IMG/VR virus record: IMGVR_UViG_3300037141_000236
Span: 1-64,000 of that record
DNA length: 64,000 bases
From: a virus
Direction: 5' to 3' (one strand)
Shown here: positions 1-64,000 of the stretch, one piece after another
How positions within the stretch are numbered: position 1 is the stretch's first letter
Layout: each line of letters starts with the position of its first letter
Position numbers and translations under genes: made by a program
The notes under the pieces: generated by a model
What the model was told of the DNA's origin: nothing
Databases searched by the model: none
What the model saw: the letters and a program-made list of their open reading frames with translations, nothing else

Positions 1-147
1 CTTGCAGCAATTTCTAAGGACTTTGCAAAAGCAGGAGTACAAGCTACACCTGACCAAATCGAAGCTGAACTTATCAAGAGAACAGGCGCGGCAAAAGCAG
101 CACAAGCAAACAAGACGTATTCAGGAACAGCTTCTTATCACAAATAA
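1..147 (+). CDS. 3' end of a hypothetical protein (partial; runs off window start)
   Basis: Frame-1 ORF LAAISKDFAKAG...SYHK* ending TAA at 145-147, with phage-like codon usage. Confidence 0.6.
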   Translation, partial: LAAISKDFAKAGVQATPDQIEAELIKRTGAAKAAQANKTYSGTASYHK

Positions 148-214
148 GGAAATTCAAGAATCTCATCAATATTTAAAAGCAAGTAGCAATACTTGCTTTT
201 TTATTTATATCAAA

Positions 215-985
215 ATGAACAGAACTAAAGAAAGATTACTCCTAGACGAATCTAAATTAGACTATCGTAAAAGACCGAATGCCAAAGCTCAAGTCTTCCT
301 TATGGAAGTAGAGGGTGGCGCGTCTTATATAGAAAGAGCTAAGGCCGATCCAAACCTACCTATATATTGTGTGGGAATCATACAATCAGGTGATAAGCCT
401 AATAGAAACGGTAGAATTTACCCTTTTGAATATCTAAAGAGGGAATGTATTCGTTATATGGAAAACGAAGTAAAGAATGGAACTTCATATGGTGAATTGG
501 ACCATCCTGAAAATTCTACCTCTCCAGCTTTATCAAATGCATCCCACACAATCGAAGAAATTTGGTTTAAAGGGACAGACGTTTGGGCAAAGATCAAAAT
601 ATTAAATGCTTTCATGCCAGACAGAGCGCCAGGTAAAATGGCAAGAGGCTTTCTATTGAATGGAAAAGCAGTTGGTATTTCATCAAGAGCTTTGGGATCA
701 TTAGAAGAAGATTCTACAAGTGATTACGATGTTGTAGCAGAAGACTTAGAAATGATATGTTGGGATTTAGTTTCCAATGCATCGAACTATGGTTCAGAAA
801 GCATGAAAATGGTAACTGAAGGTAAAAAATCTAAAATGTTAACAGAATCACAATGTTTCGGACCAAGCTGTGGTATTGCATCAAAGCCTAAATTGTTCCA
901 AGAGCTAACAGAATCAGAGAAGACTTACGTTAATTTGATAGGTGTTGAAAAGTTTTTGCAGATACAAGCAAGACATAAGGGTTAA
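215..985 (+). CDS. gp21: Prohead core protease (T4 gp21-like)
   Basis: Motifs NRNGRIYP, GELDHP, SH, GISSRALGS, WDLVSNAS. Start placed at ATG 215, just after a TATTTATA box at 202-209. Confidence 0.92.
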   Translation: MNRTKERLLLDESKLDYRKRPNAKAQVFLMEVEGGASYIERAKADPNLPIYCVGIIQSGDKPNRNGRIYPFEYLKRECIRYMENEVKNGTSYGELDHPENSTSPALSNASHTIEEIWFKGTDVWAKIKILNAFMPDRAPGKMARGFLLNGKAVGISSRALGSLEEDSTSDYDVVAEDLEMICWDLVSNASNYGSESMKMVTEGKKSKMLTESQCFGPSCGIASKPKLFQELTESEKTYVNLIGVEKFLQIQARHKG

Positions 986-1047
986 AAAACAATGAATTTT
1001 CAAACACGCGTATATTTAATAATAATCAATTACAAATAAACAAATAA

Positions 1048-2808
1048 ATGGCTAAAATTAACAAAAACAAAACACATGACGTATTTTCCGGTGTTAAATA
1101 CGTTGACAGGTTGTTAAATGAAGCTGCCGGAATCAAGAGTCAGCCCAAGAAGAAACTTTCATTTGAAGAAAAAATGAAACTTAAACTTAAAGAAGGTGCG
1201 CTTGACGAAACAGCTGAAATGACAGAAGATGAGTTGAAGGAATACAACTATCAACATCCTTATAACTATAACTACGATGGAAACAACGAGTATTTAGGTG
1301 AAGATGAAATGGAAGAAGATTTCATGGATCCTCTAGCTGCCTCAGAAATGGGTGTAGAAGGTGGTCTTGAAGGACGCGAAGATGATATGTTCGACGACGA
1401 AATGGGCGATGAACTAGGACATGATGAATTTGGTCTTGAACCAGAAGCACAACGCATGGCAACACATGACATGGAAGGTGAATTTGGATTAGAAGAACCA
1501 GAAGAACATGAGCATGAATCAGAATTTGATTTTACAGAAGATGCAGAACTTATGGAAGCATTACTTTCAGAAGCAGATCCAGCATTAGATGCTCCAGACG
1601 ACACAACAATTACTCCAGGCATGGAAACAGGCGCACCAGCAATGGGAGCCCCTGCAACAATGGGTGCAGAAGTAGGTGCTGAAGACGGTGTTGCTCCACT
1701 AGAAGCTACTCCAACAGAAGGTGAACCAGAAATGGGCGCTGACATGGGAGCTGATATGGGTGCAGACATGGGTGGTGCACCAATGGGCGGAGGCGCTTCT
1801 CCGATGGGTGCTGCTCCAGCAGGAATGGAAGAACTAGGAATGGATATGGCTTCAACTCCAGTAAACGAGCCAGAAGATATCGATCAATTAATTGCTGATC
1901 TAGTAAAAGGAACAGGGCATGAAAGCGAAGAGCAACCAGCTATGTTCGGAGAAGGTAAAGAAAAAGATCTTGAAGAGAACGAATTAAAAGATTTAGGTTA
2001 CACTGATTTAAAAGACCAAGACCTCGTTGGCAAAGTAAAAATGGAATCAAAAGAAACAAAAGAAAAAGAAGCTGCAGCTAAGAAAAAAGAAGCAGAAGCT
2101 AAAAAGAAAGAAGCCGACAAGAAGGAAGCTGAAAAGAAAGCCGACAAGAAGAAAGAAGTAAAAGAAGGTGAAATCAAAATGACAAAGCTTGGTGATGAAG
2201 ATATCACAGGTAATGTTAAAGGAGCTACATCAGGTGAAGAAGTTCATCACAAAGGTGAAGGCGAATTTATTTCTCCAGAAGGACATGCATTCGAAAAGCT
2301 AGGTGCTGAAACAGTTGACTCTAATAAAGTTAAAGACACAAAAGCAACAGCAATCAATGTAGGCCAGTCTCCAAAGTTTGATGCTCTTAAGAAAGAGAAC
2401 GAACAAAAGACACAAGCTCTTTATACTCTTGCAGAGAAAGTAATTACATATGAAGATGAAATCGCGAACCTTAAGTTCAAAAATTTCAAACTTGAGAAAG
2501 TAAATTCTATTCTTGCTCTTCTACCTGAATTGAAACTTGCAACACGTGAAAAACTTGTTAGTAAGTTCGGAGAAGCTAAAACTTATGCTGAAGCTAAGAA
2601 GCTTTACACAGAAGTAGCTGAAATGGTAAAAGATCACAAGCGTGGTTCAATCAACGAAGCTGTTACAAGCCGTAATAAGAGTACAAAATACTTCGGAGAA
2701 GGAGTAGAAGGATTCCAAGAAGGAGAATCAGACGATAAAGAAACAGCACGTAGAAATCTCTTAATGGGATTAAAAGGTTATGACGATGCCTATGGTGTTT
2801 ATGAATAA
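1048..2808 (+). CDS. Prohead scaffolding/core protein (T4 gp22-like)
   Basis: Very acidic, low-complexity protein with a C-terminal coiled coil and many L/I-x-E sites; lies between the protease and major capsid genes. Confidence 0.8.
   Translation: MAKINKNKTHDVFSGVKYVDRLLNEAAGIKSQPKKKLSFEEKMKLKLKEGALDETAEMTEDELKEYNYQHPYNYNYDGNNEYLGEDEMEEDFMDPLAASEMGVEGGLEGREDDMFDDEMGDELGHDEFGLEPEAQRMATHDMEGEFGLEEPEEHEHESEFDFTEDAELMEALLSEADPALDAPDDTTITPGMETGAPAMGAPATMGAEVGAEDGVAPLEATPTEGEPEMGADMGADMGADMGGAPMGGGASPMGAAPAGMEELGMDMASTPVNEPEDIDQLIADLVKGTGHESEEQPAMFGEGKEKDLEENELKDLGYTDLKDQDLVGKVKMESKETKEKEAAAKKKEAEAKKKEADKKEAEKKADKKKEVKEGEIKMTKLGDEDITGNVKGATSGEEVHHKGEGEFISPEGHAFEKLGAETVDSNKVKDTKATAINVGQSPKFDALKKENEQKTQALYTLAEKVITYEDEIANLKFKNFKLEKVNSILALLPELKLATREKLVSKFGEAKTYAEAKKLYTEVAEMVKDHKRGSINEAVTSRNKSTKYFGEGVEGFQEGESDDKETARRNLLMGLKGYDDAYGVYE
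1732..1773 (+). repeat. 12-bp tandem coding repeat (MGAD x3 + MG) in the scaffold gene
   Basis: atgggcgctgac atgggagctgat atgggtgcagac atgggt. Confidence 0.8.
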
Positions 2809-2824
2809 TTCATCTAATAATAAC

Positions 2825-2854
2825 AAAAGAGAGGCTACTAGTAGCCTCTCTTTT
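2825..2854. terminator. Intrinsic terminator (perfect 30-bp palindrome)
   Basis: aaaagagaggctactagtagcctctctttt immediately after the scaffold gene. Confidence 0.8.
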
Positions 2855-2865
2855 AATTTATAAAA

Positions 2866-3372
2866 ATGCGTAACAAAGAAAAACAAAAAGCAAGTCAAAA
2901 ATTATATTATCTAAAAAACAAAGAAAAACGTAAAGAAGCATCTAAACAATATTATATACAAAATCAGGAGATTCAGAAAATTAGTCAAAAATATAATAGA
3001 TCTATAAATAAAGAAAATAGAAGACAATACAATAATATATATTTTAGAAAAAGAAAACAAAAAGATTCTTTATTTAAACTTAAATGTGATCTCCGTTGTT
3101 CTTTAAACCATATCTTTCAAAAATTATTTTTAAAGAAAAATAAAAAGACTGTAGAAATATTAGGATGTTCTTTTGAGGAATTTAAAATTCATTTAGAAAA
3201 ACAATTTGATAGTAATATGAATTGGAATAATAGGGGCAGTTATTGGGAAATTGACCATATTAAACCTATTTCATTAGCTAAATCTGAACAAGAAGTAATT
3301 GAATTAAATCACTATACTAATCTACAACCTTTAAGTAAAATCGAGAATAGAAAAAAAAGCAATCACTTTTAG
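2866..3372 (+). CDS. HNH homing endonuclease, free-standing
   Basis: Basic N-terminal helical repeats, then LGCSFEEFKIHLE, MNWNN, WEIDHIKP, NHYTNLQPL..EN.KKSN; more AT-rich than its flanks. Confidence 0.85.
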   Translation: MRNKEKQKASQKLYYLKNKEKRKEASKQYYIQNQEIQKISQKYNRSINKENRRQYNNIYFRKRKQKDSLFKLKCDLRCSLNHIFQKLFLKKNKKTVEILGCSFEEFKIHLEKQFDSNMNWNNRGSYWEIDHIKPISLAKSEQEVIELNHYTNLQPLSKIENRKKSNHF

Positions 3373-3453
3373 GTACAAAATAATAGAATTTACAATATCG
3401 CCTATATTTAAAAATAAAAATACCAAAGTACAAGTAATACAATTAATAACAAA

Positions 3454-5217
3454 ATGAAAAATTTAAAAGAAAATACAAAGTCTTACGAACTTGGTCGTCT
3501 TCTTGAACGTTCAGAAATGGCAAAACGCCAAACGATCGTTGAAGCATGGAAAGGTTCAGGGTACCTATACGGTCTTAAAGGTCGTGATCTAGGTAACATG
3601 GCTACTTTGGCAGAAAACCAAAAGCGTCAGATCCTAAGGGAAAACAATACAACAGCTGATATGGCAGTGTTTGATACTATCGCTATTCCGATGATTCGTC
3701 GTCAGAACGCTTTGATGGTTTCTCCTAACCTTATTTCTGTTCAACCATTGTCATACCCTAACGGTATCGCATTCTTCCTTGACTATAAAGTATCTAATAC
3801 TAAAAAGCCTATCGCTTCTACGTATTTGAGAAATGGTCTTCCAGTTGCAACTTCTCCTACAGCAGTGGGTGGTGGTCAAGTAGCTGATGACTTCTCAGGA
3901 AACACTTTCGAATCTACATCAGGTTACGATCGTCACTACAACAACCAAGGATATGACAACTCAAAAGGTCGTGTAATTGCACGTGGTTGGAATCCTGCAA
4001 CAAGTAACTTCAATAACACTTCAATCGGTGGTGTTGACGATACAGCTAACGCAGCTTCTTTCTCTACAGCAGTAGTTAACATGGGTGGAGCAGGTGTAAT
4101 TAATATTAACGTTGTTGATTTCGACTTGACAGCAATTGGTGGTATCACTATGGATCAAGCAGCTTCAATCGCTGTTTACGATGCAACAGGAGTACTTTTA
4201 CAAGGTCGTGATTACTTCGTTCAACGTGTAATCCAAAACTACACTGACTTTATCATGTCAACAGGACGTACAGGTGGAGGTTTAACAGATACAGAAGCAG
4301 GACCAGCATCAACTGGAAATGGAATTTCTGGACCTGGTCAAGCTAACAAAGTATTAAGACTTAGAATCATCCCAACAGTAGACGGTCTAGGAGCTGTTAA
4401 CTTGAGACTTTCTTTCTCTCAATATTTGAACTTGGAACTTTACCCAGCGTTCTCATCTGAATTGAAACTTGAAATTAAATCAGTTCCAATCCAAACACAA
4501 ATTCACAAGATGAAAACAGCTTGGACTGTAGAATTAGCACAAGATTTGATGGCATACCATGCTATTGACGCTGAAGCTGAATTGACACAGTTACTTGCTG
4601 AAGAAGTAGCGGCTGAAAAAGACCGTCTTATCATCCGTGAGTTAATTAACCTTGCAGGTCACTTCGAAGTATGGAACGCTGACTTTGCAAATTCAATCGA
4701 CCCTAACCCAGCAAACACAGTATTCCGTGGAACTGAATCAACTTACAACCAGACTTTATTGCTTGCAGTAAACAGAGCTGATGGTAAGATCCGTAAGTCT
4801 ACGAAAAGAGGTGGTGCTAACTGGATGTTGATCTCTTCAGAAGGAGCAGCTAAGTTGGTAAACCTTGATACTTTCAAACCTTCAGACTTAAACGAAGAAG
4901 GAACGAAGTTCGCAGCAGGTGTAGAAAGAATCGGAACAGTTAACCAAAAATACACTGTGTATGTAGATCCACACCTTCCAGCCGAAGTTTGTTTACTAGG
5001 TCGTAAAGGTACAAGTTTCTTCGATACAGGATATGTATACTGTCCTTACATTGAATATATGTTGTCTCCAGTTGTTCTTGAACAACAAGACTTCAACCCA
5101 AGACGTCAAATCGCGTCTCGTTTCGGAACACAAATGTTGAACAACAAGTTCTACGCTGTGGTTTGGATGAAGGGTATCGAACAATTTACGGTGTTTCAGG
5201 ATAGCACTACAAACTAA
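3454..5217 (+). CDS. gp23: Major capsid protein (T4 gp23-like, HK97 fold)
   Basis: LAENQ, PMIRR, SVQPL, KTAWTVELAQDLMAYHAIDAEAELT, GYVYCPYI, FNPR..IASRFG. Confidence 0.96.
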   Translation: MKNLKENTKSYELGRLLERSEMAKRQTIVEAWKGSGYLYGLKGRDLGNMATLAENQKRQILRENNTTADMAVFDTIAIPMIRRQNALMVSPNLISVQPLSYPNGIAFFLDYKVSNTKKPIASTYLRNGLPVATSPTAVGGGQVADDFSGNTFESTSGYDRHYNNQGYDNSKGRVIARGWNPATSNFNNTSIGGVDDTANAASFSTAVVNMGGAGVININVVDFDLTAIGGITMDQAASIAVYDATGVLLQGRDYFVQRVIQNYTDFIMSTGRTGGGLTDTEAGPASTGNGISGPGQANKVLRLRIIPTVDGLGAVNLRLSFSQYLNLELYPAFSSELKLEIKSVPIQTQIHKMKTAWTVELAQDLMAYHAIDAEAELTQLLAEEVAAEKDRLIIRELINLAGHFEVWNADFANSIDPNPANTVFRGTESTYNQTLLLAVNRADGKIRKSTKRGGANWMLISSEGAAKLVNLDTFKPSDLNEEGTKFAAGVERIGTVNQKYTVYVDPHLPAEVCLLGRKGTSFFDTGYVYCPYIEYMLSPVVLEQQDFNPRRQIASRFGTQMLNNKFYAVVWMKGIEQFTVFQDSTTN

Positions 5218-5240
5218 ACATTAGTAATCTATAAAATAAG

Positions 5241-5268
5241 AAACCCTCTAGAAATAGAGGGTTTTTTT
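5241..5268 (+). terminator. Intrinsic terminator after the capsid gene (probably bidirectional)
   Basis: aaaccctcta-gaaa-tagagggttt followed by a T-run, between convergent genes. Confidence 0.85.
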
Positions 5269-5272
5269 ATGC

Positions 5273-5500
5273 TTAAACAATTTTGATTTCTATTTCTCGT
5301 ACTTCGAAGTTTTCAGGAACTTCTTTACAATACAACGACAAATATGTTTTAGTTTCGGGCCAATCTAAAACTTGTTGCGCACGATCTTTACAATGATAAC
5401 CTGTGGCATTATCAATTTTGGGTCTTAACTCCACACCATCTTTTAATCTTCCAGTAGAAAGAAAGAAAAGGTCTTTGGTTTTATGTTTGATTACATACAT
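5273..5500 (-). CDS. Hypothetical protein
   Basis: 75-aa ORF in a tightly packed minus-strand operon. Confidence 0.65.
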   Translation of the reverse strand: MYVIKHKTKDLFFLSTGRLKDGVELRPKIDNATGYHCKDRAQQVLDWPETKTYLSLYCKEVPENFEVREIEIKIV

Positions 5501-5503
5501 AGT

Positions 5504-5695
5504 TTATGCTTTAAAGTCTTCGATATCGTAGTTGCGCAGGTCTCTGAATTGTAATACATACTCAAAATCAAAGGCCATGTCTTTGAACAAATAGGAGGAT
5601 TCATATTTCTTCATGACCTCCACGTTGGCTTTCTCCCCTGGAAATTGCGGTGTTAAAATGTATTTAAAGCCTACAAGTAATGAGTTAGCATCCAT
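5504..5695 (-). CDS. Hypothetical protein
   Basis: 63-aa ORF, 2-3 nt from its neighbours. Confidence 0.6.
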   Translation of the reverse strand: MDANSLLVGFKYILTPQFPGEKANVEVMKKYESSYLFKDMAFDFEYVLQFRDLRNYDIEDFKA

Positions 5696-5697
5696 AA

Positions 5698-6381
5698 TTA
5701 GTTGTTTTGGATTTTACGTTTGAGATCCGCAATGCTTTGGTCGAAGGCTGTGTCTGAATTAAAAGCTTCTGCTTGTTTTTGATGCTCAGCTTTTAATGCA
5801 CTTGCCTTCGTTTTTAATGTGGCAAATAAAGCTCTTGGGTCTTCCTTAAACTTTCTACAAAATTCTTCCTGGGATATTCCACATTCCTTTTCTGCAAAGG
5901 CGGCAATTTCACGTAACCTAGTACTTTCATTTTCATGTCTGTGCATATACCAACACTTAGCAACGGATTCTAAATCTTCATTACTAGGTTTAAAATTACT
6001 GAAGAATAGAAGAATATAAAGAACTACATATAGATTATAAGGGTTAGGCATCCAAAACGTGCTTGCGAATAAAGCCATGGTTGCAATCATAGGACTAAGG
6101 CCCACAATGACTCCGTGCCAATATCTCCTTGGTGACATACCAAAAGAAAAACACGTTTTAAGGGTAAGCTTACCATCTCGTCTGGCAGGCTTTAAAAAAC
6201 AACGCTCACCAAAATTCCACTTTGCGCCGAAGAGCAAAATGAAAAAGAGGTGAGAGAGTTCATGGAATATAATGGCAGGTATTCCAATGTAAGCAGTAAT
6301 AATGTTGACCGTATTTAAAACCCTATCCAAGGGACTCGCGTTAAGCCGAATATACTTACGGAGCATTCTTAATTTCCTCAT
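5698..6381 (-). CDS. Putative membrane zinc metalloprotease (HExxH; M50/DUF3267-like)
   Basis: IFHELSH within a hydrophobic segment, further TM helices, PSNED motif. Confidence 0.6.
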   Translation of the reverse strand: MRKLRMLRKYIRLNASPLDRVLNTVNIITAYIGIPAIIFHELSHLFFILLFGAKWNFGERCFLKPARRDGKLTLKTCFSFGMSPRRYWHGVIVGLSPMIATMALFASTFWMPNPYNLYVVLYILLFFSNFKPSNEDLESVAKCWYMHRHENESTRLREIAAFAEKECGISQEEFCRKFKEDPRALFATLKTKASALKAEHQKQAEAFNSDTAFDQSIADLKRKIQNN

Positions 6382-6387
6382 GTACGC

Positions 6388-6696
6388 TTATTTTTTTGGT
6401 TCGTGATTCTCGCAGGCATCCCAACCTTCATCATGTGCTTGGAAGATTAGAAGGTTAACAGCAACATTCAAAGGTCTCACTTCGTATTTCTCAAAATCAA
6501 TTAAAGCCTCTTTGAACTTTTCAGCTTCTTTCGGATCCAAGAAAGCCAAGTCACCTTCAAATTTACCAGGAGCTTCTTTTTTAATGACCACAAACAGTTG
6601 GCCAAGTTTGAATCCAGGAGCGTTGTTGCTTTTCTTTAAAGAAAAGTAAAGGAGAAAAGCAAGTCCGAAAAATACAGCAGGAATGAAATAATACAT
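6388..6696 (-). CDS. Hypothetical protein with N-terminal membrane anchor
   Basis: Hydrophobic first 20 aa. Confidence 0.65.
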   Translation of the reverse strand: MYYFIPAVFFGLAFLLYFSLKKSNNAPGFKLGQLFVVIKKEAPGKFEGDLAFLDPKEAEKFKEALIDFEKYEVRPLNVAVNLLIFQAHDEGWDACENHEPKK

Positions 6697-6737
6697 GGGC
6701 GTTGAGTTTTAATAATGTTTAAATTTACGGGTTTATT

Positions 6738-7208
6738 TTAATGTTCTGCCATCAAAGCACGGATTTGATGGTTCTTTGCGTACACAGCTTCCATCGCTTG
6801 ATCCTCTTTGGCTTTGAGGTCTGCTTTCTTTGCAGGGTCATTTTCAATGAGACGTGCTGTACGGTATTCACGAACCGGTCCGAGAAGCTTTTGTTCCTCT
6901 TCATACATTTCGAGAATCCTTTCACGATTGTCAACGTCGATATGTTTCGAACGTTCTGCTTTTGGTGCGGCACCCTTTGTTTCAATCCAGCATTTCTGGA
7001 AGAAGGCACCTGAGACTTCTGGATTTGCTTTGTCGGTATGGTAAGCCACCATAGCTTTCTTCATGTCAGCCTCAGTATTCTTTTCCAGGAATTCCAGGAT
7101 GAATGCTTTCTTGGTTTTCTTTGCACCTGTTTCGTCAACGAGTGCTGGCGTAGCAATTTTTGCTTTCGCGGGAGCAGACTGAACTGCTTTCTTTGCTTTC
7201 TTTTTCAT
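6738..7208 (-). CDS. Hypothetical Lys/Ala-rich protein
   Basis: 156-aa ORF with good codon usage. Confidence 0.7.
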   Translation of the reverse strand: MKKKAKKAVQSAPAKAKIATPALVDETGAKKTKKAFILEFLEKNTEADMKKAMVAYHTDKANPEVSGAFFQKCWIETKGAAPKAERSKHIDVDNRERILEMYEEEQKLLGPVREYRTARLIENDPAKKADLKAKEDQAMEAVYAKNHQIRALMAEH

Positions 7209-7211
7209 GTT

Positions 7212-7403
7212 TTATTTGTTTAGGGTTAACTTAAGTTGATTTTCTGCATCCTTCCATCTCTTTTTACTACACTCTGGTCCTATACCACTGAGCACACTTT
7301 CAGGTACTGTAAGTTTCCTTCCACAAGTTCCTTCATGCCAAACCTCAACATCTCTTGGAATTTGATTACGTTCCAAAAATCCTAAAAATGCAAAATAACG
7401 AGT
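7212..7403 (-). pseudogene. Truncated DUF6011-like zinc-finger gene remnant
   Basis: Minus-frame translation ...IPRDVEVWHEGTCGRKLTVPESVLSGIGPECSKK...*. No ATG, in-frame stop upstream, and only one CGR where the family usually has CGRCGR. Confidence 0.55.
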
Positions 7404-7570
7404 TTATTGTATATAATTTAGGAAAATTTTGCTTAAATCATTCCTTATCAAAGGAAATCCTACGCAGAAATATAAATAAAGGGAAAATATTACAACCAAC
7501 TAATAAAAAAGACCAGGATAGGCAACGACTGAAAAGTAAAAATACGATAGGCTGGGAAATAAAAGAATAG
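7388..7570 (+). pseudogene. C-terminal fragment of a homing-endonuclease-type DNA-binding domain
   Basis: FIVYNLGKFCLNHSLS...RRNINKGKI...GWEI resembles the NUMOD-type tails of GIY-YIG/HNH enzymes; antisense to the operon and AT-rich. Confidence 0.4.
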
Positions 7571-8080
7571 TTAATCGTTTGGTTTTCCTACATAACCAGG
7601 AGCAGTAACGTCAATGAAATCATATACAGTAACATCAATTCCTTTATCCACCAATTCTTCTTTTATTATCTGTTCAATGATAGCCCAAGACCCACCTGCA
7701 AGATTTGCTCCAAACTTAGGGCAATGCACGGAGCACTTATGTTCTATGCAGTAAGCGAGAACCGACTTTAAACCGCTTCTAATTGCGTCATACCGTATAG
7801 GAGGCCCCTCTTTGGACCACCCCATTCCATGTTGACCTATAAGATTGGCAATCACCATGTCTTTTTCGACAGGAACCATCTGCACTTCGCCCAGATTGAA
7901 ATTGGGACCCTCTTTAGCCCACTTGCGATACGCGGCAGCTGGTTGAGGCCACTTATTGGAGACAGCAACAACGAAGCCACTTCCCCAACCACCCAAGTCA
8001 TTACAACAATGGACGATTACTTTCTTCCCTTCGCCAACAGGCTCAAGAGCATTTCCGACAACCATAGTTAGTTTTGCCAT
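7571..8080 (-). CDS. Macrodomain ADP-ribose hydrolase (Poa1p/DarG-like, T4 tk.4-like)
   Basis: VVGNA, IVHCCNDLGGWGSGF, IANLIGQ, PKFGANLAGGSW. Confidence 0.9.
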   Translation of the reverse strand: MAKLTMVVGNALEPVGEGKKVIVHCCNDLGGWGSGFVVAVSNKWPQPAAAYRKWAKEGPNFNLGEVQMVPVEKDMVIANLIGQHGMGWSKEGPPIRYDAIRSGLKSVLAYCIEHKCSVHCPKFGANLAGGSWAIIEQIIKEELVDKGIDVTVYDFIDVTAPGYVGKPND

Positions 8081-8307
8081 TAGCTTATGTTTTTATCATT
8101 GTGTTCTCCCATTGATAATATGATTGAATCCACAACTGGGAAGGTAACCACAACAGGGCAATTGTTTGTTTGATGTACACCGCCTTTTGTAAATTTGAAT
8201 ACACCCACAAATGTCCAATAGGTCCCATATACGTTGATGTCGTACTTTTGACATATGATTTCAAACATATCTGTGCCCCGAAAAATTATGTACTTATATT
8301 TTTTCAT
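8080..8307 (-). CDS. Hypothetical protein
   Basis: 75-aa ORF translationally coupled to the macrodomain gene. Confidence 0.6.
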   Translation of the reverse strand: MKKYKYIIFRGTDMFEIICQKYDINVYGTYWTFVGVFKFTKGGVHQTNNCPVVVTFPVVDSIILSMGEHNDKNIS

Positions 8308-8323
8308 GGTTTAAAATTAAGTA

Positions 8324-8578
8324 TTAATCCTTTTGACCAAAAATTTCTTTGTGAATATCAGCGAGCACACTGTCAGGAATTTCCTTCTCCGACTTGGCCA
8401 GCATATAAATCTTCATCAGTACATCATCAACACTTTTAATCATTTGAACAATATGCGCAGCTTGTGATGATTGACTTTCATCAAGTTGGAATGCTTGTGA
8501 TTTGGACAGAGCATCTCTTTGCTTGATTAAAGATTCAAGCCAAGCTTTCACAATTGTATCTGCCAAATTACTTTCCAT
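8324..8578 (-). CDS. Hypothetical protein with C-terminal IHKEIFG motif
   Basis: Start reassigned to ATG 8578 (MESNLADT...). Confidence 0.65.
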   Translation of the reverse strand: MESNLADTIVKAWLESLIKQRDALSKSQAFQLDESQSSQAAHIVQMIKSVDDVLMKIYMLAKSEKEIPDSVLADIHKEIFGQKD

Positions 8579-8756
8579 TGGTAGGTCTGGCAGGGCCACA
8601 ATGATCGTGATCCGAAATAACATCAACGGCTTCGATCGTTTTTATTTCAACGTTTGAGCAAGGTGTGCAAATAATCCCTTCGCGCAAAACTGAAACGTGA
8701 GGGATAATAATGCTTTTTCCACAAGCTGGACATTTATCGGAGACGTGTGTGATCAT
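8568..8756 (-). CDS. Small zinc-ribbon protein
   Basis: CPAC...CTPC. Confidence 0.55.
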   Translation of the reverse strand: MITHVSDKCPACGKSIIIPHVSVLREGIICTPCSNVEIKTIEAVDVISDHDHCGPARPTNGK

Positions 8757-8784
8757 TTGATTGAGTATTAAGTGGTTGATAAAT

Positions 8785-8810
8785 AAAGGGAGGAAAACAT
8801 CCTCCCTTTT
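8785..8810 (-). terminator. Intrinsic terminator
   Basis: aaagggagga-aaaca-tcctcccttt downstream of the 8830..9375 gene. Confidence 0.7.
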
Positions 8811-8829
8811 AATTAGTCAGATTTCGGTC

Positions 8830-9375
8830 TTACTTGATGATGTAATGGTTACCGTTCATTTTGATTTCGCAAATGTTGGCCAGGTTGTAATCCATGATGA
8901 AGATTTCCTTCTCAACACCCTGGTGCTCCTTGTTGCTGGATTTCTCTTTCAGGTACAAAGCGATATCTTCTTTTTTGATCGGCAATCCATCACAAAAGAA
9001 TTCTTCCGATTGTGGTTTCCCGTTAGGCTTAGCTTCCAGGTACACGTTTCCTTTATGTTCAATGAGCGGAGTATTTTTACCGTCCACTTGAATTCGCTGA
9101 CCCCATTTACGGGCATGTGGTACAAAGGCTTCAGGAGCTTCCTCATCTTCCCCGGCTTCGCGCTTTCGCTGATTGTTAACAGCATTGGCGTAGATGAAGT
9201 TGATGTTCACGTTTTGGACCTTTCTCTTTTTCAGACGGCCATAATAAGGATTTCCTCCTTTATTCATTGAAGGCTCGGTCAAAGTGATCAGAGTAGTCAT
9301 CATTGAAGTTTGAACTCTTCCAAGCATAATTTGCAATGCGAGCAAGGTGATTTCGATTGGTGTGCGATTTTCCAT
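8830..9375 (-). CDS. Conserved phage hypothetical protein
   Basis: MNKGGNPYYGR..K, YANAVNNQR, WG, LIEHKGNVYL; preceded by a TATCTTTA promoter box. Confidence 0.75.
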   Translation of the reverse strand: MENRTPIEITLLALQIMLGRVQTSMMTTLITLTEPSMNKGGNPYYGRLKKRKVQNVNINFIYANAVNNQRKREAGEDEEAPEAFVPHARKWGQRIQVDGKNTPLIEHKGNVYLEAKPNGKPQSEEFFCDGLPIKKEDIALYLKEKSSNKEHQGVEKEIFIMDYNLANICEIKMNGNHYIIK

Positions 9376-9415
9376 TTGTGGTTTGTTTTTGGTTGTTTGT
9401 TTCTTTCTTATAACA

Positions 9416-9446
9416 TAAAGATACGGCGTAATAGGTTACCATCCTA
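9416..9446 (-). promoter_or_regulatory. Early/middle-type promoter (TAGG-N19-TAnnTTTA)
   Basis: Minus strand gtaggatggtaacctattacgccgTATCTTTA; same architecture at 45065-45095 and 60962-60992. Confidence 0.55.
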
Positions 9447-9474
9447 CTAAAAACACAAGAAAAACACATTATTC

Positions 9475-9503
9475 TGTAACTGCTTGATAATCAACAAGTT
9501 ACA
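9475..9503. repeat. 29-bp imperfect palindrome (possible operator or recombination site)
   Basis: tgtaact-gc-ttgat-a-atcaa-ca-agttaca, with no following U-tract. Confidence 0.6.
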
Positions 9504-9504
9504 T

Positions 9505-10221
9505 TTATATACTATATGCTTGATAATACTGTTTGAATCGAGTTAAATTATTCGCTGATCCCATCACAGAGAAATCGCATTCAAATTTTGTTGCCGTCTT
9601 ACTGAAAAACCCTGTTTTCCATTCGCATTCTTTCGTATTGATAAATTCAACTTGGCAACGCGCTCTGTCAGCCAGCTCATGAATGAAAACTTCAGGATGA
9701 AATTTACACTTGAAGCTATTTTTGTAACGATACACTTTTATTTCTTCGTATGAAGAACTGGAATAACTCTTTTTGTGTCGGTTACCTTCTCGTTTCATTT
9801 CAGCCCACTGACGGAATAAATGATCCATGCTTGGATCACCACCTGTGGCTGCTTTGAACTTTCTTAAAAGCTCTTCTACATCCATATCTTCCGCATCTTC
9901 AAAATAGCCATCGCGGTTACTAGTCCTTCCATATCGCGGATCATCATAATATGGGCCATCCTTTTCAGTTTGGTAGGCTTTCTTTTGTTGGCGAGTATGT
10001 TCCCGCATGGCTTCTTCCGGACTATTATAAGACTTATATTCAGGTTTTGGTGGAGCTGGTTCGTTTAGTTCCGAAGTGGTAATAGAATACTTGGTGATCA
10101 TCTCTTGGGCTTTACGAGAAGCTGTTTCTGCAGCACCTTTATTACCAAGCTTACTTTCACTGGCAGATAAAGCACGCATTTTACGTACCTTATCGATTTT
10201 GTCACTCCGTTCTTTGTCCAT
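9505..10221 (-). CDS. DUF2786 domain protein
   Basis: N-terminal KIDKVRKMRALS...AAETASRKAQEMITKYSI. Confidence 0.65.
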   Translation of the reverse strand: MDKERSDKIDKVRKMRALSASESKLGNKGAAETASRKAQEMITKYSITTSELNEPAPPKPEYKSYNSPEEAMREHTRQQKKAYQTEKDGPYYDDPRYGRTSNRDGYFEDAEDMDVEELLRKFKAATGGDPSMDHLFRQWAEMKREGNRHKKSYSSSSYEEIKVYRYKNSFKCKFHPEVFIHELADRARCQVEFINTKECEWKTGFFSKTATKFECDFSVMGSANNLTRFKQYYQAYSI

Positions 10222-10293
10222 TTTGTAAAGATATAGACAAACCGGTTAAGTTTTAACCTTTCAGTTAGTATTTATAGGAAATAACGTAACGTA

Positions 10294-10434
10294 ATGGATA
10301 AAGAAACTAAATTAAAGCTAGCTTTGCTTAGACAAAAGGTTGAGAAGTTAACCGGGAAAAAGGTTAAATTCATAAAAGAATCAAAATCCGACGGCTGTGG
10401 TTGCGGCTGTGGATGCAACGGAAAGAAAAAATAA
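10294..10434 (+). CDS. 46-aa late mini-protein with KLTGKKVKF motif and CGCGCGC tail (not in ORF track)
   Basis: MDKETKLKLALLRQKVEKLTGKKVKFIKESKSDGCGCGCGCNGKKK; TATTTATA box at 10269-10276. Confidence 0.7.
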   Translation: MDKETKLKLALLRQKVEKLTGKKVKFIKESKSDGCGCGCGCNGKKK

Positions 10435-10584
10435 TTACTTCTTCCGTTTAATATAAGAATGGGCTCGTCTAAACATCGAGCCTATTTGCTGTGTAAGAGC
10501 GTTGTCGTTAAGGATAGATAAAAAGTTCAAGTGTGCGTCATGATCGGCGCATAATCCAAAGACGTGTAAGATTTCGTGGTACAT
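10435..10584 (-). CDS. 49-aa hypothetical protein (not in ORF track)
   Basis: MYHEILHVFGLCADHDAHLNFL...; starts 2 nt after the helicase stop and abuts the convergent gene. Confidence 0.55.
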   Translation of the reverse strand: MYHEILHVFGLCADHDAHLNFLSILNDNALTQQIGSMFRRAHSYIKRKK

Positions 10585-10586
10585 AA

Positions 10587-13187
10587 TTAATATTTGTTTT
10601 GTTTAAGCTTATTGTAAATTTCTTTAATCATACTCTCTTTTCCAAAGCTATCTATTTCTTTACCTTCGATGGCCTGGTCGATATTATACATCTTCACCTT
10701 CAAGGCTTCGAACATTATACTATCAATTGAGTTATCATATATAGGATACCAAATATTAACCAATTCAGTTTGACCTATTCTATATAACCTATCTTCAGCT
10801 TGACGCATTACTGCAGGACTCCAAGATAAGTCATTCATTATAGCCACAGTTGCTCTTGTCAATGTTAATCCAAATGAAGCAATTGCCAGATTACAAACTA
10901 ATACAGAAGGACCTTTCACGGATTGAAATAAGTCAACACGTCTTTGTCTTTCATGAATATCTAATCGACAATCTAAAGTAAGACATTCAGCTCCAAATTC
11001 TTTTTGGAATGTATCAATGACATCAATATAGTTTGTAAAGATAACGACCTTCTTGTTTTGTTCTAAAGCATTCCTTACTAATTCAGCAGTAGAACCATCT
11101 TTAGCTTTCTGTAAGGCTGTAAATTTCCTTAATACAGCAAGTTCAACAAATGCTTCTCCAAATTCAGATAGTTGTTTACCATAGTCTTCAGCAAGAGGAT
11201 CTAAACTGTCTTCGTATTTCTTCTCGTAATAGATTTCAACAGCACATTCATATTCTTTAAGTGTTCTTGCATCTAACTCCAAATACATTGGGGTTCTTAC
11301 TTTTGGAGGCAAGTCTAACACTTCTTCCTTTTTCCTCCTTAGAATAATGTTTTGTGTCTTATAATGTAATTCTTTAAGGTTAGAGGCTCCATTGTAATCA
11401 TAACCCCATTGAGTAAGTTGTCCTCCGCAGTTTTTAGAACAAAACCCATAAGCAATATAATTTCCTAAAGAAGTAGTTAAAGTATATACGGTGTGTATTC
11501 CTTTTAAGGGGATAATTTTTATAATTTTAGGTTTATCTGAAAGAAATGTATGGTTTGCCTTAGTGATAAAACTCCACAATTTCCTGGTTAATGCAGGTTT
11601 ACATAAATCAAAAAACCGCAAAGTTTCTTTTTTTGTACCTAGAATTCTTATTATTTCAATGGGATTTCTAAATTTAGATATTTGTGTTCTTATAGAATAT
11701 TCAAATCCTAAAAACTTAATACCTTTACAAATTAAATTTGTTGTTTCTGTATTAATTATTTTACTTTGCGAGAATGTATCATTACAACCTTCGGCGTCAT
11801 AAATCCCTGCCATAAATCCCCGCCAACCATCAATGTTTTGCGCAAATGGACGTGTGAAGAAACCCCAAGATTCGTTAATATCATTATGTGATAAGTTAAT
11901 AATTGAATTTCTTTTGTTTATATTTATGTGATATGTAAACTTAAAATAATCTAAGTATTTTTTTATTCTTTCTATTATTTCTTGATCATTTGATGCAAAA
12001 CTAATTTGTTGCCGCACCAAAATTGCTTTGGATGTGTTTATTGTTTTGTGCGGATATTCTTTATATTCATATTTCCTGCTCATATGCCCATCACCCCTGA
12101 TTGCACCAGATAAATAACCGAACATATAATCCTCAGTTTCTTCTAAAGAAAACTGTGTTGCATAAACATAAGAAAGGGGATTTCCTATCATGGGTGTTTC
12201 ATAAGTATTTGTCTTATGGTTTAACCATCTATGATCTGGTGTACATATTATTTCTGTTTTGTCTGATAAAATAATTTTTTGTAGAGAAGATTGTTTTTGC
12301 ATAGTACCTAAAACCTCTGCTATGGCTAATTCATTGTTAAATCCGATACCATCTTTTTTAAACCAACCAACTACACGATCTCCTGTTTTTACGTTTTTTA
12401 TTAATTTCTCCGACAAATCACTCATTAAAATCGGAGCTTCTCCAGGCAAACAATATTGCTGGCCAAATACTTGTTTGTTCTTTCCTAAATCGTGTTTACA
12501 AACTTTCAATAGATTATAGAAGTCGATTGGCTTATTAGCAATTGGAGTTCCAGTTAATAACCAAACTCTTTTAGATTTATTAGCTATCTTACCGAAAGCT
12601 TTACTTCTTTGGCTTTGCATATTTTTAATCATATGCGCCTCATCAGCAATAACTAGTTCAAACTTCTCTTTAATAATCTTCTCTTGGAATTTCTTAAGTA
12701 CATCGTAATTGACAATCGTGAAACGTCTAGGCTCCCATGTCTTATTAATGACAGCTACATCAGAACAGAATGGAATAATTTCTTTTGCCCAATTTAGTTT
12801 AAGAGAAGCAGGGCATACAATAAGTATTCTACTTGCGTTCAATTCTAAAGCAGCTACGATTGCTTGTAATGATTTACCCAAACCCATATCATCTCCAAGG
12901 ATAGCTTTATCTTTATTCAAAAGCCAATTGATTCCCAATCTTTGAAATGGATAAGGAGCTCTGAAGTTATATCTATCCCAATCAATCTTAAACTCTTTGA
13001 TCTTATCTTGAACGATTGTCTTATCATCAGTTTTGATGGCATGAGTCATTAAGAACTTCTTTCCCAAAGTAATTTGAGTGAAAGAAAGCTCTTCGCCTTT
13101 AATAACAAGCTCTTGTAAGGACTTAAGATAAACATTATCTCCAGTGTAATCTTTTAATCTTGTACAAAGTTCTTTATAGTTTGTCAT
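10587..13187 (-). CDS. SNF2/SWI2-family helicase, intein-containing
   Basis: GDDMGLGKS, IVCPASLKLNW, DEAH, LLTGTP, QAEDRLYRIGQ. Confidence 0.92.
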   Translation of the reverse strand: MTNYKELCTRLKDYTGDNVYLKSLQELVIKGEELSFTQITLGKKFLMTHAIKTDDKTIVQDKIKEFKIDWDRYNFRAPYPFQRLGINWLLNKDKAILGDDMGLGKSLQAIVAALELNASRILIVCPASLKLNWAKEIIPFCSDVAVINKTWEPRRFTIVNYDVLKKFQEKIIKEKFELVIADEAHMIKNMQSQRSKAFGKIANKSKRVWLLTGTPIANKPIDFYNLLKVCKHDLGKNKQVFGQQYCLPGEAPILMSDLSEKLIKNVKTGDRVVGWFKKDGIGFNNELAIAEVLGTMQKQSSLQKIILSDKTEIICTPDHRWLNHKTNTYETPMIGNPLSYVYATQFSLEETEDYMFGYLSGAIRGDGHMSRKYEYKEYPHKTINTSKAILVRQQISFASNDQEIIERIKKYLDYFKFTYHININKRNSIINLSHNDINESWGFFTRPFAQNIDGWRGFMAGIYDAEGCNDTFSQSKIINTETTNLICKGIKFLGFEYSIRTQISKFRNPIEIIRILGTKKETLRFFDLCKPALTRKLWSFITKANHTFLSDKPKIIKIIPLKGIHTVYTLTTSLGNYIAYGFCSKNCGGQLTQWGYDYNGASNLKELHYKTQNIILRRKKEEVLDLPPKVRTPMYLELDARTLKEYECAVEIYYEKKYEDSLDPLAEDYGKQLSEFGEAFVELAVLRKFTALQKAKDGSTAELVRNALEQNKKVVIFTNYIDVIDTFQKEFGAECLTLDCRLDIHERQRRVDLFQSVKGPSVLVCNLAIASFGLTLTRATVAIMNDLSWSPAVMRQAEDRLYRIGQTELVNIWYPIYDNSIDSIMFEALKVKMYNIDQAIEGKEIDSFGKESMIKEIYNKLKQNKY
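11430..12452 (-). mobile_element. Intein with LAGLIDADG endonuclease (341 aa)
   Basis: Junctions QQY/CLPGEAPILMSD and YGFCSKN/CGG; block B CTPDHRW; LAGLIDADG-like YLSGAIRGDG and FMAGIYDAEG. Confidence 0.9.
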
Positions 13188-13813
13188 GCTCCAAATAGTT
13201 TACTGTAAAGCCTATCTCCAAAAGAAATAAACTCAGATGAAAAAAGGTCTTTATATAAATCGTATTCTTTTTCTGTATTACAAACGATCTTAACTTCTTT
13301 AATATTATAGTTTTCAGCGTTCGTAATTAATGATCTGATAAAGTGTTTGATTGTCTTGTCAGGCGTTTCGCCACAAATGAATGTAGGAAAAGGCGTTAAA
13401 GCAATTTTACGCATAGTTAAATGTGTACGAGAATATTCATTCACCAAAGCTAATGCATAATTAACGGTAGAAAGAAATAAGTTAGCTTGATTTTCTTTTT
13501 CTTCTTTGATTCTATAATTAGGCACAACACAATGAATGATATTCTTGGCTGGAAGCATTCCAGCAGATGTTATAACGGCTTCTCCCACCTGTAATACTTT
13601 CACCCCTGTATGATCAGGCTTACCAAAACGAGCTAATGCTCCTTGGCATTCTTTACTGATACTAGATCCGGCTTCATTATGGATTTCCATAAATGTCTTA
13701 TCACCCTTATCTAATTCGGGAACAGTCCAGTTAAATAACATATCAGTCTTTTCAGACTTGACTGGGCTTTTGGTAACTATGAAGAAGACTCCTCCTATTT
13801 TGTATTTGAACAT
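13184..13813 (-). CDS. Divergent macrodomain protein (MacroD/YmdB-like fold)
   Basis: Retains LQVGEAVITSAGMLPAKNIIHCVVP and KIALTP; lacks GDIT, NAAN and GGGV. Confidence 0.7.
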   Translation of the reverse strand: MFKYKIGGVFFIVTKSPVKSEKTDMLFNWTVPELDKGDKTFMEIHNEAGSSISKECQGALARFGKPDHTGVKVLQVGEAVITSAGMLPAKNIIHCVVPNYRIKEEKENQANLFLSTVNYALALVNEYSRTHLTMRKIALTPFPTFICGETPDKTIKHFIRSLITNAENYNIKEVKIVCNTEKEYDLYKDLFSSEFISFGDRLYSKLFGA

Positions 13814-13880
13814 TATGTTTATTTAGTGCAGAATTATACTTAAATTTAGTAATTAATAGAGACATTCTCAATCTTCATAT

Positions 13881-14795
13881 ATGAAACACATTCTATTGAT
13901 CTTATTCGCTTTTATAGGTTTAAACATGTTTGCACAGACTTGTAAAAATTACTATATTCCCGATTCTTTAATACATAAAGGTAAAGCTATGATCCCTAAC
14001 ATCTTGGGTGGCACGTGCTCAAGCCCTGATGGGGTTGTTATGCAAATCCTTGCAGCTCCTGGAAGTTATAACGACTTATTTGATGGAGGATATTGTTATG
14101 CAATCGGCCCCACGAAGAATTTCACCATGTGTTTTACATTTACAGCCCCGGGACCAGACATAGATATCAATTCAGGTTATGAATCTTCCGGATGTAATTC
14201 AACAAACTTTAACTCAATTGATTTATATACTTGTGATCCAGCATGTACTTTCGTAGGCTCAGGTACAAGCTTTGTGGGTTTAACCACAGGCCAGTGTTAT
14301 ACCTGGTGTTTAACAGGGCATTGTGGAGGACCAGGACCAGGCTTCGATGAAGTATGTCCGTATTTCATAGATCAAACACCATTACCCATCACATTACTTT
14401 ATTTTAAAGGGTATTACAAAGATAAACTTATATATCTTGCTTGGGCTTCAGCAACTGAAACAAATAACAATTATTATAGCCTTGATAGAAGTATAGATGG
14501 TTTAATATGGACTCACTTGTTAAATATTACCGGTGAAGGAACAACAACTGAAACACAATATTATAGAGCAATTGATTCAAACCCTGTGATAGGCACTGAT
14601 TATTATAGATTAACACAAGTAGACTTCAACGGAACATCCGTTTCTTATACACCAATCGCGGTTAATGTACCATACTTCCAAAAAAAAATAATTAAGATCA
14701 CAAATGAGCTTGGACAAGAGATTACTTCAACCACCAAAGGCTTTTTCGTTATCTTTTATGATAACGGTACCATATCCAAAGGGTACAAATATTAA
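13881..14795 (+). CDS. Secreted Cys-rich protein with Bacteroidota T9SS-type C-terminal region
   Basis: Signal peptide MKHILLILFAFIGLNMFA-Q; PLPITLLYF..W.SATETNN..Y.LDRS.DG..YYRL.QVDFNG; C-terminal KIIKITNELGQEI..GFFVIFYDNGTISK. Confidence 0.75.
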   Translation: MKHILLILFAFIGLNMFAQTCKNYYIPDSLIHKGKAMIPNILGGTCSSPDGVVMQILAAPGSYNDLFDGGYCYAIGPTKNFTMCFTFTAPGPDIDINSGYESSGCNSTNFNSIDLYTCDPACTFVGSGTSFVGLTTGQCYTWCLTGHCGGPGPGFDEVCPYFIDQTPLPITLLYFKGYYKDKLIYLAWASATETNNNYYSLDRSIDGLIWTHLLNITGEGTTTETQYYRAIDSNPVIGTDYYRLTQVDFNGTSVSYTPIAVNVPYFQKKIIKITNELGQEITSTTKGFFVIFYDNGTISKGYKY

Positions 14796-14852
14796 TTCCT
14801 TCCCTCTCCAATAAACCATTCGTAAGCAATATTTATACTAAATACTGCGCGA

Positions 14853-15620
14853 ATGCTATTGGATATGAGTGACGATGAAATTATCATTTATAAAACGACA
14901 AATCTTATTACTGGTAAAATTTATGTTGGAAAACATACTACTGGTAAGAAAAACTATCTGGGTTCGGGTAAGTGGCTTAAACGTTCTGTAAAGAAATATG
15001 GAAGACATAATTTTAAAAGAGAAGTGTTAGAAACTTGTACTTCGCTGGAAGAATTAGATATTCGGGAAATTTATTGGATAGCACAATTAGACGCTAGAAA
15101 CCCCAAAATAGGTTATAATTTGAATAAAGGTGGTCTAGGAAATAGTAGTGAAGATGTGTCAGGAAGAAAAAACCCTATGTACAATAAAAAGCATAAAGAA
15201 AGTTCTAAAAAATTAATGTCTTTAAAACGTATAGGAAAATCTAATATTATAAAGGGCAAAACTTGGGATGAAGTATATGGTTTTGAAAAGGCCAATAAAA
15301 TAAGAAAAAAATGCAGTAAGAAAAGAATAGGCGTTTCTCTAAACTTATCTCCTGAAGCATTAGTTTTAAAAAAGATACAGGGCGAGATTTTAGGCAAAAG
15401 AATCAGAACTCTTAAAGAAAGAGAATTTCTTTCTAAATTAAAGACAAAGTATCAAGTAGAACAAATAGATATTTTAACAGGTAATATCATTTACGTCTGG
15501 CCAAGCGCGAATGAAATAGCGAAACAATTAAAGATTTCTTCACGCGCTATAAGACGTTGTTGCATAGGTAAAGCACATACTACTTACAATTATAAATGGC
15601 GATATAAAATTATAGATTAA
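14853..15620 (+). CDS. GIY-YIG homing endonuclease with NUMOD3/NUMOD1 (Seg-like)
   Basis: IIYKTTNLITGKIYVGKH..YLGSG, REIYWI, GYNL..GG, NPMY, C-terminal HTH tail. Confidence 0.88.
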   Translation: MLLDMSDDEIIIYKTTNLITGKIYVGKHTTGKKNYLGSGKWLKRSVKKYGRHNFKREVLETCTSLEELDIREIYWIAQLDARNPKIGYNLNKGGLGNSSEDVSGRKNPMYNKKHKESSKKLMSLKRIGKSNIIKGKTWDEVYGFEKANKIRKKCSKKRIGVSLNLSPEALVLKKIQGEILGKRIRTLKEREFLSKLKTKYQVEQIDILTGNIIYVWPSANEIAKQLKISSRAIRRCCIGKAHTTYNYKWRYKIID

Positions 15621-16732
15621 TGTTGTTAGATATGACGCAAGGAGAATTAAGCGAATTGTTGGAGCTGGTACAAACTTTATTGGGTGGAGAAGACGTTGAC
15701 GTTGATATCACCGAAAAAGAAATCAGAATTCTGGCTCGAAGAGCATTAAAAGACTATCTTTATGAAATTGCGCAATGGACAATTAGAAATCAATTCTCCA
15801 ATGTGGTAGGATCATCATCTACAATAGACTTTACTAATAAGTTTGTTATGGATAATGAAATGATCGCTCAGCGTATTTCTGACTGGTTTGCATCCATGCA
15901 AAGAGTTGGTGGTAAAATCCCTTGGAAAAAAGATTATATTGTTTTAGAATCTCTAAGACAAGTATATGACCTATCAACAGAATCATCTGTTCCTTATATT
16001 GCAGGTACTCGTAGAATACACAGAGTAATGTGGTATGGAGCTCCAGAGGTATTTGGTTCAGCCACAGTTGCAGGAGACTTAACAAACACAAACTTATTCT
16101 CTTTCGGTCAATCCGGATTATCTTATGGTAATTCTCCTTTGATGATGTTGGGTAATTTATTCGACGTTATCTTATTAGCTCAAGCTTTAGAATCTAGAAA
16201 CAAAGTATTAAGAAGTGAATTCTTTTATAATCTTTCTGGAGATATGTTAGAAGTAACGCCTACACCTGGAAGACCTTCTGCAGGGAGTTTCCAATCTGGC
16301 GCAAGAGTTTACTATTATTACTTTGATGAATCCGATCCATCCTTCTTAGGTCTTACGACACAAGATGCAACAAATACATTAATTGCTAATCCCACTCAAG
16401 TTAAAATTACAAATCTTCCATATTCTAATATGAATGATATGTCAAAGAGTTGGATTGACAATTATACATTAGCACTAGCTAAATACACACAAGCAGCTAA
16501 ATGGAGAAGAGTAAGAACAATTGCTTCTCCCAATTCAGAATATCAAGTTGAGTTTGACTATGCGTCTTTAATAGATGAATCAAAAGCACAGATAGAAGAC
16601 TTGAGACAAAGACTACAAGATGATCTATTGAAATATCTTGATAGTTTCACCATGATGGAAAACAAAGCAACTCTCACAGAGAATGCTGCGAAGATTAACA
16701 AATACAGTCCTAGAAAATTTTTTATAGGCTAG
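15620..16732 (+). CDS. Neck/head-completion protein (T4 gp13-like)
   Basis: QVYDL, WIDNYTLALAK, C-terminal helix; lies upstream of gp14/gp15/sheath-like genes. Confidence 0.7.
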   Translation: MLLDMTQGELSELLELVQTLLGGEDVDVDITEKEIRILARRALKDYLYEIAQWTIRNQFSNVVGSSSTIDFTNKFVMDNEMIAQRISDWFASMQRVGGKIPWKKDYIVLESLRQVYDLSTESSVPYIAGTRRIHRVMWYGAPEVFGSATVAGDLTNTNLFSFGQSGLSYGNSPLMMLGNLFDVILLAQALESRNKVLRSEFFYNLSGDMLEVTPTPGRPSAGSFQSGARVYYYYFDESDPSFLGLTTQDATNTLIANPTQVKITNLPYSNMNDMSKSWIDNYTLALAKYTQAAKWRRVRTIASPNSEYQVEFDYASLIDESKAQIEDLRQRLQDDLLKYLDSFTMMENKATLTENAAKINKYSPRKFFIG

Positions 16733-16776
16733 CTCGGCTAATTAATAAATTTTAACCATATTTAAAAGAAACAAAT

Positions 16777-17649
16777 ATGGAAATGAAAACAACATTTATT
16801 TACGCATTAATTGATCCTAGAACTAAACAACCAAAGTACATAGGAAAAGCTAATAAACCAGAAAAACGCTTATACGAACATTTAAGGTGTAAAGGTTGTA
16901 ATAAAAAAACAAATTGGATAAAGAAATTAAAATCTTTAGAGCTAAAACCAACATTGGAAATACTTGATGAAATTCCATTTAGTGAATGGGAATTTTGGGA
17001 AATGCATTATATTAGTTTGTATAAATCTTGGGGATTCAATTTAGTGAATGGAACAAAAGGTGGAGAAGGTGCAGATGAAATTATGGCTATGAAAATAGCA
17101 CAATCTTTAAAAGGTCATAAACAAAGTCAATCTAGCATTAATAAGAGATTAGCGAGTCGCCGAAAACGACAAGAGAAAACAGGATCTTGGTCAAAACCGG
17201 GCACATATGAAAAGATAAAAGCTGTAAGAGAAAAGAATAATAGTTATAAATCTATTTGGACGTCTGAATTAAAAGCGAAGCAATCTAATAGTATTAAAGA
17301 AGCTTATAAAAAAGGCACTAAAGTATTAAGTGGAGGAGTATTAACACCTAAATTAGGAAAACTAAATGGTGTATCGCGTTCCGTTGTACAATATGATTTA
17401 AGAGGCAATAAGATTAGAGAATGGGAAAGCGCAAAACAAGCAGGAGAAAGTTTAGGGTTATTTGGTAGAGGTTGTGGAAGTGCCATTATCTCATGTTGTA
17501 AATTAAAAGGATTATCGTCAAAAGGATTTATCTGGTTATATAAAGAATCAGAAGTAACACCACGAGAGGTGATAAAGAAAATAGAAGAACGTAAAGAATT
17601 TGTGAAACAAAATATGAGAGCGAAACAAAGTTTAAGGTGGAATGCATAA
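16777..17649 (+). CDS. GIY-YIG homing endonuclease with NUMOD domains
   Basis: FIYALIDPRT..KYIGKA..RLYEH, WEMHYI, N.TKGGEG, VVQYDLRGNKIREWES. Confidence 0.88.
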   Translation: MEMKTTFIYALIDPRTKQPKYIGKANKPEKRLYEHLRCKGCNKKTNWIKKLKSLELKPTLEILDEIPFSEWEFWEMHYISLYKSWGFNLVNGTKGGEGADEIMAMKIAQSLKGHKQSQSSINKRLASRRKRQEKTGSWSKPGTYEKIKAVREKNNSYKSIWTSELKAKQSNSIKEAYKKGTKVLSGGVLTPKLGKLNGVSRSVVQYDLRGNKIREWESAKQAGESLGLFGRGCGSAIISCCKLKGLSSKGFIWLYKESEVTPREVIKKIEERKEFVKQNMRAKQSLRWNA

Positions 17650-18157
17650 TCAATTCTTAGAATCTATTATTAGAAGAATCTGTGAAGAGCCTGAAATTAC
17701 GACAGCTCCTAATTTAGATGTTCCTTATAATAAGAAAAAAGGGTATCACGAAATTAATAATGAGGACTTTGCTCTTCGTTATGATATAGTGGGAAATTCT
17801 TTACAATTAATGTGGATCCGTAATAAAACCAATAGGATTAAAGGGATTGATATATTTAAACAACTAGTTAAGTATGCGCAATCTATTAATATGGATGATA
17901 TCTATGGCTGGTGGGTTGATGGTACAATTGATAAGGTTCCTGCCACAGGGTATTACATTGGAATGAAATGGGGCTTTATGGCAGTAGATGGAATCAAGTT
18001 TGTAAATAAACAATTGAAAACAAATTATCCGGATATGGCAGCTGCACATGCAGACCCTAATTTTTTACCCATGTGGAAAGCAAAAGGAAGAAACTTCACA
18101 GGTGAATTCGATCTTAAGCCAGGATCATTGTCTCTACAAATACTAAGTAAACTATAA
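17642..18157 (+). CDS. Hypothetical protein, possible GNAT-like fold, with head-protein-type N-terminal motif
   Basis: N-terminus MHNQFLESIIRRICEE; KGIDIFKQLVKYAQS...GYYIGMKWGF. Confidence 0.55.
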   Translation: MHNQFLESIIRRICEEPEITTAPNLDVPYNKKKGYHEINNEDFALRYDIVGNSLQLMWIRNKTNRIKGIDIFKQLVKYAQSINMDDIYGWWVDGTIDKVPATGYYIGMKWGFMAVDGIKFVNKQLKTNYPDMAAAHADPNFLPMWKAKGRNFTGEFDLKPGSLSLQILSKL

Positions 18158-18735
18158 TGGCTGATACAGCTAAAGAAAGTGGTTCGGGTAAGGCGTTTTA
18201 TGGAGATAAGACTTCTAATTATTTAAAGAAGGTATCTCGCGAGTCTGTTGAAAAGCATACTAATACTTCTGTATTGTTCTTTGCAGTGGATTACGAACGT
18301 TCTAAGAGGAACTTCTATGGTGAACTTATTATTCGTGTTTGGACAAACCCAATCGGAATAGAAGTTAAAGGAGTTATCCAATTAGATGAAGGTACAGACG
18401 TTGTAGTTGAAGACATTCCTAATAAAATCATACAATTGAATTTCAGTTGTTATATTGCTCATTTAAGAGAGCTGGGAATAGATCCTCAGATAGGGGATTA
18501 CTTCTCAACTAAGAATAGAATCTATATGATTCACAATAAGACAATTTTAGATGCCAACGAAACTGCCATCATGACAGATAGAGAAGCATTATACATAAAA
18601 TATGACTGTGTACAAGCGGACGACGAGCAATTGGTTCCTCCAGGCTCTTACGATGGAGCTCCTCTGGGAACGAAGAACGAAATTACAGGACAACAACAAT
18701 ATGATACTGGCACTCCACAGAGTCCAAAACAATAA
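18157..18735 (+). CDS. Neck/head-closure protein (T4 gp14-like)
   Basis: NFYGE, HLRELGIDPQIGDYF; synteny. Confidence 0.6.
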   Translation: MADTAKESGSGKAFYGDKTSNYLKKVSRESVEKHTNTSVLFFAVDYERSKRNFYGELIIRVWTNPIGIEVKGVIQLDEGTDVVVEDIPNKIIQLNFSCYIAHLRELGIDPQIGDYFSTKNRIYMIHNKTILDANETAIMTDREALYIKYDCVQADDEQLVPPGSYDGAPLGTKNEITGQQQYDTGTPQSPKQ

Positions 18736-19544
18736 TGTCATTAAGAAAACGTACGAAGCTTGAATTTCCACAAGTTGTTTCCACATATAATCAAACGAAT
18801 CCTTTAAATCCGTCTCATTTTGTAGATGCGAATACAGATTTCTTTCTTCGCCCCATCACTTTAGAGAATATTGACCAAGCTGTATTTGAAGCATTACATA
18901 GGAAGTTCACAGTGGCTCAAAAACCATTGAATCTTATTCCTTTGGACGCTGAATTAGCTTCTATGCGCTTTCAGAACCCACAATCGTTTGATACTTTAAA
19001 GCAATATTTGAATTTACCATATTTTACAATGTGGAGAACTCAAATGCAACAAATTGTAAGGTCGTCAAATACGAATAGGCCTACAATATATGTCGTACCA
19101 ACGCATAAACCACAAGGAACAGTGTATACAGAATACATTATGCCTCCGCCACCAATGATTAAACTCTCTTATACGTTCAAATTTGTAACGACATACAGAG
19201 AATATTTAAACGAATTAGAACAACAATTCTTAGAATACTTTAAAAACAAGAGAAACGTCATTGTTATGGATAATGAACGTTTTGAAATCATGCCGAACGA
19301 ACAATTCATACTTGGGGCTTTAGATACAGTAGATCGTGAAGGGGCGACAGGACAGACTTTATATGTAGTAACATATGAATTACAAGTTATAGCTTATACA
19401 AGAGATATTACTCAAATTCTTAAAAGAGAACGCCCAAACCTATTAAACGTTAGGTTGTCTGAGCGATCAGGCGAACAGTTAGATACATTAAGCCAAACAG
19501 TAACGAGACTTCCAACAACAGGGATTGACGATAAGATTCTTTAA
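18735..19544 (+). CDS. Tail completion/sheath terminator (T4 gp15-like)
   Basis: ITLENIDQAV, LPYFTMWR, PPMIKLSYTFKF..Y...LNEL; directly upstream of the sheath gene. Confidence 0.6.
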   Translation: MSLRKRTKLEFPQVVSTYNQTNPLNPSHFVDANTDFFLRPITLENIDQAVFEALHRKFTVAQKPLNLIPLDAELASMRFQNPQSFDTLKQYLNLPYFTMWRTQMQQIVRSSNTNRPTIYVVPTHKPQGTVYTEYIMPPPPMIKLSYTFKFVTTYREYLNELEQQFLEYFKNKRNVIVMDNERFEIMPNEQFILGALDTVDREGATGQTLYVVTYELQVIAYTRDITQILKRERPNLLNVRLSERSGEQLDTLSQTVTRLPTTGIDDKIL

Positions 19545-19622
19545 ATTACCCTAGTAGAGTCTTTTTTTAAAATTACTCGATATTTAAAAACATAAACACA
19601 AACACTATAAAATATTAAATTG

Positions 19623-22430
19623 ATGGCAGTTGCAGCAGTTACAAATAAAAGTACTGGTATCTATTTCCGCGAAATAGATCTTACGATTATCACACAAGCA
19701 GTGGGTACTTTCGCAGGAGCCATGCTTGGTCTTACAGAAAAAGGCCCAGCTTTCCAGATTATGGCTTCTACTACATTCAGTGAAAGAATAGCTAGAATGG
19801 GTAATTTGAATCCAGAATTTCCTAGTTCTTACTATGCTCGTGAATTCTTAGCACAAGCTACGAATTATAAAGAAGTTAGAATATTGGGTCTTGAAGGATA
19901 TAACGAAGAAGCTTCAGAGGGTGGAACAGATAAAGCATTTGCAATACAATATGCTGTTATCGGTGCATCTACAAGACTTCCTGTGGGTGTTGGCCCTTTC
20001 ACTGCTCCAGTTATTGCGAGCCTTGAATCAGTTGCAGCTATTTTGAAGCCAAGAAGAACAACATTCACACAATTCGCAGCTGTAGATTATGTTACAATCG
20101 GAACTATTACACAAAGAGATGGCATCACAATTGCCGCTACAGATGATTTGTTTTCATTAACAATCAATTATGTATCTCCTCTTGTAAATTTACCTTTAAC
20201 AGTTCCTTGTTCATTAAGACCAAGCGCTCCCGAATATATTGGTACTGTATTTGGTACTGATCCAAGAGACGCATCACAAGTGGTAGGAAGAACTTCTCCA
20301 TTGTGGGTTGATTTTGTTTATGATTCTTTAACAAGAAAAGTAGCCCCAATCAATTCTACACCAGCAGCTTATTTCTATCCTGGAACGACAACACCAGCTT
20401 TACAATTCTTAAACATATTGCAAGGCGATATCACAGTACAAACTGGCTTCTCATATCCTGCTGAAGCTTTATCTTCAGTAACAATTGGAGCTTCAACAGT
20501 TGCATTCGCAGTTCTGCCAGCTTCTATTGTAAACGGAACACCAATCATATTCAGTTCAACAGGTATCACTGTAACTAACATTGTAGGTTTAACATCATTA
20601 GATGGAACGACTTTCTATGCGGGTGCAGTTGTAGCAGGTGTATCTTGCCAAGTATATTCTGACGCAGCTCTAACATTACCAGTAGCTACTTCAGGTGTAT
20701 TCGTTGCAGGTACAATTCAACAAGTATTCATGCCAACATGGGAAACAGAAGTAATGACATTGGGAGGTTCGCTAGTAAATGAACAAATCCCTTTCCAAAC
20801 TCCTATTACTCCTTGGTTTGTATCTGACGCTGATATGGCAGGTAACACACAAAGATTATTTAGAATCTGGAGCATTTCCGATGGAGATAATGCTAATACA
20901 GAAATCAAATTAGAAATCGCCAATATCAATCCTGATGGGAATCTTGGATTTGGTTCTTTTGATATTCTAGTTAGATTATTTGGAGACAGAGACGATCAAC
21001 AAAAACAAATCGTAGAAGCTTATACAAATTTATCATTGAATCCGAAGTCAGTAAATTATATTGCTAGACGTATTGGAGATGGTGAAATTTTCCCATTACA
21101 ATCAAGATATATCTTTGTAGAAATTGAAAGTGCAAATACAGTACCTACTACAGCTTTACCTTATGGTGTAGAAGGATATGTAGACACAACAGGTCTTGCA
21201 TTCCCTGATGTAGTTTGGACAACAGAATTTGACTTTAATAAGTCATTGTCTAAACAAGAATTAGGTCTTGCAAACAATCAAACAAATGCATTTGCAACTC
21301 TTACAGGGGCTTATTTGTCCTTTAAGAATGTAAATAACTTGGCAGCAGCCACAGGAAAAGGATTCCACTTGAATCCTTTGAACAATGGCTTGATCAGCAC
21401 AGCTAAATTTGCATTAGTTAATCAAAATATTTATCAAGTTAATCCTCCATCTAATACAAATCCAATATCAGGACAAGTGAAAACACAACGTTCTGGTTAT
21501 GTAGTTGCAATGGCAGGTGGATTTAATGCATTTAATAAGTATAACGAAAGAGATTGGGGTACAGTAACATCTGCAGACTATGCAGCATTACAACAAGGTA
21601 TCGACATTCTTGCAGACTTTGAAAGCTTACCTGCTGACTTTTCAGTATTGGTAACTCCAGACTTAAACTTTGAAGACCATGCATCAGCTGCAGAAGCTGT
21701 ATTAGAAATGGTAAGCATTGTAAGAGGTGATGCTTTATATATTCCTGACTTTAGATATGATGTTGATGCAATCCCAGCGAATGCATCATTATCATTAGGA
21801 TCATCACAAATGAATTCTAACTTCGTGGCAGTTTATTTCCCACACGTACAGATTTCTGATGATGTAAACAATACAAACGTATGGTTGCCACCATCTATCA
21901 TTGCTTTAGCAACAATAGCTGCAACAGCAACTAACGAACAAGTATGGCAACCACCAGCAGGTTCTTTAAGAACTGTAACTGATAACTTGGTAAGAACAAG
22001 AAAGAGAATGAGACTTGCAGACAGAGAAATCTTGAAAGCAGCAAGTATCAACCCCATCACTGAATTCCCAGGATCAGGTTTTGAAATCACTGAATCTAGA
22101 ACAACACAATCGTTCTTATCAGCGTTATCATTCGTACACAATAGATTATTACTTGGTTATGCTAAGAAAGCATTAAGCCAAATCTTAAGACCGTTATTAC
22201 AACAATTGAATTCTGTTAACTTACAGAACTCATTTATCAATACAGTTACGCCTGTATTCGATAGAATCAAAAAGCTAAATGGATTAGAAACATTCACAGT
22301 GGCTATCGATACTTCGAATCCTGATAGAACAACATTGAATGGTGTAATCACAATCGTACCTTTGTATCCTGTAGAAAGAATCATCGTAGATTTCGTACTA
22401 GAGAACGGAACATTGAATTTCAACCAATAA
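19623..22430 (+). CDS. gp18: Contractile tail sheath protein (gp18-like)
   Basis: GIYFREIDLT, GLTEKGPAF, NYIARRIGD, YFPHV, VWLPPS, WQPPAG, INPITEFPG, PLYPVERIIVDF. Confidence 0.95.
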   Translation: MAVAAVTNKSTGIYFREIDLTIITQAVGTFAGAMLGLTEKGPAFQIMASTTFSERIARMGNLNPEFPSSYYAREFLAQATNYKEVRILGLEGYNEEASEGGTDKAFAIQYAVIGASTRLPVGVGPFTAPVIASLESVAAILKPRRTTFTQFAAVDYVTIGTITQRDGITIAATDDLFSLTINYVSPLVNLPLTVPCSLRPSAPEYIGTVFGTDPRDASQVVGRTSPLWVDFVYDSLTRKVAPINSTPAAYFYPGTTTPALQFLNILQGDITVQTGFSYPAEALSSVTIGASTVAFAVLPASIVNGTPIIFSSTGITVTNIVGLTSLDGTTFYAGAVVAGVSCQVYSDAALTLPVATSGVFVAGTIQQVFMPTWETEVMTLGGSLVNEQIPFQTPITPWFVSDADMAGNTQRLFRIWSISDGDNANTEIKLEIANINPDGNLGFGSFDILVRLFGDRDDQQKQIVEAYTNLSLNPKSVNYIARRIGDGEIFPLQSRYIFVEIESANTVPTTALPYGVEGYVDTTGLAFPDVVWTTEFDFNKSLSKQELGLANNQTNAFATLTGAYLSFKNVNNLAAATGKGFHLNPLNNGLISTAKFALVNQNIYQVNPPSNTNPISGQVKTQRSGYVVAMAGGFNAFNKYNERDWGTVTSADYAALQQGIDILADFESLPADFSVLVTPDLNFEDHASAAEAVLEMVSIVRGDALYIPDFRYDVDAIPANASLSLGSSQMNSNFVAVYFPHVQISDDVNNTNVWLPPSIIALATIAATATNEQVWQPPAGSLRTVTDNLVRTRKRMRLADREILKAASINPITEFPGSGFEITESRTTQSFLSALSFVHNRLLLGYAKKALSQILRPLLQQLNSVNLQNSFINTVTPVFDRIKKLNGLETFTVAIDTSNPDRTTLNGVITIVPLYPVERIIVDFVLENGTLNFNQ

Positions 22431-22435
22431 GCTGA

Positions 22436-22738
22436 ATGAAGAAAAGCCCTAGAGTAGAAGAATTGGTTGAGGCCATGATTAAAGAATCATCTGCTGAATT
22501 AAATGAAGCCGGCACAGTAGCTGGAGCTTCAGAAGATAAGTCGGGGGAAGCTTTTGGCCTATTAGATGATGCAAGAAAGTCTTTACAAGATGCTCAGGCA
22601 AATATTTATATGAAGATGCCTTCAATTTATCAACAATTATATAAGGATCAACTAGCAACAATTTATAATCACGCTCACAATGCAATCGCAGAAGTCCAAA
22701 AATTGGCCAAGCGCATGCATGAGGAATTGCAGAAGTAA
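22436..22738 (+). CDS. Putative internal head protein
   Basis: N-terminus RVEELVEAMIKES..LNEA, a motif shared with other late proteins. Confidence 0.6.
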   Translation: MKKSPRVEELVEAMIKESSAELNEAGTVAGASEDKSGEAFGLLDDARKSLQDAQANIYMKMPSIYQQLYKDQLATIYNHAHNAIAEVQKLAKRMHEELQK

Positions 22739-22817
22739 AGATGGAAAGAGAATTGTATAAAGGGAAGAAACGTGTATTTGACATGCTAACCGGGAAACAT
22801 TTATATATTTAAAGACA

Positions 22818-23537
22818 ATGAAAAACAAAATAGAAGAAACTAAGGCTCTATTAGAAAAAGTATCAGGACGTAAAGTTTCTCTTGTAGAGAAATTTGCTGA
22901 ACCTGCCAAAATTGATAAAGACAAGAAAGGCATGTTTAAAGGCGATAACGAATCTGAATTGAAATCAGAACTTTCTACTCTTAAAAAAAAGAAAGACCAT
23001 TCTGAAGCTGATACTAAAAGAATCAGAGAAATCGAATTTGCAATCAGAGCTAAATCTGGTTGGGGTAAGGTTGAATCTGTAGTTAAAGAAGCTAAAGACG
23101 ATAAGAAAGTGGAAAAGAAAGAGAAAGAATCTCCTAAGGAGAAGAAAGTAGATAAAGCTACTGATGTTGCAGCTAACGTAGCTCCAGCATCTGTTGAAAA
23201 GACAGTTGCAGGTATCATTCCTCCAGTTGCCATTGCACAAATCCAAAGCTTTATGGACGAAACTCTTGCAGATATCAATGAAGGTCTTATGGAACTTCAA
23301 ACAATGAAGATCGACGCCAACACAATTGCATCGGGAGATGACTATTATGAAAAAGCTGAAGAACTTCAAGACGAGATTAAACAAATCGCTCGTATGGCCA
23401 CATTCGTAAAGAATACAATCATTGCTAAGAAGTTTGATGCTACATTATTAGATAAGATCATTTCTTATAAGAATAGCGCACCTGCTCCAGCAATGCCAGA
23501 AGCACCAATTGCAGGATCTGTTGAGCCTATCATGTAA
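22818..23537 (+). CDS. Putative internal head protein
   Basis: N-terminus LLEKVSGRKVSLVE; charged protein; TATTTAAA box 4 nt upstream. Confidence 0.65.
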   Translation: MKNKIEETKALLEKVSGRKVSLVEKFAEPAKIDKDKKGMFKGDNESELKSELSTLKKKKDHSEADTKRIREIEFAIRAKSGWGKVESVVKEAKDDKKVEKKEKESPKEKKVDKATDVAANVAPASVEKTVAGIIPPVAIAQIQSFMDETLADINEGLMELQTMKIDANTIASGDDYYEKAEELQDEIKQIARMATFVKNTIIAKKFDATLLDKIISYKNSAPAPAMPEAPIAGSVEPIM

Positions 23538-23652
23538 TGCACATGCTTCTCATAGAAATTGTAAAACATTTCTTTTTCTATGCAATAGATAAAGCAATTG
23601 AATACAAAAGAAAAGTGAAAAAGAAAAAATAAAAACGAGATTTGGGGATTTA

Positions 23653-23660
23653 TATTTAAT
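23653..23660 (+). promoter_or_regulatory. Putative late promoter TATTTA(A/T)(A/T) (representative copy)
   Basis: Same box upstream of about 18 genes: 202, 1013, 3405, 10269, 14830, 16759, 19581, 22806, 23653, 24272, 25185, 31049(-), 38231, 42705, 43646, 50964, 54100, 62565(-). Confidence 0.7.
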
Positions 23661-23686
23661 AGAAATAACCAAACCACATTAAACCA

Positions 23687-24223
23687 ATGATGAACCTTAA
23701 TCTAATCAAATCCATGAAAACCGGTCTTGTTAACTCAGGACAGATGTTTTCTACGCTTCCGAACCAGTTCGAAGTGATTCGTAAAGACTTATGGTCTATC
23801 GAATTTCCAGTGGCTATGAATATTCCTGAGACATTACAAGTATCTGCATCACGTCCTAAAATGACTAATGAAAGCAAAGAAGTAATGTTCAAGAATCTTT
23901 CTACTTTCTACAAAGGAAAGACGAAGATGGAAGCCATTACTATTGTTTTCAGAGATGCTATTGGAACTTCAGTGTTTCAAAAGCTTCTACAATGGCAGAG
24001 ACAACATACTGACTTTGCTACAGGTAAAGGCGGATATGCAGGAACATATAAAAAGACATTAACTCTTAATATGGAAGCTCCAGACGGAACAGTAATTCAA
24101 AAATTCTATCTATATGGATGTTTCATCACTGAATTCGATGGTGGAGAAATAAATATGGAAGATGACTCAATCGCACAGATAAGTCTAACCATTCAAATGG
24201 ATTCTTTTGACCAGGCGTTCTAG
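23687..24223 (+). CDS. gp19: Tail tube protein (gp19-like)
   Basis: SASRPKM, YKGKTKMEAITIVFRD, GYAGTYKK.L.LNMEAPDG.V..F.LYGCF, ISLTIQMD; follows the sheath gene. Confidence 0.9.
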   Translation: MMNLNLIKSMKTGLVNSGQMFSTLPNQFEVIRKDLWSIEFPVAMNIPETLQVSASRPKMTNESKEVMFKNLSTFYKGKTKMEAITIVFRDAIGTSVFQKLLQWQRQHTDFATGKGGYAGTYKKTLTLNMEAPDGTVIQKFYLYGCFITEFDGGEINMEDDSIAQISLTIQMDSFDQAF

Positions 24224-24233
24224 GGGGGGGGGG
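24223..24233. repeat. G11 homopolymer at the tail tube stop codon
   Basis: ttc tag ggggggggg gatc in an AT-rich genome. Confidence 0.7.
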
Positions 24234-24302
24234 ATCTAAACATTCTTTTTGAAATTCATAAAAGTTTTCCATATTTAATAGAAATAACAAACTATTAAAA
24301 TA

Positions 24303-25133
24303 ATGGAAAACTTTTTTATTTGTAAAACTTGTGGAACACAGTCTGGAGGAATAAAACAATTAATACATCATAATTGGTTTAAACACAGAATAAATGCGTC
24401 AGAAACGGTTCTAGAATATGTTTATGATAATGTCATTCCACAATGCCAATGTGGTTGTGGTGAAGCTATGAAGTACTTCCCAACCCTTAAAGATTACGCT
24501 AAATGGAAAGCTGGGCATAAAGCAAAGGTTGAAAATTTTGGGAACAAAGAAGGATATAAAAAATCAAAAGAAACTCGCCAACTGTTATCAGAACAAGGAT
24601 TATTAAAGAATTCCGTGGAAACACGTAAAAAGAAGTCAATAGCTCGTCAAGGTGATAAAAACCCAATGTTTGGTAAAACGCACACAGATAAAGTTAAACA
24701 TGAACTTGGTAATAAAACTAAAGAAAATTGGTTGATTCCTGAATATCGCAATAATATAACAACAAAGTTAATAAGAGGATCAGCAGGCGAGTTAGCAGAT
24801 CATCAAACTGAATTATTAAAACTTGCTCACGAAAATTCTAATAATGTAGGTACTCACATTTATCTCCTACAATGGGAAGAAACAAATTTATATAAAATAG
24901 GTTACACAACAAATTCTCCATATCATCGTCTTGTACAAATACAACGTGGCGCACCATTTAAAATATCTTTAAAAAGTTCTTTTAAAACAATCGCAGGTGT
25001 TAAACTAGAGTCAAAATTACACAAGTTTTTTGAACAAAAACATAAAACAGGAGAATGGTTTGAGCTAGATCAATCCGATGTTGATAGTTTTGTTGATATT
25101 TGTGAAGCTTTTGAAAAGGCCTTGGCTGTATAA
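24303..25133 (+). CDS. Zn-finger + NUMOD3 + T5orf172/GIY-YIG-like endonuclease
   Basis: CKTC, CQCGCG, GDKNPMFGKTHT, IYLL..LYKIGYT..RL..IQ.G, LE..LH..F...GEWF. Confidence 0.8.
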   Translation: MENFFICKTCGTQSGGIKQLIHHNWFKHRINASETVLEYVYDNVIPQCQCGCGEAMKYFPTLKDYAKWKAGHKAKVENFGNKEGYKKSKETRQLLSEQGLLKNSVETRKKKSIARQGDKNPMFGKTHTDKVKHELGNKTKENWLIPEYRNNITTKLIRGSAGELADHQTELLKLAHENSNNVGTHIYLLQWEETNLYKIGYTTNSPYHRLVQIQRGAPFKISLKSSFKTIAGVKLESKLHKFFEQKHKTGEWFELDQSDVDSFVDICEAFEKALAV

Positions 25134-25152
25134 CGTAAAACTAATATTAATC

Positions 25153-25180
25153 AGACCGGAAGTAATCTTCCGGTTTTTTT
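25153..25180 (+). terminator. Intrinsic terminator
   Basis: agaccggaag-taat-cttccggttt followed by a T-run. Confidence 0.85.
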
Positions 25181-25228
25181 ATCATATTTAATTAAACAAT
25201 CCGCGTGGATATCTAAAACCAGACCAAG

Positions 25229-25684
25229 ATGACCAGAGTAATCAAATCCCTTCTTCTAATCGCGTTTATGGCTCTAATACCATTAAGTGTTAGCTCACAT
25301 GAATCCAGAGATACAATAAAACCAAAGATAACGCAAATGATGGCTTTGAACACTGAAGCCTCAAGTGCTTTTGAATTAGCATTGCAAGACGCCATTCTTA
25401 AAGGTGATATGAATCTGATGCATTCTTTTATTCTTCCCACCGTAGATTTCGTTATTAAAGCTAAAGGCGAAGTGAATACTGTTAAAGTTTCAGATAAAGA
25501 TGCTTTGAATGGATTACAATTTGTATTAGCCCATCTACCAGCATGTACTTTAACAATCAGTTCAGCACAAGACGGTGGAAATATAATTTACATCTTAGAG
25601 TTTGATAAAAAGGATGGCAAAGCACCACTAGTGTGGGCGCTTTATACAAAGTACGGACAAATATTTAAAATATACGTAGGCTAA
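25229..25684 (+). CDS. Exported protein (signal peptide; weak DUF4783-like resemblance)
   Basis: MTRVIKSLLLIAFMALIPLSVSS signal; late box upstream. Confidence 0.6.
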   Translation: MTRVIKSLLLIAFMALIPLSVSSHESRDTIKPKITQMMALNTEASSAFELALQDAILKGDMNLMHSFILPTVDFVIKAKGEVNTVKVSDKDALNGLQFVLAHLPACTLTISSAQDGGNIIYILEFDKKDGKAPLVWALYTKYGQIFKIYVG

Positions 25685-26004
25685 TGGCAGCAGGAGATCC
25701 AGGAGGAGCACCTTTAAACCCAAATGATTTCACGAATGGAGATCATAGTTGGAAGAATTGGGTAAGAGTAATGTGGGGTGCCCGTTACTTACAGTTATTT
25801 GCAATTGGGTTTGCTCTATTGATAGCTCAATTGTTTAATTTAGGTTGGTGTTATGATGCGTATTCTAATGCAGCCGACGATGGAGTCTTAGCCATAATGT
25901 TAACTAGTGTTGGAATGTTTATTCCATTGACAATATGTTGTGTAATAGCTTATAAAGGTTTTTATCAATTTTGGCAAGATCAAACACATGGTATCTCTAG
26001 ATAA
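25684..26004 (+). CDS. Small two-TM membrane protein
   Basis: Two hydrophobic helices; translationally coupled. Confidence 0.65.
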   Translation: MAAGDPGGAPLNPNDFTNGDHSWKNWVRVMWGARYLQLFAIGFALLIAQLFNLGWCYDAYSNAADDGVLAIMLTSVGMFIPLTICCVIAYKGFYQFWQDQTHGISR

Positions 26005-26506
26005 AGAAGACTTTAAGTCTTGGAAAATAAAGAAAGGACATCACTATTGTTCGAACCTATTAAGGTTGAGTTTGTATTTAAAGCAAATCAGGCTCTCTTA
26101 CGATGTTATATTCCAAGATTCTTGTGCGTATACTATGGCTTATCCGCATAATTTGGATATTAATAAACTATTTGGCTTGTCATACGGGTATCACCATCAT
26201 AATTCAATCAGATTTGGGTGGCATTCTAATAATGGCATTCAAATATTTGCATATTATTATGTAGACGGAATAAGAAAAGAAGAATGGATGTGTACTTTGA
26301 AAACAGGGGTACAATATAAGATGACAATTATTCGACAATCTGATAAGTATTCACTAGTTATAACAGGACCAGATAATCTTTTGAAGCAAAAGATAGTGAA
26401 TCATGGATTGAATATGGTAAATTATGGTTATGAGCTTTTCCCTTATTTCGGTGGAACTCAAAAATGTCCGCAGGACATGATAATTTTAATGCATAAGAAT
26501 GAATAA
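25988..26506 (+). CDS. Conserved phage hypothetical beta-sandwich protein
   Basis: INKLFGLSYG.HHHNSIRFGW, LFPYFGG. Confidence 0.7.
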   Translation: MVSLDKEDFKSWKIKKGHHYCSNLLRLSLYLKQIRLSYDVIFQDSCAYTMAYPHNLDINKLFGLSYGYHHHNSIRFGWHSNNGIQIFAYYYVDGIRKEEWMCTLKTGVQYKMTIIRQSDKYSLVITGPDNLLKQKIVNHGLNMVNYGYELFPYFGGTQKCPQDMIILMHKNE

Positions 26507-26936
26507 ACAAGAAAGAACACAACAGTTGATAGAAAGCATGCTTAAAGAAGTGAGGCTTCCGACTGGCTATTTTCTTGTCACCACGACATTTCAATTACCT
26601 TCCGCAGATAAAGAATGGGAAACCGTTTTCAACCAAGGAGAGACAATCAAGTTAGATCCTTCTTCTAAGAGCATCCAAACGCTAAATAAGATAGATGGAA
26701 GATGGGCAGCTAAAGACATTTCTTTATTGGATCTTATGCAACCCCAACAATATAGAATATTCCAACAAGGTGTAAGGAAAATGAATCCTGAAGAAGTACA
26801 AACTTTGACAGGAAAATCTGCTGCACCAGTAACTCCAGAGCTAGAATTCACCACAACTGTAAGAGGTATGGCGAAACGTATAAGAGATTATAAGTTAGAT
26901 CCCGGAACAAAAATCAAAATCACTGTTATTAAGTAA
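26499..26936 (+). CDS. Putative internal head protein
   Basis: N-terminus RTQQLIESMLKEV. Confidence 0.6.
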   Translation: MNKQERTQQLIESMLKEVRLPTGYFLVTTTFQLPSADKEWETVFNQGETIKLDPSSKSIQTLNKIDGRWAAKDISLLDLMQPQQYRIFQQGVRKMNPEEVQTLTGKSAAPVTPELEFTTTVRGMAKRIRDYKLDPGTKIKITVIK

Positions 26937-28138
26937 TGAAAGTCGATTTGAAGGTAGGAGATGTGATTCTTACAGGTAAGTGGAAGAATAAGAAAGTAAC
27001 TGTAAAAGAGTTTGGCACCAATGAATTAGGCCAACCCACAGTAAATGGAAAGCCTATGCTTAATTTTCGCATAGCTCGTTTAATGCCTGAAAAAGAAGAT
27101 TTAAAAGAATTATGGGTTCCGAATCTTGAATATCTTATAAAACAATATGGGTTAACAGGCCCAGGTCCTTTATTAAAATTTAAAGATGATCCACATGAAT
27201 ACGTATTGAAAAACGTATCTCCTGATAGAAAAAGTGTATTTGTTACCTTAAACCATCAACAAACATATAGAAAGCCTTTAAATAAGTTAGAAAAAGTTAA
27301 CAGAAAATATGTTGGTTGGTTTTCTATACCGCTTATTTATGAATCATCTACATATTTAAAAGAAATGGGAGAAGAAGACAAATATGTTCCAAGACCTGAC
27401 GAAAAAGCTTTAGAGCTTATGAGACAGAGACAGGCTGCAACACAAGGCGGGCCCATTGAACAAAAGTTCATGATGGAACTGGCAAGCAAACTTCGTTTTG
27501 CTTTCTCAGATTTTTTAGATACCATGAATCAATACGGAATAAGTAAGACGAATCCTCAATTTGAAGCTGAATTCAAAGTAAAGTATCCAGCTTCTATGGA
27601 TATGCAACTCAAAGGGTTATATTATAAATTCACACAAGGCGGATCAGATCTATTAAAAGGAATGTCCTTTGAACAATTGATAGCCATTGTATTAAAAGAA
27701 GTACAAGCACACACTGCTAACGATTTTTATATTCATTTAAAAGATATTGTAACTAATATCACAAAACAAGTTATAGGCACATTAAAAAAAGAATCAATGA
27801 CTGAGGGTAAGGATCTAAAAGTTCAATTGTTAATTGAACAAATCATGGGAGAAGCTAAAGCAAAATTAAAACTTGCTCCGGCACCAATTCAAGAACAAAC
27901 TTTAGAAGAATATAAAGATCCATATGCTCCTGATTCAAAGGATGAAATGCGTATAAGCGATATCCTTACAAAAGCAAGAGGAAGTAAAGGGATGGCTATA
28001 CAATTAGCACAGCGTATGGCGTTTGCAATTACTGATGTTGCAAAAGCTTATAGAAGATTTAGAGCAGCAGAAGATATGAATGCACATCAAATAGCTCACG
28101 TGTTTTATAAAAGATACAGAGATTTAGGAGGTAAATAA
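26936..28138 (+). CDS. Mosaic putative internal head protein
   Basis: N-terminal KVGDVILTGKWKNK..VK.FG..ELGQPTVNG module; domains separated by L/M-x-E sites; internal KVQLLIEQIMGEA. Confidence 0.65.
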   Translation: MKVDLKVGDVILTGKWKNKKVTVKEFGTNELGQPTVNGKPMLNFRIARLMPEKEDLKELWVPNLEYLIKQYGLTGPGPLLKFKDDPHEYVLKNVSPDRKSVFVTLNHQQTYRKPLNKLEKVNRKYVGWFSIPLIYESSTYLKEMGEEDKYVPRPDEKALELMRQRQAATQGGPIEQKFMMELASKLRFAFSDFLDTMNQYGISKTNPQFEAEFKVKYPASMDMQLKGLYYKFTQGGSDLLKGMSFEQLIAIVLKEVQAHTANDFYIHLKDIVTNITKQVIGTLKKESMTEGKDLKVQLLIEQIMGEAKAKLKLAPAPIQEQTLEEYKDPYAPDSKDEMRISDILTKARGSKGMAIQLAQRMAFAITDVAKAYRRFRAAEDMNAHQIAHVFYKRYRDLGGK

Positions 28139-29094
28139 TGGACAAAGATAAACTAAACGAAGCTGCAGCTCCAGAAGTGGAAGCGCAGTTATCACAATTA
28201 CAAGCAGCACATGACCTTCGTAAAGCCGAAATGGAAGACGATGAGTTGTGGTCTGCTATGGGTAGAGGCGCAAAGATGAGTTACATTGCAAAATTGAAAG
28301 CCCAAGAAGACAAGATTGAACGTCTTAAAAATCGTTTAGCTCGTTTGAAAATGGAGCCTGCAGTTGTAGAAGAAGAGGGTGGCAAGATGGAAGATTACAT
28401 TGAAGGTCAAAAAGATCCTGAATGTGATATTGAATCAGAAGTCATTGCTTCAACAGAAACTCCAGGACAATCAGAAAAGGACATTGCTCAGAAGGCAGTA
28501 CAACTTCGTAGGTCTATGGAAGGTATCATCAATAACATTGAGGATCTTGTTTTAAACAATGATAACCTAGAACCACATACTATTTCTGGAATTACAGAAA
28601 TTTTAGCCAAATTTAAAGAAATCAAAGATGCATTGGAACATGCACCTGTTGTAGTAGAACCTGCAGTGATTACTATTACTGACGATATTGAGCCTGAAAC
28701 AGCTCCAGAACCTCCACGTGAAGACGATCGTTATTTGTTGAAAGGCAAATATGATGAATTAAAGGAATTTGATAATGGAGTCGAAGTTGAATTCTCAGGG
28801 GATGCGATTGCCAAAGTTGTAAGAACTCGTTTCAAAGTAGAAGATGAAGAAAATGGAATGATGGTTATATCTGTTCCTAATGCTTACCAATCTTCTAAGC
28901 TATCAGAACCATCTTATAAGATCATTATATATTATGGAGATAACCGTTTGGGAGTCTATTCAGAATATAATGATGAAGATGGCAACCGAACAGCTGAGAA
29001 AGTTGAAAAGGAAATTCTAAGTCTATTGCACGATAAATCAACAAACGGTATGAGAACCACAATCGGAGATAACGGAGCATATATGCAAAACTAA
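28138..29094 (+). CDS. Acidic putative internal head protein
   Basis: KLNEA start; acidic; coupled to the upstream gene. Confidence 0.6.
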   Translation: MDKDKLNEAAAPEVEAQLSQLQAAHDLRKAEMEDDELWSAMGRGAKMSYIAKLKAQEDKIERLKNRLARLKMEPAVVEEEGGKMEDYIEGQKDPECDIESEVIASTETPGQSEKDIAQKAVQLRRSMEGIINNIEDLVLNNDNLEPHTISGITEILAKFKEIKDALEHAPVVVEPAVITITDDIEPETAPEPPREDDRYLLKGKYDELKEFDNGVEVEFSGDAIAKVVRTRFKVEDEENGMMVISVPNAYQSSKLSEPSYKIIIYYGDNRLGVYSEYNDEDGNRTAEKVEKEILSLLHDKSTNGMRTTIGDNGAYMQN

Positions 29095-29098
29095 TAAC

Positions 29099-29287
29099 AT
29101 GACTATTTACTTAGTACAACATTATAAACCAGTAGATCATTATGGTGGAGAACCTGCTTTTAAAACCATAAACGAAAGTGATAATTTTAAAAAAGATTAT
29201 TGTAAAGAAAAAGGTATTAAACTATTAGAAATTACATACAAAGATTATAAGAATATCAAAGAAATATTAACCAATACTTTATTATGA
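29099..29287 (+). pseudogene. C-terminal remnant of a Vsr/DUF559-like endonuclease
   Basis: QHYKPVDHYGGE.AF...D..K..YC..KGIKLL.I.Y...NI.EIL without the upstream catalytic D/E segment. Confidence 0.55.
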
Positions 29288-29655
29288 ACGTATATTTATT
29301 AAGAGCGGGTACGACTAATTTCTATAAAATAGGTGTTTCTAAAAATACAGAAACACGGGTAAATCAGTTACAAACAGGGCATAACGAAACCCTTTTAATA
29401 GTTCACCAATTCAAAACAAAACACGATTATCAATTAGAAGGTTATTTACATAGACGTTTTACTGATAAGAATGTACAATTAGAATGGTTTGAATTAGATA
29501 AGACAGATGTAGATGGATTCCTAACAGCTTGTGCTCAAGGAGAATCAAATTTTGACATCGTATTATCAGAAAACACATACGTACAAGACAAGAATGCTTC
29601 CAGAACACGAAAAAGAAATAGTTACAAAGGGACTGGTTTTACACAGGACTACTGA
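29284..29655 (+). CDS. T5orf172/GIY-YIG-like domain protein
   Basis: VYLL..YKIGVSKN..RVNQLQTG, LE.YLHRRF, EWFEL. Confidence 0.8.
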   Translation: MNVYLLRAGTTNFYKIGVSKNTETRVNQLQTGHNETLLIVHQFKTKHDYQLEGYLHRRFTDKNVQLEWFELDKTDVDGFLTACAQGESNFDIVLSENTYVQDKNASRTRKRNSYKGTGFTQDY

Positions 29656-30112
29656 AGGACTATACGCTTATCAGATTGAGAAGCAGGTTGGTAATGTAGT
29701 TCATTTAGATCACGCGAAGAATAACTCTTTCAAGATTATTCGTATTCGCTTGGCCAACCCACACATTCTAGCTCACACAAGCATACTACCTGCAACAGCA
29801 CCTACAGAATTACCAATCAATTCAACAGATACTCCTTTGTTTGCAAAGACAAAGAATATGAAGACGTTAAGTGATTTATTATCTTTGTTATCTAAAGAAG
29901 AATATAAGCCTTTATTTATCCCAATTAAGAAGGTCCATAAGAACGTAAGTCATTTTGATGCAAGCTCAATGCAAGACGATGATCCATCACAACCATCCCC
30001 ATCTGATTATGGAGTAGATGCAGGGAATGTTTATCAAGAGAATGCTCTACAGGTAATGTATCTGAAGAAAAGGTTAGAAGAGATTACAAATCGAAAAATA
30101 AGGTTAATATAA
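29594..30112 (+). CDS. Hypothetical late protein ending in LEEITNRKIRLI motif
   Basis: Start reassigned to ATG 29594 (MLPEHEKE...). Confidence 0.6.
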   Translation: MLPEHEKEIVTKGLVLHRTTEGLYAYQIEKQVGNVVHLDHAKNNSFKIIRIRLANPHILAHTSILPATAPTELPINSTDTPLFAKTKNMKTLSDLLSLLSKEEYKPLFIPIKKVHKNVSHFDASSMQDDDPSQPSPSDYGVDAGNVYQENALQVMYLKKRLEEITNRKIRLI

Positions 30113-30135
30113 AAGGCTCCAATTGGAGCCTTTTT
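30111..30135. terminator. Bidirectional intrinsic terminator
   Basis: aaaaggctcc-aatt-ggagcctttt between convergent genes. Confidence 0.85.
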
Positions 30136-30154
30136 AGTTTGTATCTGTTTATCT

Positions 30155-30499
30155 TTAGTGGAAAATTTTATCTTTGAAAGCTATTATCAAACCTACAAGA
30201 ATTTGAGCAATTACCCAAACAGTTGTAGAAACTGTCTTGAAATGTTGTAACGCTTTAACTTCATCTCTAAGGTCTTTCATATCGGTAGGAGATAATACTT
30301 CATCAATGTCTTTTTTCCATTGCTTTAGTTCTCCGACAGTAGTTTGTTGGTTCTTTATAACCGCAAGTTCTTCTTTAACGTCGGACAATTCCTTTTGTAT
30401 CTTCTCGTAATTCAGGTTTAAACGCTCTAATTCTTTGAGAATGTGTTGACTCCACTCTTCCCATGTTAACCCAGTATCATTGCTTTTCATCTCTGCCAT
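30155..30499 (-). CDS. Coiled-coil protein with C-terminal TM helix (holin-like architecture)
   Basis: WEEWSQHILKELERL, coiled coil, hydrophobic C-terminus. Confidence 0.6.
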   Translation of the reverse strand: MAEMKSNDTGLTWEEWSQHILKELERLNLNYEKIQKELSDVKEELAVIKNQQTTVGELKQWKKDIDEVLSPTDMKDLRDEVKALQHFKTVSTTVWVIAQILVGLIIAFKDKIFH

Positions 30500-31026
30500 T
30501 ATCCCTCTTTGTGAAACTGTGTGATATTCTTAAAGTCATTGAAATCTTGTACGATATGACCGCTCATCTTGATTAATCCATTAGATAATACTAATATGTT
30601 AATCATTTGTTGAGACTCAGGACTAAAATAACCGAAACGAATAGATCCATTTGGTGCTTCTTGCCCTTCTCCTATTTGTATTTGTAATTGGGTTGCCCAA
30701 TTTTGTAAATTATACACTGCAATCTCTTGTTGTGTTTGCTTTACATCATTTTTACCTTCTTCGTCAGCAATCTGATCGCCTTTAGGCATTGGTTCTTCGA
30801 CTGGTGTTTCTTCTCCTGCCTCTTGAATCTTATCAACAACGTTGATGTTTGATTTCTGAGCGATTTTAGATATCTGGTCAGGGTTAGCTTTGGCTAGGTC
30901 AGCCATAGTTAATTTAATTGCCGGAGGAGCTAATTCATGTAAGGCGACCAAGTCGGTCTCTATCCTACTAATAGCTTCGTCAATGAGACGTTGTATTCTT
31001 TCTTTTCTTCTATTCTTATAAGACAT
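30499..31026 (-). CDS. Putative internal head protein
   Basis: N-terminus RIQRLIDEAISRIE; minus-strand TATTTAAT at 31049-31056. Confidence 0.6.
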   Translation of the reverse strand: MSYKNRRKERIQRLIDEAISRIETDLVALHELAPPAIKLTMADLAKANPDQISKIAQKSNINVVDKIQEAGEETPVEEPMPKGDQIADEEGKNDVKQTQQEIAVYNLQNWATQLQIQIGEGQEAPNGSIRFGYFSPESQQMINILVLSNGLIKMSGHIVQDFNDFKNITQFHKEG

Positions 31027-31133
31027 TAGCCTGGTGACCAGTTATAACATTAAATATGACCCTAAATCCAAAAAAGGGAGGTTCGTAAGAATAAAGCTGG
31101 TAAATTTACTATACAAACCAAAAAACATATAAT

Positions 31134-31403
31134 ATGTCATCAGCAAAACTGTCTCTCGACCAGAAACTCGAAAATAAGCTTAAAACGGGAGTTGTTTGTT
31201 TCACTTTTCGCAAGAAAGATGGAACCATCCGTTACGCCGCAGGAACACAGGACCTTTCCATTGTACCTGTTGAAAAGCATCCAAAGAAAACCGGCAACCT
31301 GGGAACAGCGACCAACATTTCTTATTACGATTTTTGTAAGGCCAACTTCCGGTCTCTCAAACGTTCTGAAGTAATTCGGATTAATTCGACAGTTACGAAG
31401 TAA
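31134..31403 (+). CDS. WYL_2/SH3-beta-barrel protein (DUF2693-like)
   Basis: LKTGVVCFTFRKKDGTIRYAAGT...YYD....FRS. Confidence 0.8.
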   Translation: MSSAKLSLDQKLENKLKTGVVCFTFRKKDGTIRYAAGTQDLSIVPVEKHPKKTGNLGTATNISYYDFCKANFRSLKRSEVIRINSTVTK

Positions 31404-31443
31404 AGAAAATCCCGGAGTAATATCCTGGCTATCTGCCGCGTCC

Positions 31444-31473
31444 AGACCCCATCCTCATAGATGGGGTTTTTTT
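31444..31473 (+). terminator. Intrinsic terminator
   Basis: gaccccatc-ctcata-gatggggtt followed by a T-run. Confidence 0.8.
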
Positions 31474-31542
31474 ATTATTATCGAGATAACTTGATATTGG
31501 TTAACCGATTTTATATTTTTAAGTGAATCCAAAAACTTAAAA

Positions 31543-32196
31543 ATGAAAATTGAAACTAAAAGTGACTTGATCGTTTGCAATGGAAACCTTCCATTAACAG
31601 ATGCCGAGAAACAAAAAATGATTGAGGAAGCAGCCTACCATTATGGCCAATTCCTAACCTCCCTTAAATTTGATTGGGAGAATGATGTGAATGCAAGCGA
31701 TACTCCAAGACGAGTAGCTAAGTCATTCGTAAATGATCTCATCGCAGGATGTTATGCCAACACTCCTAAAATCACTACATTTGCAAATACCGGTGAACAA
31801 GCTTATGACGGAATGGTATTTGAAGGTAACATAGATTTAAAATCTATGTGTGCACACCATCATTTAAGTTTTATGGGAAAAGCACACATTGCTTATATCC
31901 CAGCGCCTAATAGTGAAATTGTAGGACTTTCAAAGTTAAATCGAATTGTGGAACATTTCGCCCGCAGACCACAGATCCAAGAAAATCTTACAATGCAAAT
32001 TCATGATTTTATTAACAAGACTTGTAAAGGTAATTTAGGCGTTGCTGTAATGTTAGAAGCAAACCATTTATGTGCCTGCGTAAGAGGAGTTAAACATAAT
32101 GCAACAATGGTAACATCCAAATTATCAGGTGTCTTCATGGACAATGGGAACTTGGCAAGAGGAGAATTTTATGAATTTGTAAAACGAATGAAATAA
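31543..32196 (+). CDS. folE: GTP cyclohydrolase I
   Basis: TPRRVAK, SMCAHH, GLSKLNRIV..FARRPQIQE, A.HLCACVRGV. Confidence 0.97.
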   Translation: MKIETKSDLIVCNGNLPLTDAEKQKMIEEAAYHYGQFLTSLKFDWENDVNASDTPRRVAKSFVNDLIAGCYANTPKITTFANTGEQAYDGMVFEGNIDLKSMCAHHHLSFMGKAHIAYIPAPNSEIVGLSKLNRIVEHFARRPQIQENLTMQIHDFINKTCKGNLGVAVMLEANHLCACVRGVKHNATMVTSKLSGVFMDNGNLARGEFYEFVKRMK

Positions 32197-32204
32197 GAAA
32201 TACA

Positions 32205-32747
32205 ATGGCAACTAAAGACGAAGGAATATTAGATGTAGTCTCTACAGGAGACGTTCTAACAAAGAGATACGGGTTTGAACATAAAGAAGTACCACTCGCC
32301 AATTGGCCGGCTGCTACCCAAAAGTTCCTACTTGCTGATGAAGTTTCTGAGATTGGTAGATTTATTATTACCAAATTTAAGAAAGAGCTGTCAGGCATTA
32401 ACATTGGCTATGTCTTCAAACAGAAGGCAGGAAAGAAAGGCGAAGGTAGAATTTTAGGCCAAGCGAAAGCAGAATCTGAACTACAAAGAACTCTTCACGG
32501 ACTAGACGCATTGATCCTAATTGGATTCGATACCTGGTCTCAAATGAATTGGGATGAGAAGCTAAGACTAGTACATCATGAATTATGTCATATTGGCTTC
32601 ACTCCGGACGGAAGTGATGTAAGTACAATTGATCATGAAGTAGAAGAATTTTCAGAAGTAATGCAACATTGGGGTCCCGGCACTGACGCCCAAGTAAATC
32701 TTATAAGTGCTTATCAATCATTTTCTAAACTAAACGGAGGAAAATAA
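32205..32747 (+). CDS. Putative phage metallopeptidase
   Basis: LVHHELCHI...HEVEEF.EV...WG. Confidence 0.75.
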   Translation: MATKDEGILDVVSTGDVLTKRYGFEHKEVPLANWPAATQKFLLADEVSEIGRFIITKFKKELSGINIGYVFKQKAGKKGEGRILGQAKAESELQRTLHGLDALILIGFDTWSQMNWDEKLRLVHHELCHIGFTPDGSDVSTIDHEVEEFSEVMQHWGPGTDAQVNLISAYQSFSKLNGGK

Positions 32748-32748
32748 C

Positions 32749-33579
32749 ATGAGAGATTACATATCTTTTTCCACATACCGCTTATTTTCTTCTTGCGCCT
32801 TTAAATATCATTTACTTAAAGACCTTAACTACGCAGAAGGATCAAATGAATTTCTTATTTTTGGGACAGCAATTCATGCTACCATTGAGGATATAGTAAA
32901 CAAAAAACATAGTCATATTTTATATGAAGGACTTTTAAAAAAACATTTAGCCGCAGGAGGAGGAGAAGTATTTGCAAATTCGTATTTCGGCAAGAAAATG
33001 TTACCAGAAGGTGTAGCAATTCTAAAAGAGTTGGATATTCTTAATAGATATAAAGGTTGGGAAATCGTGGGATCCGAAATAGAAATGTATGAACCTCTTT
33101 TCGAAGAGACTAATCAAATAATTTATTTTAAAGGAATTATTGACCTTGTTTTAAAACAAGGTGATAAATATATAATTATTGACTTTAAAACAGCTATGAA
33201 GCCTTGGGACATTGAAAAGAAGAAGGAAGATAAAGGATTCTTTGGGCAGCTGGCATTATACAAACACTTCTTCGCAGTAAAGAATGGAATTGATCCAAAG
33301 AACATCAGTACTAGATTTGTGGCTTTGGCAAGAGTTCCAATCAACATACAACAATACGAAATTAATATTAGCCAAGAATTCAGCGATGATATCCTTGCAG
33401 ACATAAAACGTGTAGCTAAAGAAATAGGTACATCAACAGTGGGAATAGCACCCAAAGCAAAACATAGTGGAAGAGCAGATGCAAGTTATACTTGTAACTA
33501 TTGTCCTTTCAAAGCTATGTGTACAAATCAAGTAAACCAGGTTGTTTTACCAAAAGAAGAAACCATTAAAAATGATTAG
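32749..33579 (+). CDS. PD-(D/E)XK exonuclease (RecB/Cas4-like)
   Basis: ISFS...C, FGTAIH, FKGIIDLV..IIDFKT, QLALY, C..CPF...C. Confidence 0.88.
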   Translation: MRDYISFSTYRLFSSCAFKYHLLKDLNYAEGSNEFLIFGTAIHATIEDIVNKKHSHILYEGLLKKHLAAGGGEVFANSYFGKKMLPEGVAILKELDILNRYKGWEIVGSEIEMYEPLFEETNQIIYFKGIIDLVLKQGDKYIIIDFKTAMKPWDIEKKKEDKGFFGQLALYKHFFAVKNGIDPKNISTRFVALARVPINIQQYEINISQEFSDDILADIKRVAKEIGTSTVGIAPKAKHSGRADASYTCNYCPFKAMCTNQVNQVVLPKEETIKND

Positions 33580-34228
33580 ACCACGTGTCGGAATAGTGTT
33601 AGACTATAGTCTAAGAATTCCAGAATTCAAAGATATGTATTTGAAATTAAAAGAACAGATACTGGTAGGCATGAGCGGCGCAGCCAATCTCCAACAAGAA
33701 GATTTAATAGATCAGAACAGTTATTGGAATAAAGCAGTCAAAGAGAATCCAGCCATCATAGACTTCTATTCTAAACAAATTCCCCCCACAAGTAACTCCG
33801 GTAAAGACTTTGATATTACATTGAAGAAGTACTTTATGACTAATGAGCACAGACTTAAATTCTTAGAAGAATGGTCTTATGCTTTGTATGGTCAAGGGGC
33901 AATCAACAATAAGTCTGATGTGAATGTAATCAATACAGCACAATCTAAACTATGTGATATTGTGTTGATCGACAGATGTACTCATACAAGGAAGATACCA
34001 AACACATTCGCATTCTTATCTCGTGCCGGCTTATTTGTAAAGCAAGTGGTTTTTACTAATACAGAAGACGAGATAAATGAATTAAAGAAAGGATTGATCA
34101 GTTGTTATGACCCTTTTGAAGATCCAAGTATGATTATTGAAGTGGGAGGCAAATACAGCACACCATCAAAGAGTTTAATGGATTGGTTCATGAAAGTCGA
34201 AAAGCAGATAAAAGACAAAGTGAAGTAA
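33572..34228 (+). CDS. Hypothetical protein (possible degenerate HAD/nucleotidase fold)
   Basis: RVGIVLDYSLR N-terminus; start reassigned to ATG 33572. Confidence 0.6.
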   Translation: MIRPRVGIVLDYSLRIPEFKDMYLKLKEQILVGMSGAANLQQEDLIDQNSYWNKAVKENPAIIDFYSKQIPPTSNSGKDFDITLKKYFMTNEHRLKFLEEWSYALYGQGAINNKSDVNVINTAQSKLCDIVLIDRCTHTRKIPNTFAFLSRAGLFVKQVVFTNTEDEINELKKGLISCYDPFEDPSMIIEVGGKYSTPSKSLMDWFMKVEKQIKDKVK

Positions 34229-34281
34229 TTCTTTGTTGGGAGCAAAAGATTTATTAGATTTAATGAAATAGAAATTATACA

Positions 34282-35565
34282 ATGAGCATAGAACGTAAAA
34301 TTAAAAGAGCAGCAAAGAAATCTGATTTTCAAAAAGCTTTAGATGACGGTGCCAAACAACAAAGAGATGCAGGTCTTTCTCTTGAGCAACGTAAAGAAGA
34401 ACGCTATGAGAAATTAGAGAAGATTTTTTCTCAGTTGGGAGATCGTAAAAATAGGTATTTGTTTTACGCACCCGACATTCCTTTCCCATGTTCTACTGTT
34501 AAAGTAATATACGAACATGCCTACTACTTGAATCAAATGGGGTTCAATGCAATTATCCTTCATGAAGTAAAAGGATTTCGCCCGAACTGGATTCAAAAAC
34601 CAGAACTACTTAAAGAAGCAAAGATCATTTATCTATCTGAGAAAAAGAAATCAGGTGGATATTCTAAGCCATCATTTGCTTTCTCTCCAACAGATACAAT
34701 CATTATTCCAGAAGGTTTCTGGACTGTGATGACAGGCTTCGCAGAAACAAAGACATTACACAAAGTTGTTATGGCTTTTGGTTATGGAGGATTTGCAACA
34801 GCAGAACCTGGAGCGAACTGGGCATCATTAGGATTTACAGATGTACTTTGTGTTTCAGAACAGTTGAAAGAAGACTATTCTAAACTATGGCCAAACCTTA
34901 CTTATCATGTGGTAGGTTATGATATTGATAGAGAATTATTTTCTCCTGTGGATGCGAATCTTATAAAGCCTGAAATTGCTTTATCTTGTCGTAGCAGAGA
35001 GGACGCACAATCCCTTATCAATATCTTCTACAGCAAGTATCCTTTCTTAGATATGTTCCAATTCAAGATTCTAAAGAAGATGGATACAAACGAATATGCA
35101 GAGTCACTAAGAACTAGTGCAGCAATGGTATTCGTAGATGAGAAGGCAGGGCATCCTGCTCCTCCATTAGAAGCGATTGCTTGTGGTGTAACAACTATTG
35201 GAGTATTCGGAAGAGGAATGGAACACCTTGTAGATCAAGAAGGATTTGTATGGCTTCCCTCAAACGATCCATTTATGATTGTGGAAGCAGTAGCGGAATT
35301 TTGTGTTAACTGGCTTGAGAACAATGTAAGACCAATCGAAGATAAAGCGATCCTTGATAAGTATCACACGGATGTAGTAAAGACAAAGCTTCTAAATGTA
35401 TATGAAGAACTACAAATGAATAAGATCAAGTTATTCACTGCTGTTAAACAAGCGGTAGACGAGTCAAAATTGGATACAGCAATAGATACAATGCCAATCG
35501 ATTTCAAGGCAGACGAAGTAAAAACAGTAGCCGAAGTAATTGCGGAAATAAACGAAACAAAATAA
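34282..35565 (+). CDS. Glycosyltransferase (GT-B, GT4-like)
   Basis: IYEH...L..MGFNA, DTIIIPE, YAESLR..A..VFVDE.AGHPAPPLEAIACG. Confidence 0.75.
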   Translation: MSIERKIKRAAKKSDFQKALDDGAKQQRDAGLSLEQRKEERYEKLEKIFSQLGDRKNRYLFYAPDIPFPCSTVKVIYEHAYYLNQMGFNAIILHEVKGFRPNWIQKPELLKEAKIIYLSEKKKSGGYSKPSFAFSPTDTIIIPEGFWTVMTGFAETKTLHKVVMAFGYGGFATAEPGANWASLGFTDVLCVSEQLKEDYSKLWPNLTYHVVGYDIDRELFSPVDANLIKPEIALSCRSREDAQSLINIFYSKYPFLDMFQFKILKKMDTNEYAESLRTSAAMVFVDEKAGHPAPPLEAIACGVTTIGVFGRGMEHLVDQEGFVWLPSNDPFMIVEAVAEFCVNWLENNVRPIEDKAILDKYHTDVVKTKLLNVYEELQMNKIKLFTAVKQAVDESKLDTAIDTMPIDFKADEVKTVAEVIAEINETK

Positions 35566-35665
35566 TGAAACCATTAACATAATCCCAGCAGAACCAGAGC
35601 CTGAAAAGGAATGGTACGAAAAGAAGTAAGTTGATTATAATAACGGTTATAACGAGATTTAATAA

Positions 35666-35887
35666 ATGGCAGTAATACAACAAGTAAGAACAGCACCCAC
35701 AAATTGGGTAATTGATTTTACAAAAATCGCAGCGATGTCTGCAACATATGAAGATATGGTTGCAATTAACGAAGCTTGCAAAATTGTAATGGGAATCAGA
35801 GGCAATACAATGTCTCAAGGGGAAGCATTAGCTTTTCATTCTCTAATTCATTTGGGAGTATTAACAAAGGAACCAATAAAAGAATAA
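35666..35887 (+). CDS. Hypothetical protein
   Basis: 73-aa ORF in the operon. Confidence 0.6.
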   Translation: MAVIQQVRTAPTNWVIDFTKIAAMSATYEDMVAINEACKIVMGIRGNTMSQGEALAFHSLIHLGVLTKEPIKE

Positions 35888-35888
35888 T

Positions 35889-36188
35889 ATGATAACTCAT
35901 AATTCGGATATAGACACTTTAGAAATCCCTACAAATTATACGTTTCAAAACAAACTTATATATTTGGCGATACATGAAGTTCTAAAACCATATATCCATG
36001 AATCTTGGACTGAGAATACAATCATTACATTAAAGCAAGAATTATCCGGTAGACTTATAGAAACTTTTAAACTTCCATTTACAAAGATAGAAGTTACGAA
36101 GAACGGCAATGAAATAAAAGGGCATATAGAATACACCGGAGGCAATCCTTTAGAATTTATCTTATCAAACAAACACAATGAAAATTAA
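35889..36188 (+). CDS. Hypothetical protein
   Basis: 99-aa ORF in the operon. Confidence 0.6.
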   Translation: MITHNSDIDTLEIPTNYTFQNKLIYLAIHEVLKPYIHESWTENTIITLKQELSGRLIETFKLPFTKIEVTKNGNEIKGHIEYTGGNPLEFILSNKHNEN

Positions 36189-36843
36189 TTATATCGTTAC
36201 CACAACCTCTACAATTGAAGTATCAGAAGAAACTAGACAATCTATTGAACGCAATCTACAACCTGGAGATACTTATAACGTTGCCATATTCAATGATACT
36301 ATTAACGAAGAGACTTCTTTAAATCAGATAATTTCTACATTAGGAGACGATGGATATATTGTACTTGTTAACGATGGAAGTATTGTAAGGGAATTTGCTT
36401 CAGACATTTACGCTAAGTATGCGGATCTAGGAACTGATGATAAAGGCCCAATGGAAGTAATTAAACTTCCCATTGTAGAGCTTTGCACTCCCGTTGAAAA
36501 AGCAGCTCCTCATTTTAAAGGATTCCTCAATGCTTCAATCTGGAAACCATACTTTGCAGAAAACGTAGGAGAACTTGATTTAACGTTGGCAACACGTGGA
36601 ATCGACTTACTTCTTTATGGAGCCTTGATTCCTACAGTAATCGCAAAGAAACACGCATTCAATACAACATTAAAATATTATTCCTTCTTTGAATTCTTGA
36701 GCCGTCTTATTCGCGCTGACATTCCCGTTCTAGGGATCCCGAAAATAACTTTGAAATGTATCAAAGATTACGAACTCAAGGATGTGCCGCAAGAAGAAAA
36801 ACTTTTGCACTTTAGAGCAGCACAAGCCTCTCAATCAGCTTAA
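36178..36843 (+). CDS. Putative GT-A/GT2-like glycosyltransferase (divergent)
   Basis: YIVLVNDG, LPIV, F.GFLNASIW, FFEFLSRL..DIPVLGIPK; near the GT-B gene. Confidence 0.5.
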   Translation: MKINYIVTTTSTIEVSEETRQSIERNLQPGDTYNVAIFNDTINEETSLNQIISTLGDDGYIVLVNDGSIVREFASDIYAKYADLGTDDKGPMEVIKLPIVELCTPVEKAAPHFKGFLNASIWKPYFAENVGELDLTLATRGIDLLLYGALIPTVIAKKHAFNTTLKYYSFFEFLSRLIRADIPVLGIPKITLKCIKDYELKDVPQEEKLLHFRAAQASQSA

Positions 36844-37418
36844 TGCTCCCAAGAAGATCCAAGCCGAAGTTTAAACTTCCTTCGGTACACAGTAAAAAGA
36901 TAGGCCCTCCACCTCCGTTTGTCCCAGAGGAAGAGAAAACGCTTGAACAAATGTTGCCATCAAAAGACTTGGCAGCACTTAATAAAGCGTTGGAACAAAT
37001 CCGTTCCGAAATATTCCATACAGAATCTACAGGCGAAGAGATAATTAATCCATCAGGAACATTATCTTATTCATTAACCATCGATGGCAGTGTCCATTTC
37101 GATCCAGGACAAGTATCCAACGTTAAGATGAATGTTGAAACTAAAGGTGGTTTCGGTAATCCTGCAGCCCGAGAGGCATGTGTTGTGAATATTACAATGC
37201 ATACTGATCTCGAGGGAGCAGAAGCAATCAAAGAGATATTCAATAACTATATGACTGCAGGTGTACACCAATATACTGTACGTTTATATAAAGGAATCAT
37301 ATTATTCAGATCAATACAATTATACGACGCAAGAATAACTAACTACTTCACAGAAATAGATCCTGCCGGGAATGTCACAATCAATATTACGCTTCAGCCA
37401 GGCTTTTGGCACATCTAA
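36843..37418 (+). CDS. Tail-tube-fold-like protein (possible gp48/gp54-type)
   Basis: C-terminal half VNITMH...YTVRLY...IQLYDARIT...INITLQP echoes the tube protein pattern. Confidence 0.4.
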   Translation: MLPRRSKPKFKLPSVHSKKIGPPPPFVPEEEKTLEQMLPSKDLAALNKALEQIRSEIFHTESTGEEIINPSGTLSYSLTIDGSVHFDPGQVSNVKMNVETKGGFGNPAAREACVVNITMHTDLEGAEAIKEIFNNYMTAGVHQYTVRLYKGIILFRSIQLYDARITNYFTEIDPAGNVTINITLQPGFWHI

Positions 37419-37427
37419 TACGAATTA

Positions 37428-38225
37428 ATGCATGCGAATCAAAACGAAAATAAAGAAGTAAAGGTTGAAGTTGAGGTGAAAGTTCCTGCAAAACGCGGAA
37501 GGAAACCAAAACCTGGCTCAGTTAACCCAAAAAGTTACTTTGCCGAAGTACAAGAACAAGCTATCAAAGATTATTTGAGTGGCAATCTTTCAACTGCTCA
37601 GAAGAATAAAGTCTTTGAGACAATTATTGATCCTTGCTTAAAGAAACTTGTGGATGGTGTCATGACCATGCCTATGTTTCAAAAGATTATAGGTATTAAT
37701 AGAGATCAATTAAAGGAAGACGCATACTACCACGTAATATTCCAACTAGATAAGTTCAATCCTAATAAAATAGGTAAGTCAGGCGATCCTGTAAGAGCTT
37801 ATTCCTACCTGGGAACAGTTGTAAAACACTATATTCTTGGCTTAAAGATCCAAAATGATGGATACATCGCCAAACATGGTGGAGTTCTTGATGTGGATGA
37901 AATTGGCGAACATATCCCCGACAACAGACGTAATCCAGAAGAGTTTGAAGAACTTAAAAAGGGTCTTGTAGCACAGTTAGAGAAGACTGTGGAAACAAAA
38001 CGTCTTAATAAAAACGACCTAATCGTTGGAAACACACTAAAATATATGCTTTCCAACTGGCATAGGCTCGAATTCCAAAGTAAAAATGAGTTTGTAAGGC
38101 TTCTGTGCCATTATACTCAATTGAATCCACCAGTAGTGGCACGTAGTCTAAAGAAATATAAGTCTTTGGTATATGATATGCTAGTCCAACCAAAAGGTAA
38201 ATCTAAGAAGAAACAGAAGAAGTAA
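37428..38225 (+). CDS. Late-transcription sigma factor (T4 gp55-like)
   Basis: YFAEVQEQAI..Y, KLVDGV, DKFNP.K..RAYSYLGTVVKHY. Confidence 0.75.
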   Translation: MHANQNENKEVKVEVEVKVPAKRGRKPKPGSVNPKSYFAEVQEQAIKDYLSGNLSTAQKNKVFETIIDPCLKKLVDGVMTMPMFQKIIGINRDQLKEDAYYHVIFQLDKFNPNKIGKSGDPVRAYSYLGTVVKHYILGLKIQNDGYIAKHGGVLDVDEIGEHIPDNRRNPEEFEELKKGLVAQLEKTVETKRLNKNDLIVGNTLKYMLSNWHRLEFQSKNEFVRLLCHYTQLNPPVVARSLKKYKSLVYDMLVQPKGKSKKKQKK

Positions 38226-38253
38226 CTTCCTATTTATTATTAAACCATAATAA

Positions 38254-38601
38254 ATGATAAAAAAGAGAGAAGATGTACAAGTTTCATCGTCTGGATTAGA
38301 AACACTTTTAAATAAAATATTAGAAGCATGCGAAGCAGACATAGAAGAAACAGAACAAAACATAGCCTTTTACAAGTCACAAGTAATGAATGACGTCAAT
38401 GGAAAGGAAATGTACGGAACGTATCTAAATGATGCTTTAAAAATTAAAGGACAAGCGAGAGATAGATATATTAAAATCATTAATATATGGAAAGATCGTG
38501 TTAAGGTTAAAGAAATCTTGGAAAAGGCTTCTGGAACTGATGAAAGCCCTGAGAATTTACTTAAAGCTATTGACGAATTTTTTGAAACTGAACAGGACTA
38601 A
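38254..38601 (+). CDS. Hypothetical helical late protein
   Basis: 115 aa; TATTTATT box upstream. Confidence 0.7.
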   Translation: MIKKREDVQVSSSGLETLLNKILEACEADIEETEQNIAFYKSQVMNDVNGKEMYGTYLNDALKIKGQARDRYIKIINIWKDRVKVKEILEKASGTDESPENLLKAIDEFFETEQD

Positions 38602-38777
38602 TGGATAATCAATTTTCAACAATCACAGAAGAAGAATTAAGACAACGAGTATCTCGCTTAGCTTCACAAGCCGCAGGAGTGAGACAGAATGTTTTAAAAG
38701 AATGCGACAACCTTGAGAATCTTTATAAGGAGATTCTTAAGTTAAGAAAAGAAATGGCTGACAGAGTCAAAGGATAA
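38601..38777 (+). CDS. 58-aa coiled-coil protein (not in ORF track)
   Basis: MDNQFSTITEEELRQRVSRL...RVKG*; TAATG coupling at both ends. Confidence 0.65.
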   Translation: MDNQFSTITEEELRQRVSRLASQAAGVRQNVLKECDNLENLYKEILKLRKEMADRVKG

Positions 38778-39709
38778 TGGAACCAAATAGGATAACCTCC
38801 GGTAGGCCGAAAGACTTACTTAAAACAAAAATGACGGATCTTACCATCAACCACGAAAACTCGGGGCTTGGTAGGACTTTCTTTTTGGGTCAGGTTATTG
38901 ATTCGAAAGATCCATCAAATGCAAATAGATTAAGAATTCGTATTCCTTTATTAGATAATCCTTTTTATGTAGATGACTCAGGTAACTTAACTACAACATC
39001 TGGACACGATAAACTTCCATGGTGCATTTCTGCTCATGGAAGAATGATTGACACTCCTGAAAATAATAGCGTAGTACTCGTAGCTTTATTCGATCCGGCG
39101 AATCCAATGATGGGAAGAGTATGGTTCAGCGCAGTGCCTGAGCTATCAGCAACAGATATCTTTGATCAAACTCGTTTACAGCCAGAACAAGATTCTGGAG
39201 CTTGGAAGAATGCGGAGACATCCATTAATACAAAATATGGTAATACCCCAACTGTTGCAGGCCGACCAGCTTTACAAAGTAAAGCAAGGCAAACTAATCC
39301 TAGCGTGGGAATAAGAGGTAAAGATAATAACAAACTACTATTTGAAACGGGCAAAACTACACTTATACAGAACCAAGGAGTGAATAACAAGACCACTTTA
39401 ATTGAAATGACAGATAATTTAATGGTTATGAGTCAGCAATTGAGTATTCTATCAAGTCAATCTAATAAAAGACTTCATCCTGTGTTGGGTGATCCTTTAT
39501 TTACCTTCATGAGAAGTCAATTGGATCTATTGAATCAAATTGTTATTTTATTAAACACTTCTCCAGGCATCGGTAATAATGGGTATGCAGTTGCACCAGC
39601 AGTAACAGCACCGAATATACAGGCAGCGTATCAGAAGCTTACAGCAGACTTTGATATATTGAAACAATTGGGAGAAGGACAAGCTAAGAATATAACCATC
39701 TCAGCATAA
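38777..39709 (+). CDS. Baseplate hub/spike protein (gp5/VgrG-type OB-fold N-terminus)
   Basis: GQVIDSKDP..ANRLRIRIPLLD..LPWC..PE.NS.VLV, later GKDNN and PVLGD.L. Confidence 0.8.
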   Translation: MEPNRITSGRPKDLLKTKMTDLTINHENSGLGRTFFLGQVIDSKDPSNANRLRIRIPLLDNPFYVDDSGNLTTTSGHDKLPWCISAHGRMIDTPENNSVVLVALFDPANPMMGRVWFSAVPELSATDIFDQTRLQPEQDSGAWKNAETSINTKYGNTPTVAGRPALQSKARQTNPSVGIRGKDNNKLLFETGKTTLIQNQGVNNKTTLIEMTDNLMVMSQQLSILSSQSNKRLHPVLGDPLFTFMRSQLDLLNQIVILLNTSPGIGNNGYAVAPAVTAPNIQAAYQKLTADFDILKQLGEGQAKNITISA

Positions 39710-40053
39710 TGTTAAGACAGACAGGAATAGAGAATAGATTGATTACATTGGCGTCTCAGATAACACAGTTATTGACGCCGGGAATCCCTTTGTCTGATAA
39801 AGCTAGAGAGATTGCTAGACTTAATGCCATTGCAACGACAGAAACGAAAGATTCAGGATTTGTACCGGTAACTTTTGGCAATACGTTTATCTTCCCACAC
39901 AATTTAGGTTATACGCCGAGTGTAACTTTGATTGTAGGATTCAGACAGCCATCAGATTTCCCTTACATTTCAGCAATAGATGATAATACTGTCACAGTAA
40001 CGTGTGCATCGAATAATATTAATCCAACATTAATAAGAGTAATCTGTCATTAA
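39709..40053 (+). CDS. Small baseplate/tail-associated protein
   Basis: PHNLGYTPSVT motif typical of tail-associated beta domains; synteny. Confidence 0.55.
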   Translation: MLRQTGIENRLITLASQITQLLTPGIPLSDKAREIARLNAIATTETKDSGFVPVTFGNTFIFPHNLGYTPSVTLIVGFRQPSDFPYISAIDDNTVTVTCASNNINPTLIRVICH

Positions 40054-40428
40054 ATGGCTAAACCTAGTGCTTCGCTTCATTTTCCTTTTACAGAGGATCT
40101 CAATACGCACTCTTTATCAAGGGCGACGACTCCTAATGATGCGATACAAAGCGCAATAACCGCGTTTTTACTAACGGAGAAGGGCCAACGTAGAGGTAAT
40201 GCGATTGGGAGCTTTCTCCCCACATTACAACACCAATTAATTCCTTCATCTGCTTTACCAGGATTTGCAGATGAACTACAATCAGAGCTACAACAACAAT
40301 TTCCTGGAATCATATTTAATGATATTACATTAACACAAAATTTAGATGATCAAGTTGCTAATTTAGAAGTATCAATTACGTTTTCAACTCCCATCACCGA
40401 TGTCACCCAATTTTCGATAATCATATAA
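40054..40428 (+). CDS. gp25: Baseplate wedge protein (gp25-like)
   Basis: LHFPF, AI.S.I..FLLTEKGQR.G..IGS.L. Confidence 0.85.
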   Translation: MAKPSASLHFPFTEDLNTHSLSRATTPNDAIQSAITAFLLTEKGQRRGNAIGSFLPTLQHQLIPSSALPGFADELQSELQQQFPGIIFNDITLTQNLDDQVANLEVSITFSTPITDVTQFSIII

Positions 40429-42632
40429 TGGCAACAGTATCAACTAATCCAACGGTAGCAACTCCTTCTTCTACAGCAGGAACTCAAATTAACTATTTGA
40501 GTCGTGACTTTAATTCTATCCGTGCGGATTTAATAAACTGGAGTAAGTTATACCATCCTGACAAATTTATCTTTATAAACGACGCCACGCCTGATATGAT
40601 GTATCTAGAAATGGTTGCATTCGTGGGAGATATGCTTTCTTTCTATACAGATAAAACATTTAACGAATCATTCTTATCAACAGCTCAAGCTGCAGAATCA
40701 ATTACTCGCATTGCCAAAGACCTGGGATTCTTTGAAACAGGTTCTACTCCTGCACAAACACAAGTAACACTTACATTAACTGTTCCTTTTGTTACAATTA
40801 GTGGAGTTGTACAGCCAGACCCTGATTATTTAGTATCTATTAAATCAGGGATGGCTTTGCAATCAGATAGTGGAGTAAGTTTTGAAGTATTAGAAGAAGT
40901 TAACTTTGCAGACCAATTTAATAGAAATGTTATTCCTAATTTGGATGGTAATAATCTAATTATAAATTTCACCATAACTAAAACAGCTGTGGCGATTGCA
41001 GGACAAACGAAAATACAACGTTTCTTTGTATCCAATAACTTAGCAAAACCTTTCTTAGTTGTTACAATGGACGATCAAGACATTACACAAATTGTAAGTA
41101 TCTTGAATGTCCCCACAAATACATTCGTTGCTCCAATAGATGATGACTTCAATGATCCTAATAAGACTTGGACAGAAGTAAGAGCTCTTTCTGATTCCAC
41201 AGCATTTTTACCTTTAAGTCCGACAACAGTATCGACACAAGCTTTAGCTAGTTTCATTACTCCTGCAGTTCAACAAGGGGTTGATACTCCTATATCTAAA
41301 AGATTTATTGTTCGTAGAGATGTGAACGATATTGTTTCCTTAACATTTGGATCAAGCAGCACGTCATTTGCGTCATTTAACAATATGATTCAGACCGCGG
41401 TGGATCCAAACACTGTTTCTTTCAACCAAGTATTAAATAATACTTCTTTGGGAGAGATTCCTTTACCTAATTCAACCTTATTCATTAAGTATAGAGTAGG
41501 TGGTGGTGAACAAACGAATATTATTACAGGACAATTGAATACAATAGTTGCAAAGAACTTCTTTCCAGCAAGCCCTACTGCAAACTTAACAATCTTACAA
41601 CAAGTAAGAAATTCATTATCTGTAGCCAATTTAATTCCGGCACTTGGTGGTAAAGACGTACCTTCAAGTGAAGAGATAAGAGTTACTGCTGGAAAAGTAT
41701 TCGCAGCACAAGACAGAGCTGTTACTTATGAAGACGTTAAAGCTATTCTAAGTACAATGCCTCCAGAATTTGGAAGGCCATTTAGAATTTCATATGAAGA
41801 AATGAAACCTATGGTGGCTAACTTCCAACAAGTAGAAAATGGTGTTAACACCTTGATGGCAAATCTATTAGCTGATCCAACAGCAATTGGTAGGCAATTG
41901 ATTGCACAACAAATATCCAGCTTCATGGCAAATCTAAGAACAGGAACAGCTATGATTGGAGCAAGTAACGTTGTATCTACATTGGATGCTGTATCGTTAC
42001 AATTACTGGGCCAACTTCCAACATTATGGATTGGAGAAAAAGCAAGGTTATATGTATTAGGTATCGATGAATCAGGGCAATTACTTACAGCGTTCAAAGA
42101 TCCTACAAGTGGATTATTTATATCTCCAAATCAATTATTAAAACAAAACATACAACAGTTTCTTATTTCTAAAAGAGTAATAGGAGATTGGATTGATGTT
42201 GTGGATGCAAGAGTAGTAAACTTTCAAGTAGAATTTACAGTATTAACAGACAAGAAGAATAAACAACAAGTGTTAGTTGACTGTTTAAATAAGTTAAGAG
42301 ATTATTTCAATTCAAATAATTGGAACATCAATCAGCCTATTATGATAGCAAATGTCGTTACTGCTCTTCAGGAAATTAATGGAGTAGTCAATGTCGTTGA
42401 CATTAGCTTTTATAACATATTTGGGTTAGGAAATGCGAGTCAAGACCCTGTCAGTGGCAGAGTTTATCAACCGGTTGAAAGTGGAAGATATAGAAACAAT
42501 AGCCCTATACCAGCTTCTGTTGCAAATAATAGGTATCTTATGATGCCCGTGAATAACATAATTGTTTCTTACCCAGATCAGCAGTTCGAAATCCGATTTC
42601 CGGAAAGTGACCTCATAGCCAAAGCTTTATAG
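40428..42632 (+). CDS. gp6: Baseplate wedge protein (gp6/baseplate J-like)
   Basis: INYLSRDFNSIR..L, EMVAFVGDMLSFY.D, KYRVGGG..N, ALGGKD, FAAQDRAVT..D, FEIRFPESD. Confidence 0.9.
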   Translation: MATVSTNPTVATPSSTAGTQINYLSRDFNSIRADLINWSKLYHPDKFIFINDATPDMMYLEMVAFVGDMLSFYTDKTFNESFLSTAQAAESITRIAKDLGFFETGSTPAQTQVTLTLTVPFVTISGVVQPDPDYLVSIKSGMALQSDSGVSFEVLEEVNFADQFNRNVIPNLDGNNLIINFTITKTAVAIAGQTKIQRFFVSNNLAKPFLVVTMDDQDITQIVSILNVPTNTFVAPIDDDFNDPNKTWTEVRALSDSTAFLPLSPTTVSTQALASFITPAVQQGVDTPISKRFIVRRDVNDIVSLTFGSSSTSFASFNNMIQTAVDPNTVSFNQVLNNTSLGEIPLPNSTLFIKYRVGGGEQTNIITGQLNTIVAKNFFPASPTANLTILQQVRNSLSVANLIPALGGKDVPSSEEIRVTAGKVFAAQDRAVTYEDVKAILSTMPPEFGRPFRISYEEMKPMVANFQQVENGVNTLMANLLADPTAIGRQLIAQQISSFMANLRTGTAMIGASNVVSTLDAVSLQLLGQLPTLWIGEKARLYVLGIDESGQLLTAFKDPTSGLFISPNQLLKQNIQQFLISKRVIGDWIDVVDARVVNFQVEFTVLTDKKNKQQVLVDCLNKLRDYFNSNNWNINQPIMIANVVTALQEINGVVNVVDISFYNIFGLGNASQDPVSGRVYQPVESGRYRNNSPIPASVANNRYLMMPVNNIIVSYPDQQFEIRFPESDLIAKAL

Positions 42633-42734
42633 AAATAATAGTACTAAATTATAAAGGTATCATTGCAAAGGCACTGTAATTGTAACTTCCTTTTATTTTA
42701 TTGATATTTAATAAGAACAGCATATTAATCTAAA

Positions 42735-43460
42735 ATGAGTAAAGCAAATAATAAAGCTAAACCCAAATATATCCGTGAAGAGGACGTTGCACGTGAATTT
42801 CTAAGTATTAATAAAGAACTAAAACTTACTGATAAACAGAAGCAATTAGTTAAACAGATTGAGCAAGACAAGATTGTTATTGTTACTGGCCCCGCCGGAA
42901 CGTCAAAAACGTGGGTCTCTTGTTACTCCAGCATACAATTACTAAAGAAGAATAAGATTTCTAAGATTATTCTTTGTAAACCTACCGTTATTACATCAGG
43001 CTCTGTGGATCTTGGAGCTCTTCCTGGAGAATTATCTGACAAAATTGGGCCATTTGCTGAAAGTTTCTATCAAAATTTCAGTGAGATCATCCCTGCACAT
43101 GATTTAAAATCATTAATAGAATCTAAAGCTATTGAATTTGTACCTGTGCAGTTTATGCGTGGATATACTTTTAAGAAAAACACAATAGTGTTAGTGGATG
43201 AATTCCAAAATTTTCATTTTAACGAATTATATACTATCGTTACAAGATTAGGTAAGGATTCTAAAATTGTCTTTGCGGGAGATGCTACACAAAATGACAT
43301 TAAATTAAAGTATTTAGCGGTAGCTAAATTTCAAAAGCTTTTGGAAGATTTACCTGGAATTTCTAATTTTGAGTTTGATCGTTCTGATAATATGCGTGAT
43401 CCTTTATTGGTTGAAATCACGGATCGTTACGAAAAAATGAACGATGATGAAAAAAAGTAA
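42735..43460 (+). CDS. phoH: PhoH-like ATPase
   Basis: GPAGTSKT, LGALPG, FMRGYTF, VDEFQN, TRLG, GDATQND. Confidence 0.95.
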   Translation: MSKANNKAKPKYIREEDVAREFLSINKELKLTDKQKQLVKQIEQDKIVIVTGPAGTSKTWVSCYSSIQLLKKNKISKIILCKPTVITSGSVDLGALPGELSDKIGPFAESFYQNFSEIIPAHDLKSLIESKAIEFVPVQFMRGYTFKKNTIVLVDEFQNFHFNELYTIVTRLGKDSKIVFAGDATQNDIKLKYLAVAKFQKLLEDLPGISNFEFDRSDNMRDPLLVEITDRYEKMNDDEKK

Positions 43461-43641
43461 AACAGACAGAAAACATACAAAAGAGTCTGTTGGGCAAATT
43501 GTGAAAAATTATACTCATATGGAAGATTTAATTAGAGAACAAGCAGGCTGTTATCAACATTGTCTAAAAAACAAAAAGACTGATCTTTTAAAGGGTTTAA
43601 AATACAAATTAGAAAGATCAAACGGTCGAATTAAGAATTAA
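43444..43641 (+). CDS. Small basic protein, possibly a single repeat unit of an endonuclease DNA-binding array
   Basis: HTKESV....KNY....DL.....GCYQ...KN. Confidence 0.4.
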   Translation: MMKKSKTDRKHTKESVGQIVKNYTHMEDLIREQAGCYQHCLKNKKTDLLKGLKYKLERSNGRIKN

Positions 43642-43659
43642 TAGGTATTTATAGAAGTA

Positions 43660-44307
43660 ATGCTACTACAAGAAGCCACATACCAAGATAACATTGATCA
43701 ATTGAATAAAGTATTAGCTTACTTATTCAATCATCAGCAGATGTCTTATATCCAAAAACAAACTTGGGATAAGATATTGAAAGAGCCTGATCTTGTTACA
43801 AAGTATCAAAAGCTTATGACCTTCTATAATGATAAGAAGAATAAGTTTCCTGATGCAAGAGAGATTCTTAAGAAATCAGCTCCAGAGATAAAGCCTGCCG
43901 GTGCTAAAGCAGAGCCTCTTTCTCCAGCCGGTGGAATTTCTCCTGAACGTATGGAACAACAGATTAAATATTACAATTATGCCATTCGTACATTGAGAGA
44001 CAATAAGCAAATGTCTAACGAACAATGGAGACAATATGTTGGAATAGGTAAAGAAGCTAAAGACCAAGAGGGTTTATTGCTTGCATTAAGTCAATTCTAT
44101 AAAAACAATAAGTTTCCAAAAGCTAGTGACGTTGTAAAGCAAGCGCAAGCAGCATATCAACAAAAAGCCAATGCCGCCAAAGCATCAACTGGTGCAGTCG
44201 CTACCGGGTTAGACACATCTAAATTCTCGCCAGAGAAACAAAAGATAATTGACTCATATATAAATTACCTTCAACAGATCACGGGTCGCAAAGTTGTATT
44301 TCAATAA
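43660..44307 (+). CDS. Putative internal head protein with internal duplication and C-terminal ITGRKVVF motif
   Basis: MLLQEA start; two copies of L....QMS..QW.......L..FY..NKFP.A; late box at 43646. Confidence 0.7.
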   Translation: MLLQEATYQDNIDQLNKVLAYLFNHQQMSYIQKQTWDKILKEPDLVTKYQKLMTFYNDKKNKFPDAREILKKSAPEIKPAGAKAEPLSPAGGISPERMEQQIKYYNYAIRTLRDNKQMSNEQWRQYVGIGKEAKDQEGLLLALSQFYKNNKFPKASDVVKQAQAAYQQKANAAKASTGAVATGLDTSKFSPEKQKIIDSYINYLQQITGRKVVFQ

Positions 44308-45024
44308 ATGAGAGAATCATATTGTGTTTATTTTCACATTAACCCTATTAAACAAGAAGTATTTTATGTAGGTATTGGAAATTCCAAAAGACCTTACAAA
44401 AAACAAGGTCGTTCTAAATTATGGGTAAACACTGTGAATAAGTATAGTCATGATATTATCATTATTCATAAAAATCTTTCTTGGTCCGAAGCAAGTCAGT
44501 TGGAAATACAATATATTAAACAAATAGGTCGTAAAGATTTAGGTAAAGGTTCTTTAGTAAACCTATCCTCAGGTGGTGAAGGTGCTATTGGTGTTAAGCG
44601 TTCTGACGAACAAAAACAAAAAATTCGTTTAAAACTAACAGGATATAAACACTCTAAAGAAGCATGTGAAAACATGGGCAAGTCTCGCTTAGGTAAACTG
44701 CGTCCGCACAAAGAAGAAACAAAACGTAAAATAGGTTTAGCTCATGTAGGAAAGAAACTTACTCAAGAACATAAAGATAATATTCGAACTGCTCGAACCG
44801 GTTGGGTTTATTCAGAAGAATCAAAACAAAAGATAAGCCAATCTAAAATGGGTCACACTACGTCTTTCGAAGCTAAAGCCAAAATGCGCGCAGCAAAGTT
44901 GGGTATTAAGAATGGCCCACATTCAGAAGAAACTAAACGAAAAATGTCATTAGCCAAAATAGAAGGCTATAAAAGAAGAAAACTTTTAAAGGAATTAACA
45001 GAACAGAAGGTCACATTTGCTTAA
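44308..45024 (+). CDS. GIY-YIG homing endonuclease with NUMOD3 repeats
   Basis: YCVYFH..VFYVGIG..RPY, LE..YIKQIGRKDLG.G.LVN..GGEG; repeated HS.E.K.K. Confidence 0.88.
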   Translation: MRESYCVYFHINPIKQEVFYVGIGNSKRPYKKQGRSKLWVNTVNKYSHDIIIIHKNLSWSEASQLEIQYIKQIGRKDLGKGSLVNLSSGGEGAIGVKRSDEQKQKIRLKLTGYKHSKEACENMGKSRLGKLRPHKEETKRKIGLAHVGKKLTQEHKDNIRTARTGWVYSEESKQKISQSKMGHTTSFEAKAKMRAAKLGIKNGPHSEETKRKMSLAKIEGYKRRKLLKELTEQKVTFA

Positions 45025-45064
45025 ATAATACAAATTAATACGGTAACCATCTAAACATAAAAGT

Positions 45065-45095
45065 TAGGATGGTTATTTTTTTGTTTGTACTTTTA
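45065..45095 (+). promoter_or_regulatory. Early/middle promoter opening the accessory gene array
   Basis: TAGG-N19-TACTTTTA, 3 nt before ATG 45099. Confidence 0.55.
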
Positions 45096-45098
45096 GGC

Positions 45099-45350
45099 AT
45101 GGCAACTGAGCAACGCATATCTTCTGGACAAATACCTGAAATGATACCATTTCTTGGTGCCCGAGTCTCCGTGCTTAATAAAAAAGGCGAAACGATCTGT
45201 GGCGAACTACAATTTGTAGGAATTCTTCCCTTGATTCCTGAGTGGGGCTTGGTATGTACCATAAGTCGTTTGCCTGGTGTGGAAATAAACAGCCTGGCTG
45301 ACATAACATTATTAGATAAAGAATGGACCTGTAAAACCGAAACAACATGA
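45099..45350 (+). CDS. Hypothetical protein
   Basis: Start reassigned to ATG 45099. Confidence 0.6.
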   Translation: MATEQRISSGQIPEMIPFLGARVSVLNKKGETICGELQFVGILPLIPEWGLVCTISRLPGVEINSLADITLLDKEWTCKTETT

Positions 45351-45535
45351 TCGCACTCTGTATGATTTTGTATCTTTCTGGAATAGTTATTATACAAGCT
45401 GCATTCTTAGCTTATCTTTTCCGAAACTATGGAGTTACTGAACGGTTACCTTGGCCTCTACGTTTGGTAGCACTGCTTTCATTTCTTTCACTGATTGCAA
45501 GCTTCTATTTTGTATTTCAAAACCATTTAAAATGA
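45347..45535 (+). CDS. Small two-TM membrane protein
   Basis: ATGA coupling; hydrophobic. Confidence 0.55.
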   Translation: MIALCMILYLSGIVIIQAAFLAYLFRNYGVTERLPWPLRLVALLSFLSLIASFYFVFQNHLK

Positions 45536-45774
45536 GTGCACGATTCACAAAAACAGTTCCTGAGTTTGTTTATATGGAAGCAGTTGGTTCCGGATGGTTT
45601 GCTGGACTTTATGTACATCCCAAAGCAGGAAGAAAAATGAGAAAATTCCAATTGGTTGAAGTGCCAATGGATCCTCCAAAAACTAAAAAACCCAAAAAGA
45701 AGAAAGCTCCTTCTAAAGGAAACCCCATGCGATACGATAGGGTTCTGTTCACTGCGAAAGATCTGTATAAGTAA
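45532..45774 (+). CDS. Hypothetical basic protein
   Basis: Start reassigned to ATG 45532. Confidence 0.55.
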   Translation: MSARFTKTVPEFVYMEAVGSGWFAGLYVHPKAGRKMRKFQLVEVPMDPPKTKKPKKKKAPSKGNPMRYDRVLFTAKDLYK

Positions 45775-45789
45775 CACCCCCATATTAAT

Positions 45790-47016
45790 ATGATACACTT
45801 TAAGGTTGATAAGAAAGCTGAGGCGGTTACTTTCAGAACAACTTTGAAATTTGAAAGTTGGTTTCTCACTCTGCAAGTAACAAAGCTCCTCTATTATAAT
45901 AATGAAGCTACACTCGGAGAACAAGACTTCGAGACGGTTTTCTATTGGCCGGAATCTAAATACAGAGATCACGGTTATCTTAAACAATGGATACTCGACA
46001 ATAACTACCTTTATCAATCTGGCAAGAATTACGAAGTACAATTCGAAGCTGTGATGGTTGAAAAAGATCGTAATCATAAGCACATTGTAAGAGTCTTTAA
46101 CGAATCCGATTGGGAGAACTATTGGGAAGTTCTTGTTCCTCCATGTGATTCAGGTACTCGTTTAGATTATCTCGTAGAAGAGGGAAAATCATTCAGATAT
46201 CGTTACAATTGTACTGAAGGACAATACGAAGGAATCCCTTTGAGAATCATTGATGGTGAAATACAAGACTATCCTTATGTTCCTATACGTCAAGGGTTTT
46301 TCGATTGGGTGAGAGAAACTAAGGAAGAGATTCCAGTAGTTGAGGCGGAGCCAAGTTTATTCTATCCATTTACATTAAGGCCTGATGGGTTTTATTTTGC
46401 TGGAGACTTCTTATATAGTAAGGCAGCATTTAATGGTGCAGAGTACTACAACCCTGTAAGAAGACTATTCCCCATTCCTGAGACAAGCCTCTGGACAATA
46501 GTTAAAGGCTGGGCTCCTCCTGCTGAACCAAAGAAGAAAAAGAAGGAAAAGAAAACTGAGCTTACTCCAAGGCAAAAGAACCTTATTAAGGAACTGAAAG
46601 AGTTTATCATTCCCGGTGGAACGCCTGCTGACTACGAAGAGCGTATGGCTGCAGTATCTCCTTATACAATCATTTGGAATTTATTTGTACACAAGCCCGA
46701 ACATGAATACTCAGGAAACGATTATAAAACAATCTTCAACCACCTTACCGGAATTGTCGAGAAAGACAAACCTGCAATCGTTTTACCATTTGAAGAGACG
46801 AAGTTTTACTATACGCGATCTGAACGAACTGATATCGACACGCGGTTCCAAATCATAAAGATTGAAAAGAAAGCCAACGGAGAGATTTGGAGAATACAAG
46901 GATTCCATGCTGATAAGAAGTGCATTGACCATTCTGATAAAAATTATTTTAATCCTGGAGGCAAAGAAGTTTTATTCCCAATAGAACCCACAGACCTAAT
47001 CCCAGAAACAAAATGA
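45790..47016 (+). CDS. Hypothetical protein
   Basis: 408-aa ORF with no recognised family. Confidence 0.75.
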   Translation: MIHFKVDKKAEAVTFRTTLKFESWFLTLQVTKLLYYNNEATLGEQDFETVFYWPESKYRDHGYLKQWILDNNYLYQSGKNYEVQFEAVMVEKDRNHKHIVRVFNESDWENYWEVLVPPCDSGTRLDYLVEEGKSFRYRYNCTEGQYEGIPLRIIDGEIQDYPYVPIRQGFFDWVRETKEEIPVVEAEPSLFYPFTLRPDGFYFAGDFLYSKAAFNGAEYYNPVRRLFPIPETSLWTIVKGWAPPAEPKKKKKEKKTELTPRQKNLIKELKEFIIPGGTPADYEERMAAVSPYTIIWNLFVHKPEHEYSGNDYKTIFNHLTGIVEKDKPAIVLPFEETKFYYTRSERTDIDTRFQIIKIEKKANGEIWRIQGFHADKKCIDHSDKNYFNPGGKEVLFPIEPTDLIPETK

Positions 47017-47201
47017 ATCGACATCCTGCTTTAGAAGTCTTATTGGCTTCAGACCGAATGATTGAGAAAATTGACGAAGCATTAAACATTTTAAAACCAA
47101 ACACATATGGCATCGGTGACAATGAAACAAACAGACTTTATTCTCAAACAAGCAGTACAACTCAAAGGGACAAAGTTTTGGGGCAAAGTAAGAATGATTG
47201 A
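47013..47201 (+). CDS. Hypothetical protein
   Basis: ATGA-coupled to the upstream gene. Confidence 0.45.
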   Translation: MNRHPALEVLLASDRMIEKIDEALNILKPNTYGIGDNETNRLYSQTSSTTQRDKVLGQSKND

Positions 47202-48036
47202 AACAGATCCCGAGACAGGAGAACAAACTCGTATTTATGTGCAACTTCTTTCTTCAAAGAGGGATCACCATGAAGCTTCTGGATTTAAAACAGAGAGGTT
47301 TGACTACCAACTTGTTCCATGCCTGTTTGATGAAATAGAAGACAGGGCTGCTTCTAATAATGACATTTTCTCTTTAATATCAAGAGGAGACCTGGCAAAG
47401 ATCAAAACGCTCAAACTTAAAAACCTTGACAGGCAACCTATGGGCCGAGCCATAGGTCATCACGGTGCGATTGGCTGGGCTCTTGCTGTCGGAACCATTG
47501 AAGTGATTCAGTACCTTCTGGAATATTCTCCGAAACTAAGACATTCAGCAGGTTGGCTTAACTATCTTTATAATAGGCAAGCGACAACAACACAAGCTGA
47601 GTACCTTTTGATTTATGATCTTCTTTTAAAACATTACCCCAATCAATTGGTAAACTCCCAGGTGGTTCGCAATATGCAATATCAGGAAGATAAATATTTC
47701 GCGATAATACCAATGTATCTTAAACAAGAAGGTGTGGCAGCACGCAATGTAAAAGGATACCAAAACTTACTTGTCCACGCTTTACGTTCCGGAGCTTATA
47801 AAATAGCACAACATTTGATTGTGAATGGGTTTGATTTATACCAAACCATTGATTTTTTAAAACATGAATCTTTTCGCACACATGGTAATCCCGATCGAAC
47901 CCAATTAGATGGTGTTCGAGAGATATTGAAAAGTCGTGGCCATGCAAGCACAGCTATTGAGGATCTTATTAAGTTCGCCAAGGATCCAGAACGTTGGGAA
48001 GCGAATGAAGTAATCAAACAAGAAATCGGGTTATGA
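47194..48036 (+). CDS. Ankyrin-repeat-like protein ending in IKQEIGL
   Basis: IFSLISRGDLAKIK.L, AIGWALAVGTIEVIQYLLE, LLVHALRSGAYKIAQHLIVNGFD; start may be 47107 or 47194. Confidence 0.6.
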   Translation: MIETDPETGEQTRIYVQLLSSKRDHHEASGFKTERFDYQLVPCLFDEIEDRAASNNDIFSLISRGDLAKIKTLKLKNLDRQPMGRAIGHHGAIGWALAVGTIEVIQYLLEYSPKLRHSAGWLNYLYNRQATTTQAEYLLIYDLLLKHYPNQLVNSQVVRNMQYQEDKYFAIIPMYLKQEGVAARNVKGYQNLLVHALRSGAYKIAQHLIVNGFDLYQTIDFLKHESFRTHGNPDRTQLDGVREILKSRGHASTAIEDLIKFAKDPERWEANEVIKQEIGL

Positions 48037-48398
48037 AAACCATAGAAGAAGACTTTTGTGTTCTCTTGCCTGAAGATCGGGAAGAAAACAAAATTGTATT
48101 CTTGCGTATTGAACTTCTTCTTTTAGATAATGGCTATCAATGGCCGGGATCTCAAATATTTGATTATAAAAAGACCTTCAGATACCTGCCGCGAGCAACA
48201 AAGTTTACAGTTCGAAAAGAGGAGCGCGGTAAATTTATAAGGTATTCAACATTTCCTCATGCAGAAGGGTTCTGTATATCTCCTGATATATTAATTGATT
48301 ACTTTGAAAACGATGGTTTATATCCACCTGCGTTACAAAGAGCATACGATTGGATTCACATGGAAATTTACCCTGATCCAATAACCCTAGCGTGCTAA
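48033..48398 (+). CDS. Hypothetical protein
   Basis: ATGA coupling. Confidence 0.65.
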   Translation: MKTIEEDFCVLLPEDREENKIVFLRIELLLLDNGYQWPGSQIFDYKKTFRYLPRATKFTVRKEERGKFIRYSTFPHAEGFCISPDILIDYFENDGLYPPALQRAYDWIHMEIYPDPITLAC

Positions 48399-48466
48399 CA
48401 TTCTCAACAATAAGGTTTATCCGTTAACAATCTTTCTATATCTTTACGGTATCAATAACAACGCCC

Positions 48467-49846
48467 ATGAGAATTAATCCTTATTTTGCCGACACAAGAC
48501 ATGCAGCCATCTTTAAAGATGGTGAAGAACTCAACCGGTGTAATATGAAAAATGGTCTTGAAATTATGGCACCGGTGGGTGCATCCCTTTATTTTGGGGA
48601 AATAATTGACTGTTGGGATAGTGTAACCATCACTTGCTCATTCATTGGATTATCAGGTTCCCGAGCGATCCCATGTGAAAATCTTCGAATAATACCAGGT
48701 AGCATTCATGCATATAAGCCAGAAGATTTTAAACACGGTCAAAAGTTTACCGCAAAATATAAGGGCCAGAGAATTGTCGGAGCCGTTTCAATTTCCGGAG
48801 GAGAAATCTACTTATGTCAAAACGTAGAGAACGGCAAATACACCAAGGAAAAATTTGGTTTTGATTTTTCTTATGTGATTTACGATGGGTGTGGATCAAT
48901 AGATCCTTCCGGTCTCTTTACCGAATTAGTTTTCAGCGACGGGTGGGGATTCGATTACGAAGCAAAAATAAATCCCATTACGTTTGAGCCGGTTACAGAT
49001 GAATGGGTTGAAATGACTGGTGGTGATATCACATTGGGCAAAACAGTTAAGCATATTTATGGAGGAACTGGGATTATCACGCGATTAGATTCCCGTATTA
49101 TCGGAATTAAATGGGAAAATCACTCCTATGATTCAGAATATACTTCAAAGATAATATTCAAAAATCTCTTAACGAAGAAAGACAATTCAATGTCAGAACT
49201 CACCACACGCTTAAATGAAGAAGCAGTATTGCGAAAAATACCGTTAAATGATGAGACTCAGGTCAATGCAGACAATGTTCACGAAGGTGAATCAGTAAGA
49301 ATATATTCTCATTCTGATGGTGGAAAACTATTAGGTGTAGGAACCATAAAGACACGCAGTGGAGTCTGGGGCGCAACTGTTGACCGTCTTGGGGCAGTAA
49401 GCTATACTAGCTATTGCTGCCTCCGCAGACTTGATTACAAAGAATGCTCCCCTTTATTTAAAGACCATCTTAAAATAAATCTTAATGTATTTCACATTAG
49501 TGGTTTGAAAGGAATCATCACAGGTTTTTCTCGCACGGCTGAATCGTCAAAAATGAAAATCTACATAAAATGGGAAAAGACGGAAGATAATTCGCATAAT
49601 TCCGAACCCGTTAAGTATTCTGAACTCTTACTTCCCCAACTTTATTTCAAATCTAACCAAACACAAACCATAAAACCAAACACAAATGAAAAACGCGAGC
49701 ACAAAAGTATTGAAGTATGTCGACCGGTTGCAACAATCACAAGCGGACAAAGACGCCCAGGAAACACAGTTTCAGGCAGAGGAAGCAAAACAACAATTAG
49801 CAGGGGACATCAACGCCACAAAGCGATCGATAGCGCAGCATGGTAA
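48467..49846 (+). CDS. Multi-domain hypothetical protein
   Basis: 459 aa; GEIYLCQN..NG...EKFGFDFSY module; TATCTTTA box at 48439. Confidence 0.7.
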   Translation: MRINPYFADTRHAAIFKDGEELNRCNMKNGLEIMAPVGASLYFGEIIDCWDSVTITCSFIGLSGSRAIPCENLRIIPGSIHAYKPEDFKHGQKFTAKYKGQRIVGAVSISGGEIYLCQNVENGKYTKEKFGFDFSYVIYDGCGSIDPSGLFTELVFSDGWGFDYEAKINPITFEPVTDEWVEMTGGDITLGKTVKHIYGGTGIITRLDSRIIGIKWENHSYDSEYTSKIIFKNLLTKKDNSMSELTTRLNEEAVLRKIPLNDETQVNADNVHEGESVRIYSHSDGGKLLGVGTIKTRSGVWGATVDRLGAVSYTSYCCLRRLDYKECSPLFKDHLKINLNVFHISGLKGIITGFSRTAESSKMKIYIKWEKTEDNSHNSEPVKYSELLLPQLYFKSNQTQTIKPNTNEKREHKSIEVCRPVATITSGQRRPGNTVSGRGSKTTISRGHQRHKAIDSAAW

Positions 49847-49973
49847 GCTCCTTGCAAAACAAACCAGCATGTATCCTTTTGACCCACAAGCTATCATTTC
49901 TCTCCAGGTAAAACTTGAAGGTCTGGAAGACGGTTTGAAACGTCTCGAAGCCCTGCACGCAGAATTGTTCTAG
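49686..49973 (+). CDS. Coiled-coil protein overlapping the upstream gene
   Basis: LKYVDRL, PFDPQAII, LE.GL..LE.L..ELF; A-rich leader; terminator follows. Confidence 0.7.
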   Translation: MKNASTKVLKYVDRLQQSQADKDAQETQFQAEEAKQQLAGDINATKRSIAQHGKLLAKQTSMYPFDPQAIISLQVKLEGLEDGLKRLEALHAELF

Positions 49974-49992
49974 GAACAATCTTCACTGTATT

Positions 49993-50026
49993 AAAGAACC
50001 CTTGATAAATCAATCAAGGGTTTTTT
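49993..50026 (+). terminator. Intrinsic terminator
   Basis: aacccttgat-aaatca-atcaagggtt followed by a T-run. Confidence 0.8.
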
Positions 50027-50055
50027 AATTGTTGAGAAGTTGGTATCTTTATAAT

Positions 50056-50267
50056 ATGAAAAACTCTAAAACGTTAGAATTCGAAAAATCATTGCCGATA
50101 GTTTCGATAAAGTAATTACTGACCCTGAGACTATCGGGCGAAGAGAAGAAATTATTGAAAAGACGTTAAAGGTCATTTTGAATATAGCACATTCAAGCAT
50201 GGGGCTTGAGGGTGAAGATCCTGATCTTGAAGATGATATGTTTTTATCCTTATTGAACGGACTATGA
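50056..50267 (+). pseudogene. Frameshifted small gene
   Basis: ATG 50056 (4 nt after TATCTTTA) reads MKNSK. One extra A near 50068-50071 joins it to NVRIRKIIADSF...LLNGL*, which is coupled to the next ATG. Confidence 0.5.
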
Positions 50268-50587
50268 GCTGGGGAGATGATGGCGAACCAATGGAAGACT
50301 TTTCAAGTTTTGTCCCTAATCCTTTGGAAGAGATAAACGAAAAGTTGAGAACGGATGCCGCTGTCCTGAAAAGGGCTATATGGTCTCTTGGCCAAAAGAT
50401 TGTGGAACTTGAAGACGCTGTGATAAAAAGGGATCAGTATCTAAAAGAAGCGAAGGCATGTACAGATAAGCAGTATGTAGAAATAATACAATTAAGAGAA
50501 ATGCTTGCAGAATTAACAGGAGATGGCCTTTCTGCAGCCGAACACAAAATTAAAAAAGAAATCAATGCGTCCAATAAAGATAATTAA
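50264..50587 (+). CDS. Coiled-coil protein with KIKKEI motif
   Basis: 107-aa ORF. Confidence 0.65.
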   Translation: MSWGDDGEPMEDFSSFVPNPLEEINEKLRTDAAVLKRAIWSLGQKIVELEDAVIKRDQYLKEAKACTDKQYVEIIQLREMLAELTGDGLSAAEHKIKKEINASNKDN

Positions 50588-50936
50588 AGTCGGTCACATG
50601 AAGCATCCGGGTAAAGAGGAAGAGCTACCCTCATCGTACAATCAGCTTGATAATTTTCTAAAAATGAATTCCACCACTGCATCTGAACTTAAAATGCAAG
50701 AAGTATTAATTGGGTGGGATATCGCACATCCGCCTTTAAGTATTCAAAGCATGTCTCCAGATGACATTGGCAAAACAGTTGCTTATCTTCCCAAACGCTC
50801 TTCACTTATTGAATCAGTGAAAGCTTCTGAAGGCGGAATTATTACTGCTTACAATGATACTTATGTTTTTGTACGTTTTGGAAGAGGGTCCATTGGAAGT
50901 AGTCAAGCTTGTAATCCCGAAGATTTACGTTACTAA
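50565..50936 (+). CDS. Hypothetical protein with C-terminal SH3-like domain
   Basis: DIGKTVAY..EGGIITAYND.YVFVRF..QACNPEDL. Confidence 0.6.
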   Translation: MRPIKIIKVGHMKHPGKEEELPSSYNQLDNFLKMNSTTASELKMQEVLIGWDIAHPPLSIQSMSPDDIGKTVAYLPKRSSLIESVKASEGGIITAYNDTYVFVRFGRGSIGSSQACNPEDLRY

Positions 50937-50975
50937 TGTTAGGAAGATTCCCCAAGCTTTTTGTATTTAATGATA

Positions 50976-51452
50976 ATGAAAGAGATTGAGTTTAGTTGCA
51001 TTATGGTTGGTTTCGACCTTCCTAACTTCCAGGAGTTTACTGAAAAATTTATACACCCTGAAGATGTGCTTAAATTAGAGGAGACCCCCCACGTAACAAT
51101 TTGTTTTGGACTTTCTCCAAACATCTCCTTAGACGAAGTAAAATCGCTATTATTGCCGCTTAAAGACATCTACATTACTTCTTCTGAGATTAACGAATTC
51201 ATACAAGATGGTTTTGAAGTTGTTAAATTCGCAGTCAGTGCTCCGCTCCTAGAACAAATGAATGATGTGATGACATCAACCCTTGATTACACCAAAGTAA
51301 ATCCAGGTAGATATAAGCCACACCTTACGATTTCGTATGTTAAACCCGGAACGGCACTTTCATACAAGCGCACTATCCAACCATTGATTTTAAAACCCGT
51401 TAACTACATTTTTAGTCGTCCGAACGGTGAAACCATTTATTTTACAATATGA
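50976..51452 (+). CDS. acb1: 2H phosphoesterase, Acb1/T4 gp57B-like anti-CBASS nuclease
   Basis: Two HxT motifs (PHVTI, PHLTISY), about 160 aa, standalone; late box at 50964. Confidence 0.7.
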   Translation: MKEIEFSCIMVGFDLPNFQEFTEKFIHPEDVLKLEETPHVTICFGLSPNISLDEVKSLLLPLKDIYITSSEINEFIQDGFEVVKFAVSAPLLEQMNDVMTSTLDYTKVNPGRYKPHLTISYVKPGTALSYKRTIQPLILKPVNYIFSRPNGETIYFTI

Positions 51453-52156
51453 TAGAATATTTTAAACTCTGCCCAACTTGTAGTGAGAAAATCACATATA
51501 AAAGCGCCCAAGTTTTGAAAGAATCAGTTGCTAATAATCGAAATTGTCGCAAGTGTTTTAGAAAAGTTCCAGGATTCGTTGAAAAATTATCAAAAGGTTG
51601 GTTTCAGAAAGGGCATAGGCCTTCTACTGCTGATAATAGAAAAGGTAAATCTTGGGAAGAAATCTATGGTGTAGAAAAAGCGAAAGAAATAAAACTAAAA
51701 CGTTCACAAAAGAAACAACCAATTACTTCAAATATCCAAAGAAGTATAGCGTGTAAAAACGCAGGTTGTGGAACTTCCAATAAAGGGCGAAAATGTTCCG
51801 AAGAAAACAAAAAAGCATCCAGGCTTTTAATGGTAGAACGTTTAAAAGCTACTCACCAAAATTTTCACCCACCTTATAATAAACTTGCTTGCGAACATTT
51901 CAATAAACTCATGATAGAAGAAGGTATTCACATACAACATGCTTTAAATGGTGGTGAATATCATATTAAAGAGTTAGGATATTGGATTGATGGTTATGAT
52001 AAAACAAACAATATTGTTTATGAGTTTGATGAAAAGACTCATTTTAAAGTGGATGGCGTTTTAAAAGAGAAAGATATTAAACGTCAAAAAGAAATTGAAG
52101 ACTTCTTAAAATGTAAATTTATTCGAATTAAGTGGACAGATATCCAAACCCTGTAA
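51449..52156 (+). CDS. Zn-finger + Vsr/EDxHD-like homing endonuclease
   Basis: CPTC..CRKC, GKSWEEIYG, GYWIDGYD..NIVYEFDEKTH..D.KRQ.EI..FIRI. Confidence 0.75.
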   Translation: MIEYFKLCPTCSEKITYKSAQVLKESVANNRNCRKCFRKVPGFVEKLSKGWFQKGHRPSTADNRKGKSWEEIYGVEKAKEIKLKRSQKKQPITSNIQRSIACKNAGCGTSNKGRKCSEENKKASRLLMVERLKATHQNFHPPYNKLACEHFNKLMIEEGIHIQHALNGGEYHIKELGYWIDGYDKTNNIVYEFDEKTHFKVDGVLKEKDIKRQKEIEDFLKCKFIRIKWTDIQTL

Positions 52157-52219
52157 GCCCTTCTTAATTTGATTTCCTGTTGGTTGATTACCAAATTTCT
52201 CATAAACAAGTAATCAATC

Positions 52220-52672
52220 ATGACTTCCTACACAAATATACGTTGCCAAACATATTATGGCTCAAGTCCAGTTTTTTCAGCAAACTATGGTGAAGTGGTT
52301 CTTAACTGCATTCATTTCATAGATCCGGGAACAAATGCAATTAAATGGGTTGTAACGTATGCAACACCGTATGTTGAGCCTGCATATGCAGCACCACATT
52401 CTACTGTGACAGTGCAACCTGAGCCTTATCAAGCACAAACAGTTTCAAGTATGATCTATTACCAAACAGAACTTTACAAGGAACAAAACATGAATGCAGC
52501 GATGAGACGTTTCTTACAAGTGAAAGGTTTGGAAGAAGACTTCAATAGACTTTTTGCAGATGAACAAGTTAGAAAAGAAATGGCCTCCGCTGTGAAGTTA
52601 ACCTTAGATGCCCAACCGTTACCAGAGGAAGCACTTTCTGGTTATGCAGCGACCGGTAGTTCTACAAAATAA
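52220..52672 (+). CDS. Hypothetical protein
   Basis: 150-aa ORF. Confidence 0.65.
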   Translation: MTSYTNIRCQTYYGSSPVFSANYGEVVLNCIHFIDPGTNAIKWVVTYATPYVEPAYAAPHSTVTVQPEPYQAQTVSSMIYYQTELYKEQNMNAAMRRFLQVKGLEEDFNRLFADEQVRKEMASAVKLTLDAQPLPEEALSGYAATGSSTK

Positions 52673-52711
52673 ACCTTATAAATCAAATTAGTATCCTTAA
52701 ATTTATATATT

Positions 52712-53131
52712 ATGGCAGTGAAAGTAAAGAAAGAACCTCTTAAACTAGGTGAAGATATCGAATGGGGCAAAGGGAAAAACAATTTTCAAACAACGGTAAT
52801 TGGTTTCTTCCAACCACCTTTAGGGTCGTATGCTTACAGGACACCTCCAAAGAGAATCTTAATTGAACTACCTGAAAGTAAAGTTCAACGTTTTAAAAAC
52901 GCGTATAACCCCATTTACACTGGTAAGCAGTTAAAAATAATGTATAAAAACAAACAAGATCAAATTAAAATGCATCTTGTGGAAGATATAAAACATTATG
53001 CAGTGGCAAATCCAACAGGGTTAAGACGCTTGGATCCTTTTATGCAAGCGCAAAGAGCAATCTTAAATGAAATTTATGTTGGAAGACACACAAGTCCTTC
53101 CGGCGTTTTAATAAGACAAGTTAAAAAATAA
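52712..53131 (+). CDS. Hypothetical protein
   Basis: 139-aa ORF; TAAATTTA box upstream. Confidence 0.65.
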   Translation: MAVKVKKEPLKLGEDIEWGKGKNNFQTTVIGFFQPPLGSYAYRTPPKRILIELPESKVQRFKNAYNPIYTGKQLKIMYKNKQDQIKMHLVEDIKHYAVANPTGLRRLDPFMQAQRAILNEIYVGRHTSPSGVLIRQVKK

Positions 53132-53133
53132 AT

Positions 53134-53400
53134 ATGAGACACGTGAAACTAACACCACTGGCCGTAACAATTTCAAAGGTATCAGCAATGAAGAAAGGCA
53201 CAGGAGCATTCCCTGCCAAACTAAAAGCTCCCAAGCCACTTGATCCTGCTGTTGAGAAGGCTTTAAAAGAACGTCTTGCTGCTTTGACAGGAAAAACAGT
53301 TGCTGCCATCGACGAGACAAAACGTAAAGAAAGAGTAAAGAAAGGTTACGGCAGTCTTGAAGAAGCAATGAAACAAATGAAACAAGACATAAAGAAATAA
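53134..53400 (+). CDS. Small basic protein with LAALTGKTV motif
   Basis: 88-aa ORF. Confidence 0.6.
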   Translation: MRHVKLTPLAVTISKVSAMKKGTGAFPAKLKAPKPLDPAVEKALKERLAALTGKTVAAIDETKRKERVKKGYGSLEEAMKQMKQDIKK

Positions 53401-53402
53401 TT

Positions 53403-54086
53403 ATGGCTTACGTTGGATATAAAACACCGCTTCCTTCACCAATGCCTCCACCTCCAGCAAGACCTAAATCTTCTATGGGATCTCTTGGACCATTATCACC
53501 TCATCGCATGCCTGCAGCTGAAAAATCATTATTATGGCAAATACAAGGTATGCATGATGAAATGGATTGGGAATTTCCCACAACCATTCAAATGTTATGG
53601 CTTGTAAATACAAGAGCCTTTGTGGTGGCTAATTATCATTCTAGCCAATGGCCTTCATGGATGCTTGAAGTAACTCCAACCGAACCACCAAGAGACCCAA
53701 ATGATGATGGAGGCTTAGCAGAAGCAACAAGAGCCGCGGGAGTACAAGTGGGTGTTCTTATGTCTGACCCCATAATAAATTCATATCCCGGCTTATTAAC
53801 CCCTACTGAACTCACTCAGCCTTTAGATAGAGAAACAGAAGATGCTAAAGTTAAATGGAATGCTGCAAAGTTACAAAACTTAAATGCATTACGAATGGGT
53901 AATAAATTCAAAGTAGATGATGAAGGAAACGTTCGTTTTGATGCGGGTGTTGACTATTACCAACGTGCTGCCATTCGGGAGCTTATAGAAGAATTTGGCG
54001 CGATTCCTGAAGATCACGTTGACTTCAAACCCCAGCGCAAAAATACCTGGAAAGAGAGGTTCCTTAAATGGATAAAGGAAAAATGA
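53403..54086 (+). CDS. Hypothetical protein with Pro-rich N-terminus
   Basis: 227-aa ORF. Confidence 0.65.
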   Translation: MAYVGYKTPLPSPMPPPPARPKSSMGSLGPLSPHRMPAAEKSLLWQIQGMHDEMDWEFPTTIQMLWLVNTRAFVVANYHSSQWPSWMLEVTPTEPPRDPNDDGGLAEATRAAGVQVGVLMSDPIINSYPGLLTPTELTQPLDRETEDAKVKWNAAKLQNLNALRMGNKFKVDDEGNVRFDAGVDYYQRAAIRELIEEFGAIPEDHVDFKPQRKNTWKERFLKWIKEK

Positions 54087-54134
54087 TATAATTTCACCAT
54101 ATTTAATGTATAACAAACTAAATTATATATTAAA

Positions 54135-54314
54135 ATGGAATCATTCAATTCAATTAAAGTACTAGTAGAAGGCGTTCAAGCGGACATTGACAAATTCGAA
54201 GCAGGTAACAAAGCAGCAGGAACTCGAGTAAGGGCAGCAATGCAACAAATCAAAGCTCTTTGCAAAGATGTACGTAACGATGTACAAGCAGTAAAGAAAG
54301 CACCTAAATCATAA
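54135..54314 (+). CDS. Histone H1-like protein (Hc1 family; not in ORF track)
   Basis: MESFNSIKVLVEGVQADIDKFEAGNKAAGTRVRAAMQQIKALCKDVRNDVQ; TATTTAAT box at 54100. Confidence 0.85.
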   Translation: MESFNSIKVLVEGVQADIDKFEAGNKAAGTRVRAAMQQIKALCKDVRNDVQAVKKAPKS

Positions 54315-54317
54315 ACC

Positions 54318-54533
54318 ATGGAAACAAATTTCAAAACAGTAACAGAAATAATTGCTGACAAAGATAATTGCAATTGTCCGTTGGAATTAAGTGTGATACC
54401 TAATTATATGGGTATTAATTTGTGTTCTGTGGAAGCAGTCAGTTGGCAAAAGCAAAGCGATGGTCAATTAACACAATTGACTATATACTTTACTCCTGCA
54501 GAAAAAGACACACCAATAACCGAAGTGCCATGA
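54318..54533 (+). CDS. Hypothetical protein
   Basis: 71-aa ORF. Confidence 0.6.
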   Translation: METNFKTVTEIIADKDNCNCPLELSVIPNYMGINLCSVEAVSWQKQSDGQLTQLTIYFTPAEKDTPITEVP

Positions 54534-54769
54534 AAAAGAAGTATAAGTACAGACTCAAAGAAACAATTCGCAAAGCTGGTATCTCCGAAGATATATTTTG
54601 GTGTGCACAGTTTATTGATGAAGAAGATTTTGAGAAATATGGAAAGGATGACATGTTTTGGTCTACCATCTCCAATTTTCTTGATCCGACTTCAAAAGAA
54701 GAAGCTTTGAAAGATATTGAACGACATAAAAATCAAGAAGAACCTGTGATCAAATACCACGAAGCATGA
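54530..54769 (+). CDS. Hypothetical protein
   Basis: Start reassigned to ATG 54530 (ATGA coupling). Confidence 0.6.
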   Translation: MKKKYKYRLKETIRKAGISEDIFWCAQFIDEEDFEKYGKDDMFWSTISNFLDPTSKEEALKDIERHKNQEEPVIKYHEA

Positions 54770-55042
54770 AATATTTCTTCAGATCATTAAAAGTTATTCC
54801 TTGGGGAATAATAAACATATGTTCGATACTTTGGCACTTTGATACGAATCATTGTGTTTCATTTAATACATTGTATAATGAAATTTTAAAACCTGGTCCA
54901 AGGTATAGGTAATTGAAGGAGAAAGGGATGTGATCGCTTACAACGGCTTCTGCATCCCTTATCTTTTCAACCAAGGTTTATTTGTCAAACAGGTTGACTG
55001 TTTGTAACTTTAGCGTAATTAATATTAACTAACTAGTTGATT

Positions 55043-55906
55043 ATGAAACAGATAAGAGTGGGATCGGATACGATCATCAGCAGGGATATAAACCTGGAAC
55101 GCTATTTAAAAGACATTCGAAAGATGCCTACAATGAATTACACTGAAGAAAGGTTAGTAATCATCGAAGCACAGAAAGGAGACCAAGCCGCTTTCGAAAA
55201 ACTTATTACTGCCAACTTACGATTCGTTGTAAGCTGTGCAAAGGAATATCAATATCCAGGAATTGAGATCATCGATCTTATTCAGGCTGGCAATGTTGGA
55301 CTTATGGAAGCGATAACCAAATTCGATCTTACCAAAGAAATCAAATTTATCTCTTATGCAGTATGGTGGATTAAAAACTCCATCATTGAATTTTTAAGAG
55401 AGAATACAAAGGCAATTCGTTTACCTTACAACCAACAAAACGAAATCCAACGTTATTTCAAAGAGAAGGATAAATTAGAGAAACAATATGAGACGACTCT
55501 CAACGCCGATCAGGTGGGGCAGTTGACTGATACTGATATCGATGTTGATTATATCCGTCAAGCTCTGTTGTGTAATTCACATGCACAATCAATGAATGAC
55601 CCAATTGGAGGAGGAGATGGTGGAGAAATTGGTATTGTTGAAGACCTAATTTCAGATCCTCACGCTAACTTTCTTGACGGCTATGATCACGCTTTCAGGA
55701 GACAGCAAGTGAGTCGTGCGTTAGGAAAGCTTTCACCAATACAAAAACAAATCATCGTCCTTTCCTTTGGGTTGGAAGATTCAATCAGTCGTTCAAACGA
55801 AGACATTGCAGAACAATTAAAACTAACTGCAGAAAGAATCCGACAAATCAAAAACCAAGCTGTTGCTAAACTTGGTACCCTTGATTACCTTTCCATTTGT
55901 AGGTAA
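55043..55906 (+). CDS. rpoD: RNA polymerase sigma-70 factor, Bacteroidota RpoD type
   Basis: LERYLKDI, ANLRFVVS.AK.YQ, DLIQAGNVGL..A..KFD, KFISYAVWWI, IRLP.N, LTAERIRQIK; about 287 aa with no region 1.1. Confidence 0.93.
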   Translation: MKQIRVGSDTIISRDINLERYLKDIRKMPTMNYTEERLVIIEAQKGDQAAFEKLITANLRFVVSCAKEYQYPGIEIIDLIQAGNVGLMEAITKFDLTKEIKFISYAVWWIKNSIIEFLRENTKAIRLPYNQQNEIQRYFKEKDKLEKQYETTLNADQVGQLTDTDIDVDYIRQALLCNSHAQSMNDPIGGGDGGEIGIVEDLISDPHANFLDGYDHAFRRQQVSRALGKLSPIQKQIIVLSFGLEDSISRSNEDIAEQLKLTAERIRQIKNQAVAKLGTLDYLSICR

Positions 55907-55929
55907 TATAAGAACATAAAATTAACGGT

Positions 55930-55959
55930 CAAAAGGGTTACTTGACGGTAACCCTTTTG
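55930..55959 (+). terminator. Intrinsic terminator
   Basis: caaaagggttac-ttgacg-gtaacccttttg. Confidence 0.8.
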
Positions 55960-55999
55960 CTTTTCCGGTCGTATATTTAGACAAACAATCAAACCACTT

Positions 56000-56923
56000 A
56001 TGAGACAAACAAAAACCACAACCCAAGTTGCCCGTGATGACAAGTACTTAAAGTTCCTGATGGCGCTTTATTTAAAGATCAGTAAAGGTTATACCCGAAT
56101 TTCGATTTCTGCCTTATGTGTAGAACATAAGGTTGATTCCGTTGTTGTACAAGCCGTCCTTGATTTGGGCTGGGTGAACAAAATGGCCAACACAATGCAA
56201 TACTATTGGAGAGGTCCAATTCCAATCGAAGCAATGGCCGAACAAGTCCAATCAAAAATCACCGCGATAAAGAATACAAAGACTGTGAATGAGAGGTTTA
56301 AATCAACTCCACTCAGTGCAACCGGCAAACCGCTTATTCCCGTTGTTAAATCAACAGAGCCACAAAAAGTATTGAAGGGTGCCATTCCAAGGTATCTTGA
56401 TTTCCTTGAAGCTCTTTACTTTTTGACAGCCGAAGGTAAAACCGACATCACCATAAGTAAAATAACAGCTGAGCATAAAGTAGGCTCTTCTATTCCCGGT
56501 GCGTTGATAAAGCTTAATATTATTTCCAAAGAAAAAGACGAGACATATAAAGGCCAAGGTCGGAAAGTGCTTTGGTCCTGGATTGGCGGGATTCCTGATG
56601 CAACGATGGCAGAACTCGTATTGAAGACAAACAATGCAGAAATCGTATCGCAAAGTGCAAATGCAAAAAATAAGGTTATAAAGATTGCTCCTGGTATTCC
56701 CGAAAGATTCCATCACATACTAAAGAAAGATCCCAGCGTACCTGAAATCAAAGTGGCGATCATACCAACTCCTCCTGTTGTTATTCCTGCGAAAGAATGG
56801 AATGTAAAAGTAACGCCAAGCCTTTCTGATAAAGAAAAAGCTTTGAAAAGAGAAATTGCTTTGAAACTTTTGGATCTTGGCGAATTCGAACGTGCAAACA
56901 AAATGTTAGACGAACTTCTGTAA
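56000..56923 (+). CDS. Protein with tandem duplicated winged-helix-like domains
   Basis: Two copies of YL.FL.ALY....G...I.IS....EHKV.S....A...L....K...W.G.IP...MAE. Confidence 0.7.
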   Translation: MRQTKTTTQVARDDKYLKFLMALYLKISKGYTRISISALCVEHKVDSVVVQAVLDLGWVNKMANTMQYYWRGPIPIEAMAEQVQSKITAIKNTKTVNERFKSTPLSATGKPLIPVVKSTEPQKVLKGAIPRYLDFLEALYFLTAEGKTDITISKITAEHKVGSSIPGALIKLNIISKEKDETYKGQGRKVLWSWIGGIPDATMAELVLKTNNAEIVSQSANAKNKVIKIAPGIPERFHHILKKDPSVPEIKVAIIPTPPVVIPAKEWNVKVTPSLSDKEKALKREIALKLLDLGEFERANKMLDELL

Positions 56924-56941
56924 ACCCTAAAACTTTATTAT

Positions 56942-57124
56942 ATGAGAGGTAAGATTGATCCTATGGAACAATACTTAGAAAAGAGGTTAAAGGATTTTGG
57001 AATTGTTTGCCCATCACCGAGAGGAAAGAAAAACGAAATGCTTTTCGAAGTTCCGAAGACTGAAGCAGAATGTGAAGATTTAATTCGTATATTATTAATC
57101 GCTCGTAGAGAGTTTAACAATTGA
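56942..57124 (+). CDS. Hypothetical protein
   Basis: 60-aa ORF. Confidence 0.5.
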   Translation: MRGKIDPMEQYLEKRLKDFGIVCPSPRGKKNEMLFEVPKTEAECEDLIRILLIARREFNN

Positions 57125-57250
57125 TTTATGGCACGATTACAAAACCTAAAGCGCTGGTTAAGCAATAACTTAACCTTCTTCACAACGAACGGGAACAAAC
57201 AACACCGAATTTCTCCAAGGTATATTCGCTAATTTTAGTAAATTTACCTT

Positions 57251-57460
57251 ATGAAACGATCGGACTATTTCTTTTTCGCTATTATGTTGACTTCAATGTT
57301 AACAGCAATGTACTTTATGCTATGGAGCGTAATGCCGTTCTGGATGCAATTCTGGTGGGTGTCTTTACTCCCATTAGTTATTATCAAAGTTTTCTTCCCA
57401 AATACCAAAGCAGGTAAATGGTTATTGTCTGACCCTTTTAATAAACCCAAAACAAAATGA
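57251..57460 (+). CDS. Small two-TM membrane protein
   Basis: Hydrophobic; TAAATTTA box 4 nt upstream. Confidence 0.6.
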   Translation: MKRSDYFFFAIMLTSMLTAMYFMLWSVMPFWMQFWWVSLLPLVIIKVFFPNTKAGKWLLSDPFNKPKTK

Positions 57461-57660
57461 CAAACGCACAACAACTCGGTTACGATTACTTCTACCACTA
57501 CAACGAATATTCGAAAAAGTGGTTTTGTATTCACAAAGACAGCCTTAACAACTACACTGAAAGAAACCCCAAGCAGCCAATGAATTGGAAAGATGGATCC
57601 TCAGTTGAAGATGCTGCAGCGCATATGCTTACTGTTCTTCACACTGTAACTGCTGAATAA
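57457..57660 (+). CDS. Hypothetical protein
   Basis: YDYFYHYNEYSKKWF; coupled to neighbours. Confidence 0.6.
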   Translation: MTNAQQLGYDYFYHYNEYSKKWFCIHKDSLNNYTERNPKQPMNWKDGSSVEDAAAHMLTVLHTVTAE

Positions 57661-57915
57661 ATGATCATTTCATTTCTCTTTGGTTTGTTTGTTTCTCTTG
57701 CTGGGGTTATTGTTTATGCAGTGACCACAAGCGATAGTGAATCACAATCCATAAAAGCATTGGAAGGTGAAAGAGATCGTTTAAAAGGTTCGCAGCAACA
57801 TATGTTTGAAATGTGCGAAGACTTCAAAGAGTGTAATCAGGAATTGAAAGTCGAAAACGAAAAATTAAAAGTTAACGACCCGTATGAGAAAATGCGGAAA
57901 GAATGTGGGCTATGA
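57661..57915 (+). CDS. TM + coiled-coil protein ending EKMRKECGL
   Basis: Paralogue-like to the next gene. Confidence 0.65.
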   Translation: MIISFLFGLFVSLAGVIVYAVTTSDSESQSIKALEGERDRLKGSQQHMFEMCEDFKECNQELKVENEKLKVNDPYEKMRKECGL

Positions 57916-58412
57916 TTTTACTTATCTGTTCTATTATTTGGGGTATCATCGGGTTAATCATGTCAATAGTATTTGTTGCTGACAGCGACAATACGGATGA
58001 TCACAATGCCCTTGAGTGTTTTCTTATCTTCCTGTGTATTACTGCTTTTGGGATTCCTTTATTAGCAGCAGCTGGTATTCACAATATATGGATGCAGTTT
58101 AATAAGAAATCCTATAAGAAAGAAAAAGCATTAGCTGTAAAGATCATTGATGACATGCAAAAGAAGATTGATGAATTGGAACGTGAAAAAGAAGAAGATG
58201 ATAACTGTATTAAACGAATGGCTCGTGAATATCAGGATCTGAATACTGCTTACAAAAAGCTCATTCACGACGATCCCATAGAAAAGATGCGCAGAGAGAT
58301 TGGTTTGGGCATTGAACCTGAAGAAGAAAAACTTACAGTAAGACCAGCAATAAAATTCACCAAGAAACGTAAAAAGAAACCAGTGTCTACTGGTTCTTCA
58401 TCAACATTTTAA
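57912..58412 (+). CDS. Two-TM + coiled-coil protein with EKMRREIGL motif
   Basis: DP.EKMR.E.GL shared with the upstream gene. Confidence 0.65.
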   Translation: MILLICSIIWGIIGLIMSIVFVADSDNTDDHNALECFLIFLCITAFGIPLLAAAGIHNIWMQFNKKSYKKEKALAVKIIDDMQKKIDELEREKEEDDNCIKRMAREYQDLNTAYKKLIHDDPIEKMRREIGLGIEPEEEKLTVRPAIKFTKKRKKKPVSTGSSSTF

Positions 58413-58415
58413 ACA

Positions 58416-58613
58416 ATGGTACTACTTCTCTTCATATACGGCTTTATAGGGTTCCTCTTTTGGTTCGCCGGAATGTTCCTTCATAAGGGATTAATAGCAT
58501 CTTCCTCTGCAAATAAGATTGCTTTCTTAATTTTCTGTATTATTCTTTGGTTGCCTCTATTATGTTTCGCTTTATACCGTAAAATTAAAAACCATGAAGG
58601 ACCTCATTCTTAG
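58416..58613 (+). CDS. Small two-TM membrane protein
   Basis: Hydrophobic ORF. Confidence 0.55.
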   Translation: MVLLLFIYGFIGFLFWFAGMFLHKGLIASSSANKIAFLIFCIILWLPLLCFALYRKIKNHEGPHS

Positions 58614-59043
58614 AAGCTACCAAATTGCCCATTTACGTAAATGGGATAAACTTTATATTGCTGTCGACATTCATGACGTTACTCTAGAAGCGAATTACTC
58701 GAAGGGAATACCAACTACCTTCCTAAGTAACGCCAAAGAGGTTCTCCAACGTCTAACGCAAAGAAAAGACGCTGTATTAATACTTTATACCTGTTCCTTC
58801 CCTGCCGAAATTGAACAATACTTAGAATTCTTTAAATCTCACGGTATTGAATTCAAACACGTCAATGAAAACCCCGACGCACCAAACACAGCCTTCGGTT
58901 GTTTTGATAAGAAGTTCTATTACAACATTCTTATTGAAGACAAAGCCGGATTCAATCACGTAAAAGATTGGGCTGAAATTGATGAAGCTTTGAATGAGAT
59001 TGACAAAGCTAGTGTGGATCTCGCACTGAACGCTCCGAGATAA
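58594..59043 (+). CDS. HAD-superfamily-like protein
   Basis: IAVDIHD, LILYTCS, VNENP, K.YYNILIEDKAGF. Confidence 0.75.
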   Translation: MKDLILRSYQIAHLRKWDKLYIAVDIHDVTLEANYSKGIPTTFLSNAKEVLQRLTQRKDAVLILYTCSFPAEIEQYLEFFKSHGIEFKHVNENPDAPNTAFGCFDKKFYYNILIEDKAGFNHVKDWAEIDEALNEIDKASVDLALNAPR

Positions 59044-59131
59044 ACCTTTAGAATCAACCTTCTACTCCCTTATTACCCTTCTTTTTAATAAAAACGTTTA
59101 CTATTTTTAGATTCTAAACCAATCTAATTAT

Positions 59132-59314
59132 ATGAAACATTTATTATCCCGTAACCTTCTTCTCGTATCTGCAATGGTTCTCCTTTGCATAACCATCAAC
59201 TCTTGTGGTTGTGGTTGTTCGGATAAGAAAGCTGCATTAGTTATTGTATCAGATACAACAGCTACAGCTGATACAACCGCAATTATCGTTACCACTTCAG
59301 ATTCTATAAAATAA
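59132..59314 (+). CDS. Small putative lipoprotein
   Basis: Signal peptide with INS-C lipobox, CGCGC, Thr-rich tail. Confidence 0.55.
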   Translation: MKHLLSRNLLLVSAMVLLCITINSCGCGCSDKKAALVIVSDTTATADTTAIIVTTSDSIK

Positions 59315-59318
59315 AATT

Positions 59319-59666
59319 ATGGCAAAGAAAAACAAAGTTAAAGCTATTGAGTTTGGCGACAAAAGTAAACCTAAACGTTTTACAATCGTCTGTGGGCCTT
59401 TTGATCTTGAACATGTCACTGACGGGACACCTTGTGTTTGTAAACAATGTGGTGCAAAATTATGGATAAGTGATTCATCCTTGCTTGCCGTTGCCGAAAA
59501 AGACCCTGACATAACAATGGAAAATTTACGTGTGCTTTGTGTTCCGTGTGGGCAAGAAGTCGTAAAGAAAGAAAACATTCAGAAAGCCAATCTAACAGCT
59601 CAGCAATTGGAAGAATTGGAAAGGTTCATGAAAGAAAAACCGAAGACTCAAAATGGAGAATTATAA
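59319..59666 (+). CDS. Zinc-finger hypothetical protein
   Basis: CKQC...CVPC. Confidence 0.6.
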   Translation: MAKKNKVKAIEFGDKSKPKRFTIVCGPFDLEHVTDGTPCVCKQCGAKLWISDSSLLAVAEKDPDITMENLRVLCVPCGQEVVKKENIQKANLTAQQLEELERFMKEKPKTQNGEL

Positions 59667-60165
59667 GGAGTGGACTTATATGGATAAGAGTGGTTGGAAT
59701 AGAGGGCCTTGGGATAAAGAACCTGACAAAGCAATTTGGATTGACCCCACGACTGGTTATCATGTTTCCATTGTAAGGACACATACCGGAGCTTTGTGTG
59801 GTTATGTGATGGTACCGAAGTCACACAAAATGTATAAGAAAGCTTACGATGACGTTCCTTATGAATGTCACGGCGGATTAACTTTCGGTAGAGAAAAGGA
59901 ACAAGACAAAGTTCCAAATCAAACAATACAATATATGCCGATGAAACGACTTTCATCACCTAAGAAAATGAAAGTGTTTGGTTTCGATTGCGCACACTAT
60001 GGAGACTTGTCTCCCGGAATGGCTTTAAACTTTGGCAATAGAGAAGAGACATACAAAGATTGGGTTTATGTAAAGAATGAAGTAGAACAGTTGGCGTTAC
60101 AGTTTTGGGGTGACGATGATACAGCTGGCGCAATTAACAAAATAAAACAAGAGATTGGGTTATGA
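59653..60165 (+). CDS. Conserved phage protein ending KIKQEIGL
   Basis: GPWDKEPD, GALCGYV, HGGLTF, FGFDCAHYGD, YV..EV..LA.Q. Confidence 0.8.
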   Translation: MENYKEWTYMDKSGWNRGPWDKEPDKAIWIDPTTGYHVSIVRTHTGALCGYVMVPKSHKMYKKAYDDVPYECHGGLTFGREKEQDKVPNQTIQYMPMKRLSSPKKMKVFGFDCAHYGDLSPGMALNFGNREETYKDWVYVKNEVEQLALQFWGDDDTAGAINKIKQEIGL

Positions 60166-60935
60166 GCAGATTCAACATAGGTAATATGGCGCGTTTAAAA
60201 TCCCCATCAAGTCTTTTGAAAGATGGTTGGGTTAAAGATGCTCTTGGAGGGTATAGTCATCCAAGCTATTGTTTGACAATTAATTCATCGATGGCAGGGG
60301 AACTGGTATATGCTCGTCTTGCATTGATTTCAAGAATTGACGATAAGCATGTTGAATTTTCGAATATTGGATACACTTGGCCTTTACGTGTAATGGAGAA
60401 CTGGGAGGAAATTGGTTTGTCAGAAGAGGAACCAGAAGTAATCATTGAAGAACACCCTGCTAAAGTACATATCACCGCCAGCGTTCTAACTGAACAATCA
60501 GCTTTAGCAGAGATATTCTTTACAGACTTTCTTGGGAAACTCGATCCAATACAAAAGATAAGAGCAGCTAAGGTTCTCATTTCTGAATTTGAACCTCACA
60601 ATCCCATCCTGCAAAAGCTTTGTGGCGATACAGAAATATTTAATTCTAAAGACGTCCCAAGAGGAGCCTGGATGAATAATTCCAGAGCCGTCGATACTGG
60701 GCCTTACGTTGTAGCATGTCAGAGAATGGGAAGCAGACTTACTTTTGTTAAGCTTGTTATGAACAAAACAGGTCTTGGGTTGAAAGAAGCAAAGGATGTT
60801 GTGGACAATTTGCTTTCGCCTTCTACTCATACAGTTGTTGCCTACAATCTTTCTCTTGATTGGGCAAATGAATGGGTGGCAGATATCAATTATGAGTGTC
60901 CCGATGCAAATGCCCAGGTGGGAATTTTAATTTAA
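60162..60935 (+). CDS. Protein with C-terminal ribosomal bL12 (L7/L12) CTD-like domain
   Basis: RLTFVKLV..KTGLGLKEAKDVVD. Confidence 0.7.
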   Translation: MSRFNIGNMARLKSPSSLLKDGWVKDALGGYSHPSYCLTINSSMAGELVYARLALISRIDDKHVEFSNIGYTWPLRVMENWEEIGLSEEEPEVIIEEHPAKVHITASVLTEQSALAEIFFTDFLGKLDPIQKIRAAKVLISEFEPHNPILQKLCGDTEIFNSKDVPRGAWMNNSRAVDTGPYVVACQRMGSRLTFVKLVMNKTGLGLKEAKDVVDNLLSPSTHTVVAYNLSLDWANEWVADINYECPDANAQVGILI

Positions 60936-61023
60936 ACTAACCTTCTGAGAGCTTAATTTTGTAGGCGAATGTTATTTTTACCTTTACCTTTATACAAACA
61001 TTAAATCTAACAACCTTCCCAAT

Positions 61024-62157
61024 ATGTCAAATAAGTCAAATTTAAAAGGAGCTAAGAGCATTGCGCAAAAACTTGCAGTTCTTAAAACAAACGAAGAAAA
61101 AGCTGAAGCTGCAGGACAAAAACTTGCTGACAAACCAGATGTAGAACAAATCTGGGTTGAAACAGGCAGCCAATACTTCCGCAGAGAAATCGGCCGTCAC
61201 TTCAAACAACTTGATAACGCTGTATATACAGTGGAAATCACACAGATGGGCGAATTCTATTTAGAACGTCAAGAAGAACGTTTTGATTTTCCTTACAAAG
61301 TTTACGGCCTGGAAAGCAAATTGATCCAACGTACTTTAAAGACTTATAAAGCTACAACCGGCAATATGGGTCTTCTATTGAACGGTATCAAAGGAACAGG
61401 TAAAACTGTCACTTCAAAGATCCTGGCCAACGAATTGAATATGCCTGTCATTCTTATTTCCAAATACATTCCTGGTGCCCACTTCTTCCTGAATACCATT
61501 GAGCAGGATGTTACCATCTTCATCGATGAATACGAAAAGGTTTACGAAGAAGATTCTGAAATGCTTGCAATCATGGATGGAGCATTAAACTCCGAGCATA
61601 GACGCGTATTCTTATTGACCACAAATAAACTATATGTCAATGAGAATCTGTTGCAACGCCCAAGTCGTATTCGTTACTTAAAGACCTTCCAGGACTTGAC
61701 TCCCGAAATCACCGAAGAGATTGTTGATGATTGTTTGATTCACAAACAATTCAAAACAGAGGTTTTAAAGTTCATCGCGAATTTAGAGATCATTACTGTT
61801 GACATTGTGAAAGCAGTTGTGAGTGAAGTAAACATTCACGAAGAGCCGCCATTGAATTTCAAGGATGTATTCAATGTGAAGAAGATCACTGGCAAGTATG
61901 ATGTATCCATTGTGGACCTTACCGGTGTGTCCATTCCATTTAAAAAGAATGTAACCATCAATCCAAGAAACTTTGACGATGCCGAACAATATATCGGTTA
62001 TAACTTCATGGTTGGTAACGAACACTTGGGAAGAATTACAGAAGTGTTGGATACTCATACGATCAAGATCCAACCTGCCAAAAAGAAATCGAAAGAGATT
62101 ACTGTTAAATTTGAAAGTGCAGATTCCATTCACAAAAATTACGCATTTGCGTTTTAA
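61024..62157 (+). CDS. AAA+ ATPase
   Basis: Walker A GIKGTGKT, Walker B IFIDEYEK, MDG, LLTTN, RPSRIRY. Confidence 0.9.
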   Translation: MSNKSNLKGAKSIAQKLAVLKTNEEKAEAAGQKLADKPDVEQIWVETGSQYFRREIGRHFKQLDNAVYTVEITQMGEFYLERQEERFDFPYKVYGLESKLIQRTLKTYKATTGNMGLLLNGIKGTGKTVTSKILANELNMPVILISKYIPGAHFFLNTIEQDVTIFIDEYEKVYEEDSEMLAIMDGALNSEHRRVFLLTTNKLYVNENLLQRPSRIRYLKTFQDLTPEITEEIVDDCLIHKQFKTEVLKFIANLEIITVDIVKAVVSEVNIHEEPPLNFKDVFNVKKITGKYDVSIVDLTGVSIPFKKNVTINPRNFDDAEQYIGYNFMVGNEHLGRITEVLDTHTIKIQPAKKKSKEITVKFESADSIHKNYAFAF

Positions 62158-62159
62158 CA

Positions 62160-62483
62160 ATGGGACCTTTCGAATGGATAGCACCGAAGGCTTATAATCG
62201 CTGGAGAACCTTTCGTTTAAAGCGTTATAAGAGGAAGAAAGTAAAGGAGATGAAACTCATCCCGGAGCAGCTTTACCATATTAAATTCAAAGTAAAGATT
62301 GGAGATAAAGTAAGTCCCCAGTTATGCGGCGAGTATGATATTGTAATTCCTGCGACCGGGATTTACTTTGCTAAAATAAAGCTACAAGATCATTTAGAAA
62401 GAATGATTTCTGCGGAAGTAATAGAGTTTGATATAGTTCAAGATTCCTCTGAATCTTCTTCGGATTCATCTTCTTCAATGTAA
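62160..62483 (+). CDS. Hypothetical protein
   Basis: 107-aa ORF; its Ser-rich tail is explained by an antisense gene. Confidence 0.6.
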   Translation: MGPFEWIAPKAYNRWRTFRLKRYKRKKVKEMKLIPEQLYHIKFKVKIGDKVSPQLCGEYDIVIPATGIYFAKIKLQDHLERMISAEVIEFDIVQDSSESSSDSSSSM

Positions 62484-62560
62484 TCCACATCATCGCGACG
62501 TTCCACAAGGCTTTGTATACTGCAGGCAATGATAAGTAAAAATAAAACAAGTGCTCCCAT
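62438..62560 (-). CDS. 40-aa antisense late membrane/lipoprotein (not in ORF track)
   Basis: MGALVLFLLIIACSIQSLVERRDDVDYIEEDESEEDSEES; minus-strand TATTTATA box 4 nt upstream. Confidence 0.55.
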   Translation of the reverse strand: MGALVLFLLIIACSIQSLVERRDDVDYIEEDESEEDSEES

Positions 62561-62578
62561 TACATATAAATATTTTAA

Positions 62579-62794
62579 ATGAGAACGAATTGTTTAATAT
62601 GGTCTGTGAAGTATCGAATAAACAACCCCGGTAGTAAATTGAAAGCCGAATGGGATAGTAAGCTATGTTGGTTTCACTATTATGTTATTGATGGCGAATT
62701 TGAGATACATTGTGAGCAGAGATACGAAGGCCGTTGGACACCATTGTTTGTGCCAAAAATAAGAAAAGTCAAATTAAGAAAGAAAAACAAATGA
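62579..62794 (+). CDS. Hypothetical protein
   Basis: 71-aa ORF. Confidence 0.5.
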   Translation: MRTNCLIWSVKYRINNPGSKLKAEWDSKLCWFHYYVIDGEFEIHCEQRYEGRWTPLFVPKIRKVKLRKKNK

Positions 62795-63006
62795 AATTCC
62801 CCGAAGATAAAATTATTGCTGAAGTAACCATGACAGCCAAAGAAGACGAACATGGTAATAAGCAAACTGTTTCTTTCACAACTGATAAGGTTTCTTTGTT
62901 AGACATTGATAAAGGAACCATTGTGTTAAACATTGTGGGCGATGAAGGAGTTAACATAACTGTTAAATTCACTAAACCGATGGAGGATGAAGTAGAACAT
63001 GTTTAA
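62791..63006 (+). CDS. Hypothetical protein
   Basis: Start reassigned to ATG 62791. Confidence 0.6.
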   Translation: MKFPEDKIIAEVTMTAKEDEHGNKQTVSFTTDKVSLLDIDKGTIVLNIVGDEGVNITVKFTKPMEDEVEHV

Positions 63007-63241
63007 TCTCGGTGATATTGTCGTGCGAATTGATAACAGCCATCACGGAATGAGTATTGGAATGATTTCCCGTATTGTTGGTTTTGAACGAGATCAACTT
63101 AGATTACACGATTTCAATCCAGATACTTCTCATATGCCTGAAAACTTTAGACACGCAACAGATGAAGAAGCATTCGATTATCGACAAAAACATTACACAA
63201 GTACAAAATTACAAATCATGAAAGAAGTTTATGGGGAATGA
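62999..63241 (+). CDS. SH3/KOW-like small protein ending IMKEVYGE
   Basis: FNLGDIVVRI...ENFRHAT.EE. Confidence 0.65.
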   Translation: MFNLGDIVVRIDNSHHGMSIGMISRIVGFERDQLRLHDFNPDTSHMPENFRHATDEEAFDYRQKHYTSTKLQIMKEVYGE

Positions 63242-63479
63242 ATATGATGAAGTGATGAAAGCAATGATTGTAACGTTTGCTACTCGCTTAAAAGAAAACC
63301 CCGACGAAGTGATAGTAATTGAATCGTTCATCATTGAAGAAGGATTGAAATACTTTACTGAAACGGAACAATACGAGTTATGTCAGCTTTTATTAAACTT
63401 CACAAAGGATCACCCTGAGAAGGTTATTTTGATGACAAAGAAACAATTTTTCGAAGACGACAAATGGGAAACGATATAA
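63231..63479 (+). CDS. Hypothetical protein
   Basis: LKYFTETEQYELCQ.L (UVR-like helix pair). Confidence 0.6.
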   Translation: MGNEYDEVMKAMIVTFATRLKENPDEVIVIESFIIEEGLKYFTETEQYELCQLLLNFTKDHPEKVILMTKKQFFEDDKWETI

Positions 63480-63880
63480 AATATAAATCCGGAGATCGTG
63501 TAACAGTTAAGTTGGAAGGTATTCCAGAGTTCGAAGCAAAGATCATGGCAAAAGAACAATGGAACGCTGATCAGCATGAAAAGAATCTTAATTGGTTCCT
63601 TTCCCTTGCCGGTGTTAAACCATCAATTAAAAAATTGATTGGGATATTACAAGATGACGATGATAATGGTGATCGTGATTTTACAATTTGGAAACCACAA
63701 GATTATGATTGTATTGATGATATCGTTTGGGATTCTTTTGTGGGCACACCGCCGTTCTTCAGAAGACAACATTACTTATGGACACTTGAAAAATATTTCA
63801 GACCATCATCCGGTATTATCGCAGAGGAATATAAGATAAAAAAAGAGATTTATGGCGAAGGTACCAGACTTAAATTATAA
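63464..63880 (+). CDS. SH3/KOW-like protein with KIKKEIYG motif
   Basis: KYKSGDRVTVKL. Confidence 0.65.
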   Translation: MGNDIKYKSGDRVTVKLEGIPEFEAKIMAKEQWNADQHEKNLNWFLSLAGVKPSIKKLIGILQDDDDNGDRDFTIWKPQDYDCIDDIVWDSFVGTPPFFRRQHYLWTLEKYFRPSSGIIAEEYKIKKEIYGEGTRLKL

Positions 63881-64000
63881 TTTCAAAGCAGGTGATATTG
63901 TAAGTATCACCCTACCCAGTATTGAAACATTTGAATCTCGCATTGTGGGATTAGATAATCAATGGGCTACAATTGGTTCTCCTTGGTATTGCGAAATACC
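63852..64000 (+). CDS. Partial hypothetical protein, paralogue-like to the upstream gene
   Basis: MAKVPDLNYNFKAGDIVSITLPSIETFESRI...; runs off window end. Confidence 0.55.
   Translation, partial: MAKVPDLNYNFKAGDIVSITLPSIETFESRIVGLDNQWATIGSPWYCEI

Follow-up and report, generated by a model that had tools for sequence, protein, structure and literature searches.

Why should proteins that otherwise look nothing alike end in nearly the same short peptide? The question is raised by a 64-kb stretch of DNA, the window analysed here, which forms the start of an 88,947-bp contig of a peat phage with Bacteroidota-type translation starts; the contig is probably a fragment of a ~270-kb T4-like myovirus. 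The original prediction listed ten open reading frames (ORFs) whose products carry such an ending and proposed that it is a modular tag on unrelated early proteins, read by a common partner. All ten exist with the endings quoted (Table 1). Most of the coordinates given for them also stand, except that the ankyrin-like ORF has its first ATG at 47107, in frame with the Met at 47194; the ORF placed at 57912 can begin at 57903; and the minus-strand ORF given as 8324..8578 extends to 8623. Genes with the tag are arranged in tandem and are presumed to be expressed early; about 24 of the 34 tag copies fall beyond the window, at 64.9-88.7 kb of the contig. A late-type promoter motif precedes the untagged gene at 66435.

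Table 1. Tagged genes and other features of the 64-kb window (core positions in nucleotides; G003, a related phage used for comparison)
Feature	Coordinates	Strand	Tag or tag-like end	Core	After the core	Remarks
Ankyrin-like protein, 309 aa	47107..48036	+		IKQEIGL, 48013-48033	stop	Weak Ank_3 Pfam match; stop overlaps next gene's ATG at 48033
121-aa protein	48033..48398	+	L-x-x-A-x-x-x-I-H-M-E-I-Y-P (diverged)	IHMEIYP, 48354-48374	7 aa	Register agrees with extended logo
Coiled-coil-like protein, 107 aa	50264..50587	+	AAEHKIKKEINA	IKKEINA, 50549-50569	5 aa	ATG 50565 is the probable start of the next gene
139-aa protein	52712..53131	+	DPFMQAQRAILNEIYV (diverged, internal)	ILNEIYV, 53060-53080	16 aa	Fits logo at D-P cap and positions -7, -4, 0, +3 and +4
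84-aa protein	57661..57915	+	DPYEKMRKECGL (short)	MRKECGL, 57892-57912	stop	Hydrophobic N-terminal segment, probably membrane-spanning
169-aa protein	57903..58412	+	DPIEKMRREIGL (internal)	MRREIGL, 58287-58307	34 aa	Hydrophobic N-terminal segments, probably membrane-spanning
phrog_2164 protein, 170 aa	59653..60165	+	GDDDTAGAINKIKQEIGL (appended tail)	IKQEIGL, 60142-60162	stop	Widespread family
80-aa protein	62999..63241	+	LQIMKEVYGE	IMKEVYG, 63215-63235	1 aa, then stop	Tyr-Gly codons contain next gene's ATG
138-aa protein, SH3-like start	63464..63880	+	IIAEEYKIKKEIYG	IKKEIYG, 63836-63856	7 aa	Next ATG, 63852, within Tyr-Gly codons
99-aa protein, other gene module	8324..8623	-	VLADIHKEIFGQKD (tag-like)	IHKEIFG, 8336-8356	3 aa, then stop	End kept in closest relative as IIAQMHKEIFNQKEK
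AAA+ ATPase, partner candidate of the original prediction	61024..62157	+				phrog_2376; also in G003, 44% identity
Peptidase_S77 (T4-type head module)	215-985					
Gp23 (T4-type head module)	3454-5217					

The tag spans about 16 residues (D/T-P, Leu/Ile, x, x, Ala, Glu, x, x, Ile, Lys/Arg, x, Glu, Ile, Gly, Leu). When its strict form, [IM][KRI]xE[IVC]G[LI], was sought in the last 14 residues of the 167 called genes, it was found in 21 of them, and a looser form in 32. By comparison, 1000 shuffles of whole proteins gave means of 0.003 strict and 0.226 loose matches, and 1000 shuffles of the last 30 residues gave means of 0.009 and 0.256 (maxima of 2 and 3). Six-frame ORFs across the whole contig contained the strict tag 21 times in their last 12 residues and twice internally, i.e., at densities of 4.97 and 0.058 per 1000 residues. 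Thus, the enrichment at C-termini that the original prediction called for is present, chance is excluded as its source, and the signal is confirmed as real and far stronger than had been claimed.

By sequence comparison, we show that the tag sits on at least 30 otherwise dissimilar accessory proteins, including small SH3-like, ankyrin-like, phrog_2164, hydrophobic-N-terminus and coiled-coil-like proteins. All-versus-all BLASTP of the 82 tagged proteins of this phage and G003 with their tails masked returned only nine pairs, none of them across the two genomes, and only one near-identical homologue of the 138-aa protein at 63464..63880 turned up among 5.8 billion proteins. The description of the carriers as unrelated therefore holds insofar as the masked bodies have almost no mutual similarity, but it has to be qualified because a simple N-terminal pattern, [KRFYLH]xG[DE]x[VIM], marks the start of 14 of the 33 carriers here (and of 12 of the 49 in G003), and these 14 may represent a single hypervariable SH3/KOW-like family. 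These SH3/KOW-like bodies have no match in Pfam or PHROG. The Atlas model is of low confidence (pLDDT 0.52), and at that confidence its nearest folds were DUF2158/YodC, KOW and the EF-P N-domain (TM 0.44-0.57; feature scores of at most 0.88).

The notion of a modular tag is borne out by scaffolds whose outside homologues lack the tail. Among the listed homologues of the phrog_2164 protein at 59653..60165, which the original prediction had singled out for this comparison, the tail is absent in 119 of 120. Of eight members of the ankyrin-like family, four are full-length and have the tail (IKQEIGL, VKKEIGLV, IKKETAI and VNSELRK), and the other four, which are more distant, end 12-14 residues sooner and are without it. 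These comparisons show grafting onto at least two scaffolds. Orthologues with 67-74% identity all share the core IKREIGL but differ in the linker and in the final residue.

The related phage G003 (capsid identity 85%) carries its own variant, Φ-x-x-[IV][IV]-x-x-I-N-x-E-L-N, in the same register and in about 50 copies, with Leu, Ile or Phe in the first position. There were 23 strict and 52 loose copies, versus 0.04 and 4.4 in shuffles, and the strict tag of each genome has zero occurrences in the other. The invariant Glu is retained in both (33/33 here and 49/49 in G003), and the capping Gly is replaced by Asn. An ankyrin-like orthologue pair has switched in place, with IKQEIGL here and VNSELRK in G003, each the tag of its own lineage; this is the only clear orthologue pair with such a switch, a second being weak (E 1.3e-3). 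The G003 tags end 9-27 nt ahead of stop codons in variable context and are followed by 0-6 variable, polar residues.

Many of the tags abut the next gene, and the original prediction itself had raised the alternative of an A-rich translation-initiation signal read as protein, to be recognized by nucleotide-level conservation and a fixed spacing to the downstream ATG. That combination was not found. The synonymous pair it had cited (atc aaa caa gaa atc versus ata aaa caa gag att) was confirmed, and its proposal of protein-level selection is upheld by synonymous variation at five amino acids: all three Ile and all four Gly codons are used, as are TTA, CTA, CTG and TTG for Leu and AGA, CGA and CGG for Arg, and the Glu codons (GAA 27, GAG 7) match the genome's usage (81/19). 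The distance from the Glu codon to the next ATG takes values of 5, 7, 11, 14, 16, 17, 20, 45, 66 and 104 nt; a following ATG is absent in two of the 34 tags. We therefore disfavour a Shine-Dalgarno-less A-rich initiation signal, given that codons vary synonymously and the ATG lies 5-104 nt away or is missing. Nevertheless, third-codon identity among tags (0.534 versus 0.421 ± 0.020 expected) and the AAA-skewed Lys codons (AAA 34, AAG 2; genome 68/32) indicate some nucleotide-level constraint. The final two tag residues also change in step with where the next ATG falls (GL plus stop with TTATGA, YG with TATGG, W with ATATGG). Judging from codon use, the tag is kept by selection on the protein, with only a slight bias toward A-ending codons on top.

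A broader version of this alternative, in which the tag is a (re-)initiation region of the downstream gene or a cassette recombination junction, is disfavoured and in our view very improbable. It can draw on the codon bias just described, on a next ATG within 5-20 nt of the Glu codon in 29 of 34 tags, on one perfect tag that sits behind a stop codon and still abuts an ATG, and on slightly less structured junctions (mean MFE of 70-nt windows -5.4 kcal/mol at the 34 tag junctions, versus -6.9 at 112 other gene ends). It also has a precedent in the PeSL (promoter-early stem-loop) cassette of T4-type phages, a conserved element that recurs at the borders of small non-essential genes in the variable, hyperplastic parts of these genomes (PMC2839356). 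PeSL, however, is non-coding promoter-plus-terminator DNA that acts via recombination and has a stem-loop, whereas the tag is coding, conserved as protein and synonymously drifting; neither the intergenic non-coding position nor the stable stem-loop terminator of PeSL was found, and the 70-nt windows at the 34 junctions gave no stem-loops or extra RNA structure. The nucleotide reading is further opposed by the constant reading frame (every copy is read in frame as part of the preceding ORF), by two-base changes among the Arg and Leu codons, by GG at -5/-4 and G at -11 where other genes are preceded by only 6-16% G, by five of 34 tags without a nearby downstream ATG, and by the variable stop context in G003. 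In addition, untagged gene pairs of the same region are nearly as tightly packed (40/66 versus 25/31 for tagged ones). Breakpoints of gene gain or loss within the element, as a PeSL-type cassette would have, were sought in contigs from four peat runs; these are mostly at least 99% alike, and no joints were seen in them.

If the tag is read as protein, what it is for can be approached through its shape. The Asp/Thr-Pro N-cap, the Gly/Asn C-cap, the hydrophobic face at -7/-4/0/+4 and the invariant Glu at +3 suggest an amphipathic helix, and the hydrophobic moments of the two tags are 0.45 and 0.49, compared with 0.31 and 0.27 when their residues are shuffled. Such a helix, with its 3-4-4 hydrophobic spacing, might bind its own kind, so that tagged proteins co-assemble and those with hydrophobic N-termini, present in both lineages, anchor the assembly to a membrane. 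Mutual compatibility would make copies alike within a genome and different between lineages, as the uniform and mutually orthogonal tags are; but the helix is short (~12-15 residues), and its terminating Gly/Asn and charged positions look more like those of a groove ligand, which leaves self-association unlikely. We hold it equally unlikely that the tail is simply a C-terminal structural element of one fast-diverging paralogue family, spread to a few other genes by gene-end recombination and without a common reader. The shared N-terminal start, the weak Atlas hints at SH3-like folds (DUF2158, KOW, DUF3104) and the tandem arrays fit this, and for the 14 proteins that are possibly one family the tail could be plain inheritance. 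However, a purely structural helix ought to co-vary with its body, and here the bodies are unalignable and the tail near-invariant; the tail also occurs on ankyrin-like, phrog_2164, coiled-coil-like and hydrophobic-N-terminus proteins, and the switch between lineages affects all copies together.

Given the T4-type head module, with its gp21-like head protease and gp23-like capsid protein in common with T4, the helix could instead bind the prohead scaffold core, so that small proteins are packaged and injected with the DNA. T4-type prohead proteases cleave after Glu in a Leu/Ile-x-Glu context, and the T4 capsid-targeting sequence is N-terminal, about 10 residues long, present on a few proteins and cut off by the prohead protease. 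The tag, in contrast, is C-terminal and ~16 residues long, comes in one variant per lineage and has no recognisable cleavage context: a Glu is indeed invariant in both variants, but its P3 residue is Lys, Arg or Asn, and the upstream Glu at -3 is preceded at -5 by a mixture of A, E, S, L and K. Neither the N-terminal location nor the Leu/Ile-x-Glu site of a T4-type signal was thus found. It would be unusual for a cargo to comprise 30-50 protein species, some of them with hydrophobic N-terminal segments, and no tagged array was seen to be preceded by the late-type promoter motif of structural genes. The resemblance that remains is to the T-even internal defence proteins, highly diverse and fast-evolving accessory proteins whose sole common feature is a short conserved targeting peptide, according to PMC3012670; packaging strikes us as quite unlikely. 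Turnover is less likely still. The tag lies near the C-terminus, and an AAA+ ATPase in the same region, common to both lineages, might act with it as an unfoldase, or a host or phage protease might use it to time degradation. Yet nothing observed here ties this ATPase, or any other protein, to the tag; it belongs to phrog_2376, a generic phage ATPase family, and sequence comparison gave no relative whose structure is solved. A degron read at the C-terminus, an option of the original prediction, is a poor fit, given that the tag can be followed by anything from 0 to 34 residues of no fixed kind and that the ends of G003 tags are variable and polar. Reading of the ssrA or PDZ type depends on conserved residues at the very C-terminus and on a free carboxylate, and no such conservation was found.

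The reading we prefer, to which we give a probability of about one half, is that of a ~16-residue amphipathic docking helix read by one putative partner that differs between lineages. The same helix on about 30 dissimilar proteins, together with the G003 variant, points to such a common docking partner. Single receptors that read a terminal peptide on unrelated proteins are familiar from the T4 sliding clamp, bound by gp43, gp33 and gp55, and from peroxisomal PTS1. The sequences are unrelated to ours, and those tails are shorter and either hydrophobic or reliant on the C-terminal carboxylate, whereas the tag appears as an amphipathic helix, capped at its ends, beyond which further residues are tolerated. 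Similar in form are groove-binding helical ligands such as BH3-like helices and docking domains, short helices with a four-position hydrophobic face and an invariant acidic residue; this is an analogy of form without homology. In the proposed mechanism, the helix would dock every tagged protein on one common partner, phage- or host-encoded, whose binding surface would differ between the two lineages, and docking could serve the localisation of these accessory proteins, their recruitment to a machine, their delivery or their turnover.

A short C-terminal motif recurs on otherwise dissimilar small proteins of this phage. All ten open reading frames (ORFs) named in the original prediction end with the peptides ascribed to them, and a six-frame scan of the whole contig shows about 34 plus-strand ORFs to end with the motif, with most plus-strand copies at 64.9-88.7 kb, beyond the window. 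Contig-wide, the strict form [IM][KRI]xE[IVC]G[LI] (IKxEIGL type) was counted 21 times within the final 12 residues of ORFs against two internal occurrences, corresponding to densities of 4.97 vs. 0.058 per 1000 residues. The last 14 residues of 167 called genes (ORFs were called by a simple script that takes the longest ORF rather than by a trained gene finder) contain 21 strict and 32 loose tags. Means were 0.003 strict and 0.226 loose in 1000 whole-protein shuffles, and 0.009 and 0.256 (maxima 2 and 3) in shuffles of the last 30 residues, which bears out the proposed enrichment at C-termini over shuffled controls.

A back-translated tag pattern had two matches in IMG/VR, both outside real ORFs and thus due to chance. 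A tag-like string also ends the helicase encoded on the minus strand; relatives keep this end (ITNEVYNKLK, ITSEIYSRLK, IRKEVYNKLK), even in lineages that have no IKxEIGL tags, so it is probably a feature of the protein family rather than a tag.

The single contig (88,947 bp, of which the window covers bases 1-64000) encodes, besides the head module listed in the table, tail sheath and baseplate wedge proteins and a sigma-70-family factor. The capsid protein has a long N-terminal extension, its Gp23 match beginning near residue 335 of 587. The closest cultured capsid protein is that of Flavobacterium phage vB_FspM_immuto (34% identity), and uncultured relatives in IMG/VR have capsid identities of 61-91%. 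As a 96-kb relative is only 35% complete by CheckV, the contig is probably part of a genome of ~270 kb. Starts without a preceding tag lack a Shine-Dalgarno (SD) sequence, and the 20 nt upstream of them contain 6-16% G and as much as 60% A. SD-less, A-rich and G-poor gene starts are the Bacteroidota pattern, which would point to a Bacteroidota host. Cultured phages gave no match to 57000-63900 in a nucleotide similarity search. Peat metagenomes carry the same DNA (at least 0.76 of sampled words in three studies besides the possible source), in contigs mostly at least 99% alike, and DNA near-identical to genome positions 80001-88900 (L004:1-8900, a part of the contig beyond the window) was seen in peat metagenomes of several studies. 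The sole strongly variable patch among four peat runs lies at ~83.9-84.3 kb, in minus-strand genes outside the tagged arrays. No joints were seen in the contigs of these four runs, and the loose ends seen at tags come from paralogous tags elsewhere in the same genome that cross-map there. None of the sequencing runs listed as holding this DNA was an RNA run.

Coordinates of features on the contig (genome positions; positions above 64,000 lie beyond the window)
Position	Strand	Feature	Remarks
215-985		Peptidase_S77, gp21-type protease	T4-type head module; E 6e-20
1048-2808		Protein without assigned family, 586 aa	T4-like head module
2866-3372		168-aa insert	T4-like head module
3454-5217		Gp23-family capsid protein, 587 aa	E 1e-56
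10587-13187	-	Helicase	C-terminus ...MIKEIYNKLKQNKY
56000-56923	+	307-aa protein	Two internal repeats
59653-60165		Tagged protein, 170 aa	Widespread family
60162-60935	+	257-aa protein	Residues 192-217 (...TGLGLKEAKDVVD...) resemble ribosomal protein L7/L12 C-terminal domain, below Pfam cut-off (23.5 vs. 25.9 bits); homologue in G003 (related phage) not found
61024-62157		AAA+ ATPase	phrog_2376
75559-75684		41-aa ORF, hydrophobic core, ends TAA	L003:12559-12708 region
1012, 23652, 24271, 25184, 42704, 54099, 66421		(C)ATATTTAAT(A/G) word	
31057	-	(C)ATATTTAAT(A/G) word	
9423	-	Bipartite motif	~40 nt upstream of gene 8830-9375 (-)
70902		Bipartite motif	~40 nt upstream of gene at 70948
76450		Bipartite motif	~40 nt upstream of gene at 76495

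Alignment of 33 tags on their core, numbered from its first Ile as position 0, revealed an extended module. Asp or Thr and then Pro occupy -9/-8, followed by Leu or Ile at -7 (21/33), Ala at -4 (14/33), Glu at -3 (18/33), Ile at 0 (31/33), Lys or Arg at +1 (29/33), Glu at +3 (33/33), Ile at +4 (30/33), Gly at +5 (21/33) and Leu at +6 (20/33). The hydrophobic positions are spaced 3-4-4 on one face, and the mean helical hydrophobic moment is 0.45 vs. 0.31 for the same residues shuffled. This composition suggests that the tag is a capped amphipathic helix of ~14 residues.

Conservation at the nucleotide level, with fixed spacing to the next ATG, was the alternative raised alongside the original prediction, and it is contradicted by synonymous codons and variable offsets. 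Across 34 tags, the invariant Glu is encoded by GAA 27 times and GAG 7 times (genome usage 81/19), the first Ile by ATA (13), ATT (10) and ATC (9), the second by ATT (13), ATA (11) and ATC (6), and Leu by TTA (10), CTA (7), CTG (2) and TTG (1); all four codons are used for Gly, and AGA, CGA and CGG for Arg. Relative to the next start, the tag puts G at -11 and GG at -5/-4, where other starts avoid G, which likewise speaks for selection on the protein. Counted from the Glu codon, the next plausible ATG lies at an offset of 5 (2 tags), 7 (6), 11 (15), 14 (3) or 16, 17, 20, 45, 66 and 104 (one tag each), with none for two tags. At array ends, where no downstream gene is coupled to them, tags such as 66381 and 83064 are still intact. 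Untagged genes of the region lie almost as close together as tagged ones, 40/66 vs. 25/31 of the pairs being at most 10 nt apart.

A weaker layer at the nucleotide level is also present. Of the 36 Lys codons in the tags, 34 are AAA (genome usage 68/32), third-position identity among tags is 0.534 vs. 0.421 ± 0.020 expected from residues and codon usage, and the final two residues vary with the start that they overlap (GL-stop with TTATGA, YG with TATGG, W with ATATGG). Together with the codon variation, this layer indicates that the tag is dual-coded, its core Glu-x-x-Ile-Lys/Arg-x-Glu-Ile being kept as protein. Third-position identity lies near the value expected from codon usage, and Ile codons match it, so recent gene conversion does not account for the uniformity of the tags. 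Mean MFE is -5.4 kcal/mol at tag junctions vs. -6.9 kcal/mol at other gene ends; the junctions are thus no more structured and, unlike PeSL cassettes, are not built around stem-loops. In a single case, behind the TAA of the 41-aa ORF beyond the window, a perfect IRKEIGL-stop continues in frame (to 75708) and overlaps the ATG at 75705 that starts the next tagged gene (MNFKVRDWV...). Possible explanations of this orphan are a recent nonsense mutation, stop-codon readthrough or DNA retained for the downstream start.

The tagged proteins include an ankyrin-like protein (weak Ank_3 match), a phrog_2164 protein, two proteins with hydrophobic N-terminal segments, a coiled-coil-like protein and many proteins of 80-140 aa. 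With tails masked (last 16 residues), all-against-all BLASTP (1e-3) of 33 tagged proteins from this phage and 49 from G003, a 191-kb related phage record, linked nine pairs, none across genomes. A PHROGs search of ten tagged proteins yielded only sub-threshold hints. Among the small ones, 14 of the 33 tagged proteins start with a [KRFYLH]xG[DE]x[VIM] strand. One small tagged protein gave weak Atlas leads to SH3-like barrels (pLDDT of its own model 0.52), and one small protein with the [KRFYLH]xG[DE]x[VIM] start has three homologues among 5.8 billion proteins. In the two relatives of this protein (67-74% identical), IKREIGL is exact and the linker and final residue vary.

Whether homologues of the protein at 59653-60165 lack the tail, a point raised by the original prediction, could be answered for the 120 among the matches listed: only the 98%-identical one carries it, and the other 119 end shortly past a conserved ...YVxxEVxxLAxQL. 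Searched as a profile against 1.84 billion representatives, the ankyrin-like protein returned 14 matches. Four full-length members of this family have a C-terminal extension, ending IKQEIGL, VKKEIGLV, IKKETAI and VNSELRK, and four more distant full-length members end 12-14 residues earlier, without a tag.

The G003 record, compared whole (85% capsid identity), has structural genes, sigma factor (51%) and AAA+ ATPase (44%) in common with this phage and, by BLASTP at 1e-5, no tagged gene apart from the ankyrin-like protein. It has zero strict IKxEIGL tags. The tails of its 289 genes include 23 strict I[ND]xEL[ND] motifs and 52 looser ones (0.04 and 4.4 in tail shuffles), and this motif has 0 occurrences in our contig. 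In arrays at ~118-149 kb and elsewhere (L013-L022, loci of G003), ~50 small genes end [IV]-x-x-I-N-x-E-L-N, with 0-6 variable residues before the stop. Codons vary for Asn (AAT 22, AAC 12), Glu (GAA 35, GAG 16) and Leu (TTA 31, TTG 9, CTT 4, CTA 3). In the same register, the G003 logo has Leu/Ile/Phe at -7, Ile/Val at -4 and -3, Ile at 0, Asn at +1, Glu at +3 (49/49), Leu at +4 and Asn at +5; no residues end helices more often than Gly and Asn. The ankyrin-like protein has a G003 orthologue (phmmer E 6e-10) that is colinear to the end, ours ending ...LIKFAKDPERWEANEVIKQEIGL and that of G003 ...LIEYSKNPLLYDIVNEVNSELRK. This one clear pair carries different tags and thus indicates that the tag follows the lineage, not the protein; a second pair is weak (E 1.3e-3). 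No recurrent tail was found in the partial records of more distant relatives, reached via capsid protein and sigma factor (G004, G005, L035-L043), and the system thus seems to be limited to a narrow clade.

The AAA+ ATPase, put forward in the original prediction as a possible reader, proved to be a generic phage ATPase with nothing tying it to the tag, and sequence comparison with the PDB gave no relative of solved structure. Pfam and PHROG searches assigned no families to the untagged proteins common to G003 or to ten further accessory proteins. The protein at 56000-56923 is encoded immediately downstream of the sigma factor in this phage as in G003 (30% identity), and the sigma-factor regions of nine more distant relatives, in which no tags were seen, lack it; this co-occurrence makes it a candidate partner. 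As for gene timing, a late-type motif (CATATTTAATAG) lies upstream of structural genes. The recurrent (C)ATATTTAAT(A/G) word, probably this phage's late promoter, stands 22-37 nt ahead of structural genes as well as of 54135 and 66435. The bipartite motif GG(T/A)TGGT(A/C)AC...N11-13...GTATCTTTATG(G/T)TATA(G/A)GAAA may represent another class of promoter.

Enrichment, protein-level constraint, modular grafting and lineage-specific, coordinated variation in one register were all observed here, and their most likely reading is a docking helix by which many different accessory proteins would be directed to one partner, whose surface would differ between the two lineages. A degron reading the C-terminus fits poorly, since the tag tolerates as many as 34 residues after it. 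Capsid targeting of the T4 kind has its appeal, given the T4-type head module of the contig and the precedent of diverse internal proteins of T-even phages that have only a targeting sequence in common (PMC3012670). However, the tag sits at the opposite protein end from the T4 targeting sequence, it is also found on proteins with hydrophobic N-terminal segments, and the late-type motif of the structural genes was not seen ahead of the tagged arrays. Nor does the tag have the Leu/Ile-x-Glu context of T4-type cleavage. It is also possible that the tags self-associate, or that the tail is simply inherited within one hypervariable family.

Returning to the docking helix, we tentatively give a probability of about 0.3 to the full reading, in which this clade runs its own protein-addressing code: a 'zip-code' helix read by a single receptor, in co-diverged, orthogonal IKxEIGL and INxELN versions. 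The helix would be capped and amphipathic and attached to dozens of fast-evolving accessory proteins, reader and tag would co-evolve, and new genes would become functional cargo by helix acquisition alone. Short shared targeting or docking peptides on diverse phage proteins are known, and the tag would be a further form of these, with a fair prospect of proving a new addressing system. A search of the full-text literature yielded the T4 capsid targeting sequence and PeSL, and no shared C-terminal tag on phage accessory proteins.

If the clade does run its own addressing code, this would be virus-encoded targeting on a scale, and with a modularity, for which no phage example has been described. 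Reading of the helix by one receptor would explain how a large, fast-changing set of small proteins is kept linked to one machine or place, and would make the cargo sets of related uncultured phages findable by their tails. Proteins in infected cells could also be directed with the tag as a portable handle, and the two orthogonal variants in sister lineages are a natural experiment on the co-evolution of signal and reader. Even if the reader were a known hub, 30-50 tagged proteins per genome fragment would be an unusual scale for a virus.
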